Source: Verrucomicrobiales bacterium
GTDB lineage: Bacteria > Verrucomicrobiota > Verrucomicrobiia > Limisphaerales > JAFMIX01
Assembly: GCA_031371425.1 (NCBI GenBank)
Contig: JANMJO010000109.1
Coordinates: 1 to 40,644 of the forward strand
Direction: 5' to 3'
Length of the DNA: 40,644 nucleotides
A program made the position numbers and the translations under genes. Positions 1-40,644 of this stretch are shown here, one piece after another. The notes under the pieces were generated by a model. That model made no database searches and had not been told where the DNA came from. It was given only the letters and a program-made list of their open reading frames with translations. Numbering within the stretch: position 1 is the first letter of the stretch; the number at the start of each line of letters is the position of its first letter.

Positions 1-54
1 GCCGGCTCACTAACGGGCGAGTATGAGGGGGAGGCTCATGTTATTGAGGTCTAA
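1..54 (+). CDS. 3' end of a probable integron gene-cassette ORF (truncated by window edge), product unknown
   Basis: Frame 1 reads AGSLTGEYEGEAHVIEV* and its TAA stop lies inside the GTCTAAC inverse core of the attC site, the usual cassette geometry. Confidence 0.6.
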   Translation, partial: AGSLTGEYEGEAHVIEV

Positions 55-141
55 CCATGCGCTGCAGCGAACCCGGCCATCGCGCTCCGGTTGCAATCCA
101 CGCGTCCCGTGGGCCGGGTCGCTGAGCTTGGGTCGTTAGGC
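49..141 (+). mobile_element. attC: Integron attC recombination site (93 bp)
   Basis: R'' GTCTAAC (RYYYAAC) at 49-55, R' GTTAGGC (GTTRRRY) at 135-141. Arms GCT[G]CAGCGA[A]CCCGGCC and GGCCGGGTCGCTGAGC pair perfectly except for two extrahelical bases. Confidence 0.85.
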
Positions 142-173
142 CGCTTCCCCTCCGGCATTCTTCACTTTCAACT

Positions 174-202
174 TTGAACCCGCCGCTTCCTACTGTTACT
201 CT
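174..202 (+). promoter_or_regulatory. Putative sigma70 promoter for ftsK, probably leaderless
   Basis: TTGAAC (174-179), 17 nt, TACTCT (197-202) with extended TGn; ATG at 209 is 6 nt downstream; no Shine-Dalgarno. Confidence 0.5.
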
Positions 203-208
203 GCGCGC

Positions 209-3013
209 ATGGCCCGCAAGCAGGATTCTTTTTCAGATGGCAATAACGGTTTCGGCGACATCATCGGCCTCGTGCTGCTCGGTGCGGCGGCGCTGCTGTT
301 CTTCGCACAACTCTCCTATGATGGCCGCGATCTCGCGTGCAATTACACCCCGCCAAACCATCCCGCGCACAATTGGATCGGCCTGCTCGGTGCGTGGGTG
401 GCGGACAAGTCCTTCTTCCTTTTCGGCGCGTCGGCGTATCTGCTGCCGCCGCTGCTGCTGGCCTTCAGCCTCTCGCATCTGCCGGGCGTGCTGCGGTTCT
501 GCGGGCTGCACGTCGTGGCCGATGCCATCAGCCATCTCGCCGAACGCTGGAAAACCCAGCTCGCGTGGGCGCTCGCGTTCATCTTCTCACTCGCCTGCCT
601 GCTGAACCTCCTCAACGACGGACGCCACACGCATCACCTCGACAACTTCCGCGAACACATCAAAGCCCAGAGCCTCGGCGGCTGGCTCGGCTACACCGCC
701 TACGAATACGCCTTCTGGATGATCAGCGCTCCCGGCTCGGCCATCGTCTTCTTCATCCTCGGCTTCATCAGCCTTTTTTCGCTGACGAACTTCCAGCTCG
801 TCGGCTGGATCACCGGCTTCTGGGCCGACCGCAAGGAATTCGCCGCCGGAGTCGAAGCCATGGAAGACGCCAACGCCAGCGCCGATGAAAAAATTCTCGC
901 GCGAAAATCCCGCGAGCTCGCCCGCGAGACCCGCAAGCTGGAACAGCAGGTCGCCGAGGAAACCCCCTCCAAACCCAGCGGTCTCGGTGCCGACCTCAAG
1001 CCCGTGCCCGAACCCACCGTGCGCGACCTGAGCTACCCGCAAGCCAAGCCCGGTCCGCCCGGCGCGCGCAAGACCACCTTGCCCTCCTCGCCCAAGACCC
1101 CCGCCGTGGGCGGTGATGCCGCTGCGAAAAAATCCGAGCCGATGTTTGAAGGCAGCGAAGTCATCCCCGAACGCGAAATCGTTGCGGCAACCACGGCAGA
1201 TATTTTGGGCCAGCAAGCGGATGCCGCGGAGAAAACCGCAGCGCCCAAGCCCTCGGAAATTTCTCCCGAACCGCCTAAAGGCGGAACTCCGAGCGCCACC
1301 GAAGAACCCATCATCACCATCGCGCCCGTTTCCGCCGCCGCCGTGGATGTCCCGACGCCCGCCGCGCCGCCCCGGCCCCGCGCCATCGTGCCGAAGAAGC
1401 CCAAGCCCATCACCGTCGCCCACGCGCCGATGATCGGGAATTATCAGTTGCCCTCCATGGATTTTCTCCAGCACCCGGACATGACCGTGAAGCCCACCGA
1501 GACCAAAGAGGAATTGATGGCCAACGCGCGGCTCATGCAGCAAACGCTCCAGCAGTTCGACATCGAAGTGCAGCTCGGCGACATCACCAAAGGCCCGACC
1601 ATCACGCGCTACGAACTGCATCCCGCCGCTGGCGTGAAGCTGGAAAAAATTTCCGCCCTCTCCAACAACATCGCCGCCGTGCTCAAGGCCGAACGCATCA
1701 ACATCCTCGCGCCCGTCCCCGGCAAGAACACCGTCGGCGTGGAGGTGCCCAACAAAATCAAGACCAAGGTCATCATGCGCGACCTGTTCGAGTCCGAGGA
1801 ATGGCGCACCACCAAGTGCCGCATCCCGCTCGCGCTCGGCAAGGACGTTTACGGCCACCCCATCATCGCCGACCTCGGCGACATGCCGCACTTGCTCATC
1901 GCCGGCAGCACCGGCTCGGGCAAATCCGTCTGCATCAATTCCATCATCGCCTCGCTGCTCTACCGCTTCTCACCCGACCAACTCCGCTTCGTGATGATTG
2001 ATCCCAAGGTCGTCGAGCTGCAGCAATACAACGTCCTGCCCCACCTCGTCGTCCCCGTCGTCAACGACCCCAAGAAAGTCATCCTCGCCCTGCGCTGGGT
2101 CGTCAACGAGATGGAAAAACGCTACCAGATCTTCGCCCGCGTCGGCGTCCGCAACATCAAATCCTTCAACGAACGCCCCAAGAACAAACCCATCCCGCCC
2201 GCCGAACCCGAGTCGCCGCTCTTGACCCGCCGCGAAAAAGTCGAGCCGGGCGCGGACGGTTTCGCCGTGGAAGTGGACGAACAAATCGTCGTCCCGCGCG
2301 ATGAAGACATCGTCATTCCCGAAAAACTTTCCTACATCGTCGTCATCATTGATGAGCTTGCCGACCTCATGCTCGTCGCGCCCGCCGATGTCGAGATGGC
2401 CATCGCCCGCATCACGCAGATGGCGCGCGCCGCCGGCATTCATTGCATCGTCGCCACGCAACGCCCGTCCGTGGATGTCATCACCGGCGTCATCAAGTCC
2501 AACATCCCCGCGCGCATCGCGTTCCAAGTCGCCGCCGCCGTGGACTCCCGCACCATCCTCGACAACAAGGGCGCGGACAAATTGCTCGGCAAAGGCGACA
2601 TGCTCTACCTGCCGCCCGGCTCCGCGAAATTGATCCGCGTTCAAGGCGCGCTCATCACCGACCAGGAAATCCAGAGCTGCGTGGACTTCATCGCCGCGCA
2701 AGGCAAGCCGAGCTACGAAATGGAAATCCACAAGCAACTTTCCAAACCCGCCAACACCTTCGGCAACGAGAGCGGCATTGACGAAGACGAGGAGATCATC
2801 CAGGACTGCATCGAAGTCATCCGCAGCGAACAGAAAGCCAGCGTCTCGCTCCTGCAACGCCGGCTCAAGCTCGGCTACGGCCGCGCGGCGCGCATCATGG
2901 ACGAACTGGAGAACCGCCAAATCGTCGGCCCCAGCAACGGTGCCGAGCCACGCGACATCCTCATAGACCTCGATGGCGAAGGCCACGACGGCGGCGGCCA
3001 GAGCGCGGTCTAA
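209..3013 (+). CDS. ftsK: DNA translocase FtsK
   Basis: N-terminal TM domain (HNWIGLLGAWVAD), Pro/Ala-rich linker, Walker A AGSTGSGKS, IIDELADLM, ATQRPSVDVITG, gamma domain ASVSLLQRRLKLGYGRAARIMDELE. Confidence 0.97.
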   Translation: MARKQDSFSDGNNGFGDIIGLVLLGAAALLFFAQLSYDGRDLACNYTPPNHPAHNWIGLLGAWVADKSFFLFGASAYLLPPLLLAFSLSHLPGVLRFCGLHVVADAISHLAERWKTQLAWALAFIFSLACLLNLLNDGRHTHHLDNFREHIKAQSLGGWLGYTAYEYAFWMISAPGSAIVFFILGFISLFSLTNFQLVGWITGFWADRKEFAAGVEAMEDANASADEKILARKSRELARETRKLEQQVAEETPSKPSGLGADLKPVPEPTVRDLSYPQAKPGPPGARKTTLPSSPKTPAVGGDAAAKKSEPMFEGSEVIPEREIVAATTADILGQQADAAEKTAAPKPSEISPEPPKGGTPSATEEPIITIAPVSAAAVDVPTPAAPPRPRAIVPKKPKPITVAHAPMIGNYQLPSMDFLQHPDMTVKPTETKEELMANARLMQQTLQQFDIEVQLGDITKGPTITRYELHPAAGVKLEKISALSNNIAAVLKAERINILAPVPGKNTVGVEVPNKIKTKVIMRDLFESEEWRTTKCRIPLALGKDVYGHPIIADLGDMPHLLIAGSTGSGKSVCINSIIASLLYRFSPDQLRFVMIDPKVVELQQYNVLPHLVVPVVNDPKKVILALRWVVNEMEKRYQIFARVGVRNIKSFNERPKNKPIPPAEPESPLLTRREKVEPGADGFAVEVDEQIVVPRDEDIVIPEKLSYIVVIIDELADLMLVAPADVEMAIARITQMARAAGIHCIVATQRPSVDVITGVIKSNIPARIAFQVAAAVDSRTILDNKGADKLLGKGDMLYLPPGSAKLIRVQGALITDQEIQSCVDFIAAQGKPSYEMEIHKQLSKPANTFGNESGIDEDEEIIQDCIEVIRSEQKASVSLLQRRLKLGYGRAARIMDELENRQIVGPSNGAEPRDILIDLDGEGHDGGGQSAV
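1271..1290 (+). repeat. REP-like half-site inside the ftsK linker
   Basis: CCGCCTAAAGGCGGAACTCC matches 8689-8708 (CCGCCTGAAGGCGGAACTCC) at 19/20; encodes PPKGGTP. Confidence 0.6.
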
Positions 3014-3016
3014 AAA

Positions 3017-3100
3017 TTAGCCACGGATTGAACACGGATGAAACACGGATGGGCACAAAAGAAAAAATCCGTGTTCAATCCGTGTTCAATCCGTGGCTAA
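3017..3100. repeat. Palindromic repeat element, family A copy 1 (arms of ~10-11 nt ACACGGAT units)
   Basis: TTAGCCACGGATTGAACACGGATGAAACACGGAT ... ATCCGTGTTCAATCCGTGTTCAATCCGTGGCTAA; near-identical to 6352-6433. Confidence 0.85.
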
Positions 3101-3106
3101 AAACTT

Positions 3107-3451
3107 ATGAGCAAAACCTTGTTCGAGAAAATCATCGCGCGGGAAATCCCGGCGCAGATTGTTTTTGAAGACGACCTCGTGCTGGCGTTCCGCGACATCG
3201 CCCCGCAAGCGCCCGTGCACGTCCTCATCGTGCCGAAGAAACCCATCCCGCGCATCGCCGAGGCAGGTGCCGCCGACCACCAAGTCCTCGGCCACCTGCT
3301 GCTCAAGGCCGCCGAAGTCGCGGATCAACTCGGCTTGAAGGCGGGCGGCTACCGGCTCGTTTTCAACAACGGCGCGGACGCCGGCGAAGCCGTGCCGCAT
3401 CTGCACCTGCACATCCTCGGCGGGCGGAAGATGGCCTGGCCACCGGGGTGA
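3107..3451 (+). CDS. hinT: Histidine triad (HIT) nucleotide-binding protein
   Basis: LFEKIIAREIPA, AFRDIAPQAPVHVLIVPK and the HLHLHILGGR triad. Confidence 0.93.
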   Translation: MSKTLFEKIIAREIPAQIVFEDDLVLAFRDIAPQAPVHVLIVPKKPIPRIAEAGAADHQVLGHLLLKAAEVADQLGLKAGGYRLVFNNGADAGEAVPHLHLHILGGRKMAWPPG

Positions 3452-3472
3452 ATGTGAACCGCCGCTTTGAGT

Positions 3473-3501
3473 TCGACAGCTTCAATAGCTTGAACTAGCT
3501 T
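3473..3501 (+). promoter_or_regulatory. Putative leaderless promoter of hicBA with small inverted repeat
   Basis: TCGACA (3473-3478), 17 nt, TAGCTT (3496-3501), GTG at 3508; TTCAA-TAGC-TTGAA inverted repeat at 3481-3494 in the spacer. Confidence 0.4.
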
Positions 3502-3507
3502 CCAACC

Positions 3508-3711
3508 GTGAACTTAAAAATCGAGCTGGAGCGCGAATCGGACGGCCGCTGGATTGCCGAAGTCACGGAACTGCCCGGCTGCATGGCTTATGGCACCACT
3601 CAGACGGACGCGCTGGCCAAGGTCAAGGCGCTCGCGTTGCGCGTGCTGGCCGACCGCTTCGAGCATGGCGAACCAGTGCCTGCCGGCGACGAATTGTTTT
3701 CCATCGCATGA
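3508..3711 (+). CDS. hicB: Short HicB-family antitoxin (no DNA-binding domain)
   Basis: IELERESDGRWIAEVTELPGCMAYGTTQTDAL signature; overlaps the next gene via ATGA. Confidence 0.88.
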   Translation: MNLKIELERESDGRWIAEVTELPGCMAYGTTQTDALAKVKALALRVLADRFEHGEPVPAGDELFSIA

Positions 3712-3923
3712 GCCAGTGGGGTTCACGAAAATCCCGGCAGGTTCTGGCCGCATTACTTCACATCGGTTGGGTTATCAAACGTCAGCGCGGCACATCGCAC
3801 CGGATTCTTGCGCGGGAAGGCTGGCCGGATTTTGTTTTTGCCTTTCACGACGGCGAAGAAATCGGGCCGAAAATGCTTTCCCGCATCGCCAAACGAACCG
3901 GCCTTGAGCCGGAAGATTTATGA
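3708..3923 (+). CDS. hicA: HicA-family mRNA interferase toxin
   Basis: ALLHIGW..KRQRGTSH with catalytic His, then FHDGEEIGPKMLSRIAKRTGL. Confidence 0.88.
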   Translation: MSQWGSRKSRQVLAALLHIGWVIKRQRGTSHRILAREGWPDFVFAFHDGEEIGPKMLSRIAKRTGLEPEDL

Positions 3924-3972
3924 TTCTCGGCGGGCGCAAGCTGAACTGGCCGCCGGGTTGAACGTTTCTGAA

Positions 3973-4173
3973 ATGTCCACCGCTTCTTCACCTAACAGCG
4001 AGCGCGAATCGCAACCCAAGCCACCCGCGCAAGTTTGTGCGACTGCATCGGGGGATTCTTCCGGCGAATACTGGCGCTGGTGTCCGCAGTGCGGCCACGA
4101 GTTGCACAACGAGAAGTGCAAGCTCCGCTGCCCCCGCTGCCATTACTTTATGAGCTGCTCGGACTTTGATTGA
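3973..4173 (+). CDS. Small Cys-rich zinc-finger protein (66 aa)
   Basis: CPQC-x7-CKLRCPRC-x5-CSD; ATG at 3973 preferred over the 3808 start that overlaps hicA. Confidence 0.7.
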   Translation: MSTASSPNSERESQPKPPAQVCATASGDSSGEYWRWCPQCGHELHNEKCKLRCPRCHYFMSCSDFD

Positions 4174-4178
4174 ATTCA

Positions 4179-4246
4179 ATCCACGAATTACGCCAATTAA
4201 CGCGAATTGAAATTTCCTTTCGCGAAAATTCGCGTAATTCGCGGAT
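4179..4246. repeat. Palindromic repeat (CGAATTA units, family A-like architecture) between convergent genes; possible bidirectional terminator
   Basis: ATCCACGAATTACGCCAATT and AATTCGCGTAATTCGCGGAT are 18/20 reverse-complementary. Confidence 0.7.
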
Positions 4247-4251
4247 GCTCT

Positions 4252-5037
4252 TCACATCGCCCGCACCAGAGCCGCCACGCGTTTCGCATCCACCGGATTC
4301 GCCAGCTTGCCGTCCTTCTTCAACGACGAGCCGACGATGACGCCGTCCGCCACGCGCAGAAAGCTTTTCACGTTCGCCGCGTTCACACCGCTGCCCAGAA
4401 GAATTTTTGCGGAAGGACACGCGCGGCGGACCGTCTCCACGTCCGCGAGGTCGGCGGCCTGGCCCGTGCCCACGCCGGACACGATGAGCGCGTCGGCAAG
4501 GCCGCGTTCGTGCGTGTCGTGCGCGGCGTCTTCGAGCGACCAATCGCCGAGCGGCACGGCGTGTTTCACGTGGACATCGGCAAAAATCTGCGTGCGCGGG
4601 GCGATGCGTGCGCGCTCGCGCAAGGTGTGATACGCATCGCCCTCGATGACGCCCTGATCGGTGAGCATCGCGCCGCTGTGGACGTTCACGCGGATGAAAT
4701 CGCCACCACACGCGGCGCACAGCGCGAGCGCGGCGCGGGCGTCGTTGCGCAGGACGTTGTAGCCGATGGGCAGTTTCACCGCCGCGCTCACGGCGCAACC
4801 GACGGCGGCCATCGCGGCGATGGTTTCCGGCGCGACGGCGGATTTGGTGAACGGCACGTCGCCAAAATTCTCGATGAACAATGCGTGCGCGCCGCCGCGT
4901 TCGTAAGCGAGGGCATCGGCGACGGCGAACTTGATGATCTCGGTCATGCTGGTGCGGCAGCGCGGTGCGCCGGGCAATGCCTTGAGGTGAACGACGCCGA
5001 TGAAGACTTTGCGGTGGAGTTGGAAGAGGGTTTTCAT
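4252..5037 (-). CDS. BtpA/SgcQ family TIM-barrel protein
   Basis: IGVVHLKALPGAP, IENFGDVPF, NVLRND, IFADVHVKHA, LGSGV, DGVIVGSSLK; ATG at 5037 overlaps the rnc stop. Confidence 0.92.
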   Translation of the reverse strand: MKTLFQLHRKVFIGVVHLKALPGAPRCRTSMTEIIKFAVADALAYERGGAHALFIENFGDVPFTKSAVAPETIAAMAAVGCAVSAAVKLPIGYNVLRNDARAALALCAACGGDFIRVNVHSGAMLTDQGVIEGDAYHTLRERARIAPRTQIFADVHVKHAVPLGDWSLEDAAHDTHERGLADALIVSGVGTGQAADLADVETVRRACPSAKILLGSGVNAANVKSFLRVADGVIVGSSLKKDGKLANPVDAKRVAALVRAM

Positions 5038-5732
5038 GGTTGCTGTTTTTCCCGGAGGCTTTGCAGCGCGGCCATCGCGGCGGCGCCCTCGGCGAGTTTT
5101 TTGCTGGGGCCACGGCCGCGGGCGAGTTCCACGCCGGCGTGGTGGACGCGGCATTCAAACTCGCGGTTGTGATCTGGCCCGGTGGCGGCGGTGACTTCGT
5201 ATTGCGGCGCTTCGGCGGAGTCCACCTGGAGCAACTCCTGCAGTTCGCCCTTGGGATTGTTAATCGTGGGTTCGACGGCAAGTCCGCCGATGCCTTGCTG
5301 AAATTCGCGGAGAATAAATTCACGCGCGCCTTCAAATCCTCCATCGAGAAACATCGCGCCGAGCAACGCCTCGTAAGCGTCGGCGAGACTGGAGGAGCGG
5401 TCGCGCCCGCCGGATTTTTCCTCACCGCGTCCGAGGATGAGGTGTTCGCCGAGGCTGATGGCACGGGCTTGGTCGGCGAGGGCGCGGGCGTTCACGAGTT
5501 TGGCGCGGCTCTTGGTGAGAGGGCCTTCGCCGAACGTGGCGAACCGGGAGTAGAGTTCGTGGGTGAGGGTGAGTTGGAGCACGGCGTCGCCGAGAAACTC
5601 CAGCCGCTGGTTGGTCGGCGTGGGCGCGTCTTGCTCGTGCGCGATGGACGGGTGCGTGAGCGCGAGGCGCAGCAGCGAGACGTCGGCAAACCGGTAGCCG
5701 AGGCGTTGTTGGAGCGCGTCAAGGTCGGCCAC
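5034..5732 (-). CDS. rnc: Ribonuclease III
   Basis: ALTHPS, NQRLEFLGDAVL signature, LADAYEALLGA, C-terminal dsRBD (NPKGELQE...GPSKKLAE). Confidence 0.97.
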   Translation of the reverse strand: MADLDALQQRLGYRFADVSLLRLALTHPSIAHEQDAPTPTNQRLEFLGDAVLQLTLTHELYSRFATFGEGPLTKSRAKLVNARALADQARAISLGEHLILGRGEEKSGGRDRSSSLADAYEALLGAMFLDGGFEGAREFILREFQQGIGGLAVEPTINNPKGELQELLQVDSAEAPQYEVTAATGPDHNREFECRVHHAGVELARGRGPSKKLAEGAAAMAALQSLREKQQP

Positions 5733-5744
5733 AGGATTTGGGTT

Positions 5745-6338
5745 TCAGGTTTGGGCGACGGGCGAGGCGGGTTCGGCGGAAGGTTCGGCCTGCTGCGCCG
5801 GAACAGATTCGTCTGCGGGCGGCGGCGGATTGAAGCCATGTTCGAGGAGCGTGGCGACGTCGTGCTGGACCTGCTCGAGTTGGTCGAGGCGCAGCGCGGG
5901 GTCAACGATGGTGAAGATGTCGCCGGTCTTGGGTTGCTCGTAAACGAACACGCGGTGGCCGTCGCGCTGGAGCTGCTCCTTGACCTTGAGGATGCGTTTG
6001 CGCTCGAGCATCACGGCGAGGATGTAGCCGGCGGGGATGTGCTTGGGGTCGTTCAGCTCGATGAGCTTGCGCAGGAGCGTCTCGGCGTTTTCTTTCTGGA
6101 TGGCGTCCACCGGTGCGGCGGGCGGCGCGAGATAGACGCCTTGCCAGTGGGAGATGAAATTTTTCTGCTGCGGCGCGGTGGCACTGAAATTTTTCTGCCA
6201 GCACGGCTCGCAGATATCGGTGCGGCGCAGCTCGGAATGTTCCTCGATCAGCACCGTGTGATACGGCTGTTTGTCGGTGAAAGGTTGAGCGCACGACTCG
6301 CAGGCGTGGGCGCGGGATTGAATGTTCCAGTCGTTCAT
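5745..6338 (-). CDS. Hypothetical protein with N-terminal CxxC...CxxC zinc site
   Basis: CESC and CEPCW motifs, YILAVMLERKRILK; codon usage like neighbours; first gene of the rnc-btpA run. ATG at 6338 chosen because the 6359 start lies in a repeat. Confidence 0.8.
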   Translation of the reverse strand: MNDWNIQSRAHACESCAQPFTDKQPYHTVLIEEHSELRRTDICEPCWQKNFSATAPQQKNFISHWQGVYLAPPAAPVDAIQKENAETLLRKLIELNDPKHIPAGYILAVMLERKRILKVKEQLQRDGHRVFVYEQPKTGDIFTIVDPALRLDQLEQVQHDVATLLEHGFNPPPPADESVPAQQAEPSAEPASPVAQT

Positions 6339-6351
6339 TGTGCCCCGAAAG

Positions 6352-6433
6352 TTAGCCACAGATTGAACACAGATGAAACACGGATTTTGAAAAATTATTT
6401 TCTGTGTTTAATCCGTGTTCAATCCGTGGCTAA
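6352..6433. repeat. Palindromic repeat element, family A copy 2
   Basis: TTAGCCACAGATTGAACACAGATGAAACACGGA ... TCTGTGTTTAATCCGTGTTCAATCCGTGGCTAA; same arms as 3017-3100 with a different AT-rich loop. Confidence 0.85.
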
Positions 6434-6441
6434 ACTGTGCC

Positions 6442-7659
6442 GTGCGCATCGGTTCGCTCCAACTCGAATCCAACCTGTTCCTCTCGCCGCTGGCGGGTTA
6501 CACCAACCTGCCGTTCCGCCTCGTCGTGCGCGAAGTCGGCGGCGTGGGCCTCTGCACCACCGACCTCGTCAACGCCCGCTCGTTGCTGGAGAAAAATCCC
6601 AGAGCCTTCAAGCTCATCGAAACCCGCCCCGCCGATTCGCCGCTCGCCGTGCAGCTCTTCGGCAGCGTGCCGGAGGAGATGCGTGACGCCGCCGCGTTCC
6701 TCGAATCCCTCGGCGTCGCCAGCGTGGATATCAATATGGGCTGCCCCGTCCGCAAGGTCTGCAACGTCGGCGGCGGCTCGGCCATGATGACCGAGCTGAC
6801 CAAGACCGCCGCGCTCGTCAAAGGCATGGTCAACGCCGTGAAGATTCCCGTCACCGCCAAGATGCGCCTCGGCTGGGACGCCGATAATTTGACCGCGCCC
6901 GACCTCGCCCGCACGCTGGAAGACGTGGGCGTGGCGGCAATCTTCGTGCATGGCCGCACCCGCGAACAAGGCTTCACCGGCACGGTGAACCTCGCGGGCA
7001 TCCGCACCGTGGTGGCGGCGGTGAAGACCATTCCCGTCATCGGCAACGGCGATGTCATCACGCCCGAGGCCGCGAAGAAGATGTTTGATGAGACCGGTTG
7101 CGCTGGCGTGAGCATCGGACGCGGCGCGTTCTACGACCCGTGGATTTTTCAGAGGACGCTGGAATATTTGAAAAGTAGGGCAGGCGTCTCGCCTGCCCGC
7201 GCTGCCGAAGGCGGCGCATTACATTGCTTAGGCAATTCCTCGCTCGGGCTTTCGCCCGCGCCGGGCAGGCGAGACGCCTGCCCTACTTTACCTCCCCCCG
7301 AACCCACCTTCGCCGAGCGCGTGCGCGTGCTGTGCCGGCACTTGGATTTGATGGTGGAGATTTTCGGCGAAGACCTCGGCTGCCGGATGTTCCGCAAGGT
7401 CGCGCCGTGGTATGCCAAACGATTCGGCCCGGCGAACGTCTTCAACAAACGCGTCGTGCAAGTCGCCACACGCGCGGAATTCCACGCCGTGCTGGACGAC
7501 TACACGAAGTGGCGGCAGCAATTTCTCGATGAGCGCGGCGAACTGCTCCCGCGTTACCAGCTCCCGCCCATGGTCGCGTCATTCATGCAGGAAGACGTTC
7601 CCGCCGTGGCGCAACGGCAGAACATCCCCGTGCCCAAAGGGCCGGTGGAGGTGTGGTGA
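6442..7659 (+). CDS. dusB: tRNA-dihydrouridine synthase DusB-like, with an in-frame repeat insertion
   Basis: LSPLAGYT, VQLFG, DINMGCP, VTAKMRLGWD, VHGRT, IPVIGNGDV, IGRGA; GTG 6442 preferred because 6415 lies in the repeat. Confidence 0.93.
   Translation: MRIGSLQLESNLFLSPLAGYTNLPFRLVVREVGGVGLCTTDLVNARSLLEKNPRAFKLIETRPADSPLAVQLFGSVPEEMRDAAAFLESLGVASVDINMGCPVRKVCNVGGGSAMMTELTKTAALVKGMVNAVKIPVTAKMRLGWDADNLTAPDLARTLEDVGVAAIFVHGRTREQGFTGTVNLAGIRTVVAAVKTIPVIGNGDVITPEAAKKMFDETGCAGVSIGRGAFYDPWIFQRTLEYLKSRAGVSPARAAEGGALHCLGNSSLGLSPAPGRRDACPTLPPPEPTFAERVRVLCRHLDLMVEIFGEDLGCRMFRKVAPWYAKRFGPANVFNKRVVQVATRAEFHAVLDDYTKWRQQFLDERGELLPRYQLPPMVASFMQEDVPAVAQRQNIPVPKGPVEVW
7172..7289. mobile_element. GTAG-type REP doublet (REPIN-like) inserted in dusB
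   Basis: Perfect 28-bp inverted repeats AAAGTAGGGCAGGCGTCTCGCCTGCCCG (7172-7199) and 7262-7289; each arm has its own hairpin (GGGCAGGCG-TCT-CGCCTGCCC). Confidence 0.85.
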
Positions 7660-7688
7660 ATTCAGCCTGCGGGAAGCGTGCAGGGGTC

Positions 7689-7748
7689 ATAATCGTAATC
7701 TTGCTCGTAATCTTAATCTCTTCCCGAACGGAATAAGATTACGATTAT
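7689..7748. repeat. Hexamer-unit palindrome (TAATCG/TAATCT), family B copy 1, between convergent genes
   Basis: ATAATCGTAATCTT (7689-7702) is the exact reverse complement of AAGATTACGATTAT (7735-7748). Confidence 0.75.
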
Positions 7749-7764
7749 CATGCAAACAAACACC

Positions 7765-8526
7765 TCACAAACCGGTGGGATGATCCAGAAATGTCCACGG
7801 CACTTGGAACTTCCGGGCGAGTTCCGCCGCGAGCGCCTTCACGCCGAACGTCTCCGTCGCGTAATGGCCGGCGTAGAAAACATTCAGCCCCAGTTCCTCC
7901 GCCAGCGCGTAGGTCCAATGCGCGCCCTCGCCGGTGATGAAGGTGTCCACGCCCTCGGCGGCGGCGAGTTTCAGTTCGTTGCCCGCGCCGCCGGTGACGA
8001 CGCCGATGCGCCGGCAACTGTCTTTTCCTCCGGGAATGAGCTTGGGTTTCGCGCCGGTTGCGCGAGCGAGGCGGGCGGCGAGTTCGTTGCGGGAAATTTT
8101 GGAGGTCGTCTGCAAACCAATCGGTTGGCCGTGGCTCTCGAAGAACGGTTTCAACTTTCTGAAACCCAGCGCGGCGCAAAGTTGCGCGTTGTTGCCGAGC
8201 CGGGGATGGGCGTCGAGCGGCAGGTGCGAGCTGTAAATGGCGAGGTTGTTTTCCAGCAGCAGGCGCAGTAGCTCTTGGCGTTTGCCTGTCCACGGATGCG
8301 AGGGCGACCAGAATAAGCCGTGATGCACGATCAGCAAGTCGGCGCGGGCGGCGATGGCGAGCTTCACGGTGGCGAGGCTGGCGTCCACCGTCGCGGCGAT
8401 GCGTGTGACCATGCCGGAGTTTTCCACTTGCAAGCCGTTCACCGCGCCGTCGTAGTCGCCGATGGCGGCGGTGCGGAGAATTTTATCGCAGTGTTTGACG
8501 ATGGCGGTGAGCGGGGCTTTTGGCAT
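7765..8526 (-). CDS. Nif3-like (YbgI/DUF34) dinuclear metal-centre protein
   Basis: NGLQV, LIVHHGLFW, HLPLDAHP..GNN, TFITGE, AGHYATETFGV. Confidence 0.94.
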   Translation of the reverse strand: MPKAPLTAIVKHCDKILRTAAIGDYDGAVNGLQVENSGMVTRIAATVDASLATVKLAIAARADLLIVHHGLFWSPSHPWTGKRQELLRLLLENNLAIYSSHLPLDAHPRLGNNAQLCAALGFRKLKPFFESHGQPIGLQTTSKISRNELAARLARATGAKPKLIPGGKDSCRRIGVVTGGAGNELKLAAAEGVDTFITGEGAHWTYALAEELGLNVFYAGHYATETFGVKALAAELARKFQVPWTFLDHPTGL

Positions 8527-8606
8527 GGGGCGATGAAACCAGATTTATTCCGGCGCGCAAAGCGGGAATGTCCGGGAATGTCCGGGGTCGGCAAGGTGGA
8601 GCGTGT

Positions 8607-8729
8607 ATCTGGACACTGCCCGCGAAACGAACGGGCGGGCCGTTTGGAGTTCCGCGTTTACGCGGCTTGGCGTGGCAATCCGCGCAAGCCGCCTGAAGGC
8701 GGAACTCCAAACGGGGGCAGTGTCAAGAT
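8607..8729. repeat. Nested palindromic element: outer IR enclosing a REP doublet
   Basis: Outer ATCTGGACACTGCCC (8607-8621) / GGGCAGTGTCAAGAT (8715-8729); inner CCGTTTGGAGTTCCGC...GCGGCTTG / CAAGCCGC...GCGGAACTCCAAACGG (8640-8714). Confidence 0.8.
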
Positions 8730-8812
8730 GTGCTCGGCAAGGTGAAGTAAAAATCTGTGGGTGTGAAAAATCGTGCATCCGGGCGGCGACGTTTTATCAT
8801 GCGGGCTGATCC

Positions 8813-9601
8813 GTGAATAAGACTGTTACAACTGAAGCTGGCGAACCGGCGGTGGGTTGCGTGCTGGGCACGCGGCTGGCGTTGACGGATTACGCGGGGC
8901 TGGCGGCGTTCTGTCTGGAGCGTTCGCTGTCGGCGGGGCCGGTGGCGGTGGATTTTTCAAACACGCATGTGGTGACGTTGCGGCGGCATGATGCGGTGTT
9001 CCGGGCGGTGACGGATTGCTTTGACTGGTTCGCGCCAGACGGGATGCCGCTGGTGTGGTGCTTGAATTGGCGCGGGGCGAAGCTGCGCGACCGGGTTTAT
9101 GGGCCGACGTTCCTGCGGCGTTGCGTGGCGAACAGTCCGGCGTCGGTGCGCCATTATTTTCTGGGCGGTTCGGCGGAGTGTCTGGCGGCGTTGCAGGATT
9201 TTTTGAGGAAGGAAAATCCGGCGTTGCAGATCGTGGGGGCGCGGGACGGGTATTTTGCGCCGGAGGAAGAGGTGGGGATTGTGGATGAGATCAACGAGCT
9301 TTCGCCGGATTTCATCTGGGTGGGGCTTGGCACGCCGAAGCAGCAGGAGTGGATTCGCCGGCACAAGTCGGACATCCGGCGCGGGGTGATTTTCGCGGTG
9401 GGGTTCGCGTTCGATGTGAACGCGGGGATGAAGCCGGACGCGCCGGCGTGGATGCAGCGGTGGGGGTTGACGTGGGTGTTCCGGCTGGCGAGCGAGCCGG
9501 GGCGGCTGCTGGGTCGGTATGTGAAATACAATTCGCTGTTCCTGTTTTATCTGTTGTGGGACGGTGTGCGCGGCGGGGCGAAGATTGAGCCGAAGCGCTG
9601 A
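8813..9601 (+). CDS. WecB/TagA/CpsF family glycosyltransferase
   Basis: PDGMPLVW, DRVYGP, HYFLGG, WVGLGTPKQQEW, APAWMQRWGLTWVFRLASEP.RL..RY. Confidence 0.93.
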   Translation: MNKTVTTEAGEPAVGCVLGTRLALTDYAGLAAFCLERSLSAGPVAVDFSNTHVVTLRRHDAVFRAVTDCFDWFAPDGMPLVWCLNWRGAKLRDRVYGPTFLRRCVANSPASVRHYFLGGSAECLAALQDFLRKENPALQIVGARDGYFAPEEEVGIVDEINELSPDFIWVGLGTPKQQEWIRRHKSDIRRGVIFAVGFAFDVNAGMKPDAPAWMQRWGLTWVFRLASEPGRLLGRYVKYNSLFLFYLLWDGVRGGAKIEPKR

Positions 9602-9612
9602 ATCGCGGTCGA

Positions 9613-10581
9613 ATGGAAAACAAAATCGGGATGGAATCTGAAACCAAAAAAACGGCGGGCGGCGAGAAGCCGTTCCGCGTGGAGTTCGCGGAGTGCTGGC
9701 GCGCGATGCCGGACAAGGGGTTGTTCCTGGCGCTGCTGGCGGCGTGGCTGGGGCTGTTTCACTGGCTGGGAAACTCGGCGGCGGGTTACACGAAGACGAC
9801 GTCGCTGTTCGGATGGATGTTTCATGTGTATTCAAATTCGGTGGATGACGAGCACGGGCAACTGGTGCCGTTCGTGGTGCTGGGGTTGTTGTGGTGGAAA
9901 CGGGGGGAGTTATTGGCGGTGAACAAGGCGGTGTGGTGGCCGGCGCTGGGATTTGTGGTGGCGGGGCTGGGGCTGCACTGGTTCGGGTTTGCGATCCATC
10001 AGCCACGGGTTTCCATCGCGGGATTTTTTCTGGGGCTTTACGCGCTGACGGGGCTGGTGTGGGGTCGGGGCTGGTTGCGGGCGAGTTTCTTTCCATTTTT
10101 CCTGTTCGTGTTCTGTGTGCCGCTGGCGACGGTTTCGGAGGCGGTGACTTCGCCGCTGCGGATTCTGGCGACGTGGCTGACGGTGGGGGTGGCGCGGGTG
10201 GCGGGGGTGGATGTGATCCGCTCGGGGTCGCAGATTTATGACGCGGGTCGGACGTTCCTGTATGACGTGGCGCCGGCGTGCAGCGGGATACGGAGCATCA
10301 TCTCGCTGGTGGCGGTGACGACGATTTATGGTTTCATGCAGTTCGGGCAGCCGTGGCGTCGCGGTGTGATGATTGCGGCGGCGTTGCCGCTGGCGTTGCC
10401 GCTGGCGTTGGCGGGGAATGTGGTGCGGTTGACGACGGTGATTTTGACGGCGGAGGTTTTCGGGCAGGAGGCGGGGGCGTGGGTGGAGCAGAAGCTGGGG
10501 CTGGTGACGTTTGTGGCGACGGTGGGCTGCGTGTTTTTGCTGGGGCGGTGGTTGCGGGAGAAGCGGGAGGAGACGATATGA
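9613..10581 (+). CDS. Exosortase (EpsH family)
   Basis: Multi-TM protein with DDEHGQLVP, VAPACSGIRS (catalytic Cys) and GNVVR (Arg); coupled to an EpsI-like gene. Confidence 0.9.
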   Translation: MENKIGMESETKKTAGGEKPFRVEFAECWRAMPDKGLFLALLAAWLGLFHWLGNSAAGYTKTTSLFGWMFHVYSNSVDDEHGQLVPFVVLGLLWWKRGELLAVNKAVWWPALGFVVAGLGLHWFGFAIHQPRVSIAGFFLGLYALTGLVWGRGWLRASFFPFFLFVFCVPLATVSEAVTSPLRILATWLTVGVARVAGVDVIRSGSQIYDAGRTFLYDVAPACSGIRSIISLVAVTTIYGFMQFGQPWRRGVMIAAALPLALPLALAGNVVRLTTVILTAEVFGQEAGAWVEQKLGLVTFVATVGCVFLLGRWLREKREETI

Positions 10582-11306
10582 CGCGGCAGAAATTATTTTT
10601 ATTGGTGGTGGTGCTGGGGTTGGTTGGCGTGACGGCGGCGGGGCTGTTGCGGTTGCGGTCGGGGCAGCGGCTGGGTGCGCCGGGGGTGAGGACGCGGGTG
10701 GTGGCGGGTTCGGGGAATGTGGAGATTGCGCTGCCGTTGGCGGTGGCGGGGTTCACTTCGGAGGCGGTGGAGGCTGCGGCGGCGGTGACGAACACGTTGC
10801 CTGCGGATACGAGTTATGGGCAGCGGGTGTATCGGGCGGCGGATGGTTTTATTGCGCAGATGACGGTGGTGCTGATGGGGTCGGATCGTTCGAGCATGCA
10901 CAAGCCGCAGATTTGTCTGCCGGCGCAGGGGTGGAATATTTTTCAGACGGAGGTGGGGATGGTTACGGTGGAGCGGCCGGGGCGTTATGAGTTGCCGGTA
11001 ATCAAGCTGGTGGCGGCGAACGAGATCACGGTGGACGGGCAGCCGGTGGCGGCGCGTGGGGTCTATGTGTATTGGTTCGTGACGGAGGGTGAGTTGAGCG
11101 CGGACCCGAGCGGGTTGCGGCGGATGTGGCGGAGTATGGTGCATCTGCTGGCGACGGGGGAGATGCAGCGGTGGGCGTATGTAAGTGTGTTCGCGGTGTG
11201 CGAGCCGGGACGGGAGGAGGCGACGTATGGCAGGATGAAGGAACTCATCGCGGCGGCGGTGCCGGAATTTCAAGTGGCTGGCGGCAAGGCGGGGGCGGGG
11301 CGGTGA
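10578..11306 (+). CDS. Exosortase-associated EpsI family protein
   Basis: N-terminal TM anchor, HKPQICLPAQGW motif, VYVYWFV; ATG at 10578 overlaps the exosortase stop (ATGA). Confidence 0.85.
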   Translation: MTRQKLFLLVVVLGLVGVTAAGLLRLRSGQRLGAPGVRTRVVAGSGNVEIALPLAVAGFTSEAVEAAAAVTNTLPADTSYGQRVYRAADGFIAQMTVVLMGSDRSSMHKPQICLPAQGWNIFQTEVGMVTVERPGRYELPVIKLVAANEITVDGQPVAARGVYVYWFVTEGELSADPSGLRRMWRSMVHLLATGEMQRWAYVSVFAVCEPGREEATYGRMKELIAAAVPEFQVAGGKAGAGR

Positions 11307-11319
11307 TGGCCGGAGCAGC

Positions 11320-11386
11320 GTCTTAATCGTAATCGTAATCCTGGTTCTTGGCCGATTAAGATTAGGATTAGGATTAGGATTAAGAC
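11320..11386. repeat. Hexamer-unit palindrome, family B copy 2
   Basis: GTCTTAATCGTAATCGTAATCCT ... GATTAAGATTAGGATTAGGATTAGGATTAAGAC. Confidence 0.78.
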
Positions 11387-11407
11387 ACAACCAAGGCGGA
11401 GGTCGGT

Positions 11408-11436
11408 TTGCGTTCACGGGGCGAATCGCTTAGGCT
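11408..11436 (+). promoter_or_regulatory. Putative sigma70 promoter for the sugar transferase
   Basis: TTGCGT (11408-11413), 17 nt, TAGGCT (11431-11436), followed by an AT-rich leader to ATG 11466. Confidence 0.45.
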
Positions 11437-11465
11437 TTTTTGCGGGCGGAATTTTTTATAAAAGT

Positions 11466-12857
11466 ATGTTGCGGCGTCATCAACAGATACGGATGCAGAT
11501 CCAGCAGTTGCTGGATGCGTGTCTGTTTGCGGTGAGTTTCTGGCTGGCGTATGTGATCCGCTCGCATCCGCTGGTCATAGATTTTCTGGCGTTGCCGGGG
11601 GTGGCGCCGTTCGAGTCGTTCGTGAGTTTTTATCTGGTGCTGATTACGATGGTGCCGCTGGTGCTGGACAGCCAGGGTTTCTACAACCGCTCGGTGGTGG
11701 CGCCGCGGCGGATGATGTTTTGGCCGTTGTTGAGGGGTTGTTTTTTGGTGGCGCTGGGTCTGACGCTGCTGCTGTTTTTCTTCCGGATGTATCTGCCGCG
11801 GTCGGTGATTTTCGGGTTCGGTGTTTTAAGTTTTACGACGGTGTGGTTGAAGGAGGAGATTCTGCGGCTGGGGTTCAAGACGAAGTTCACGCAGGCGCAA
11901 CTGCGGCGGCGGTTCGTTCTGATGGGGCCGCCGGCGGAGACGGCGCTGATGCGGGCGGCGATCCGGTCGCATCCAGACGAGAACATGGTGATTCTGGCGG
12001 AGCTGGACCTGACGGCGACGCCGGTGGCGGGGCTGGTGGCGCTGCTGCATGAGCATTCGGTCAATGGCGTGGTCTTGAGTGCGCGGCACGCGAATTTTGA
12101 GCAGGTGGAGGCGGCGATCCGGGCGTGTGAGATTGAGGGGGTGGAGGCGTGGCTGGTGGCGGATTTTTTCAAGACGCAGATTTCGAGGACGAGCTTCGAT
12201 GATTTTTTTGGGCGGCCGGTGATGGTGTTCCGCACGGCGCCGGAGGCGTCGTGGCAGGGGGTTTTGAAGGAGGCGATGGATTTGATGGGGTCGTTCCTGA
12301 TGCTGGCGGTCGCGGCGTTGCCGATGGGGGTGATTGCGGTGCTGATCAAGGTGACGTCGCCGGGGCCGGTGTTTTTCCGTCAACAGCGGGCGGGGCTGAA
12401 CGGGCAGCCGTTCACCATGTATAAGTTTCGCACGATGGTGACGAACGCGGAGCAGTTGCAGCATGAGTTGGCGGCGTTGAACGAGATGTCCGGTCCGGTG
12501 TTCAAGGTGAGCAACGATCCGCGCGTGACGCGCATGGGGAAATTTCTCCGCAAGTTCAGCTTGGATGAATTTCCGCAACTGCTGAACGTGTTGCGCAGTG
12601 AGATGAGCTTGGTGGGGCCGCGGCCGTTGCCGGTGCACGAGGTGGCGCGGTTTGATGATGTGGCGCATCGCCGGCGGTTGAGTGTGAAGCCGGGGCTGAC
12701 GTGTCTGTGGCAGGTGCGCGGGCGCAACGAGATTGTGAAGTTCGAGGACTGGGTGCGGCTGGATTTGGAATATATTGACCAATGGTCGCTCTGGTTGGAC
12801 ATCAAAATTCTGTGCCGCACCGTCCCGGCGGTGTTCGCGGGGACGGGCGCGAGTTGA
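11466..12857 (+). CDS. Priming polyprenyl-phosphate glycosylphosphotransferase (WcaJ/WbaP family)
   Basis: Four N-terminal TMs, then SPGPVFFRQQR.G.NG.PF.MYKFRTM, DPRVT..G.FLRK.SLDEFPQL.NVL..EMSLVGPRP, VKPGLTCLWQV. Confidence 0.94.
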   Translation: MLRRHQQIRMQIQQLLDACLFAVSFWLAYVIRSHPLVIDFLALPGVAPFESFVSFYLVLITMVPLVLDSQGFYNRSVVAPRRMMFWPLLRGCFLVALGLTLLLFFFRMYLPRSVIFGFGVLSFTTVWLKEEILRLGFKTKFTQAQLRRRFVLMGPPAETALMRAAIRSHPDENMVILAELDLTATPVAGLVALLHEHSVNGVVLSARHANFEQVEAAIRACEIEGVEAWLVADFFKTQISRTSFDDFFGRPVMVFRTAPEASWQGVLKEAMDLMGSFLMLAVAALPMGVIAVLIKVTSPGPVFFRQQRAGLNGQPFTMYKFRTMVTNAEQLQHELAALNEMSGPVFKVSNDPRVTRMGKFLRKFSLDEFPQLLNVLRSEMSLVGPRPLPVHEVARFDDVAHRRRLSVKPGLTCLWQVRGRNEIVKFEDWVRLDLEYIDQWSLWLDIKILCRTVPAVFAGTGAS

Positions 12858-12931
12858 AATCCGCATTGCGAAACCCTCGCCGCGCAGGAATACTGCGTGC
12901 GGTGAAAATCAACCCTTCAATTTTGTAACTC

Positions 12932-13894
12932 ATGGCAAAGAAAACGCGCTCCACTTCCAAGCAGCCCACGTCGGTCGTCACCGGCGCCGCCGGATTTCTC
13001 GGCTCTCACTTGACCGACTTGCTGCTGTCGCGCGGCCACAAGGTCATCGGCATGGACAATTTTGTGACGGGCTCGGTGGACAACATCGCGCATCTCGGTG
13101 GGAATAAGAATTTCAAGTTCGTGGAGCAGGACGTGACGGAATTTATTTTTCTGGATGTGCCGGTGGATTACATCTGGCATTTTGCGTCGCCGGCGAGTCC
13201 GATTGATTATTTGGAATTGCCGATCCAGACGCTGAAGGTGGGTTCGCTGGGGACGCACAAGGCGCTGGGGTTGGCGCTGCAGAAGAAGGCGCGGTTTCTC
13301 ATCGCTTCCACGTCGGAGATTTACGGCGATCCGCTGGTGCATCCGCAGCCGGAGGAATATTGGGGCAACGTGAACACGATCGGGCCGCGCGGCTGCTATG
13401 ACGAGGCGAAGCGCTTTGCCGAGGCGATGACGATGGCCTACCACCGCGAGCACGGGGTGCAGACGCGCATCGTGAGAATCTTCAATACTTACGGCCCTCG
13501 GATGCGGTTGAACGATGGGCGCGTGGTGCCGGCGTTCGTCAGTCAGGCGTTGAAGAACAAGCCGGTCACGGTGTTCGGCAAGGGGCAGCAGACGCGGAGT
13601 TTTTGCTACGTGTCGGATTTGATCGAGGGGATTTACCGGTTGATGATGAGCGATTGCGACGAGCCTGTGAACATCGGCAATCCGACGGAGATGACGATGC
13701 TGGAGTTCGCGCGGGAAATCATCCGCGCCACCGGTTCGCGCAGCAAGGTGGTGTTCCGTCCGCTGCCGCAGGACGACCCGAAACAGCGGCGTCCGGTGAT
13801 CGCGCGGGCGAAGAAGGTGCTGGGTTGGTCGCCGAAGGTGACGCTGGCGGAGGGCTTGACGACGACGATTGAATATTTCCGGACGAAGGTGTGA
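12932..13894 (+). CDS. UDP-glucuronate decarboxylase (UDP-xylose synthase), extended SDR
   Basis: [63 protein letters not shown]. Confidence 0.92.
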
Positions 13895-13942
13895 ATCCGC
13901 GCTGCGGCTGTCGGAAGGACACGGTTTTTGGCGAGTTTGGAT

Positions 13943-13971
13943 TTGACCGGTGGGTGCGAATGAAGTAACTA
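13943..13971 (+). promoter_or_regulatory. Possible promoter for the pilM cluster
   Basis: TTGACC, 17 nt, TAACTA; the -10 is imperfect. Confidence 0.3.
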
Positions 13972-14032
13972 CCACGGGCTAACGCTACGAGTCTTGGCCG
14001 AAGGATGGGCTGGCACACGGGGTGAAGAGAAA

Positions 14033-15898
14033 ATGCTGAATTTAAAATCATTTCTGGCGGTTGATTTCGGAGCGGGCAGCGTGAAGCTGGCCGAGTTCGA
14101 GGTCAACGAAGCCGGCGGATTGCGCCTCATGCAATACGGCATCGAGTCTCTCGGCTCGGAAGGGGCGCAGGAATCCACACGCGCCGCGGCCATACTCAAG
14201 GCGCTGCAAAAGCTACTTGCCGGCAAGGGCGTCAAATCCAAGGACGTCAATGTCTGCGCGGCGGGCTTCCAGGTATTTTCCAAGTTCGTCAAGCTGCCGC
14301 CTGTCGAGGCGAGCAAGGTCACGCAGATCATCCAATACGAGGCGCAGCAGAACGTGCCGTTCCCGCTGGCCGAGGTGGTGTGGGATTACCAGATCATGGG
14401 CGCGCTGCCGAGCGGCGAGCTGGAGGTGTTGCTGGTGGCCATCAAGGCGGACGTGGTGGAGGGGTTGTTCAAGGTGGCGGAGGCTGCGGGGCTGCGGTTG
14501 CAGGTGGCGGATGTCTCGCCGGCGGCGCTGTGCAACGCGTTCCGATATAATTACGGCGACCTCGAAGACTGCACCATGCTGTTGGACATCGGCGCGAAGA
14601 CGAGCAACCTGCTGTTCTTCGAGAAGGGCAAGGTTTTCTCCCGCAGCATCAACATCGGCGCGAATTCCATCACGCAGGATTTCAGCAACGAAGGCAAACT
14701 GCCGTTCGCCGAGGCCGAGAAGCTCAAGATCACCGAAGGCTTCGTGAGCCTTGGTGGCGCGTATGCCGAGCCGGAGAACCCGCACCAGGCAGCCATCTCC
14801 AAGATCGCGCGGCAGTTCATGACGCGGCTGCACATTCAGGTCAACCAGACCATGCAATTTTATCGGGGACAGCAGGGCGGTTCGGCGCCGGTGCGGCTGT
14901 TCCTCTCCGGCGGGGCTTCGATCATGCCCTACACGGCGCAGTTTTTTGCGGAGAAGCTCAACGTGCCGGTGGAATATTTCAACCCGCTGCGCAACGTGCA
15001 GCTCGACCCCGGCCTGAATCTGGAGGAGCTTGCGCGCGTGGCTCATTCGCTGGGGGAAGTCGTGGGCCTCGGCCTGCGCAACTTGGCGCATTGCCCGGTG
15101 GAATTGAACCTCATGCCGGAGAGCACGCTGCGGTGGCAGAGTTTCAACCAGAAAAAACCTTACCTCATCGCCACCGTGTTCAGCTTGGTGCTGGTGGTGT
15201 TCGCGAGCGGCTGGCTCTTTGGCAAATTGGCCGAGGTGAAGCAGGATGAAATCACGAAGCTGGGGGATGGCAAGGATGGCATCCCGGCACTTCAAGCCAG
15301 GGCGGAGAAGTTCCGCAAGGCGTATCATCAGGATCTGGCCAAGGCCAGGTCGCAGGCCAACCAGGTCGCGGACTGGATTGAAGCGCGGTTTTTCTGGGTG
15401 GACACATGCCGGGCCATGCGCGCCGCCTTCATCGCTGCGGAAGCCAAAACCAAGGTCAAAATCGGCAGGGACACCGGCGTGTGGATTGAAAGCATGATGC
15501 TGGCGAATGGCGAACAGCCAGGAGCCGCCCCCGCCATGCCAGTCGGAGTGCCGATGAACATGGGTTTACGCAGAATACCGCCGGGAATGCCTCCCCAAGC
15601 GGGCATGTTGCCCGAACCAGGAATGGCGCCCGACCCGGGAATGGCGCCACCGGTGGAAGTCGCGCCTGCGCGGGCGTCTGGAGCGGAGACAAACCAGATG
15701 GTCATCACATTGAATTGCCGTGCGGTGAGCCTGAACTCAGAAGAGGCTAACAAAAATCTGGCCTATACGCTTTTGAGCGAGCTGGAGACCAACCCTCTTT
15801 TCAAATCCGCCAAGACGCAGGAAACGAAGGCGGACGATGCGACGGGCACGTTCACATTTACCGTCGCCTTGAAACTCAAGACACCGCTGAAATTCTAG
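14033..15898 (+). CDS. pilM: Type IV pilus PilM actin-like ATPase domain fused to a PilN-like TM/periplasmic part (Amuc_1101-like)
   Basis: LAVDFGAGSVKL, YEAQQNVPFPL.EVVWDYQ, LLDIGAKTSN, LFLSGGAS, then the PilN-like ELNLMP motif, a TM helix and a periplasmic domain with a Pro/Met-rich insert. Confidence 0.9.
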   Translation: MLNLKSFLAVDFGAGSVKLAEFEVNEAGGLRLMQYGIESLGSEGAQESTRAAAILKALQKLLAGKGVKSKDVNVCAAGFQVFSKFVKLPPVEASKVTQIIQYEAQQNVPFPLAEVVWDYQIMGALPSGELEVLLVAIKADVVEGLFKVAEAAGLRLQVADVSPAALCNAFRYNYGDLEDCTMLLDIGAKTSNLLFFEKGKVFSRSINIGANSITQDFSNEGKLPFAEAEKLKITEGFVSLGGAYAEPENPHQAAISKIARQFMTRLHIQVNQTMQFYRGQQGGSAPVRLFLSGGASIMPYTAQFFAEKLNVPVEYFNPLRNVQLDPGLNLEELARVAHSLGEVVGLGLRNLAHCPVELNLMPESTLRWQSFNQKKPYLIATVFSLVLVVFASGWLFGKLAEVKQDEITKLGDGKDGIPALQARAEKFRKAYHQDLAKARSQANQVADWIEARFFWVDTCRAMRAAFIAAEAKTKVKIGRDTGVWIESMMLANGEQPGAAPAMPVGVPMNMGLRRIPPGMPPQAGMLPEPGMAPDPGMAPPVEVAPARASGAETNQMVITLNCRAVSLNSEEANKNLAYTLLSELETNPLFKSAKTQETKADDATGTFTFTVALKLKTPLKF

Positions 15899-15899
15899 C

Positions 15900-16853
15900 A
15901 TGGCCTGGATCAAACGAAATCTCTACTTCCTGATTGGCGGCATTGTCGCGCTGGTTCTGCTCGGCGCGGCGGTCTTCTATCTGGTCACCAAGAACCAGAT
16001 GAATAACGACCTTTCTGAAAAACTCGATGCGGCTTACGGGGAATTGACCCAGCTGAACCAGCAGAACCCTCATCCGGGCAATTCCAAGGTGGACAACATC
16101 AAGATTGCCAAAGAACAATCCGGGCGATTGACCAATTATGTCGGCCGTGCGGACCAGTTTTTTGGACGCATCCCCTCCATACCTGACAGCGGGGAGATCA
16201 CCGATGCCATTTTTGCCGCGCAGTTGAGCAAGACCATCGTAGAACTGCAGACCGCCGCCACAGCCGCCAGCGTCATCCTGCCCCCGCGCTATGATTTCTC
16301 CTTCAGCGCTATCAAATCCAAGATGGCATTCGCCACTGGCAGCCTCCATCCGCTGGCCGAGCAATTGGGCGAGGTGAAGGCCATCTGCGACGTTTTGTAT
16401 CGCGCAAAAATCAACGCCCTCGACAGTATCCGTCGCCGCCGCGTCTCTCCGGATGACAGAGAGCTGGCGGATTACACCGAGCTGCCAGCCACCACCAACG
16501 AACTGGCGGTGTTGACGCCGTATGAAGTCACATTCCGTTGTTTCAGCGGAGAGCTGGCCGAAGTGTTGAGGGGGTTTGCCTATTCTCCGAACGGATTCAT
16601 CGTCAAAACCGTTTCCATTGATCCCGCCTCAGCGTTGGCAGTCACGCCCGAAGTGCAAGCAGCGGTCCCCTCCACGATTTTTGCGGAATCACTAAGGAGG
16701 CGCAGCCCATTTGAGCCGGGAATCATGGCTCCCCCCGTGGTGCAGCCCATTGCTCCCGTGACGCCGACGGTGCGCGGCGGTTTGCAGACCTTCCTGAACG
16801 AGCGCCCGTTGAGAGTGAATCTGGTGATTGAACTGGTGAAATTGAAAAAATAA
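15900..16853 (+). CDS. PilO-like / Amuc_1100-like pilus-associated protein
   Basis: N-terminal TM (WIKRNLYFLIGG), coiled coil, YDFSFS, YEVTFRCFSGELAEVL..FA.S...FIVK; lies directly after pilMN. Confidence 0.72.
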   Translation: MAWIKRNLYFLIGGIVALVLLGAAVFYLVTKNQMNNDLSEKLDAAYGELTQLNQQNPHPGNSKVDNIKIAKEQSGRLTNYVGRADQFFGRIPSIPDSGEITDAIFAAQLSKTIVELQTAATAASVILPPRYDFSFSAIKSKMAFATGSLHPLAEQLGEVKAICDVLYRAKINALDSIRRRRVSPDDRELADYTELPATTNELAVLTPYEVTFRCFSGELAEVLRGFAYSPNGFIVKTVSIDPASALAVTPEVQAAVPSTIFAESLRRRSPFEPGIMAPPVVQPIAPVTPTVRGGLQTFLNERPLRVNLVIELVKLKK

Positions 16854-16858
16854 CCCGC

Positions 16859-17662
16859 ATGGATTTCATCAAGAAACATTACGAAAAACTCCTGCTCGGC
16901 GTGGTGCTGTTGAGCCTCGCCGTCGCAGTGGTGTTCCTGCCCTTCTACATCAACGGTCAGAAACAGGACTTGATTGACAAGCGCACCGGCAAGCTGAATC
17001 CAACCGTCAAAGCCTTGACGAATCTGGACGAGTCCCGCTACACCGACGCATATCAGCGGCTGGAAAAGTCCGTGCCGCTCAACCTTTCCAAGCCGCACCA
17101 CCTCTTCAATCCCGTGCCGTGGCAGAAAAAAGCGGACGCCACCCTGATCAAAGTTCAGGAAGGCAACGAAGTCGGCGCGGAAGCCCTGCAGGCCACCAAG
17201 GTCAACCCGCTTTACACGACCATCCGGTTTGAATCCGTCAGCCCTAGCACAAATTATTTCATCAGCGTGACGCGCGATGCCGATCCGAATCCCAAGCTGC
17301 GTCGAAAAAAAGAGGTGGCTTACAATCTCGGCGAGAAGCGTGATTTCCTGCAGTTGATGGAGGTCAAAGGCGTTCCCGAAAAGCCCGAGCTTCTCATCCT
17401 CCTCTTGAACGACACCAGCGCGACGGTCAGCGTCTCCATAGACCGCCCGTATCAGCGTGTGGATGGCTACAGCGCCGACCTGCGCTATGACCCGGAAAAG
17501 GGCATCTGGCTCGGCCGCCGCGTGAACGACAAAATCAATTTTGCCGGGGATGAGTTCTCCGTCGTTTCCATAAATCTAATTGCTACCAATCAATTTGAAG
17601 TGATATTGTCAGCCAAATCAACCGGCAAGAAAACCACCGTCAGATACAACTCGGAAATGTGA
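16859..17662 (+). CDS. Membrane-anchored protein, Amuc_1099-like position in the cluster
   Basis: KKHYEKLLL N-terminus plus TM helix; located between the PilO-like gene and the secretin. Confidence 0.62.
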   Translation: MDFIKKHYEKLLLGVVLLSLAVAVVFLPFYINGQKQDLIDKRTGKLNPTVKALTNLDESRYTDAYQRLEKSVPLNLSKPHHLFNPVPWQKKADATLIKVQEGNEVGAEALQATKVNPLYTTIRFESVSPSTNYFISVTRDADPNPKLRRKKEVAYNLGEKRDFLQLMEVKGVPEKPELLILLLNDTSATVSVSIDRPYQRVDGYSADLRYDPEKGIWLGRRVNDKINFAGDEFSVVSINLIATNQFEVILSAKSTGKKTTVRYNSEM

Positions 17663-17714
17663 TTTCACCCGGTAATTGAATTTCAGCCAAACGACCCAAG
17701 CCCCACAAAATCTC

Positions 17715-20462
17715 ATGATCAGAGCAGCCAACCCCCAGCTTGTTCTCACCGTACTCCTGGCCATTGCCGCGCCGGCATTCGCACAGGAAGATTCAGCCAA
17801 CGCTCCTGCTGCCGCCGTGCAGGAAGCCGTGCGCCGCCAAGCCTCCACCGTGGAGCTGCGGCAGAAGCTCATCGAGGCCGGCCAAGCCGAACAGCACAGG
17901 GAACTCCTCGCCGCCGCCAAGCTGTATCAGGCCGCCTACAAGTTGAGCCAGGAAGTCGGCAGCGGCATTGATGCCGAAACCAAGTCCGCCATCGCCGGCG
18001 TCTCCCGCATCGGCGCAGCCCTCGCACAACAGGCGCAGGAACTCGGAGACTACAAGGGCGCCGAGGCGCGCATCAAATCCGCGCTCCTCGTGGACCCCAA
18101 AAACCAGACGCTGCTCACCCTCAAACGGAACAACGATGCTTGGTTCGCCGCGCAGGCCGGGAAAATCCCGAGCGCCGAAGTCAAAGAACGTGAGGCTGGC
18201 GTCATCGCCAGCAAGATCAAAAACTCGACGCTCGTGCAGGACGGCAAACTGCTTTACGAACTCGGCAAGTGGGACGAAGCAGAAGCCAAGTTCCGGGTCG
18301 TGCTCGCCGAGGAGGCCGATAATACCGCCGCAATCTATTACATCAAACTCGTCCAAGACGCCCGCTATGGCGCGAGCGACAGCGCCCGCGAACTCACCGC
18401 CCGGAAGCGCATCGTCGAGGTTGAGGACGTCTGGCGTCTGCCGGTCAAGCGCGACCTTCTCCCCACGCCGAACCCCTACTTGCAAGTCCAACAGGTGCAC
18501 ACCGGCGTCGGCCGGGCGGCGATTGTTTCCAAACTCGATCTCATCCGCCTGAGCGAGGTTAAATACGACGGCTTGGAACTCGCCGAAGTCATCCGCAACC
18601 TCAGCGAAGTCACCCGCAAGAGCGACCCCGACAAGGTGGGCATCAACTTCATGATCATCGGCGAGGCCGCCTCTGCCGGCGGAGCGACTGGCGCCGTGGA
18701 CCCCACCACCGGTCTGCCGATTGCCGCCGCGCCCGCTGACGCCGTGGATATTTCCACCGTGCGCGTGAAGATCAACCCGCCCATGAACAACCTCCGCCTC
18801 GCCGATGTGCTTGATGCCATCGTGAAGACTGCGGACCGGCCCATCAAATATTCCATCGAAGACTATTGCATCGTGTTCTCCGCCCGCGCCGCCGAGACCC
18901 CGGCGCTGTTCAACCGGACATTCAAGGTGGACCCCAACACATTCTTCCAAGGTCTCCAAAGCGTTTCGTCAATGAGCTTCGGCAGCAGCAGCAGCGGCGG
19001 GAGCGGTGGCGGCGGCGGTGGTCGTGGCGGCGGTGGCGGTGGCGGCAACCGCGGTGGCGGTGGTGGCAACAGCGGTGGCCAAAATGGCGGCGGCCAAAAT
19101 GGGGGAAGCGAAACCGCAAGTCTTGCGCGCGTATCCGTTGCCGGTGGCGGCAGCGGCGGCCAAAATGGCGGTGGTGGCGGCAGCAGTGGCGGCGGCATCG
19201 CCTTCGTCACGCGGACAAATTCCACGTCGGAGGCCCAGTCCGCAGTCCGCGAGTTCTTCACGGCGGCGGGAGTTGATTTCGGTGCCACCGCCGGTGGTCC
19301 TGGCGGGGCGAGGCAGGGACAGGCTCCGAGTAACGGCAAGGCGCTTTTCTTCAACGATCGCAAAGGCATTCTTTTCGTGCGCGCCACGCTGCAGGACTTG
19401 GACATCATTGAAGCGGCTATTCAGATGCTGAACGTCACGCCGCCGCAGGTGCACATCCAGTCCAAGATTGCGGAGGTCACGCAGGACGACAGGAATTCGC
19501 TGGGCTTCAACTGGTTTCTCGGCAATACGCTCATGGGCAATGGCAATGTCGGCGCGCAGGGCGGCACCGCGCCGTCCTTCGCAGGCGTGCCCACCACGGC
19601 CAACCCTTCCGGCATTTTCCCGAACCCGATCATTCCGCAGTCGCTGACGGATTCGCTCATCAGCGGCGGTTTGAGAAACGGCCTGAACGCCCCGGCGATC
19701 GGCACCCTCTCCGGCATCCTCACAGACCCGCAGTTCCGCGTGGTGGTCAATGCGCTGGAGCAGCGCGATGGCGTGGATGTCGTCAGCGCGCCCTCGGTCA
19801 CCACGTTGAGCGGTCGGCAGACCCACATCGAAGTCACCGACGTGCGTTCCATCGTGACGGGCTTGGATGCCAACCAGACCGGCGGCGGCGGCAACAATAA
19901 CAACGGTAACAACGGCGGTGGCAACAATGGCAACAACGGCAGCGGCGGCTCCGTCGGCTCCGTCATCCAGCCCACGGTTGACCAGCTTCCGTTCGGGCCG
20001 GTGCTGGACGTGATTCCGTATGTTTGCGCGGATGATTATACCATCCAGATGACCGTCATCCCCACGGTCACTGAATTTGTGGGTTATGACACCTCCACTT
20101 TCACCGTTCAGGCTCAGGGCAGTGTCGGCAATGCGCTGATTCAGCAGGTCCCGTTGCCTCACTATCGCATGCGGCAAGTGACAACGTGTGTGGCGGTCTG
20201 GGACGGGCAGACAGTCGTCCTCGGCGGCCTCATCAGCGAAGAAGTGATCAAGACAAAGGATAAAATTCCCGTGATCGGCGATCTGCCTTTGGTTGGGCGG
20301 CTTTTCCGCAGCGAGTCTGCGAGCAAGATAAAGAAGAACCTGCTCATCTTCGTGACGCCCACCATTATTGATCCGGCGGGCAACCGGGTTCATGTGGATG
20401 AGGAGATGCCTTTCGCGCAGACCAGCATCCCGCCGCAGCGTCCGCAGGCGGCCCGTCAATGA
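17715..20462 (+). CDS. pilQ: Outer-membrane secretin (PilQ/GspD family, Amuc_1098-like) with TPR-like N-terminus and Gly-rich loops
   Basis: Signal peptide (APAFA-QE), PPQVHIQSKIAEV, SAPSVTTLSG, VWDGQTVVLGGL, KIPVIGDLPLVGRLFRS, NLLIFVTPTII. Start could alternatively be 17676. Confidence 0.9.
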   Translation: MIRAANPQLVLTVLLAIAAPAFAQEDSANAPAAAVQEAVRRQASTVELRQKLIEAGQAEQHRELLAAAKLYQAAYKLSQEVGSGIDAETKSAIAGVSRIGAALAQQAQELGDYKGAEARIKSALLVDPKNQTLLTLKRNNDAWFAAQAGKIPSAEVKEREAGVIASKIKNSTLVQDGKLLYELGKWDEAEAKFRVVLAEEADNTAAIYYIKLVQDARYGASDSARELTARKRIVEVEDVWRLPVKRDLLPTPNPYLQVQQVHTGVGRAAIVSKLDLIRLSEVKYDGLELAEVIRNLSEVTRKSDPDKVGINFMIIGEAASAGGATGAVDPTTGLPIAAAPADAVDISTVRVKINPPMNNLRLADVLDAIVKTADRPIKYSIEDYCIVFSARAAETPALFNRTFKVDPNTFFQGLQSVSSMSFGSSSSGGSGGGGGGRGGGGGGGNRGGGGGNSGGQNGGGQNGGSETASLARVSVAGGGSGGQNGGGGGSSGGGIAFVTRTNSTSEAQSAVREFFTAAGVDFGATAGGPGGARQGQAPSNGKALFFNDRKGILFVRATLQDLDIIEAAIQMLNVTPPQVHIQSKIAEVTQDDRNSLGFNWFLGNTLMGNGNVGAQGGTAPSFAGVPTTANPSGIFPNPIIPQSLTDSLISGGLRNGLNAPAIGTLSGILTDPQFRVVVNALEQRDGVDVVSAPSVTTLSGRQTHIEVTDVRSIVTGLDANQTGGGGNNNNGNNGGGNNGNNGSGGSVGSVIQPTVDQLPFGPVLDVIPYVCADDYTIQMTVIPTVTEFVGYDTSTFTVQAQGSVGNALIQQVPLPHYRMRQVTTCVAVWDGQTVVLGGLISEEVIKTKDKIPVIGDLPLVGRLFRSESASKIKKNLLIFVTPTIIDPAGNRVHVDEEMPFAQTSIPPQRPQAARQ

Positions 20463-20514
20463 TGATGGCGTTTTGAAAATAATCTTTGTGTCGCATTCAA
20501 TCACCATCCCAAAC

Positions 20515-20543
20515 TTGAAACAGCCGCTGAATTCGGCTATAAT
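20515..20543 (+). promoter_or_regulatory. Near-consensus sigma70 promoter for the surface-protein operon
   Basis: TTGAAA (20515-20520), 17 nt, TATAAT (20538-20543); ATG at 20556. Confidence 0.75.
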
Positions 20544-20555
20544 CTAGCGCTTTTT

Positions 20556-22439
20556 ATGTCCTTATCGCTGTATGTCCGTGGGATGTTGGTTGCCGGAGGC
20601 ATTGTGTTGGCGTGTCCAGCGCTGGTGTCTGGTCAAACTGGCTGCGTTGCGGACGGCGGCGAATACGCGCCGGCCATTCCTCTGGCCGGTGACCAAGTTT
20701 ATCCGCAGGCGAGCATCAGTTCCGCAGGCGGCTTTCTTGTCTGGCAGGACAACAACATTGATGGCGATGGCTGGGGCGTCAGCGCACAGGAAGTGGACGC
20801 GAATTTTTCCGCCAAGTTCGGCGCGTTCCGCGTGAACTCCACCGCCACAGGCGATCAGGTCAATCCGCAGGTGAGTCTGTTGAACGGCGGCGGCGCGGCG
20901 TTCGTCTGGCAGGGCGGCGCGGCGGGATTCCCGCACATCAAGGCTCGCTTTCTTTCCACCAGCAACACATGGACGACGGGCGCGGACGTGGCGGTCAACA
21001 CCTTCACCAACGACATCCAAGTCAGCCCCGCGCTGGCGACATTGACCAACGGCAACGTCCTCATCGCTTGGGGCAGTTTCAACGAGGCGGCGGCCGACAG
21101 CATGCAGGATGTCTATGCGCGGCTGTTGACTCCTGCCGGCGCAGCGGTCAGCGGCGAACTGGCCATCAATCAGACCACACTCTCCAACCAGCGCACTCCG
21201 GCAGTGGCGGCGTTGAGCGGCGGCGGTTTCGTGGTGGCGTGGGTTTCGGAGCAGCAGCGGTTTGACAACAGCGTGGATGTTTACGCGCGGCTGTTCAACG
21301 CGGCGGGCGTGGCGCAGGGTGGCGAATTTCTCGTGAACACCGGCACCAACGTCTGCGCGAACCCCAGCGTGGCGGCGGCGGCGGACGGCGGATTTGCCGT
21401 CGCATGGAGCGAAAAAGATTTGGCGGTGAGGACCAATGGTTGGGATGTATTTGTCCGCACCTACTCCGCCGCTGGCGTGGGCGGCGCGGCGCGCCGGGTG
21501 AACACCCGCGTGTATGGCGATCAACTGGTGCCGAAGATTAGTTATTCCGGCGGCAGTTACTTGGCAGTCTGGACGAGCCTGGGGCAGGACGGTTCGGGCA
21601 AGGGAGTTTACGGTCAGACGTTGCAGGCGGATGGCTCCGCGGCGGGCGGCGAATTCCGTGTGAACACGGCGACGGCGGGCGACCAGATGCAGCCGACTGT
21701 GGCTGCGGATGGCGGTCAGCGTTTTCTCGTGATGTGGACCAGCTTCGCGGGCGGGCTGAATAGTTTTGATGTGCGTGCGCAGCGCTACGCCGCGGCATTG
21801 CTGCCGCCGAGCGCGCCGAGCGCGCCGTATGTGACGGTCTTGAGCTCCACCAACCTCATGGTTTCGTGGCCGGCGCAGGGTGGTTACAGCGTGGCGAATT
21901 ACGAAGTGTATGCCGATGGCGCGCTGGCCGGCAGCCCGACCGTAGCCGTGACGAACAGTTGGTGGACGATGAACGGCTTGACCGCCGGAAGCACGCACAC
22001 GTTCCGGCTGGCGTTTGTGCTGACAGATGGACGGCGCTCGGCATTGTCTGCGGCGGCCAGCGGCACGACTTACAGCAAGTTCATGTGGGGCGGCATCGCG
22101 TGGGATTGGATGAGCCAGTATTTCGGCAACAACAGCGCCACATGGCCGTCCGCCACGGCGCCGGTGAATTCCGGCGGGCCGACGCTGCTGTATATTTTCT
22201 TGAGCGGCGGCAATCCTCTGGATTCAAGCACATGGTTGCGGACGCGGTTGACGCCGTCGGCGCAGGGCTTCTTCCTCTCGTGGAATTCGCAGCCCGGGCT
22301 GATTTATCAGGTGCAGTCTTCCACGAACATGAGTTCGTGGCCGAATCTGGGTTTGCCGCGGTATGCCGCTGGGACGAACGATGCGATTAACGTGGGTGGC
22401 AGCAACCGGGGTTATTACCGGGTGTTGCGGCTGCGCTGA
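20556..22439 (+). CDS. Secreted beta-repeat (probable propeller) protein with an Fn3 domain and C-terminal domain
   Basis: Signal peptide; about seven ~57-aa repeats EFxVNTxTxGDQxxPxVAxxxxGGFxVxW; Fn3-like LMVSW..NYEVY..GLTAGSTHTFRL; C-terminal YQVQSSTNMSSW...YYRV. Confidence 0.85.
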   Translation: MSLSLYVRGMLVAGGIVLACPALVSGQTGCVADGGEYAPAIPLAGDQVYPQASISSAGGFLVWQDNNIDGDGWGVSAQEVDANFSAKFGAFRVNSTATGDQVNPQVSLLNGGGAAFVWQGGAAGFPHIKARFLSTSNTWTTGADVAVNTFTNDIQVSPALATLTNGNVLIAWGSFNEAAADSMQDVYARLLTPAGAAVSGELAINQTTLSNQRTPAVAALSGGGFVVAWVSEQQRFDNSVDVYARLFNAAGVAQGGEFLVNTGTNVCANPSVAAAADGGFAVAWSEKDLAVRTNGWDVFVRTYSAAGVGGAARRVNTRVYGDQLVPKISYSGGSYLAVWTSLGQDGSGKGVYGQTLQADGSAAGGEFRVNTATAGDQMQPTVAADGGQRFLVMWTSFAGGLNSFDVRAQRYAAALLPPSAPSAPYVTVLSSTNLMVSWPAQGGYSVANYEVYADGALAGSPTVAVTNSWWTMNGLTAGSTHTFRLAFVLTDGRRSALSAAASGTTYSKFMWGGIAWDWMSQYFGNNSATWPSATAPVNSGGPTLLYIFLSGGNPLDSSTWLRTRLTPSAQGFFLSWNSQPGLIYQVQSSTNMSSWPNLGLPRYAAGTNDAINVGGSNRGYYRVLRLR

Positions 22440-22450
22440 CAACCATTTCT

Positions 22451-25225
22451 ATGTTGAGAATATTTCAGAGATGCGGGTGGGTGCTGCTGTTGGCGGTGTG
22501 TTTGCCGTCGGCGCGGGCCTTTTCATTGTGGGGGCCGGTCGCCAACGGCGGGGACTCCTACCAGACGCCGGACATTGGTTATGGAACGTTGCCAATCTGT
22601 ATAGCCCCAGACAGCCTTTTTGTGGGAGCCCCGAAAAATCTGCACGAGGAATTTCGCATCAACGTCCCTACGCTGTATTATTCTTACGACAAAAATTTCC
22701 TGAACTATTTCGGTTCAAACGGCGTGGCGGCGGTTGATTCCGCCTTTTTGATGCTTTCAAATCATTTGAGCGGTGTCGCCCTCACGTCGCGCAGCGCCAG
22801 CCTTTCGGAATTTCCGTTCAACACAACGCGGGTGAATTACCGCGCCCAAGCGCTGCAAATGGAGGACATCAAGACCACCGTCGTGGGCGTGATGATGGAG
22901 CAGCTGGGGCTGGCGGACCCGGTCGAATGGGTCTGGGCGTTGCGCGAGCGCCATCTGCAGCCGAACCTGCCCTGTCCCAATTATATTTACAGCGTGCTCC
23001 AGCGGAATTTCGACCCGCTCACCCCGCAGCCTTCCAGATACATCAACGGGCGGCTCTACACATACCAGATTCTTCAGGGGGATTGTCTGACTTGTGACGA
23101 CGCGCTTGTATTAAATTTTCCCGCAGACCCGGGGCTGATCGGACTCGATCCCACGCCTGTGGCTTCCTTTGCGGATATTAGGGGTTTCGGCAGGCTCGTC
23201 ACCGGACTCACTCGTGACGACATGGGCGGCCTGCGCTACCTGATGAGCACGAATAATCTGAACGAGGAGGGCGTGGCCCCCGGCAGCACGATCATCAGCG
23301 GCGGCTTCACGAACAGGAACGTGACGCTCGTCGTGGAAACCGCAGACTTGAGTGTGCTGGCAAAGCTCGCCCTGACCAACGCACCCGGCGCGTTGCAGGC
23401 GCTCTATCCCAGTCTTGGCATCGCTTCCAGTTACGACTATCTGACGAATGTGGTCACCACCAACATCACCGTGATCACCCAGACCGTCAGGAGCGGAGCG
23501 TTCCAGATCATCACCAACACCGGCACGGTGTATCCCATCAGCACATTGGATCTAGCGATTTTTGCCCAAGCTTCAAAAACTAACTCCGCTGCGGCTCTCG
23601 AAGCATTGTATTCGGGATTGGTCGTCTCCAGCGAGGGGACGAACTATGTGCCTGCCGCGATCACCAACATCACGCCATATTTCTATGTGCCGCCTTATTC
23701 CGTGCCGCCGTTCATACCCGTGGTCGGATACACGACGAATTATTTTAATTATTTCGCCACCAACTATGTGCACACCTTCGCCAACGTCGTCACTAATTTC
23801 GCCACCAACCGCAGCGTTGTGATCTCGAACACGGTACGGTATTCCGCGCCGTGGGATTATGCGGGGACGATTTCCACGAATACCACCTCCCAAAAGCTGG
23901 TGACGACCAATCTGGCAGGTGACTTTTATATATTGCCGACCAATCTGTGCGGCTACGTGGTTTTGCAGACGCTGACCAATGTGATTACCACGACCAACCT
24001 TTTGGCGTCGGCGAGCACCAACAACGGAAATTTCTTTTCCGTGACCACCATCACTTATTTCACCAACCACCAGTTGTTGATACAGCCAATCACCTGCTAC
24101 GGCTACTTCACCAACTTCACCACGAACGTGACCAGGCAATACGGTTACGCCTTCGATAATGTGGTGACCAACTCCTTTTATCCCAACACCCCGGTCACCA
24201 TTCAGACCACCAACATCTATTCCTGCGGCCTGCCGGGATTGCTGTGCACCAACATCACCACCACCAACGCGATTTGGACTAACGTCGTCTCGGGCGATTT
24301 CTACCTGCTGCCGACCAACCAATGCGGCCTGTCCATCGTCCGAGTGCAACTGACCAACGTGGTGGCGACAACCAACCTCCAGTCCGTGGTCACGAACAGC
24401 AACGGCAGCGTCACCTATCAGGGCGCGATCACTTACTTCACGAACCACACGCTGGTAATCAACCCGGTGGATTGCGACGCGCCCGGCTTCACCAATGGGG
24501 TGGCGTTGCGGCAGGGCATTGACCGCATCCGTTTCGTGAGGCACGACTACGATTCTCTGATCGGAAACTTTTGGGGCTCGGTGACCAACGTCTATACCAA
24601 CGTCGCCGTGCAGGGCAACCAGCCCGTGCCGCAGATTTTCCGGCGCGTGATCAACAGCCCGGACATCCTCTTCACGATGCAAGATTTGTTGAAGGTGAGT
24701 TATACGCGGCCGGTGCTCAATTTTGACACGGGCCACGTTTTGCCGGGTCAGGCCGGGCCGGGCACGCGCACCCTGCCAATCACGATCACGTTCAATAACA
24801 TTTCTCCGCTGCTCGTGAACATCGGGCCGGACTTCGTGGATGAGCCGACGGCGACAACCAATTTTATCTGGGGCACGTTCGACACCACCACCAACGCGCC
24901 CATCGTGTATCCCACCGGCACGGACATCACCGCCTTGGAGAGCCAGATTTATATGCAGGTCACCACGGCCGCACTGACCGACGCCACCAACACGGTGGCT
25001 TACGGCCCGGTCACGTTGTCGGGTAGCGGCGGCACGCCACCCTACGTCTGGTCGCTGGCCTCGTCATCGCCGAGCGGTCTGCCGGCGGGACTTTCGATCT
25101 CGGCGGCGGGCGTGATTTCCGGCACTCCGGCGGCGGGGTCAGCCGGTGTTTATGACCTGACGGTTCAGATGGCGGATGCGGGCGGGCGGACGGTGTTCCG
25201 GGACTTTGTCCTGACCGTGCATTGA
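22451..25225 (+). CDS. Secreted Thr/Asn-rich protein with a degenerate matrixin-like N-domain, internal repeats and a C-terminal putative Ig domain
   Basis: Signal peptide (SARA-FS); two pairs of internal repeats; C-terminal GGTPPYVWSL..GLPAGLSI...GVISGTP..G.Y.LTV..D typical of He_PIG Ig domains. Confidence 0.82.
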   Translation: MLRIFQRCGWVLLLAVCLPSARAFSLWGPVANGGDSYQTPDIGYGTLPICIAPDSLFVGAPKNLHEEFRINVPTLYYSYDKNFLNYFGSNGVAAVDSAFLMLSNHLSGVALTSRSASLSEFPFNTTRVNYRAQALQMEDIKTTVVGVMMEQLGLADPVEWVWALRERHLQPNLPCPNYIYSVLQRNFDPLTPQPSRYINGRLYTYQILQGDCLTCDDALVLNFPADPGLIGLDPTPVASFADIRGFGRLVTGLTRDDMGGLRYLMSTNNLNEEGVAPGSTIISGGFTNRNVTLVVETADLSVLAKLALTNAPGALQALYPSLGIASSYDYLTNVVTTNITVITQTVRSGAFQIITNTGTVYPISTLDLAIFAQASKTNSAAALEALYSGLVVSSEGTNYVPAAITNITPYFYVPPYSVPPFIPVVGYTTNYFNYFATNYVHTFANVVTNFATNRSVVISNTVRYSAPWDYAGTISTNTTSQKLVTTNLAGDFYILPTNLCGYVVLQTLTNVITTTNLLASASTNNGNFFSVTTITYFTNHQLLIQPITCYGYFTNFTTNVTRQYGYAFDNVVTNSFYPNTPVTIQTTNIYSCGLPGLLCTNITTTNAIWTNVVSGDFYLLPTNQCGLSIVRVQLTNVVATTNLQSVVTNSNGSVTYQGAITYFTNHTLVINPVDCDAPGFTNGVALRQGIDRIRFVRHDYDSLIGNFWGSVTNVYTNVAVQGNQPVPQIFRRVINSPDILFTMQDLLKVSYTRPVLNFDTGHVLPGQAGPGTRTLPITITFNNISPLLVNIGPDFVDEPTATTNFIWGTFDTTTNAPIVYPTGTDITALESQIYMQVTTAALTDATNTVAYGPVTLSGSGGTPPYVWSLASSSPSGLPAGLSISAAGVISGTPAAGSAGVYDLTVQMADAGGRTVFRDFVLTVH

Positions 25226-25263
25226 TGCCCATGAACCGCAAAATTTCAAATCCACAAGACGTG

Positions 25264-28110
25264 ATGAAGCAATCAATTTTGACCATTCTGCTGGGCGTGG
25301 TGCTGGCGCAGGGCGCGTGGGGCACGAGCGCCCTGTATGAAAACCACGGCACCGTGTTGAGCCCGCCCGACACCGCGCCGCAGGTGGACGCGACTAATTT
25401 CCTCAACACCGGCGACTTCAGCATCAGCTTCGGTCTGCCGCAGCAGTTCATCACCGCCAACACGCGGAATTACACCAACACCGGCTCGATGACCGCGGAT
25501 TACGGATTTGATTTTGAGACCTATCTCGATACCGGCGACCCGTTCATGGCATCGAGCTTTTTCAACTCCGGCACGATCAACAGCGGGAGTGGTTTTGGTT
25601 TCGGGATCAGCTTTTTCGGCGGCGGATTGCAGACGATCATTTCCGCGACCAACCTCGACAATCCCGGCAACATCAACATGGATAACAACAGCACGCTCAA
25701 GATGAGCGGGCAGAAGGTGGACCTGACCCGCGGCCAGTTCATCATGGCCTCGCAGAATATCTTTTTTGGAAGCGACCCTTCGGTGTTCAGTCTGGACTAT
25801 GGCGTCGGCCAGTGCCCGGTCACCAACGGTTTGTCGTGGAATCCGAGCACCGCTTTGACCGCGTTTTTTGCTTCCTCGGCCATTTTCACCAACCACACGC
25901 GGTTACAGCAGAGCCTGTTTCTGACGGCGACACCGTATTTTGACGTGAAGCAAACTGGCCCGAGCAACTTTGTCATCCGTGGCGTTTTTCTCCAGAGCGC
26001 GAATTCCAACGTCACCACCACGGTCTTCCTCAATCAAAACTTCGGGCCCGGTCTTGGCCGCGGGAACATCGAATGGTCAGGGCCATATACCGATCCGCAG
26101 ACCGGCGTGATCACAACCAATTATTTTTATCTGGCGGACGTCATGGACAGGACGACGAATGCCTCCGGCATTCCGGACGGTTTCACGTTTGGCCAGAGCT
26201 TGGGCACATCCCTCTTCGCCGGTGTGCCGACTCTTGCCGGCATGGTGACCGTCCCCGGTGTGCCCGGCACGTTCCTTCCCGGCAACGTGACCAACACCTA
26301 TGCCTACACAAGTGTGCAGGCGCTGCCCACCTCCGTGAAGCCCTTCAGCAACACCGAAGTTTACCTGACCAATCTGGCAGGCCGGATTGAGATTTCCGCC
26401 ACCAGCAATCTGGACATGACGCTCGCGCAAATCACCGGCGCGAATTACATCTCCCTGCAAAGCCCCGTCCAGTTCAGCGGCAACATCGGCGCTCAGATCA
26501 GCGCGCCCTTCGCCAGCATCAACGTCGGCGTCACCAACGGAAACCTCACCGCCTCCAACCTCCTCTCCGCCTCGCTGCCGAAGTGGATTGGAACGGTCCA
26601 AGCCTGGAACACGCAGTGGTTCGCCACTGTCAATGGGACCAATCTGGATTACCGGATATTGCTGGTGAATAGCGACCTCGCCCCCAGTTCCGCCGCGCAG
26701 ACGGTGAATCTCGCGCTGCACACCACCACCAACCTCATCATCAGCGACGCCTATAACGTCATCAACAGTTTCACCACGGAAGCGCAGCGCCTCACGCTCA
26801 CGACCAACGGCTACGGCAACGGCGCGCAGTCGGTGGACGGCGAACTGAATCTGCAACCCGCGACCTTCTCCTGGGCGGCGGCGACGCCGAATCTGCGCTG
26901 GCTCACCAACTACGGCGCCATCCGCATCCCGAATACCGTGGTCCAGTCTTTCGGCAGCGGACAGCCCGGCGGAAGCTATCACGTCCTCATCAACAACGGC
27001 GTCATCGCGGATCAGGGCGCAACAGTTTGGGCCGACACCTTCGACAACGGCGGCATCTTCACCAACGGCGGCGGCGGCGGGTTCACACTCCATTCGCTGA
27101 ACGCGACCGTGACCAACGGCACCATCACCGCTGGCAGTGACATGTCCATCACCAGCAGCACGCTCATCACCAGCAACTCGGTCTTGCAGGCAAGCCGTTC
27201 GCTGACGCTGCGCGTGACGAACCTTCTGACCGATCTCGGCGCGGGCAACGGCAACCGCTGGTCGGTGGGCAACTCCAACGGCTCCGCAGCGTGCAGCCTC
27301 TCGCTGCCCATCAAACCCGTCGCTGGCGACTTGCTCGGAACAGTCATCACCAACACCGCGCCTGCCGCGACGAAGAAGTTCCCCACGTTTTGGGCCGGTG
27401 AGGATCGCGGCGTGACCGTGGCCGGCTTCACCAACAACGCCGCCATCGGCCGCTTGGTTCTGGATGCGCTCGGGCCGAACAGCCTCTTCACCTTCAGCGG
27501 CCCCGGAGTGACCAACGCGCTGTATGTGGACCGCTTGGAATTATTGAACTACGCCGCCAGCCACGACGGCTCCTACAATTTCCCCGGGTTGAGCCTCACG
27601 AACGTGGTGATTTATTACGCGCAGGCGGTAATCAGCGGCGTGTCCGTCGCGCAAAAGATGAACCACAAGAACAACGACCATTTGCGCTGGGTGGCCGGGT
27701 ATGCGGGCTTCTTCAGCTCCACCAATCTCGTCTATGGCGGCACGACCAACACCGTCAACGCCGCTCTCGCCCAGGACAAGGTGATTGACTCCGACGGCGA
27801 CGGCACGCCGAATTTTTACGATCCGACACCGTTCTTCCTGGCCAGCCAGGTGAATTTGTCCATCACGCTTACGAACACGCCCACTCCGGCGGCGCTGCTG
27901 CAATGGACGACCATTCCGCTGGCGACGAACTGCCTTTATTTCAAGACGAACCTGTCTTTGCCCGGCTGGCAACTGCTGACCAACTTCCCCTCCACGCCGC
28001 CGCTGCCCTACAACTCCCCGCCGGCCACAGTCAGCGTGTTGGATCTTTTGACCGGTGTGCCGCATTACTATCAGGTCATCGTGCAGCCGTGGCTGACGTA
28101 TCCGTATTAA
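25264..28110 (+). CDS. Secreted Thr/Asn-rich beta-strand (beta-helix-like) protein with a DxDGDG motif and C-terminal domain
   Basis: Signal peptide MKQSILTILLGVVLAQGAWG; FxNxGxI-type repeats; DSDGDGTPNFYDPTP; C-terminal LQW...LYFKTNL..PGW...YYQV. The ORF could start at 25222. Confidence 0.8.
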   Translation: MKQSILTILLGVVLAQGAWGTSALYENHGTVLSPPDTAPQVDATNFLNTGDFSISFGLPQQFITANTRNYTNTGSMTADYGFDFETYLDTGDPFMASSFFNSGTINSGSGFGFGISFFGGGLQTIISATNLDNPGNINMDNNSTLKMSGQKVDLTRGQFIMASQNIFFGSDPSVFSLDYGVGQCPVTNGLSWNPSTALTAFFASSAIFTNHTRLQQSLFLTATPYFDVKQTGPSNFVIRGVFLQSANSNVTTTVFLNQNFGPGLGRGNIEWSGPYTDPQTGVITTNYFYLADVMDRTTNASGIPDGFTFGQSLGTSLFAGVPTLAGMVTVPGVPGTFLPGNVTNTYAYTSVQALPTSVKPFSNTEVYLTNLAGRIEISATSNLDMTLAQITGANYISLQSPVQFSGNIGAQISAPFASINVGVTNGNLTASNLLSASLPKWIGTVQAWNTQWFATVNGTNLDYRILLVNSDLAPSSAAQTVNLALHTTTNLIISDAYNVINSFTTEAQRLTLTTNGYGNGAQSVDGELNLQPATFSWAAATPNLRWLTNYGAIRIPNTVVQSFGSGQPGGSYHVLINNGVIADQGATVWADTFDNGGIFTNGGGGGFTLHSLNATVTNGTITAGSDMSITSSTLITSNSVLQASRSLTLRVTNLLTDLGAGNGNRWSVGNSNGSAACSLSLPIKPVAGDLLGTVITNTAPAATKKFPTFWAGEDRGVTVAGFTNNAAIGRLVLDALGPNSLFTFSGPGVTNALYVDRLELLNYAASHDGSYNFPGLSLTNVVIYYAQAVISGVSVAQKMNHKNNDHLRWVAGYAGFFSSTNLVYGGTTNTVNAALAQDKVIDSDGDGTPNFYDPTPFFLASQVNLSITLTNTPTPAALLQWTTIPLATNCLYFKTNLSLPGWQLLTNFPSTPPLPYNSPPATVSVLDLLTGVPHYYQVIVQPWLTYPY

Positions 28111-28185
28111 TCTGGGACGAATAGCGAAATTTTTTAAACTGCAACCTGCGCAGCCATGCGGCGGCCGGGCGAACGGAGAAATATT

Positions 28186-31100
28186 GTGAAAGAAAAAATG
28201 AGATTTATCGGGTTGAGACTGCAAAGGCTCATCAGAGGCACGAGTGCGCTCATGGGGTCGCTGCTGGTGCTCGCGGGAATGACCGCCACCGCGTTCGGAC
28301 AGGCCGAGACAAAGATTTTGTTCGCCGCCAAGCCTACCATCGCGGACACCACCTACGAGTTCTACCTCATCAAGACCAACGGCACGGGACTGTTTCGCAT
28401 GACCATGGACGGCACGGATAAGATTTGCCCCGCAGTCTCGCCCGACAACACCACGCTGGCGTATCTCCGGAACGATTTGCCTGCGCCCAACATTGAGATC
28501 ATCCCGGTCAGTGGCGGTGCCCCTTACACCGTGCCCATTACGAATTATGCTTACGCGCTCCAATGGGGTGATAACCAGACGCTCTACTATCTTTCCCCCG
28601 ACGGTATTGCCAACGGCTATCGGCTTTGGAAGACCGATACCAACGGCAATGGTAACAGAGTTGTGTTCACCAATGTGCTCGATGATTTATTCGCGGCCTC
28701 CTATGCGTTCCATCTGGACCGCACGACGGGCAAGGCCTACATCCCCAACCTCAACCCCGCCATTGAGAGCCGGATTTATTATGGGACAGTCACATCAAAC
28801 CGTCTGACTGGTTTCATCCCCTTCACGACCACGCTGGGCGATGAATTCGATCCCGGCCTTTCCCCCGATGGCAACCGCATTGCGTTCGGCGCAGACGTCC
28901 TTTTCGATGGCGAGCAGGCGCTCTGGGTGGCCAACACCGCCGGCGGCGCCGCCGCCGCCATTGCGAACTCCAAGTATGCGGGCAATCCCGCGTGGATTGA
29001 CAACTCCACGCTCGTCTTCACCAAGGCTACCGCCTCGACCTTTGCCAACAGCTACTACGAGGGAAACATCGTCCGCGTCAAACAGAACGGCACTGGCATG
29101 TCATCGCTTACCTCTGGCACGGTCGTCTCCGGGCGCTGCGCCTTCCCATGTATCATCGTCACGACCAACGGCGCTCCCCCTCCGGGCGGCGACAATGATT
29201 ACTTCACCAACGCCATCGTCATTGAAGGACTTTCCGGGACGGTGGCCGGCACCAACACCGCCGCGACGCTGGAAGCTGGCGAACCCGACTTCATCAACGC
29301 CGATGATTTCTCCGGAGTGGACAAATCTATTTGGTATCAGTGGACGGCGCCAGCGAGCGGCGTGGTCTCCTTCGATACCTTCGGCAGCGGCTTTGACACG
29401 GTGCTCGCCGTTTATACGAACACGCCGGACATCGCCAACCTCGTGGCTGCGAACAATGACTATCTTTCCCTAATTGTTCCCCAGAGTTGGTTGACTTTCA
29501 CGGTGGTGGAAGGCACGACCTATTTTATTTCCGTCAACGGCAATAGCCTGCCGGCGCCGGGCTATTCCGATTCCGGCAATGTCATCCTCAACTGGCTGGA
29601 GACCGTGCCGAACATTGAGTCGGGCACATTCAAGTTCACGGCAGCCAATTATGTCGTGAGCGACAATGAATCCTTTTCACCATTTGACGCCAGTTTGTTC
29701 CCCAGCATCGTCGGTGCGCGGGTGACGGTGACCCGCACGAATGGTTTTAGCGGACGCGTGCTTGTTCCCTACACCGTGACCAATTACAGCACCTTCGCTT
29801 TCAGTAACAACGTAAGCGGAGTGCTGGTCTTTGACGACCACCAGATGAGCGCAGACATCATCGTGGATATTTTCAGTCTTCTGACAACTAACACCAGCAT
29901 AGGGACGAACCCTCCCATTACCCTTGCGGCTCCGGGGACAATTGACGTCACGCTGGATACGCCGACTTTGGATCTGCTGGAATCGACCGATTTGCTTCCG
30001 CCGGTTCTGACTGTGGTGACGAATACGCAAGTAACCGTAGTAAGCGCCGTGTATCCGCCCAGCGAGGTTGACCGCGCCGCTTCGCTGCCTTATTTCAACA
30101 TTGAACGGGCCACATTTCGTACGCCTGAAGGAAATATCGGCGCCACAATTCTTGTGTATCCCAGTCGCGCTCCTTCCGGTGGCTCTACATATACGCTTAA
30201 TTACGCCGTGGATCATCACGTCTCTTTGACCGATCTCCTCGGTCCAAACAATACGTTCACACTTCAGGCCGGTTCTGATTATGCCACGCCGACCACCGAT
30301 TTCACTGATGTCACCAGCGGCACTCTGACGTGGGAATCCGGCGATGGTTTTCCGAAGGAAATCAACCTTCCCATCGCCCAAGATAGCAACCCAGAATTCA
30401 ATGAGGACTTTGAAATTGAGCTGTATAATCCATTGGATATAAGCACCGCTCCTCCTACGGTGCTTGCGCTCGGTCAGGTGAACACGGCCACCATGACCAT
30501 CCTCTTTGACGACCAGCCCGCCGGCGCGGTGGATCGGACTTGGAATGTGGAAGGCACCTCCTCCTCCGTTCCGCCGAACCTGACTTATCCCGGCACACAG
30601 GGCGGCGTGAGCGACAGCGCCAACGGCAACGGCGGCACCGTCTATGCCACCGCAGTCCAACCGGACGGGAAGTCTATCGTCGCAGGCAGCTTCATCGCGT
30701 TCGACTCGAACCCCTACAACCGCATCGTGCGGTTGCTGAACAACGGCTATCAGGACGCAACCTTCCTCGCCGCGCCGAACAGCGGTGCGAATGACTTCAT
30801 CGCCGCGCTCGCCTTGCAGCCGGACGGCAAGATACTCATCGGCGGCGCGTTCACCTCCTTCAACGGCGCGAACCGCTACCACATCGCCCGGCTGAACGCC
30901 AACGGTTCGGTGGACAACGCCTTCAATCCCGGCCTCGGCGTGAATGGCATGGTGTGGGCGCTCGCTCGGCAGGCCAACGGCAAGATTGTCATCGCCGGCG
31001 AGTTCACCTCGGTGAACGGCACCAACTGCAACTCCGTTGCACGCCTGAACGCGAACGGCTCTTTGGACACCAGCTTCAACCCGGGCGTGGGCCCGAACGG

Positions 31101-34100
31101 AATCGTGAAAGCGGTGGCGGTGGATGGCGCGGGGCGGGTTTCCATCGGCGGTTATTTCACCCGCGTGGCCGGTTTGGTGCGCGGCGGCGTGGCGCGGCTG
31201 AATGCGGATGGCACGTTGGACGCGAGCTTTGATCCCGGCATCGGCAACTACAACCCGGACACCGGCAACACGGACCCGGTCAACGCGCTGGCCTTGCAGT
31301 CCGATGGCAAACTGCTGGCGGGCGGCTCCTTCGCGTATGTCCAGTTGAACCCCATCAACGGCATCGCTCGCTTCAATACGGACGGCACGGTGGACACCAG
31401 CTTCAGCACCGGCGGCAGCGTCAATGGCACTCACAACCCCGTTATCGGCGTGGCCGACAGTGTCAACGCGATCACTTTGCAAACCGACGGGACGATTTTG
31501 ATTGGCGGCGATTTCATCAGCATCAACCAGACGCGTCGCGTGGGCATCGCGCGGTTGTTCGGCGATGGCAGTGTGGACACGACCTTCATGGACACGGCCT
31601 ACAACCAGTTCGCCGGCGTGATCAACCACTATCACAATCCCGACGCCGTGAACCTTTTGGATTATCCACAGGGCAACCACCGTAATTCCATCAACGCCAT
31701 CGCAGTCGAGCCAGGGACGAACAGCAACGTCATTATCGGCGGCAACTTCTTGGTCGTCGGCGGTGGTTCATTTGCTCATTCCGGATTTTTGGCGCGCGAT
31801 GGAGACTCCGGAATCGTGGACAATGGACGCATGGACATTCATCCGCGCAGCAACGTGGCGCGGCTTATCGGCAGTGGCACGCCCGGCCCCGGCAACATCG
31901 AGTTTTCCTACGACGCCTACTCCGTCGGCAAGAGCGATGGCTCGCTCTACGTCTCGCTCGTCCGCACCAACGGCAGCCTCGGCATCATCGGGGCGTCGCT
32001 CTCCGCGCCGCCCGGACCGGACGGCCAACCGGGCATCGCCAACATCCCTGCCGATTTCACGACGGGAAATTCAGAGCCTACCTGGAACACCCGTTGGTCC
32101 ACCCCCGGCTGGATGAAAAGCGATTGTTACTTTGGCCCGAACTACAACCTGACGCTGGGTGACTCCACGCCCGGCGTTGGCTCCGGCGTCATTTTTGGCA
32201 TCAGCAACAACGGCAACATCACCGGCAACCTGAATGCGAATCTGGCGTTGGCTGCGCCCAAGCCCTTCGACTTCTTCCTCGGCGGCGAACTGATTCCGCT
32301 GGGCGTGGCGATGGGCGCGAAGCAGGCGTCAGCGCTGACGATCATTGATCCCAACTTTAAGGCGGGCACATTCGGTTTCAGCGCGGCGGCCTACACCGTC
32401 AATCAAAGTTCCAACGCCGTCACCATCACCGTCACGCGCACCAACGGCAACCACGGCGCCGTGCAGATCAGCTACGCCACCTTCAACGGCACGGCCACCA
32501 GCCCCGCCAACTACACCGCCGTGGGCGGCACCCTGACCTTCAACCAAGGCGACATCAGCAAGAGCTTCACCGTGCCGATCATCCCTAGCACCGTCAACCA
32601 GCCCGACAAGACCGTTAACCTCCGACTCTTTGGCATCACCGGCGGCGGCCAGACCGGGCTGACCAACGCCGTGCTCACCATCGTGAACAACGTCTTCGGC
32701 GCAGGCCACATCACCTTCGCCTTCCCCACCAACACCGCGAGCGAGACCGCCGGCACCGCCCCCATCGTCCTCAACCGCCTCGGCGCTGGCAGTGGCACGC
32801 TCGATGTCACCATGATCTCCAGCGACATCACCGCCACCAACGGCGTGAACTATGTGCGTTCGACCAACGTCGTCCATTGGAACAACCTCGATGTCTCCCC
32901 CAAGACCGTCAATGTCACCGTCCTTCACGACGGCAATTTCACCCCCAGCCTGACCGTCAAACTCCGGCTCACGAACGGCCTGGTCAATAATTTAGCCAAC
33001 GCGAACGTCTTGGGTCTCTCCACCCTCACCAACTCTACACTCGTCATCGCCAACGCGGATTTCCCCGGCACCGTGCAGTTCACCGCCGCCGCTTACTCCG
33101 TCAAAAAATACGGCGGCTTCGCTCTCATCCCCGTCATCCGCACCGGCGGCAGCGCCGGCACAGTGACCGTGGACTACACCACCGTGAACGGCACCGCCTC
33201 AAGCCCCGCCAACTACACCGCCACCAACGGCGTCCTGACCTTCGCCGCCGGCGAGGTGAGCAAATACATCAAGGTCCCCATCATAGACGACGGCAGCGGC
33301 GCGGGTCTGCAGGCGCTCGGCGTGACTTTGAGCAACGCCTTGCCCGCCTCCGCCCTCGGCAGCATCAGCAACACCGTCCTCAACATCATTGACTCCGCCA
33401 CCGTCAACGAGCCGCCCGGTTCGGAAGACGTCACCTACAGCCCGCTCTCCGGGTTTAACGGCAACGTCTTCACCCTCGCGCTACAGGTGAACAACCAACT
33501 CCTCGTCGGCGGCGAATTCACCATGGCCAACGGCGTCCCCCGCCAGCACCTCGCGCGCCTCAACGAAAACGGCACCCTCGACGCCACGTTCGGCTTGCCC
33601 TCCTCCTCCATGGTCGCCAACGACTCCGTCCGCACGCTCGCCATCCAGACCGATGGCCGCATCTTGGTCGGCGGCCATTTCACCACCTTCAACAACATCG
33701 CCCGCAGCCGCATCGCGCGGCTCAACTACGATGGCTCGCTCGACAGCCTCTTTGATCCCGGCTCCGGCGCGGACAATCCCGTGTTCGCGCTCGGCGAAAC
33801 TTTTGTGAACGGCGCGCGGAAAGTCATCATCGGCGGCGCGTTTGCCCGCCTCAACGGTGTGACTTTCAATAGCATTGGCCGGCTCAACGACGACGGCACG
33901 CCCGACACCACCTTCAACCCCGCCGGTCTGGGCGCGAACTCCACCGTGTATGCCCTCGCGGTGCAGACGGACGGAAAAATCATCATCGGCGGCGACTTCA
34001 CCGCCGTCAACGGCACCGCCCTGAACCACATCGCCCGCTTGAACGCGGATGGTTCGGTGGATAACACCTTCACCAACGCCGTCGCCAACGCCGCCGCGGG

Positions 34101-37100
34101 GGCGAACGATTCCGTGCGCGCCATCAGTCTCCAGCTCGATGGCAGCATCCTCATCGGCGGCCTGTTCACCAGCGTGAACGGCACCCCGCGCAGCCACATC
34201 GCCCGCCTCAACAGCGCCGACGGCTCGCTCGACAACACCTTCAACCCCGGCGCCGGGCTGGATGACGCGGTGCTCGCGATTTCATTGCAGGCGGATGGAC
34301 GCATCGTGCTGGGCGGGACATTCACCCATTGCAACGGCGTCAGTCGCAATCGCCTCACGCGGCTGAACCCCGATGGCTCGGTGGACCCGACCATCAACTT
34401 CGGCACCGGAGCTGACGCGTATGTGGGCGCCGTCGTGGTGCAGAAGGGAACGATCGTGGGTTATCCTCCCACCGTGCCGGACGAAAAGATCATCATCGGC
34501 GGCGGGTTCACCCATTACAACGGCGCGGCGCACGATCATCTGGCGCGGATTTACGGCGGGTCCATCGGCGGCTCGGGCGCGTTCGAGTTCTCCATGCCCG
34601 ACTATCAGGCGGATGAGAACGCCACGAACGTATTCATCACCGTCATCCGCACGGGCGGCACGAGCGGCACGAATGCGGACGGCTCTGGAAATATCCTCGT
34701 GCACTTCACCACCGCCAACGGCACGGCGCAGGCGGGAACGAATTATACTGCGGTGGACACCTACCTTGTTTTCCCCGCCGGCGAAGTGCAGCAGACACTG
34801 GCCGTGGCGGTCATGGACGACTTCATCATCACGCCGAACCTGACGGTCAATCTGGACATTGTCCCGCAGTTGCCCGCCACCCCCGGCTACCAACCGACCG
34901 CAGTGCTGACCATCGTCAACACCGACAGCGCGATTCAATTCACTTCGGCCACGTACCAAGTGCCCAAGAACGTCATCAACAGCCTCGCCCAGATTGGCGT
35001 CGTCCGCGCCGGCAGTTCGGTCGGCACCGCCACGGTGGTCTTCAACACCACCACCAACGGCACCGCGTTGGTGGGCACGGATTACCAGCCGCGCACCAAC
35101 ATACTCATCACCTTCGCCCCCGGCGTCACACAGCAGATCGTGACCGTGCCGGTCGTCAACAACAACCTCCCCGAAGGCAACCAGACTGTGACCATGACAT
35201 TGAGCAATGTCTTCGGCTCGCTCCTCTCTGCGCCGTCGAACGCCGTGCTGACCATCATTGATACCGTCAATGCGCCCGGCCAGTTCCTTTTCTCCGCCAC
35301 CAATTACAACGTCAGCGAAGGCGGCGGCGTGGGCTTCACCAGCACGGCCATCACCGTGCTCCGCACGAACGGCGCGACAGGGATTGTCACCGTCCACTAC
35401 GCCACCACCAACGGCACGGCAGCGGCAGGGATTAAATACATCGCCACCTCCGGCGTGCTGACTTTCGGCGATGGCGAAATAAGCAAGACCTTCACCGTCC
35501 CCGTGTTCAACACCGCCACCATCGAATCCAATCAGAACTTCTTCGTGTCCTTGTTCACCACCTCGGGTGGCGCGGGCCTCACCGCCCCGACGAATGCCAT
35601 GGTCACGATTCTCAACACGAACGCCGGCATCATTTTCGCCGCAGCCACAAACACGTTCAACGAAAACGCCGGCGTGGCTCTCATCAATGTCGTCCGCTAC
35701 AACAACACCCACGGCATCGCCACGGTGAACTACGGCACCACCAACGGCACGGCGCAGGCGGGCGTGAACTTTTTCGCCACCAGCGGCACACTCACCTTCA
35801 ACGATGGCGCGTCTCTGGCGTCCATCACCGTCCCGCTGATTTACAACACGAACGTCACTGGCAACCTGACCTTCAATGTGGGTCTCTCCAGCCCCAGCGC
35901 GGGCACGCAGGTCGGAAACCCCGGCGTCACCAGCATCGTGCTGCGCGATGTGGATGCGGGCTTGAGCTTCACCACCTCCAGCGTCTCCGTCCTCAAGAAC
36001 GCCGGCAGCCTCGTCATCCCCGTCATCCGCTCCGCCACAAACTCCGGGCTGGTCACTGTGGATTACACCACCCAGGACGGCACGGCGCAGGCCGGAGTTG
36101 ATTACACGTTCACGCACGGCACGCTGGTGTTCAGCAATGGCGTCGCCACGAACACCTTCACCGTGCCCATCAGCAACAACGGCCTCGTGAACGGCGACCA
36201 CGCGTTCACCGTGAAGTTGTCCAACCCCTCCGGCACTGGCCGCATCGTTTCGCCGAGCACCGAGACGGTGACGATCATTGACAGCAACCCCGGCCTCCGT
36301 TTCTCCAGCCCCACCTACAGCGTGTTCAAGACCGGCGGTCAGGCCATCATCAACGTCCAACGCATTGACTTTACCAACACCGTGACTTCGGTGAATTACC
36401 TCGTCACCAACGGCACCGCCATCGCGGGCACGCACTTCATCTCCAGCAGCGGCACGCTCGTCTTCACCAACGGCGTCACCAACCAATCCTTCACCGTGGC
36501 AATCATCGGCACCACCACCGTCCAGCCCGACTTGGTGGTGCTGCTGGAATTGAGCAGCCCCGTCAACGGCATCCTCATTCCGCCGAGTGCGGCCACGCTG
36601 ACCATTCATGACGACACCGGCAGCTACGTCATCCCCGCCGGCGCCGCTATGGTTTCCGAGTCGGGTGCGGGCGCGCCCAACGACATCATTGATTCCAACG
36701 AGACCGTCACCGTGCAGTTCGCCTTACGCGTCGCGGGCGGCACGAACGTAGCCAACCTGATCGCCACGCTGCTCCCCGGCGGCGGCGGCGTGACGCCGGT
36801 CAACCCGGTCACGGCCACCTACGGCGCGCTGGCGTATCGCGGTCACTCGGTCTCGCGGCCGTTCACCTTCATGGCGCAAGGCACGAACACGCAGCAGATC
36901 ACCGCCACGTTCCGGCTTCAGAACGGAGTGAACGACATCGGCAACGCGATCTTCGGCTTCACAATCGGCAGCTCGGCGAGATCGTTCTCGAACACCGCCG
37001 CCATCACGATCTTCGACAACGCTGCGGCCTCGCCGTATCCGTCCATCATCAACGTCAGCGGCGTGGGCGGCACGCTGATCAAGGCCACGGTGACGCTCAC

Positions 37101-37329
37101 CAACTTGAGCCACACCTCGCCGGCGGATATCCGGGCGCTGGTGGTTTCACCGGCGGCGTTGAACACGTTGTTCATGGCGCACGCCGGCGGCAATAACGCG
37201 GTGACGAACATCACGCTGACGTTCGACGATGCGGCGGCCAGTTCGCTATCGCAGATCAACCGTCTGACCACGAGCACCAACAAGCCGACGCAGTGGTTTA
37301 TGACACCCAACCCGCCGCCTTTCCCCTGA
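28186..37329 (+). CDS. Giant (~3050 aa) secreted surface protein/adhesin: TolB-like propeller, PPC-like domain, multiple Calx-beta domains, two delta-60 (DUF5122) repeat clusters, partial P-domain
   Basis: GTG 28186 follows GGAG (ATG 28198 is an alternative); PxxSPDG repeats; SIWYQWTAP..FDTVLAVYT; ALQxDGKILIGGxF..IARLNxDGSxDxxF repeats (~30520-31870 and ~33410-34560); FSxxxYxVxE..VxRxxG..GTA..Y..GTLTF modules. Confidence 0.9.
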   Translation: MKEKMRFIGLRLQRLIRGTSALMGSLLVLAGMTATAFGQAETKILFAAKPTIADTTYEFYLIKTNGTGLFRMTMDGTDKICPAVSPDNTTLAYLRNDLPAPNIEIIPVSGGAPYTVPITNYAYALQWGDNQTLYYLSPDGIANGYRLWKTDTNGNGNRVVFTNVLDDLFAASYAFHLDRTTGKAYIPNLNPAIESRIYYGTVTSNRLTGFIPFTTTLGDEFDPGLSPDGNRIAFGADVLFDGEQALWVANTAGGAAAAIANSKYAGNPAWIDNSTLVFTKATASTFANSYYEGNIVRVKQNGTGMSSLTSGTVVSGRCAFPCIIVTTNGAPPPGGDNDYFTNAIVIEGLSGTVAGTNTAATLEAGEPDFINADDFSGVDKSIWYQWTAPASGVVSFDTFGSGFDTVLAVYTNTPDIANLVAANNDYLSLIVPQSWLTFTVVEGTTYFISVNGNSLPAPGYSDSGNVILNWLETVPNIESGTFKFTAANYVVSDNESFSPFDASLFPSIVGARVTVTRTNGFSGRVLVPYTVTNYSTFAFSNNVSGVLVFDDHQMSADIIVDIFSLLTTNTSIGTNPPITLAAPGTIDVTLDTPTLDLLESTDLLPPVLTVVTNTQVTVVSAVYPPSEVDRAASLPYFNIERATFRTPEGNIGATILVYPSRAPSGGSTYTLNYAVDHHVSLTDLLGPNNTFTLQAGSDYATPTTDFTDVTSGTLTWESGDGFPKEINLPIAQDSNPEFNEDFEIELYNPLDISTAPPTVLALGQVNTATMTILFDDQPAGAVDRTWNVEGTSSSVPPNLTYPGTQGGVSDSANGNGGTVYATAVQPDGKSIVAGSFIAFDSNPYNRIVRLLNNGYQDATFLAAPNSGANDFIAALALQPDGKILIGGAFTSFNGANRYHIARLNANGSVDNAFNPGLGVNGMVWALARQANGKIVIAGEFTSVNGTNCNSVARLNANGSLDTSFNPGVGPNGIVKAVAVDGAGRVSIGGYFTRVAGLVRGGVARLNADGTLDASFDPGIGNYNPDTGNTDPVNALALQSDGKLLAGGSFAYVQLNPINGIARFNTDGTVDTSFSTGGSVNGTHNPVIGVADSVNAITLQTDGTILIGGDFISINQTRRVGIARLFGDGSVDTTFMDTAYNQFAGVINHYHNPDAVNLLDYPQGNHRNSINAIAVEPGTNSNVIIGGNFLVVGGGSFAHSGFLARDGDSGIVDNGRMDIHPRSNVARLIGSGTPGPGNIEFSYDAYSVGKSDGSLYVSLVRTNGSLGIIGASLSAPPGPDGQPGIANIPADFTTGNSEPTWNTRWSTPGWMKSDCYFGPNYNLTLGDSTPGVGSGVIFGISNNGNITGNLNANLALAAPKPFDFFLGGELIPLGVAMGAKQASALTIIDPNFKAGTFGFSAAAYTVNQSSNAVTITVTRTNGNHGAVQISYATFNGTATSPANYTAVGGTLTFNQGDISKSFTVPIIPSTVNQPDKTVNLRLFGITGGGQTGLTNAVLTIVNNVFGAGHITFAFPTNTASETAGTAPIVLNRLGAGSGTLDVTMISSDITATNGVNYVRSTNVVHWNNLDVSPKTVNVTVLHDGNFTPSLTVKLRLTNGLVNNLANANVLGLSTLTNSTLVIANADFPGTVQFTAAAYSVKKYGGFALIPVIRTGGSAGTVTVDYTTVNGTASSPANYTATNGVLTFAAGEVSKYIKVPIIDDGSGAGLQALGVTLSNALPASALGSISNTVLNIIDSATVNEPPGSEDVTYSPLSGFNGNVFTLALQVNNQLLVGGEFTMANGVPRQHLARLNENGTLDATFGLPSSSMVANDSVRTLAIQTDGRILVGGHFTTFNNIARSRIARLNYDGSLDSLFDPGSGADNPVFALGETFVNGARKVIIGGAFARLNGVTFNSIGRLNDDGTPDTTFNPAGLGANSTVYALAVQTDGKIIIGGDFTAVNGTALNHIARLNADGSVDNTFTNAVANAAAGANDSVRAISLQLDGSILIGGLFTSVNGTPRSHIARLNSADGSLDNTFNPGAGLDDAVLAISLQADGRIVLGGTFTHCNGVSRNRLTRLNPDGSVDPTINFGTGADAYVGAVVVQKGTIVGYPPTVPDEKIIIGGGFTHYNGAAHDHLARIYGGSIGGSGAFEFSMPDYQADENATNVFITVIRTGGTSGTNADGSGNILVHFTTANGTAQAGTNYTAVDTYLVFPAGEVQQTLAVAVMDDFIITPNLTVNLDIVPQLPATPGYQPTAVLTIVNTDSAIQFTSATYQVPKNVINSLAQIGVVRAGSSVGTATVVFNTTTNGTALVGTDYQPRTNILITFAPGVTQQIVTVPVVNNNLPEGNQTVTMTLSNVFGSLLSAPSNAVLTIIDTVNAPGQFLFSATNYNVSEGGGVGFTSTAITVLRTNGATGIVTVHYATTNGTAAAGIKYIATSGVLTFGDGEISKTFTVPVFNTATIESNQNFFVSLFTTSGGAGLTAPTNAMVTILNTNAGIIFAAATNTFNENAGVALINVVRYNNTHGIATVNYGTTNGTAQAGVNFFATSGTLTFNDGASLASITVPLIYNTNVTGNLTFNVGLSSPSAGTQVGNPGVTSIVLRDVDAGLSFTTSSVSVLKNAGSLVIPVIRSATNSGLVTVDYTTQDGTAQAGVDYTFTHGTLVFSNGVATNTFTVPISNNGLVNGDHAFTVKLSNPSGTGRIVSPSTETVTIIDSNPGLRFSSPTYSVFKTGGQAIINVQRIDFTNTVTSVNYLVTNGTAIAGTHFISSSGTLVFTNGVTNQSFTVAIIGTTTVQPDLVVLLELSSPVNGILIPPSAATLTIHDDTGSYVIPAGAAMVSESGAGAPNDIIDSNETVTVQFALRVAGGTNVANLIATLLPGGGGVTPVNPVTATYGALAYRGHSVSRPFTFMAQGTNTQQITATFRLQNGVNDIGNAIFGFTIGSSARSFSNTAAITIFDNAAASPYPSIINVSGVGGTLIKATVTLTNLSHTSPADIRALVVSPAALNTLFMAHAGGNNAVTNITLTFDDAAASSLSQINRLTTSTNKPTQWFMTPNPPPFP

Positions 37330-37357
37330 TGGCTGGCGAATTGAACGAGAGATTTTT

Positions 37358-39823
37358 ATGAACAAGACGTTTTTGAAAAAGGGATTCAGTCTGCTGGCGG
37401 TCGCAGGCTTGGTCTGGCCGGCTGCCGCCGTGAGTGTGGCGCGCAGGCAGCTCCCCGGCCACGTGCCAGCGGCGGTGGCGAACTTGTCCGTGTCCAGCCA
37501 TCTGGCGGCTACGAACCAGATCAACCTGGCCATCGGCCTGCCGTTGCGGAACACCACGGCGCTGACCAATCTGATGGGGGAGATTTACGATTCCGCCAGT
37601 CCGAAATACCGCCAGTATCTGACGCCGGAAGAATTCACCGCGCAGTTCGGGCCGACCGAGCAGGAGTATCAGGCGGTCAAAGATTTCGCGGCGGCCAACA
37701 GCTTCACCGTCACCGCCACGCACGCCAACCGCATGCTCGTCGAGGTCCGTGGTTCGGCGGCGGATGTGGAGCGCGCCTTCAACGTTCAGCTGAACAAGTA
37801 TCCCCATCCGACGGAAAGCCGGGAGTTTTTCGCGCCCGCCACCGCGCCGTCCGTGCCGGCGTCATTGGCGGTTTTGGATGTGACGGGCTTGAGCGATTTT
37901 CCGCGCCCCACGCCCAGGATCAAACTGGGTGGTTACACTTCCGCTTCGCCCAAGACCGGCTCCGGTCCCGGCGGCTTGCTGATGGGTTATGATTATCGCA
38001 ATGCGTATGTGCCGGGGACGACCTTGACCGGCGTGGGGCAGAAGGTGGCGTTTGTGCAGTTCGACGGATATTTCGCGAGCGACATCGCCCTGTATGCGCA
38101 GCAGTCCGGCTTGCCAGCGCCGGTGCTGACGAACATTTTGATAAACGGGTTCAGCGGCATTCCCACCCTGACCGGCGGCGAAGGTGAAGTGACACTGGAT
38201 CTGGAGATGACGATGTCCATGGCGCCGAATCTGGACATGATGCTGGTCTATGAAGGTGATCCATTTAACTTCAGCCCGAATGCCGTCCTGAACCGGATCG
38301 CTGCGGACAATGCAGCCCGGCAGGTGAGTTGTTCGTGGGGTTGGACCGGCGGGCCGACGGCGACGACCGAGCAGATTTTCCTGCAGATGATTCTTCAGGG
38401 GCAGGCGTTCTTGAACGCTTCCGGCGACTGGGATTCTTCATATCCCGGCTGGATGGAAGACCCGAATTTCGTCGGCTATCCATCGGGCAGCGCCAATATC
38501 GTGCAGGTCGGCGGCACCACATTGACCACCGGCGCGGGCGCGGCGTATGTTTCGGAAACGGTGTGGACTTCCACTGATCCGTATTTTTATCGCGGCGTGC
38601 AGATTGGCGAATTGGGAAGTTCGGGCGGCATCAGCAGCGTCGTCCCCCTTCCGATCTGGCAGCAGGGCATCGCCAACTCCAGCAACAACGCCTCGGCCAC
38701 GTTCCGGAATGTCCCCGATGTCTCCATGCCCGCCGACGGGATCAACATCGTTCTCTACGGCGCCAATCAAAACACCGGCGGCACCAGCGCCTCGGCGCCA
38801 TTGTGGGCGGGCTATCTGGCGCTCGTGAACCAGCAGGCGGTTGCGCAGGGAAAACCCACCGTCGGTTTCCCAAACCCCTCCCTCTACTCCATCGCCAAGA
38901 CGGCCAGCTACAACAGTTGTTTCTATGACATCACCAACGGCAACAACGCTTGGGTGAGCTACCCGACCAATTATTTCGCCGTCGGCGGCTACGACCTTTG
39001 CACCGGCCTCGGCTCTCCAAAAGGCGTGACCCTCATTAACGCTTTGGTCAATGGCACCAACACCGCGCTCATCATTTCCGCACCGTTGCCGCTCTGGGGC
39101 ACCAACCTCGCCGCCCTGAACGGCAGCAACCCCAACGGCGCGTGGTTGCTCTTCGTGCAGGACGACGCGCTCTTTGACTCCGGCTCCATCGCCAAAGGCT
39201 GGCAGCTCAACCTCACCACCGCCAACCCCGTCGGTGCCGCCGCCGACTTGGAACTCACCATGACCAGCCCGGCCACCAACATTCTGGGCAACGGAAATCT
39301 CACCTACGTCATCGCCGTCACCAACTACGGCCCGTCCGCTTGCGCCAGCAATGCCGTCATCACCATCACACTCCCCGCTGCCGCCACATTCCTTTCCGCC
39401 ATTCCCACCAAAGGATTCGTCAGCACCCTCGCTGGCATAAGTCTGACTTGGAACGCCGGACCCTTGGCCGTCAGCGCCGCCGCCAAGCTCACGCTCACCT
39501 TGCGCGCTACCGGCATCGGCAGCTACGCCAACACCGCCCACGTGGATTCCACCACCACCACCGACCCGAATCCTGACGACGACACCGCCACCGTGACCAT
39601 CAACGCCATCACGACGCCGCAATTGTCAGGCTTCCTCATCCCCGGCGGCGACGGACGCTTCCGGCTCTCCATGACAAATGAGATTTCCGGGTCGGTCATC
39701 ATCCAGGCATCCACCAACCTGTTCAACTGGGTAAATATTTCCACCAACACCCTGCCGTTCATCTACACCAACGGCTACACCACGAACTACTCCGCCCGCT
39801 TCTACCGCGCAGTCCTGCCGTAG
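37358..39823 (+). CDS. Secreted sedolisin (peptidase S53) with pro-domain, partial P-domain, DUF11 and C-terminal domain
   Basis: Pro-kumamolisin YLTPEEFTAQFGPT; catalytic EVTLD (Glu/Asp), ASGD oxyanion Asp, GGTSASAP (Ser), GYDLCTGLGSP; DUF11 ADLELT..LTYVIAVTNYGPS; C-terminal IQASTNLFNW...RFYRA. Confidence 0.93.
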   Translation: MNKTFLKKGFSLLAVAGLVWPAAAVSVARRQLPGHVPAAVANLSVSSHLAATNQINLAIGLPLRNTTALTNLMGEIYDSASPKYRQYLTPEEFTAQFGPTEQEYQAVKDFAAANSFTVTATHANRMLVEVRGSAADVERAFNVQLNKYPHPTESREFFAPATAPSVPASLAVLDVTGLSDFPRPTPRIKLGGYTSASPKTGSGPGGLLMGYDYRNAYVPGTTLTGVGQKVAFVQFDGYFASDIALYAQQSGLPAPVLTNILINGFSGIPTLTGGEGEVTLDLEMTMSMAPNLDMMLVYEGDPFNFSPNAVLNRIAADNAARQVSCSWGWTGGPTATTEQIFLQMILQGQAFLNASGDWDSSYPGWMEDPNFVGYPSGSANIVQVGGTTLTTGAGAAYVSETVWTSTDPYFYRGVQIGELGSSGGISSVVPLPIWQQGIANSSNNASATFRNVPDVSMPADGINIVLYGANQNTGGTSASAPLWAGYLALVNQQAVAQGKPTVGFPNPSLYSIAKTASYNSCFYDITNGNNAWVSYPTNYFAVGGYDLCTGLGSPKGVTLINALVNGTNTALIISAPLPLWGTNLAALNGSNPNGAWLLFVQDDALFDSGSIAKGWQLNLTTANPVGAAADLELTMTSPATNILGNGNLTYVIAVTNYGPSACASNAVITITLPAAATFLSAIPTKGFVSTLAGISLTWNAGPLAVSAAAKLTLTLRATGIGSYANTAHVDSTTTTDPNPDDDTATVTINAITTPQLSGFLIPGGDGRFRLSMTNEISGSVIIQASTNLFNWVNISTNTLPFIYTNGYTTNYSARFYRAVLP

Positions 39824-39844
39824 CAGCAAATTCCTCCAACACCG

Positions 39845-40423
39845 GTGAAAGTCCTTGGCTTAACTGGCGGCATCGGGATGGGCAAATCCACCACCGCCGA
39901 CTGGTTGCAAGACCACGGCGTCCCCGTCATAGACACGGACGAACTCGCCCGCCAACTCGTTCAGCCCGGCGAACCCGCGCTCGCCGAAATCCAATCCGCC
40001 TTCGGCCAGACCATCGTCGGCGCAGACGGCCTGCTCCGCCGCGACGCGCTCGCCCAACTCGTCTTCGCCGATGAAGTCGCGCGAAAAAAACTCGAAGCCA
40101 TTCTCCACCCTCGCATCCGCGAACGCTGGCTCGCGCAGCTCGCAGAGTGGCGCGCCGCCGGCCGCTCGGCGGCAGTCGTCGTCATACCCTTGCTCTACGA
40201 AACCAAGGCCGAATCGAACTTCGACCAGATCCTCTGCGTCGCCTGCTCCGCCGCCACGCAGCGCGAGCGGTTGTTTGCCCGGGGCTGGACTGCGGATGAA
40301 ATCAGCCGGCGCAACGCCGCCCAATGGCCTGTGGAAAAGAAAATGGCACTCGCCCACCGCATCATCTGGACCGAGGGCGAACCGGACGTGATGGCCGCGC
40401 AACTGGCGCGGGTCATCGCCTGA
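39845..40423 (+). CDS. coaE: Dephospho-CoA kinase
   Basis: GLTGGIGMGKST, IDTDELAR, LEAILHPRIR, IPLLYE. Confidence 0.95.
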   Translation: MKVLGLTGGIGMGKSTTADWLQDHGVPVIDTDELARQLVQPGEPALAEIQSAFGQTIVGADGLLRRDALAQLVFADEVARKKLEAILHPRIRERWLAQLAEWRAAGRSAAVVVIPLLYETKAESNFDQILCVACSAATQRERLFARGWTADEISRRNAAQWPVEKKMALAHRIIWTEGEPDVMAAQLARVIA

Positions 40424-40427
40424 ACGC

Positions 40428-40616
40428 GGGCTCGAAATGCTGCCTAGGGTCAGGGAAATGCGCCCTGACGTCCCCGTCATAATGATTACCGCCTACGGCG
40501 ATCCCGAGACAAAGCGCAGGGCGATAGAAAACGGCGCAAGCGGATTGCTGACCAAGCCCATCGACTTCACGCTGTTGAGGAAAGAAATCGATGCACGGCT
40601 AGAGCAAGCTGGATGA
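40428..40616 (+). pseudogene. C-terminal half of a CheY-like receiver protein, N-terminus missing
   Basis: GLEMLPRVREMRPDVPVIMITAYGDPETKRRAIENGASGLLTKPIDFTLLRKEIDARLEQAG*; has the T and KP motifs but no acidic pocket or phospho-acceptor Asp; starts 4 nt after the coaE stop. Confidence 0.75.
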
Positions 40617-40644
40617 CGATGGTGTCCGCCTCGCCGCCACACTG

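What the first reader, a model, noticed from the sequence alone, without database searches (positions are those of the whole stretch)
14033..39823. Secretin-PilMNO module followed by cargo sharing a C-terminal domain: candidate verrucomicrobial export system
Seen: pilMN, pilO-like, Amuc_1099-like and secretin genes are followed directly by five signal-peptide proteins. Three unrelated ones end in a similar ~60-80 aa module: LSW...YQVQSSTNMSSW...GYYRV (22269-22439), LQW...LYFKTNLSLPGW...HYYQV (~27856-28110) and FRLSM...IIQASTNLFNW...RFYRA (39617-39823). None has a TM tail, PEP-CTERM or beta-barrel. No pilin, PilB/GspE ATPase or PilC gene is in the window. Known: T9SS cargo use an Ig-like C-terminal domain as export signal, and the Akkermansia Amuc_1098-1101 cluster is usually called pilus-related. 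Inference: this module may be a sorting or anchoring signal, and the secretin complex may export these proteins in a T2SS-like way to build a surface layer.
Basis: partly seen in the sequence, partly recalled or inferred. Interest (0 to 1): 0.78.

Follow-up and report, generated by a model that had tools for sequence, protein, structure and literature searches.

The report
Secretin-linked exoprotein cassette with shared tail
A pilus-type outer-membrane pore gene cluster of a sediment Verrucomicrobia bacterium is followed by a conserved set of exported-protein genes, several ending in a small uncatalogued tail domain that also closes dozens of other exported proteins; the linkage is real, but it is not shown that the pore exports proteins by reading this tail.

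Summary
The window carries a PilM-like / Amuc_1100-like / unknown / secretin module (13994-20462). Five signal-peptide proteins follow, then coaE. P0001 and P0004 end in a ~75-aa tail (…G..Y.VQ.STNL..W…RFYRV-stop); a profile built without them finds both (E 4e-8, 1.5e-7). P0003's tail is weak alone (E 0.17), but its orthologues carry clear tails.

The tail is genome-wide: 36 ORFs here, 33 of 35 assessable at the very C-terminus. Relatives have 15-146 each. The protein library holds 74,518 clusters. Pfam and NCBIfam have no model.

Synteny is conserved. In 14 loci of 13 genomes of the same order, the secretin is followed by P0001-, P0002- and P0003-type genes, a variable giant or protease slot, then coaE. 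Outside the order the secretin is followed by coaE alone. Two other PilM-secretin cluster types are also followed directly by tail proteins.

Most tail genes lie far from secretins. An Akkermansia-type genus has the cluster and no tails. Some orthologues lack or swap the tail, and tandem arrays exist. My reading: a secretin-linked surface-protein cassette, with the tail as a retention or docking module rather than a proven export signal.

Earlier notes of this scan describe both the tail and the trio on other genomes.

The parts
13994..15898 (+). PilM-like protein with a long C-terminal extension (Amuc_1101 type), 634 aa
   Evidence: PF11104 PilM_2 E 2e-36. NF045709 Amuc_1101_fam E 1e-142, 477 bits, below the 650 cut-off.
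15900..16853 (+).
   Evidence: NF038287 E 1.1e-13, 51 bits, cut-off 180. No Pfam family. No PDB sequence relative.
16859..17662 (+). 267-aa protein of unknown family in the position of Amuc_1099
   Evidence: No Pfam or NCBIfam hit at E<=0.01, although NF042425 Amuc_1099_fam exists and scores the g22 protein at 329 bits. Only chance-level PDB hits, E >= 0.42.
17676..20462 (+). Secretin, 928 aa; C-terminal half Amuc_1098-like, N-terminal half alignable only within the order
   Evidence: PF00263 E 4e-32. NF042912 340 bits, cut-off 750. Full-length orthologues at 46-79% identity in relatives. Outside the order only residues from about 470-550 onward align.
20515..20543 (+). Sigma-70-like promoter match (TTGAAA-17-TATAAT, 11 of 12) in the secretin-P0001 gap
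   Evidence: The total number of promoter-like sites is not above the shuffles (5 against 4.1 +/- 2.1), so this is a lead only.
20556..22439 (+). P0001: signal peptide, repeat region of about 400 aa that reads as a beta-propeller (by eye), fn3, linker, tail; 627 aa
   Evidence: fn3 E 1.5e-4 at residues 419-498. Orthologue found in 14 of 14 loci of relatives.
22194..22436 (+). FYRV-type tail of P0001
   Evidence: iE 4.8e-13 with the A1 profile. E 4.4e-8 with a profile built without the window's tails.
22451..25225 (+). P0002: signal peptide, conserved N-terminal domain of unknown family, Thr/Asn-rich middle, He_PIG Ig end; no tail; 924 aa
   Evidence: PF05345 E 5e-10 at residues 848-923. Orthologue in 12 of 12 loci long enough to show it. 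Atlas: Verrucomicrobiota-only clusters without a name.
25222..28110 (+). P0003: signal peptide, about 850 aa of unknown family, diverged tail; 962 aa
   Evidence: No Pfam or NCBIfam family. Orthologue in 11 of 12 loci. Atlas: unnamed Verrucomicrobiota clusters, scores <= 0.85.
27835..28086 (+). Diverged tail of P0003 (ends HYYQV plus 9 residues)
   Evidence: iE 4.9e-9 with A1, which contains it, but E 0.17 when left out. Orthologues end in clear tails.
28156..37329 (+). P0005: 3057-aa giant with delta-60/DUF5122 propeller repeats and 9 Calx-beta domains; no tail; variable slot
   Evidence: Calx-beta E 1e-149, DUF5122 E 9e-142. Homologues in the same slot in G014 and G020 at 39% identity; other giants in the slot elsewhere.
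37358..39823 (+). P0004: pro-kumamolisin/sedolisin-type protease, DUF11, tail; 821 aa; variable slot
   Evidence: PF09286 E 5.5e-28, PF01345 E 4.7e-20, Peptidase_S8 E 1e-4. 54% identical homologue in the same slot in G004.
39596..39820 (+). FYRV-type tail of P0004
   Evidence: iE 6.2e-14. E 1.5e-7 in the leave-out test. AF2 model of these 80 aa: mean pLDDT 73.9, six strands.
39845..40423 (+). coaE (dephospho-CoA kinase): the conserved right-hand neighbour of the secretin elsewhere in the phylum, here pushed about 19 kb away
   Evidence: PF01121 E 1e-49. coaE is within about 3 kb behind the secretin in 5 of 7 loci outside the order, and at the end of the cassette in 5 loci of relatives.

Best explanation
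The four genes at 13994-20462 are this order's version of the verrucomicrobial Amuc_1098-1101 (MUL2-type) type-IV-pilus-like envelope machine. That machine has a cytoplasmic PilM-like actin-fold protein with a membrane extension, two small envelope proteins and an outer-membrane secretin.

In this order a cassette was inserted between the secretin gene and its old neighbour coaE. The cassette holds P0001 (propeller-fn3-tail), P0002, P0003 (tail) and a variable slot with giant adhesin-like or protease proteins. It has been kept there since.

Inferred steps:
- The cassette proteins cross the inner membrane by Sec.
- They reach the cell surface, most simply through a secretin channel.
- There they work with the pilus-like machine in binding or processing polymers.

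The shared ~75-aa tail is a small fn3-like beta-sandwich of a very large uncatalogued Verrucomicrobiota family. It closes exported proteins all over the genome. I think it is a surface-retention or docking module. This would parallel MYXO-CTERM or GlyGly-CTERM cargo, where the type II system carries the protein across the outer membrane and the C-terminal tag only decides that it stays on the cell. I do not think it is the signal the secretin recognises.

Shown here: the gene content, the family, the C-terminal position, the signal peptides and the synteny. Inferred: export route, surface location and the role of the tail.
For: Module identity. In genus g22 the same gene order passes all four NCBIfam Amuc_ cut-offs.

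Literature: the Amuc_1098-1102 proteins are abundant in the envelope fraction, and Amuc_1100 sits on the cell outside (PMC5332112, passages). MUL2 is proposed as a type-IV-like pilus for attachment and glycan use, syntenic with a 'secretion system channel protein' and dephospho-CoA kinase (PMC13174399, abstract and section 2 part 1 plus the Fig. 2 legend passage).

Cassette:
- P0001 orthologue in 14 of 14 loci from 13 genomes, spanning 13 coded families of the order.
- P0002 orthologue in 12 of 12 loci long enough to show it.
- P0003 orthologue in 11 of 12 loci.
- A variable giant or protease gene follows, then coaE in the 5 loci that reach that far.
- Outside the order, none of 7 loci has a P0001-P0003 homologue at E<=1e-4, and coaE follows the secretin within about 3 kb in 5 of the 7.
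- The gaps are tight and there is a 4-nt overlap. No terminator-like site lies in a gap.

Tail:
- 36 ORFs in the genome. Of the 35 whose end is on the contig, 33 stop within 7 aa of the stop codon.
- 26 of 29 N-terminally complete tail ORFs have a signal-peptide-like start, against 94 of 400 control ORFs.
- The partner domains are diverse enzymes and adhesin-like repeats.
- No Pfam or NCBIfam model matches at E<=1.
- 20 of 21 genomes of the order sample (G000 included) have it; the 19 relatives with a match carry 15-146 matches each. 137 of 301 phylum genomes have it. The library holds 74,518 clusters at E<=1e-3.

Recurrent adjacency:
- The second secretin cluster of this genome (contig C19) is followed 41 nt later by a 1901-aa NHL protein with a tail.
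- In relatives, its orthologous clusters have a tail protein as the first or second downstream gene in 9 of 15 loci. Two more are cut by contig ends and 4 have none.
- In family f41, of another class, 4 of 4 loci examined have PilM..secretin followed by a 1966-2803-aa tail protein.

Tag-like behaviour: in G014 both the P0001 and P0003 orthologues, and in G015 the P0003 orthologue, carry a different ~105-aa end module in place of the tail. That module also sits at the very C-terminus in this genome's own ORFs.

Precedent for 'tag retains, T2SS transports': PMC11980579 (passages).
Against: - There is no experimental or expression evidence for export, surface location or co-transcription.
- An 11-of-12 promoter-like site lies between the secretin gene and P0001, so the cassette may be transcribed on its own.
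- The window holds no pilin, ATPase or platform gene. A pilin-like Amuc_1102 homologue was not found with one query, and that query's identity was not verified.
- The adjacency statistics are partly post hoc. f41 was examined because matches on shared contigs caught my eye. In the complete genome G223 only 1 of about 9 secretin loci is directly followed by a tail gene.
- Kin share synteny, so the number of independent events is two or three, not dozens.
- Retention rather than export is argued by analogy only.
- Tandem arrays of 2-39 copies dominate the best library hits. That fits an ordinary structural repeat as well.
Confidence: 0.5

Rival explanations
1. One reading: the tail is a folded C-terminal export signal, a counterpart of the T9SS CTD. 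It is recognised by secretin-based (T2SS- or T4P-like) machines, which carry tail-bearing proteins across the outer membrane.
For: - The position is strictly C-terminal, on Sec-signal proteins with unrelated domains.
- Two or three separate PilM..secretin cluster types are followed directly by tail proteins.
- In this genome 2 of 3 secretin genes have a tail gene directly behind them. The third lies on a 3.7-kb contig that I did not inspect.
- Every tail-rich genome checked holds secretins: 5 of 5 f41 genomes with 7-14 Secretin matches.
- T2SSE (8 matches) and T2SSF (8 matches in 4 ORFs) lie elsewhere in the genome and could power such a system.
Against: - Different secretins would all have to read the same tail.
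- Genus g22 keeps the bona fide cluster with 0 of 22 genomes showing tails. Family f37 has the secretin type in 5 of 5 genomes and tails in 1 of 5. Families f41 (tails 9 of 9, this secretin type 0 of 9) and f20 (21 of 21 against 6 of 21) show the reverse at E<=1e-30; the tool calls these counts a floor.
- P0001 orthologues in G019 and G015 end before any tail. G014 and G015 swap it for another module.
- P0002 and P0005 sit in the same cassette without a tail.
- Tandem arrays exist. From my own knowledge, these are not seen for T9SS CTDs.
- Known T2SS cargo has no linear or modular signal (textbook knowledge).
Confidence: 0.15
2. The tail is only a common structural fn3-like end or spacer domain with no sorting, anchoring or export role. 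Its presence beside secretins reflects the general abundance of large exported proteins in these genomes and inherited gene order.
For: - The best structural matches are ordinary fn3 domains, and weak ones (Foldseek E >= 0.02, TM about 0.5).
- All 150 best library hits carry 2-39 copies.
- Tail genes cluster without a secretin on the contig (5 on C39).
- Within G223 alone the adjacency is not above chance. With 52 tails in 3.9 Mb, about 0.1-0.2 of 9 loci are expected directly adjacent and 1 is seen (my arithmetic).
Against: - 33 of 35 assessable copies in this genome end 0-7 aa before the stop codon, with a fixed ...[FY][YF]R[VIL]-x(2-5) end.
- Some ORFs are little more than a signal peptide plus the tail (C226:13330-13791, 154 aa).
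- Orthologues swap it for another strictly C-terminal module.
- A plain spacer has no reason to be last.
Confidence: 0.2
3. P0001-P0003 are not cargo but parts of the machine itself. For example, they could be a PilY1-like propeller adhesin and partners mounted on or beside the pilus-like fibre.
For: - The trio, and not the slot proteins, is conserved in order and content across the order.
- P0001 and the protein behind the C19 secretin are both propeller-type proteins. NHL/SGL families are found for C19; P0001's repeats are read by eye.
- PilY1 being a propeller adhesin of type IV pili is my own knowledge, not a call.
Against: - No sequence or profile link to PilY1 or to pilins was found.
- Genus g22 and other orders run the module without the trio.
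- No pilin gene is in the window.
Confidence: 0.15

Closest known systems
MUL2 / Amuc_1098-1102 pilus-like locus of Akkermansia muciniphila and Akkermansiaceae (PMC5332112; PMC13174399)
   Same: The gene order is PilM-like, small protein, small protein, secretin, and further on coaE. The best NCBIfam matches are the Amuc_1101, Amuc_1100 and Amuc_1098 families. The same order passes all cut-offs in genus g22.
   Different: All scores here are below the curated cut-offs, and there is no Amuc_1099 match. No Amuc_1102-type pilin gene is adjacent; an epimerase gene lies upstream. About 19 kb of exported-protein genes are inserted between the secretin and coaE. That insertion is not in the parts of those papers I read, nor in the 7 loci outside the order.
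T9SS C-terminal domain (Por_Secre_tail, TIGR04183 / PF18962) of Bacteroidota
   Same: Both are small beta-sandwiches at the extreme C-terminus of many unrelated Sec-dependent exoproteins, tens to more than a hundred per genome.
   Different: There is no sequence match: no hit on the tails at E<=1 and none in the genome at E<=0.01. Tandem arrays occur. The machinery next door is a secretin, not a T9SS. Cleavage or attachment is unknown.
MYXO-CTERM / GlyGly-CTERM cargo of type II secretion (PMC11980579, passages)
   Same: A C-terminal tag shared by dozens of exoproteins is combined with secretin-dependent passage of the outer membrane. In those systems the tag governs retention on the cell, not transport. 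I propose the same division of labour here.
   Different: Those tags are a short motif plus a TM helix plus a basic tail, cut by an intramembrane protease. This one is a folded ~75-aa domain without a TM helix. No processing enzyme is known.
Fibronectin type III domain (PF00041)
   Same: The predicted fold is a six-strand beta-sandwich. The best, weak structural matches are fn3 domains (TENCON, cytokine receptors).
   Different: No PF00041 hit on the tails at E<=1. The tail is shorter than fn3. It has its own conserved ...STNL..W...RFYRV signature and a terminal position.
PEP-CTERM / exosortase
   Same: An exosortase and an EpsI-like gene lie 2.7 kb upstream in the same window, so a C-terminal sorting system is nearby.
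   Different: The tails have no PEP motif, TM helix or basic end. Only 3 PEP-CTERM matches exist in the genome, all on ORFs of 167-212 aa.

Membership tests
Amuc_1098-1101 (MUL2-type) pilus-like cluster | PilM-like Amuc_1101-family protein | tested here: inconclusive
   NF045709 is the best hit (E 1e-142, 477 bits) but falls below the 650-bit cut-off. PilM_2 and TIGR01175 are above their cut-offs.
Amuc_1098-1101 (MUL2-type) pilus-like cluster | Amuc_1100-family protein | tested here: inconclusive
   NF038287 E 1.1e-13, 51 bits against a cut-off of 180, aligned end to end.
Amuc_1098-1101 (MUL2-type) pilus-like cluster | Amuc_1099-family protein | tested here: not met
   No NCBIfam hit at E<=0.01 for 16859-17662, while the model scores 329 bits on the g22 protein. 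Only the position agrees.
Amuc_1098-1101 (MUL2-type) pilus-like cluster | Amuc_1098-family secretin | tested here: inconclusive
   NF042912 is the best hit, 340 bits against a cut-off of 750. The Secretin domain is above its cut-off.
Amuc_1098-1101 (MUL2-type) pilus-like cluster | Conserved neighbourhood with dephospho-CoA kinase; Amuc_1102 pilin-like gene upstream | tested here: inconclusive
   coaE is present but 19 kb downstream, behind the cassette. No pilin-like gene is upstream. The g22 upstream ORF used as a query found nothing in this genome, and that ORF's identity was not verified.
T9SS CTD | Match to TIGR04183 / PF18962 | tested here: not met
   No hit on the three tails at E<=1. 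No TIGR04183 match in the genome at E<=0.01.
T9SS CTD | T9SS machinery (SprA, PorV, PorU and others) in the genome | not tested
   No search was made for these components.
Type II secretion system | GspD-type secretin with GspE ATPase, GspF platform and pseudopilins in one system | tested here: inconclusive
   A secretin is present; TIGR02517 scores 161 bits, below its 351 cut-off. T2SSE (8 matches) and T2SSF (4 ORFs) exist only on other contigs. Pseudopilins were not searched.
PEP-CTERM / exosortase substrates | PEP motif, TM helix and basic C-terminus | tested here: not met
   The C-terminal sequences show none. The TIGR02595 matches in the genome are 3 other small ORFs.
fn3 (PF00041) | Profile match and seven-strand fn3 fold | tested here: not met
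   No Pfam hit at E<=1 on the tails. The model has six strands. Foldseek finds fn3 domains only at E >= 0.02.
FYRV-type C-terminal tail family (uncatalogued; defined in this scan) | Significant match to a profile of other tails; end within a few residues of the stop codon; Sec signal at the N-terminus | tested here: met
   P0001 and P0004 meet all three criteria. P0003 meets position and signal peptide, but its score is not significant when left out (E 0.17); it is supported by its orthologues.

The most novel reading that the evidence does not exclude
The FYRV-type tail is the recognition or docking module of a secretin-dependent surface-display pathway of Verrucomicrobiota. Pilus-type PilM..secretin machines would export folded, tail-bearing proteins and hold them at the pore or pilus. 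This would be a secretin-based counterpart of the T9SS CTD system, with interchangeable tail types, given the second ~105-aa end module that replaces it in some orthologues.
Probability: 0.15. Interest if true: 0.85.

Novelty: new variant of a known kind. Interest (0 to 1): 0.55.

Why it matters
Verrucomicrobiota are major degraders of polysaccharides in soil, sediment and gut. How they place their many large exoproteins on the cell is unknown.

The tail family is very large (74,518 clusters at 50% identity) and is in neither Pfam nor NCBIfam. The Akkermansia MUL2/Amuc_1100 machine attracts medical interest, yet its mechanism is open.

A conserved cassette of exported proteins welded to that machine in a whole order, several of them carrying the tail, gives a concrete and testable handle. 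It bears both on what the secretin does and on what the tail is for.

Tried and rejected
- Pairwise BLAST of the three tails was too weak to decide. Profiles were used instead.
- Phylum-wide co-occurrence of tails with this secretin type is not discriminating. The search used a stricter first look, so its counts are a floor. Outside the order only the C-terminal half aligns, so orthologues and paralogues mix.
- 'Tails in genomes without any secretin' could not be shown. 5 of 5 f41 genomes hold 7-14 Secretin matches.
- The P0003 homologue search in the tail-less genome G012 found nothing. G012's P0001 orthologue is cut by the contig end. So G012 cannot show what replaces the tail.
- PDB sequence searches of the 317-aa and 267-aa proteins gave nothing usable.
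- Foldseek of the tail model against PDB gave 0 matches at E<=0.001. I did not run pdb_via_wide.
- The Atlas gave only unnamed Verrucomicrobiota clusters for P0002 and P0003. For P0002 there was a sub-threshold metzincin lead (0.78-0.81), and I saw no HExxH in that stretch.
- Sequencing runs: no RNA holder was listed. Eight DNA holders in 2 studies of freshwater or other sediment were listed.
- The literature word searches returned no paper on such a tail. Searches on the Amuc cluster returned only Akkermansia and Akkermansiaceae work.

Full report
WHAT IS THERE

The window (contig C102 of a 2.93-Mb, 335-contig genome, 94% complete) holds housekeeping genes first: ftsK, HIT, dus and NIF3. A polysaccharide/exosortase block follows: a WecG-type transferase, an exosortase at 9613-10581, an EpsI-like gene, a sugar transferase and an epimerase.

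After that, everything on the + strand is as follows:
- 13994-15898: a 634-aa PilM-like protein (PilM_2 E 2e-36; best NCBIfam Amuc_1101_fam, 477 bits, cut-off 650).
- 15900-16853: a 317-aa protein whose only hit is Amuc_1100_fam (E 1e-13, 51 bits, cut-off 180).
- 16859-17662: a 267-aa protein with no hit.
- 17676-20462: a 928-aa secretin (PF00263 E 4e-32; Amuc_1098_fam 340 bits, cut-off 750).
- Five ORFs with signal-peptide-like starts: P0001 (20556-22439), P0002 (22451-25225), P0003 (25222-28110), P0005 (28156-37329) and P0004 (37358-39823).
- coaE (39845-40423).

The gaps between these genes are 93, 11, -4, 45, 28 and 21 nt. No terminator-like site falls in a gap. An 11-of-12 sigma-70-like match sits in the 93-nt gap, though promoter-like sites as a whole are not above the shuffles.

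'pilO-like' is better called weakly Amuc_1100-like. 'Amuc_1099-like' rests on position alone, because an NCBIfam Amuc_1099 model exists and does not match.

THE TAILS

Pairwise BLAST is weak. I iterated a profile over the 25,433 six-frame ORFs of the genome. I then aligned 29 tails (A1). The signature is …G..Y.[VL]Q.S[TS][ND]L..W….(T)D……[RQ]R[FY]YR[VIL] followed by 2-5 residues and the stop codon.

With the A1 profile, 36 ORFs match at iE<1e-3, one copy each:
- 33 of the 35 whose end is on the contig stop within 7 residues of the stop codon.
- Two copies are internal. One is on C159, 112 aa before the end. The other is a weak 26.5-bit match on C39.

A profile built from the 26 non-window tails finds P0001 (E 4.4e-8) and P0004 (E 1.5e-7). 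It does not find P0003 (E 0.17). P0003 ends HYYQV plus 9 residues, and its orthologues in relatives carry clear tails. I take it as a diverged member. P0002 ends in a He_PIG Ig domain, and P0005 has no tail.

The partner domains of the 27 non-window tail ORFs scanned are unrelated to each other. They include peptidase M64, endo/exonuclease-phosphatase, purple acid phosphatase, alpha-amylase-like, DUF2334, YHYH, NHL, LTD, Ig, PATR and FG-GAP; 7 of the 27 have no family.

By a crude hydrophobicity rule, 26 of 29 N-terminally complete tail ORFs have a signal-peptide-like start, against 94 of 400 control ORFs.

No Pfam or NCBIfam model matches the tails at E<=1. The genome has no T9SS-CTD match and only 3 PEP-CTERM matches.

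AlphaFold2 on A1 gives a six-strand sandwich with mean pLDDT 73.9. Foldseek against PDB finds nothing at E<=0.001. The best rows are fn3 domains at TM about 0.5.

HOW WIDE

- In the order sample, 20 of 21 genomes (G000 included) have tails. The 19 relatives with a match carry 15-146 matches each. G012, at 94% complete, has none.
- In an even sample of the phylum, 137 of 301 genomes match. That search scored at most 18 candidates per genome.
- In the 1.84-billion-protein library, 74,518 cluster representatives match at E<=1e-3 and 6,038 at E<=1e-10.
- All 150 best-scoring proteins carry 2-39 matched stretches. That list is ranked by summed score, which favours arrays.
- In the three I read (P0008, P0022, P0089), each repeat keeps the FYRV end and the array runs to the C-terminus.

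So the domain is modular and can be repeated. That differs from T9SS CTDs as I know them.

(a) Synteny. I fetched up to 20 kb behind the secretin orthologue in 14 loci of 13 genomes of the order, which span 13 coded families.
- A P0001 orthologue is in 14 of 14 loci.
- A P0002 orthologue is in 12 of 12 loci long enough to show it.
- A P0003 orthologue is in 11 of 12 loci.
- One or two variable large genes follow, P0005-like giants or P0004-like protease or other. coaE follows in the 5 loci that reach it.
- Nine loci have an extra 304-375-aa ORF between the secretin and P0001, which this window lacks.

Outside the order I examined 7 loci behind the best secretin hits. None has a P0001-P0003 homologue at E<=1e-4. 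coaE follows within about 3 kb in 5 of them (G098, G320, G028, G118, G068), not in G143 or G263. G098, of genus g22, has PilM-like, Amuc_1100, Amuc_1099 and Amuc_1098 proteins all above NCBIfam cut-offs.

This matches the published MUL2 synteny with a 'secretion system channel protein' and dephospho-CoA kinase (PMC13174399, Fig. 2 legend passage).

The cassette is therefore an order-specific insertion between two old neighbours, and it has been kept since.

(b) Tails on the cassette.
- P0001 orthologues: the profile finds a tail in 8 loci, and one more (G005) shows it by eye. G014 has another end module. G019 and G015 stop after the repeat region. G012 and G003 are cut by contig ends.
- P0003 orthologues: 5 by profile and 4 more by eye. 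G014 and G015 carry the other module.
- P0002 orthologues never have a tail.
- The other module is about 105 aa and ends …F.G.LLQ.Q..G.G.F……G.V.L.P. It also sits at the very C-terminus of at least two ORFs of this genome (C140:17829-19538, iE 2e-21; a C232 ORF, iE 7.6e-12). It has no Pfam or NCBIfam model.
- Two strictly terminal modules replacing each other on orthologues, both changed together in one genome, behave like tags.

(c) Recurrence.
- The genome has three secretin genes.
- The one on C19 closes a separate cluster: a DUF7305 protein, …, PilM, …, T2SSM_b-like, …, secretin. It is followed 41 nt later by a 1901-aa NHL protein with a tail.
- Behind its orthologues in relatives, a tail protein is the first gene in 8 loci and the second in 1, of 15. 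Two more loci are cut by contig ends with the homologue present. Four have none.
- In family f41, of another class, 4 of 4 loci examined have PilM-…-secretin followed within about 80 nt by a 1966-2803-aa tail protein. Only its tail resembles the C19 protein.

(d) Limits.
- I looked at f41 because matches on shared contigs caught my eye.
- In the complete f41 genome G223 there are 52 tail matches and about 9 secretin loci. One locus is directly followed by a tail gene. One more has a weak tail match (E 1e-4) about 3 kb downstream.
- In this genome about 33 of 36 tail ORFs lie outside this window. Five sit on C39, where no secretin was found.
- At family level, tails and this secretin type do not track each other. 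The pairs below give tails, then this secretin type at E<=1e-30, a count the tool calls a floor:
  - f22: 1 of 23 against 14 of 23 (genus g22: 0 of 22 against 13 of 22).
  - f37: 1 of 5 against 5 of 5.
  - f41: 9 of 9 against 0 of 9.
  - f20: 21 of 21 against 6 of 21.
- Every tail-rich genome I checked has some secretin. So 'tails without a secretin' could not be found, and secretins are too common for that test to discriminate.

READING

The descriptive part is solid. This is a MUL2-type pilus-like secretin module with an order-specific, conserved cassette of exported proteins. Three of the five proteins here end in a phylum-wide, uncatalogued C-terminal domain.

What is known of the module comes from Akkermansia:
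- Its proteins are abundant in the envelope fraction, and Amuc_1100 is on the cell outside (PMC5332112, passages).
- The locus is proposed to build a type-IV-like pilus for attachment and glycan use (PMC13174399, abstract and section 2 part 1). The primary genetic study is its reference 4, which I did not read.

I think the cassette proteins are surface partners or cargo of this machine.

For the tail I favour retention or docking over an export signal. The grounds are the discordant distributions, the tail-less cassette members and the arrays. There is also a precedent: the type II system moves MYXO-CTERM and GlyGly-CTERM proteins with or without the tag, and the tag only keeps them on the cell (PMC11980579, passages).

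The recurrent 'secretin, then tail protein' arrangement is the best evidence for it so far.

KNOWN OR NEW

I found no paper describing the tail (word searches) or the cassette (searches returned only Akkermansia and Akkermansiaceae work). These are limited full-text word searches of an open-access library.

Earlier notes of this scan, read after my own tests, describe the same tail on other Verrucomicrobia genomes. They also describe the same secretin-linked trio in the same order; one note names it Limisphaerales, which I could not check. This window is therefore a further instance.

- The link between the two themes.
- The two further secretin cluster types followed by tail proteins.
- The insertion between the secretin and coaE.
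- The replacement of the tail by a second end module.
- The negative co-occurrence data.

No expression data could be had.

Noticed in passing
window 8813-13894: A polysaccharide/exosortase block lies directly upstream of the pilus-like module: a WecG-type transferase, an exosortase (best NCBIfam XrtA, below cut-off), an EpsI-like protein, a sugar transferase and an epimerase. The genome has only 3 PEP-CTERM matches, all on ORFs of 167-212 aa.
   Followed up: partly
L042 (G014) and L048 (G015); own genome C140:17829-19538 and a C232 ORF: A second, uncatalogued ~105-aa module sits strictly at the C-terminus (ends …F.G.LLQ.Q..G.G.F……G.V.L.P). It replaces the FYRV tail on P0001 and P0003 orthologues in two relatives, and closes at least two ORFs of this genome.
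   Followed up: partly
G000 contig C19:1-13855 (L039): A second PilM..T2SSM_b-like..secretin cluster is preceded by a DUF7305/adhesive-domain protein and a Sel1 protein. It is followed by a 1901-aa NHL-repeat protein with the tail.
   Followed up: yes
window 20515-20543: A near-consensus sigma-70-type promoter match (TTGAAA-17-TATAAT) lies in the gap between the secretin gene and P0001. The cassette may have its own promoter.
   Followed up: no
L044-L047, L049-L053 (relatives), first ~1 kb behind the secretin: Nine of 14 loci have an extra 304-375-aa ORF between the secretin gene and the P0001 orthologue. This window, G004, G003, G011, G014 and G015 lack it. Its family was not looked up.
   Followed up: no
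G000 C226:13330-13791 and C314 (110-aa ORF): Very short ORFs consist of little more than a signal peptide and the tail. This suggests the tail can be a functional unit by itself.
   Followed up: no
window 22523-23530 (P0002 residues 25-360): The conserved N-terminal domain of P0002 has only unnamed Verrucomicrobiota relatives in the Atlas. There is a sub-threshold resemblance to metzincin peptidases (0.78-0.81). I saw no HExxH motif in it.
   Followed up: partly
window 3550-6690: Overlapping long ORFs on both strands (4148-5464 on the minus strand, 5040-6686 on the plus strand) have no Pfam or NCBIfam family. The real gene content of this stretch was not worked out.
   Followed up: no
G000 C159:324-1505: This is the one clear internal copy of the tail. 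It sits behind a YHYH domain, with 112 further residues after it whose nature was not examined.
   Followed up: no

Follow-up and report, generated by a model that had tools for sequence, protein, structure and literature searches.

The window, by which we mean the whole stretch of DNA analysed (40,644 nt), carries a cluster of genes on its forward strand, in which a PilM-like gene, a secretin gene and three large proteins are followed by a giant protein of 3057 aa and a sedolisin (S53) of 821 aa. The last two ORFs are intact and 28 nt apart, as a preliminary description of this DNA had reported, and the peptides quoted there lie at 36982–37329 (tail of the giant) and at 39077–39220 (residues 574–621 of the sedolisin). 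The end of the giant is the first portion (N-part) of a P_proprotein-type domain, the remainder of which (C-part) is encoded by the sedolisin gene. The features are listed below.

13994–28110, + strand: upstream genes of the cluster (PilM-like, two unassigned ORFs, secretin, three large proteins)
13994–15898, + strand: PilM-like gene
17676–20462, + strand: secretin gene
20556–22439, + strand: large protein, fn3-like
22451–25225, + strand: large protein, He_PIG
25222–28110, + strand: third large protein
28156–37329, + strand: giant ORF, 3057 aa
36952–37326, + strand: split P_proprotein-type domain, N-part (the giant's C-terminal 125 aa, with ..PPPFP at the end)
37327–37357, + strand: TGA stop (37327–37329) and 28-nt spacer, with the next ATG at 37358
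37358–39823, + strand: sedolisin (S53) gene, 821 aa (signal peptide, prodomain, catalytic domain, C-part, DUF11, C-terminal domain)
37358–37441, + strand: signal peptide, about aa 1–28, cleavage site placed by eye
37384–39097, + strand: payload cassette (sedolisin pro- and catalytic domains), without DNA similarity to the orthologous locus of the sister species G003
37490–37900, + strand: Pro-kumamolisin activation domain, aa 45–181 (PF09286, E = 5.5e-28)
37955–39058, + strand: S53 catalytic domain, about aa 200–567, from the 1t1e alignment and invariant residues
39077–39235, + strand: C-part of the split P-domain, aa 574–626, directly after the catalytic domain
39245–39601, + strand: DUF11 domain, aa 630–748 (E = 4.7e-20), which folds in the monomer model
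39620–39820, + strand: C-terminal beta domain, ending ..RFYRAVLP

The giant begins with a signal-peptide-like segment (called by eye) and contains 12 DUF5122 beta-propeller repeat stretches and nine Calx-beta stretches. It possesses neither a DUF11 domain nor the C-terminal domain, both of which are encoded by the next gene, as had been noted in the preliminary description. In the sedolisin, residues 78–567 align to positions 62–547 of the 552-residue kumamolisin chain (1t1e), covering prodomain and catalytic domain; the alignment ends five residues before the end of the chain, hence the sedolisin leaves no room for an N-part. Residues E277, D281, D357 and S477 are invariant among 59 family members and line up with the kumamolisin motifs; we take them to be the catalytic Glu/Asp/Ser and oxyanion Asp positions of S53, and from its sequence the sedolisin of the window is apparently active. 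Kumamolisin is alike in these two domains but lacks the tail of half P-domain, DUF11 and C-terminal domain. The C-terminal domain (last ~70 aa) had no match in Pfam or NCBIfam, including the named sorting-signal families (T9SS CTD, PEP-CTERM), and its nearest Atlas clusters are unnamed and originate from Verrucomicrobiota. The coaE gene starts 21 nt past the sedolisin stop and is syntenic in G003, on which grounds a translocation model with the “rest of the sedolisin” left downstream was rejected.

Neither piece of the split domain is readily recognised by the Pfam P_proprotein profile (PF01483; length 86, gathering cut-off 21 bits). The C-part alone matched profile positions 48–86 of 86 with 15.2 bits (E = 0.024), below the cut-off, and the giant's tail alone had no P_proprotein match at E ≤ 10 in the Pfam search. 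Searching each fragment in this way, as initially proposed, therefore recovered the C-part as a partial, sub-threshold match and failed for the N-part. Intact relatives, five of which were scanned, exceed the cut-off (26.1–32.8 bits) in two stretches and carry a lengthy insert between about positions 41 and 51 of the profile. When aligned with 12 intact domains, the giant's tail ends at the ‘..FP’ column and the sedolisin piece opens at the next (‘xAP..’), with no overlap and no gap, and all columns invariant in the intact domains are retained in the split halves. Furthermore, a paralogue on another contig of the same genome (C273) has N-part and C-part contiguous behind an S8 domain, and in loci from 40 related genomes the C-part follows in the same ORF for 41 of 44 distinct N-part matches; the three exceptions are the split locus of G003, one match truncated by the locus end and an odd case (G016). 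Despite the weak Pfam evidence on the fragments, homology to intact relatives settles that this is one split domain, and the two pieces are its non-overlapping N- and C-parts, as first described. A profile search for genes with only a C-part elsewhere in the genome gave just two weak matches, which were rejected as extra plugs as they are small PEP-CTERM proteins with a divergent whole P-domain of their own. As neither half is found by Pfam alone, standard annotation pipelines miss the connection between the two genes.

The split is an old, widely inherited gene pair; it was detected in three or more families of the order, with an identical ..FP-stop breakpoint. The N-part in the window spans profile positions 1–115 (E = 8e-42) and retains the invariant H and P columns; that of the orthologous locus in G003 is 58% identical (E = 8e-38). 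G003 also shares the signal peptide, the spacer (78% over 37320–37383), a tail of 50% identity (tail-only search) and the downstream coaE. An order-wide search of 401 genomes detected nine further sedolisins of identical architecture, and in all eight genomes with upstream sequence, from two further families, a giant orthologue (46–60% identity over about 450 aa) ends upstream with the N-part, FP and TGA. Among metagenome loci with the family tail (n = 80), 77 were split and three fused. The upstream ORF ends with the N-part, FP and a stop in 52 of the 77 split loci (TGA 45, TAA 7), 23 have too little upstream sequence, one has a partner visible by eye, and one, with a GH30-like head, has only 14 upstream codons, ending FP-stop. 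No differing upstream gene end was detected among loci with enough upstream sequence. These organisms occur in sediment and peat samples.

Seven of the eight other genomes have 5 nt between the stop and the first ATG, and one has 6 nt; the distance is 24 nt in G003, where the spacer contains a second in-frame stop, and 28 nt in the window; this tight, mostly 5-nt spacing suggests coupled expression. Split forms are monophyletic in the tree (support 97/96), and the natural fused forms fall outside this clade, which fits one old origin. Comparison of orthologous loci, the check put forward in the preliminary description, has thus found both fused and split forms and a breakpoint conserved at the same alignment column.

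Different enzymes can occupy the break. The flanks of the window and the G003 locus align in DNA (36991–37188, 37320–37383 and 39098–40424), and between them the G003 cassette encodes a reprolysin-like metalloprotease with a pre-peptidase-type domain in place of the sedolisin. Exchange boundaries are visible in DNA both here and between loci L193 (no sedolisin) and L209 (sedolisin), the tails of which are 98% identical in DNA. Heads seen on the tail include sedolisins, reprolysin-like or M6 metalloproteases and a GH30-like hydrolase, or there is none, as in the payload-less genes of L193 and L237 where the C-part lies right behind the signal peptide. The signal peptide of the sedolisin is homologous to that of the G003 metalloprotease and to those of the payload-less tail genes. 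Pairing with an N-part was observed for the S53, reprolysin-like and payload-less forms only. For M6 heads no locus with upstream sequence was found, and a scan of genome contigs with the M6-headed P0020 had no split M6 locus among the 80 loci kept, these being M6 relatives that have either an intact P-domain or a different tail. In a FastTree tree of the tails, non-S53 payloads are scattered, a rough indication of repeated swaps. The existence of payload-less genes makes the signal peptide and tail a chassis, hence the split could have arisen without the sedolisin, which is one of several payloads and had initially been taken for the cause of the break.

Sequence conservation was compared over nine pairs. 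The N-part (56% mean pairwise identity) was close to the giant just upstream (57%), and the C-part (65%) was the highest of the sedolisin segments (catalytic domain 61%, DUF11 45%, C-terminal domain 43%). In the AF2 monomer model residues 568–626 have a pLDDT of <50 (C-part 33–35), in contrast to the catalytic domain, DUF11 and the C-terminal domain, which are folded. Co-folding of N-part and C-part scored 0.90 (runs 0.87–0.91) against 0.00 for the best of three controls, a score that could be reached merely from likeness to solved intact P-domains and that, the alignments being unpaired, is silent on specificity for this partner. The mark applied to such scores had been attained by 58 of the 80 solved complexes used for calibration, as opposed to 2 of the 110 mismatched pairs; these counts hold only roughly for this co-fold since our own alignments were used. 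The predicted complex has about 300 contacts and a partner pLDDT of ≥83 (C-part 83–85), with runs agreeing in ≥98% of contacts; with unrelated partners the pLDDT of the halves dropped to 36–56. A natural fused domain was modelled with a pLDDT of 92, and its top PDB matches in Foldseek were the furin, Kex2 and ASP P-domains (E from 3e-5, probability 1.00, TM-score about 0.5 on the query). In these models, as measured by pLDDT, each piece is incomplete alone and folds only with the other half. The interface for which the preliminary description had proposed co-folding is therefore predicted, and beta-strand complementation, the mode of reassembly suggested there, is the best-supported mechanism given the conservation, the disordered C-part of the monomer and the difference between 0.90 and 0.00, while staying a prediction.

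Taken together, the split is real, old, fixed at its breakpoint and under constraint, with swappable payloads. Its conservation in dozens of uncultured relatives suggests that the halves probably snap together, docking interchangeable enzymes onto the giant, and we consider it fairly likely that the two genes form a conserved split-domain docking system within a secretin gene cluster, its binding being predicted. The C-terminus of the giant would supply the first five-eighths of a P_proprotein-type beta-sandwich, and the next gene would supply a signal peptide, an exchangeable payload, the last three strands, DUF11 and the C-terminal domain. Each protein would be exported by its own signal peptide. 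Neither half is predicted to fold alone, and the strands of the C-part would insert between those of the N-part and rebuild the domain. The enzyme, with its DUF11/C-terminal tail, would thereby be joined to the C-terminus of the giant by a non-covalent but tight link, and the joined tail would correspond to the one that unsplit relatives bear on the giant itself. Handling of the pair, once assembled, probably falls to the secretin system just upstream, as conserved synteny suggests; in all five other genomes tested, as in the window, the secretin and enzyme genes share a strand and 17–20 kb separate the near end of the secretin gene from the enzyme gene downstream. A more detailed version of this docking model, which we judge to be evenly balanced, is a natural plug-and-socket of this Verrucomicrobiota order, derived from one bisected P-domain, in which the N-part at the tip of the secretin-associated giant surface protein would be the socket and the C-part, on a small tail protein with the DUF11/C-terminal anchor, the plug; enzymes (S53, M12B-like, M6, GH30-like or none) would have been swapped in repeatedly, between signal peptide and plug, and reconstitution after export would both anchor and arm the giant.

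Assembly could instead be transient and leave no permanent tether, with the tail protein serving in export or quality control as an adaptor that passes the giant on to the secretin system. Conserved synteny with the PilM and secretin genes is consistent with this, and payload-less tail genes count for an adaptor as they indicate that carrying an enzyme is not the essential role; however, the predicted interface is deeply interdigitated, with its roughly 300 contacts favouring a stable complex, and we regard a purely transient association as unlikely. Slightly less probable again is a tolerated relic of an old rearrangement, in which the N-part would be a functionless stub, the C-part a flexible linker and the two proteins unassembled. 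Such a relic is in keeping with pieces that are each sub-threshold or undetected by Pfam and with a C-part that is disordered and linker-like in the monomer model. Yet a stub at a C-terminus could be lost by any earlier stop, and the 52 metagenome loci, the eight genomes of two other families, the window and G003 have all retained about 115 profile positions and terminate at the same FP-stop. Moreover, conservation of the N-part equals that of the remainder of the giant, no segment of the sedolisin is better conserved than the C-part, and every invariant core residue of the intact domains is kept.

The preliminary description had explained the split by the insertion of a signal-peptide-bearing sedolisin gene into an adhesin gene, a local origin which our results replace with that of an old pair seen in 52 metagenome loci and three families. 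We consider a recent, local insertion into the adhesin gene of this organism very improbable. The junction is seamless, fused relatives with an unbroken ..FP-AP.. exist and one genome (G022) has a sedolisin gene after an intact-tailed large protein, all of which would suit an insertion, but its timing and locality are contradicted by the spread of the breakpoint and the monophyly of the split clade, and the signal peptide and spacer are common to loci with other payloads or none. Even more improbable is recoding, whereby stop read-through or frameshifting would yield a single giant–enzyme fusion. The prevalence of TGA (45 of 52 metagenome pairs and all 10 genome loci) and the first ATG of L061, in frame 6 nt past the stop, could point in this direction. 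Recoding was rejected on the differing frames that result from spacers of 5 nt (seven loci), 6, 24 (with the second in-frame stop) and 28 nt and on the TAA stops of seven pairs; in addition, the downstream proteins start with their own signal peptides, and a fusion would place signal peptide and prodomain inside the domain. An assembly chimera, conceivable in a metagenome-assembled genome of 335 contigs whose repeated P/DUF11 modules could mislead assemblers, has a negligible probability, as contigs from other public runs bridge junction 1 in four of four runs (two studies) and junction 2 in three of four, and the same arrangement occurs in >60 independent loci, so the split is not unique to this assembly, which the preliminary description had named as a ground for abandoning it.

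Separately, single contigs from other runs, at 90% likeness, have loose ends at 37338 and 39046, exactly at module borders, a hint of variants with other flanks.

Should the halves of the docking pair assemble, a folded domain would have been turned into an intermolecular connector and kept across at least three bacterial families. If the docking system is true, it would represent a new class of protein–protein docking and perhaps nature's equivalent of engineered split-domain tags, would account for the anchoring or sorting of a ~3000-residue protein after loss of its own tail, and would offer bacteria a simple route to exchange the enzyme on a surface scaffold. The compact pair (about 125 aa and about 50 aa) is also a candidate protein-ligation-free coupling tag. 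A full-text literature search judged on titles and abstract openings returned no P-domain split between genes, and within that same scope nothing on sedolisin–DUF11 proteins or these giant proteins; to that depth, no prior published description of split P-domain docking was found.

The intact relatives share PF01483 membership and the modelled fold with the P-domains of furin, Kex2 and Aeromonas sobria ASP. In kexin/furin the P-domain directly follows an S8 catalytic domain, an architecture absent from the pair in the window and present in the C273 paralogue, whereas here Calx-beta modules or S53, metalloprotease or GH30-like heads precede it, there is a long insertion at profile positions ~41–51, and the domain is split between two genes at a long loop. 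In chaperone-usher pili, an incomplete beta-sandwich is completed after Sec export by strands of another polypeptide, giving a very stable non-covalent link; there, each pilin is short of one strand, and chaperone and usher assist polymerisation. Our pair differs from this donor-strand complementation in that three strands (about 50 aa) are supplied, apparently 1:1, and that fold and families are unrelated. Naturally split inteins, and other genes broken inside a domain, likewise distribute one domain over two genes, with halves that are disordered alone and fold on association. In the present case, however, splicing chemistry is absent, the two halves would both be secreted and their role is apparently docking, not ligation. 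Finally, in cohesin–dockerin systems interchangeable secreted enzymes attach via a common module to a large surface scaffold. No cohesin or dockerin Pfam domains were detected in either protein, and the docking predicted here would differ in that one fold is reconstituted rather than two folded modules bound, with one site per giant instead of many.

The giant gene and the gene directly downstream of it, which encodes an S53 protease (sedolisin), are best explained as a conserved two-gene docking unit built on a split domain. Once the giant and the enzyme were exported, a P_proprotein-type domain (P-domain, PF01483) would be rebuilt out of the two chains, and the enzyme with its DUF11/C-terminal tail would thereby be tied to the end of the giant. 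The other readings weighed were a relic, a transient adaptor, a recent local insertion, recoding and an artefact. The window is a whole 40.6 kb contig (C102) of a MAG (335 contigs, 94% complete), in which the peptides quoted in the preliminary description lie at the positions given for them, and two ORFs are indeed parted by a 28-nt spacer between the giant's TGA and the sedolisin start.

Features of the giant and sedolisin genes
28156-37329, forward strand, giant ORF, 3057 aa, stop codon TGA at 37327-37329
37358-39823, forward strand, sedolisin ORF, 821 aa, beginning past the 28-nt spacer
Sedolisin aa 45-181, Pro-kumamolisin activation domain (E 5.5e-28)
Sedolisin aa 630-748, DUF11

The giant carries DUF5122 beta-propeller (n = 12) and Calx-beta (n = 9) stretches. 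Pro-kumamolisin (1t1e) aligns end to end with the sedolisin (query 78-567, chain 62-547 of 552), which makes the catalytic domain full-length, with its end near residue 567. Residues E277, D281, D357 and S477, which we take to be the S53 catalytic residues, show no variation among 59 family members.

The split is not an artefact. Of the words sampled from 36900-39400, half or more occur in each of seven public runs (two studies), and one of these runs may be the source of the window. In four other runs that were compared, contigs span the stop/start junction in four of four and the junction between the catalytic domain and the piece after it (C-part) in three of four, with run X7 breaking at 39044/39053. 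Single contigs of X7 and X3 match the window only from 37338 and 39046 on, the points bounding the enzyme module on either side, with unlike sequence before, and a contig of X2 departs from the window after 37292 into other sequence likewise ending ..TTTCCCTGATG. At 36777 the giant gene has an in-frame indel, contigs of all four other runs being 3 bases shorter.

Pfam by itself was not convincing on the separate pieces: the C-part scores 15.2 bits over P_proprotein positions 48-86 of 86, below the cut-off of 21, and the giant's tail (N-part) has no match at E ≤ 10. What decides that the two are halves of one domain is homology. Contig C273 of this genome encodes a subtilase with N-part and C-part in one frame. 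Five intact relatives scanned with Pfam score 26.1-32.8 bits, in two stretches with an insertion between. Aligned to 12 intact domains, the giant ends at the '..FP' column and the C-part opens at the next columns, 'xAP..PY/W-G', with zero overlap and zero gap, bearing out the description of non-overlapping parts. Among 44 distinct N-part matches at loci from 40 related genomes, the C-part lies downstream in the same ORF in 41; the exceptions are a sister-species split, a match cut at the locus end and an odd case in genome G016.

That odd case (L041, G016:C8) is a long ORF in which the N-part is followed by unrelated proline-rich sequence and no recognisable C-part, and may be a different sort of truncated P-domain. 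The C273 gene (minus strand, open frame of 1285 aa) is an S8 subtilase, an unsplit paralogue with the order pre-P-domain module common to the giant, intact P-domain, DUF11. Small proteins on C254 (25973-26635, minus strand, 221 aa) and C7 (2-502, minus strand, partial, 167 aa) of the same genome carry a divergent whole P-type domain and a PEP-CTERM-like 'VPEP' anchor at the end.

In the sister species (G003, a MAG of the same genus), an ORF end on contig C466 shares 58% identity with the giant's tail (E 8e-38) and terminates at the same alignment column, ..SFP then TGA. Past the stop come a spacer similar to that of the window and a homologous signal peptide. The enzyme here is a reprolysin-like zinc metalloprotease of 726 aa that has a pre-peptidase-type domain, and after it the C-part, DUF11 and C-terminal domain recur, sharing 50% identity with the sedolisin tail in a tail-only search. 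Window and G003 DNA align at 36991-37188 and 37320-37383 (78%) and at 39098-40424 (69%, coaE included), with no alignment between 37383 and 39098. This locus is orthologous, with a different enzyme module in place of the sedolisin's.

Columns invariant in intact domains are all retained in both parts, and the C-part is the most conserved segment.

Mean pairwise identity among nine giant/sedolisin pairs
Giant just upstream of N-part, 57%
N-part, 56%
Prodomain, 56%
Catalytic domain, 61%
Linker, 46%
C-part, 65%
DUF11, 45%
C-terminal domain, 43%

Across 401 genomes of the order we found nine further sedolisins with the full architecture, from two other families. Eight of these have sequence ahead of the enzyme gene, and in all eight the preceding ORF is orthologous to the last ~450 aa of the giant (46-60% identity) and terminates as N-part, FP and TGA, with 5 nt (seven loci) or 6 nt (one) from the stop to the first ATG. 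In the protein database, 376 proteins match the tail at E ≤ 1e-10, including more than 100 sedolisins of ~800-860 aa (45-53% identity, 92-100% coverage, mostly 95-100%) and others with M6 or reprolysin-like heads; Limisphaerales and Verrucomicrobiota are among the source names. Scanning JGI metagenome contigs with the tail alignment left 80 loci.

Classes of metagenome loci
Fused (both parts in one ORF), 3 loci
Split, upstream ORF ending in N-part, FP and stop, 52 loci (TGA 45, TAA 7)
Split, contig end preceding any visible upstream gene, 23 loci
Split, truncated partner recognised by eye, 1 locus (L215)
Split, GH30-like head, just 14 upstream codons, FP-stop end, 1 locus (L235)

None of these 80 loci with enough upstream sequence had a differing upstream gene end. 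The split forms share one breakpoint (G003, the eight genomes, 52 metagenome loci), and fused forms exist. In the latter, for example those of genomes G320, G396 and G247 (2849 aa or longer), the sequence runs uninterrupted past the break position (..FP-AP..) and the giant has its own DUF11 and C-terminal domain. A maximum-likelihood tree built from the 430 aa preceding the break groups the nine split forms together (support 97/96) and places the three fused forms outside this clade, which fits a single old origin of the split.

Locus comparisons show the enzyme between signal peptide and C-part to be exchangeable. Metagenome loci L193 and L237 have no such payload: a window-like signal peptide joins the C-part directly, DUF11 and the C-terminal domain come next, and the giant encoded ahead of them terminates ..FP-stop. 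L193 is 98% identical in DNA to L209 from the C-part start onwards; ahead of it L209 has a sedolisin and L193 none. Non-S53 payloads are scattered in a rough tail tree. From the payload-less and swapped loci, the constant parts are the giant with N-part, the stop, spacer, signal peptide and C-part-DUF11-C-terminal domain. The L235 head is a GH30/GH59-like glycoside hydrolase in place of a protease. At L012/L051 (G022:C244), L070, L071 and L073, loci of several other genomes, the gene for a large protein whose P-DUF11-C-terminal tail is intact precedes a sedolisin gene with its own different tail or own intact P-domain; this arrangement could have preceded the split.

The giant gene is preceded on its own strand by genes for a PilM-like protein, a secretin and three large proteins. 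In all five other carriers tested, a secretin orthologue (46-54% identity in its best piece) occurs on the same contig and strand, and the distance from its near end to the enzyme gene downstream is 17-20 kb. The stretch 8813-13894, immediately ahead of the PilM and secretin genes, is a PEP-CTERM/exosortase-type block in which WecG-type and sugar transferases and an epimerase surround two genes:

9613-10581, exosortase EpsH
10278-11306, DUF3485 protein

Housekeeping genes FtsK, Dus and CoaE (209-3013, 6415-7659, 39845-40423) flank the cluster, coaE being the gene downstream of the sedolisin.

An AF2 model built for the sedolisin from a 59-sequence alignment has a mean pLDDT of 81.3 and shows all domains folded save residues 568-626 (pLDDT 33-35). 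The N-part (125 aa) and C-part (58 aa) were co-folded as separate chains with a custom alignment for each, and the interface suggested in the preliminary description was predicted with a score of 0.90 (0.87-0.91 across runs, against 0.00 for the best of three controls), although two halves of a known fold can score well simply by resembling intact P-domains of solved structure. In calibration, 58 of 80 solved complexes reached the mark, as did 2 of 110 mismatched pairs; these counts are rough here because custom alignments were supplied. Some 300 contacts were predicted, with partner pLDDT of at least 83 and runs concordant in at least 98% of contacts; with unrelated partners, pLDDT of the halves fell to 36-56. 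In the closest predicted contacts, two long C-part strands sit between N-part strands. What the co-fold shows is predicted compatibility of the halves, not binding.

In the portions of the literature covered by our search, no description of a P-domain split of this type was found. The natural fused domain of G320 was modelled at pLDDT 92, and in this model the break position falls in a long loop, with eight strands before it and, after it, a short helix followed by the three final strands. A profile search of PDB sequences returned Aeromonas ASP alone, as a weak match (E 0.016), and the best PDB matches of the model are the P-domains of furin, Kex2 and ASP.
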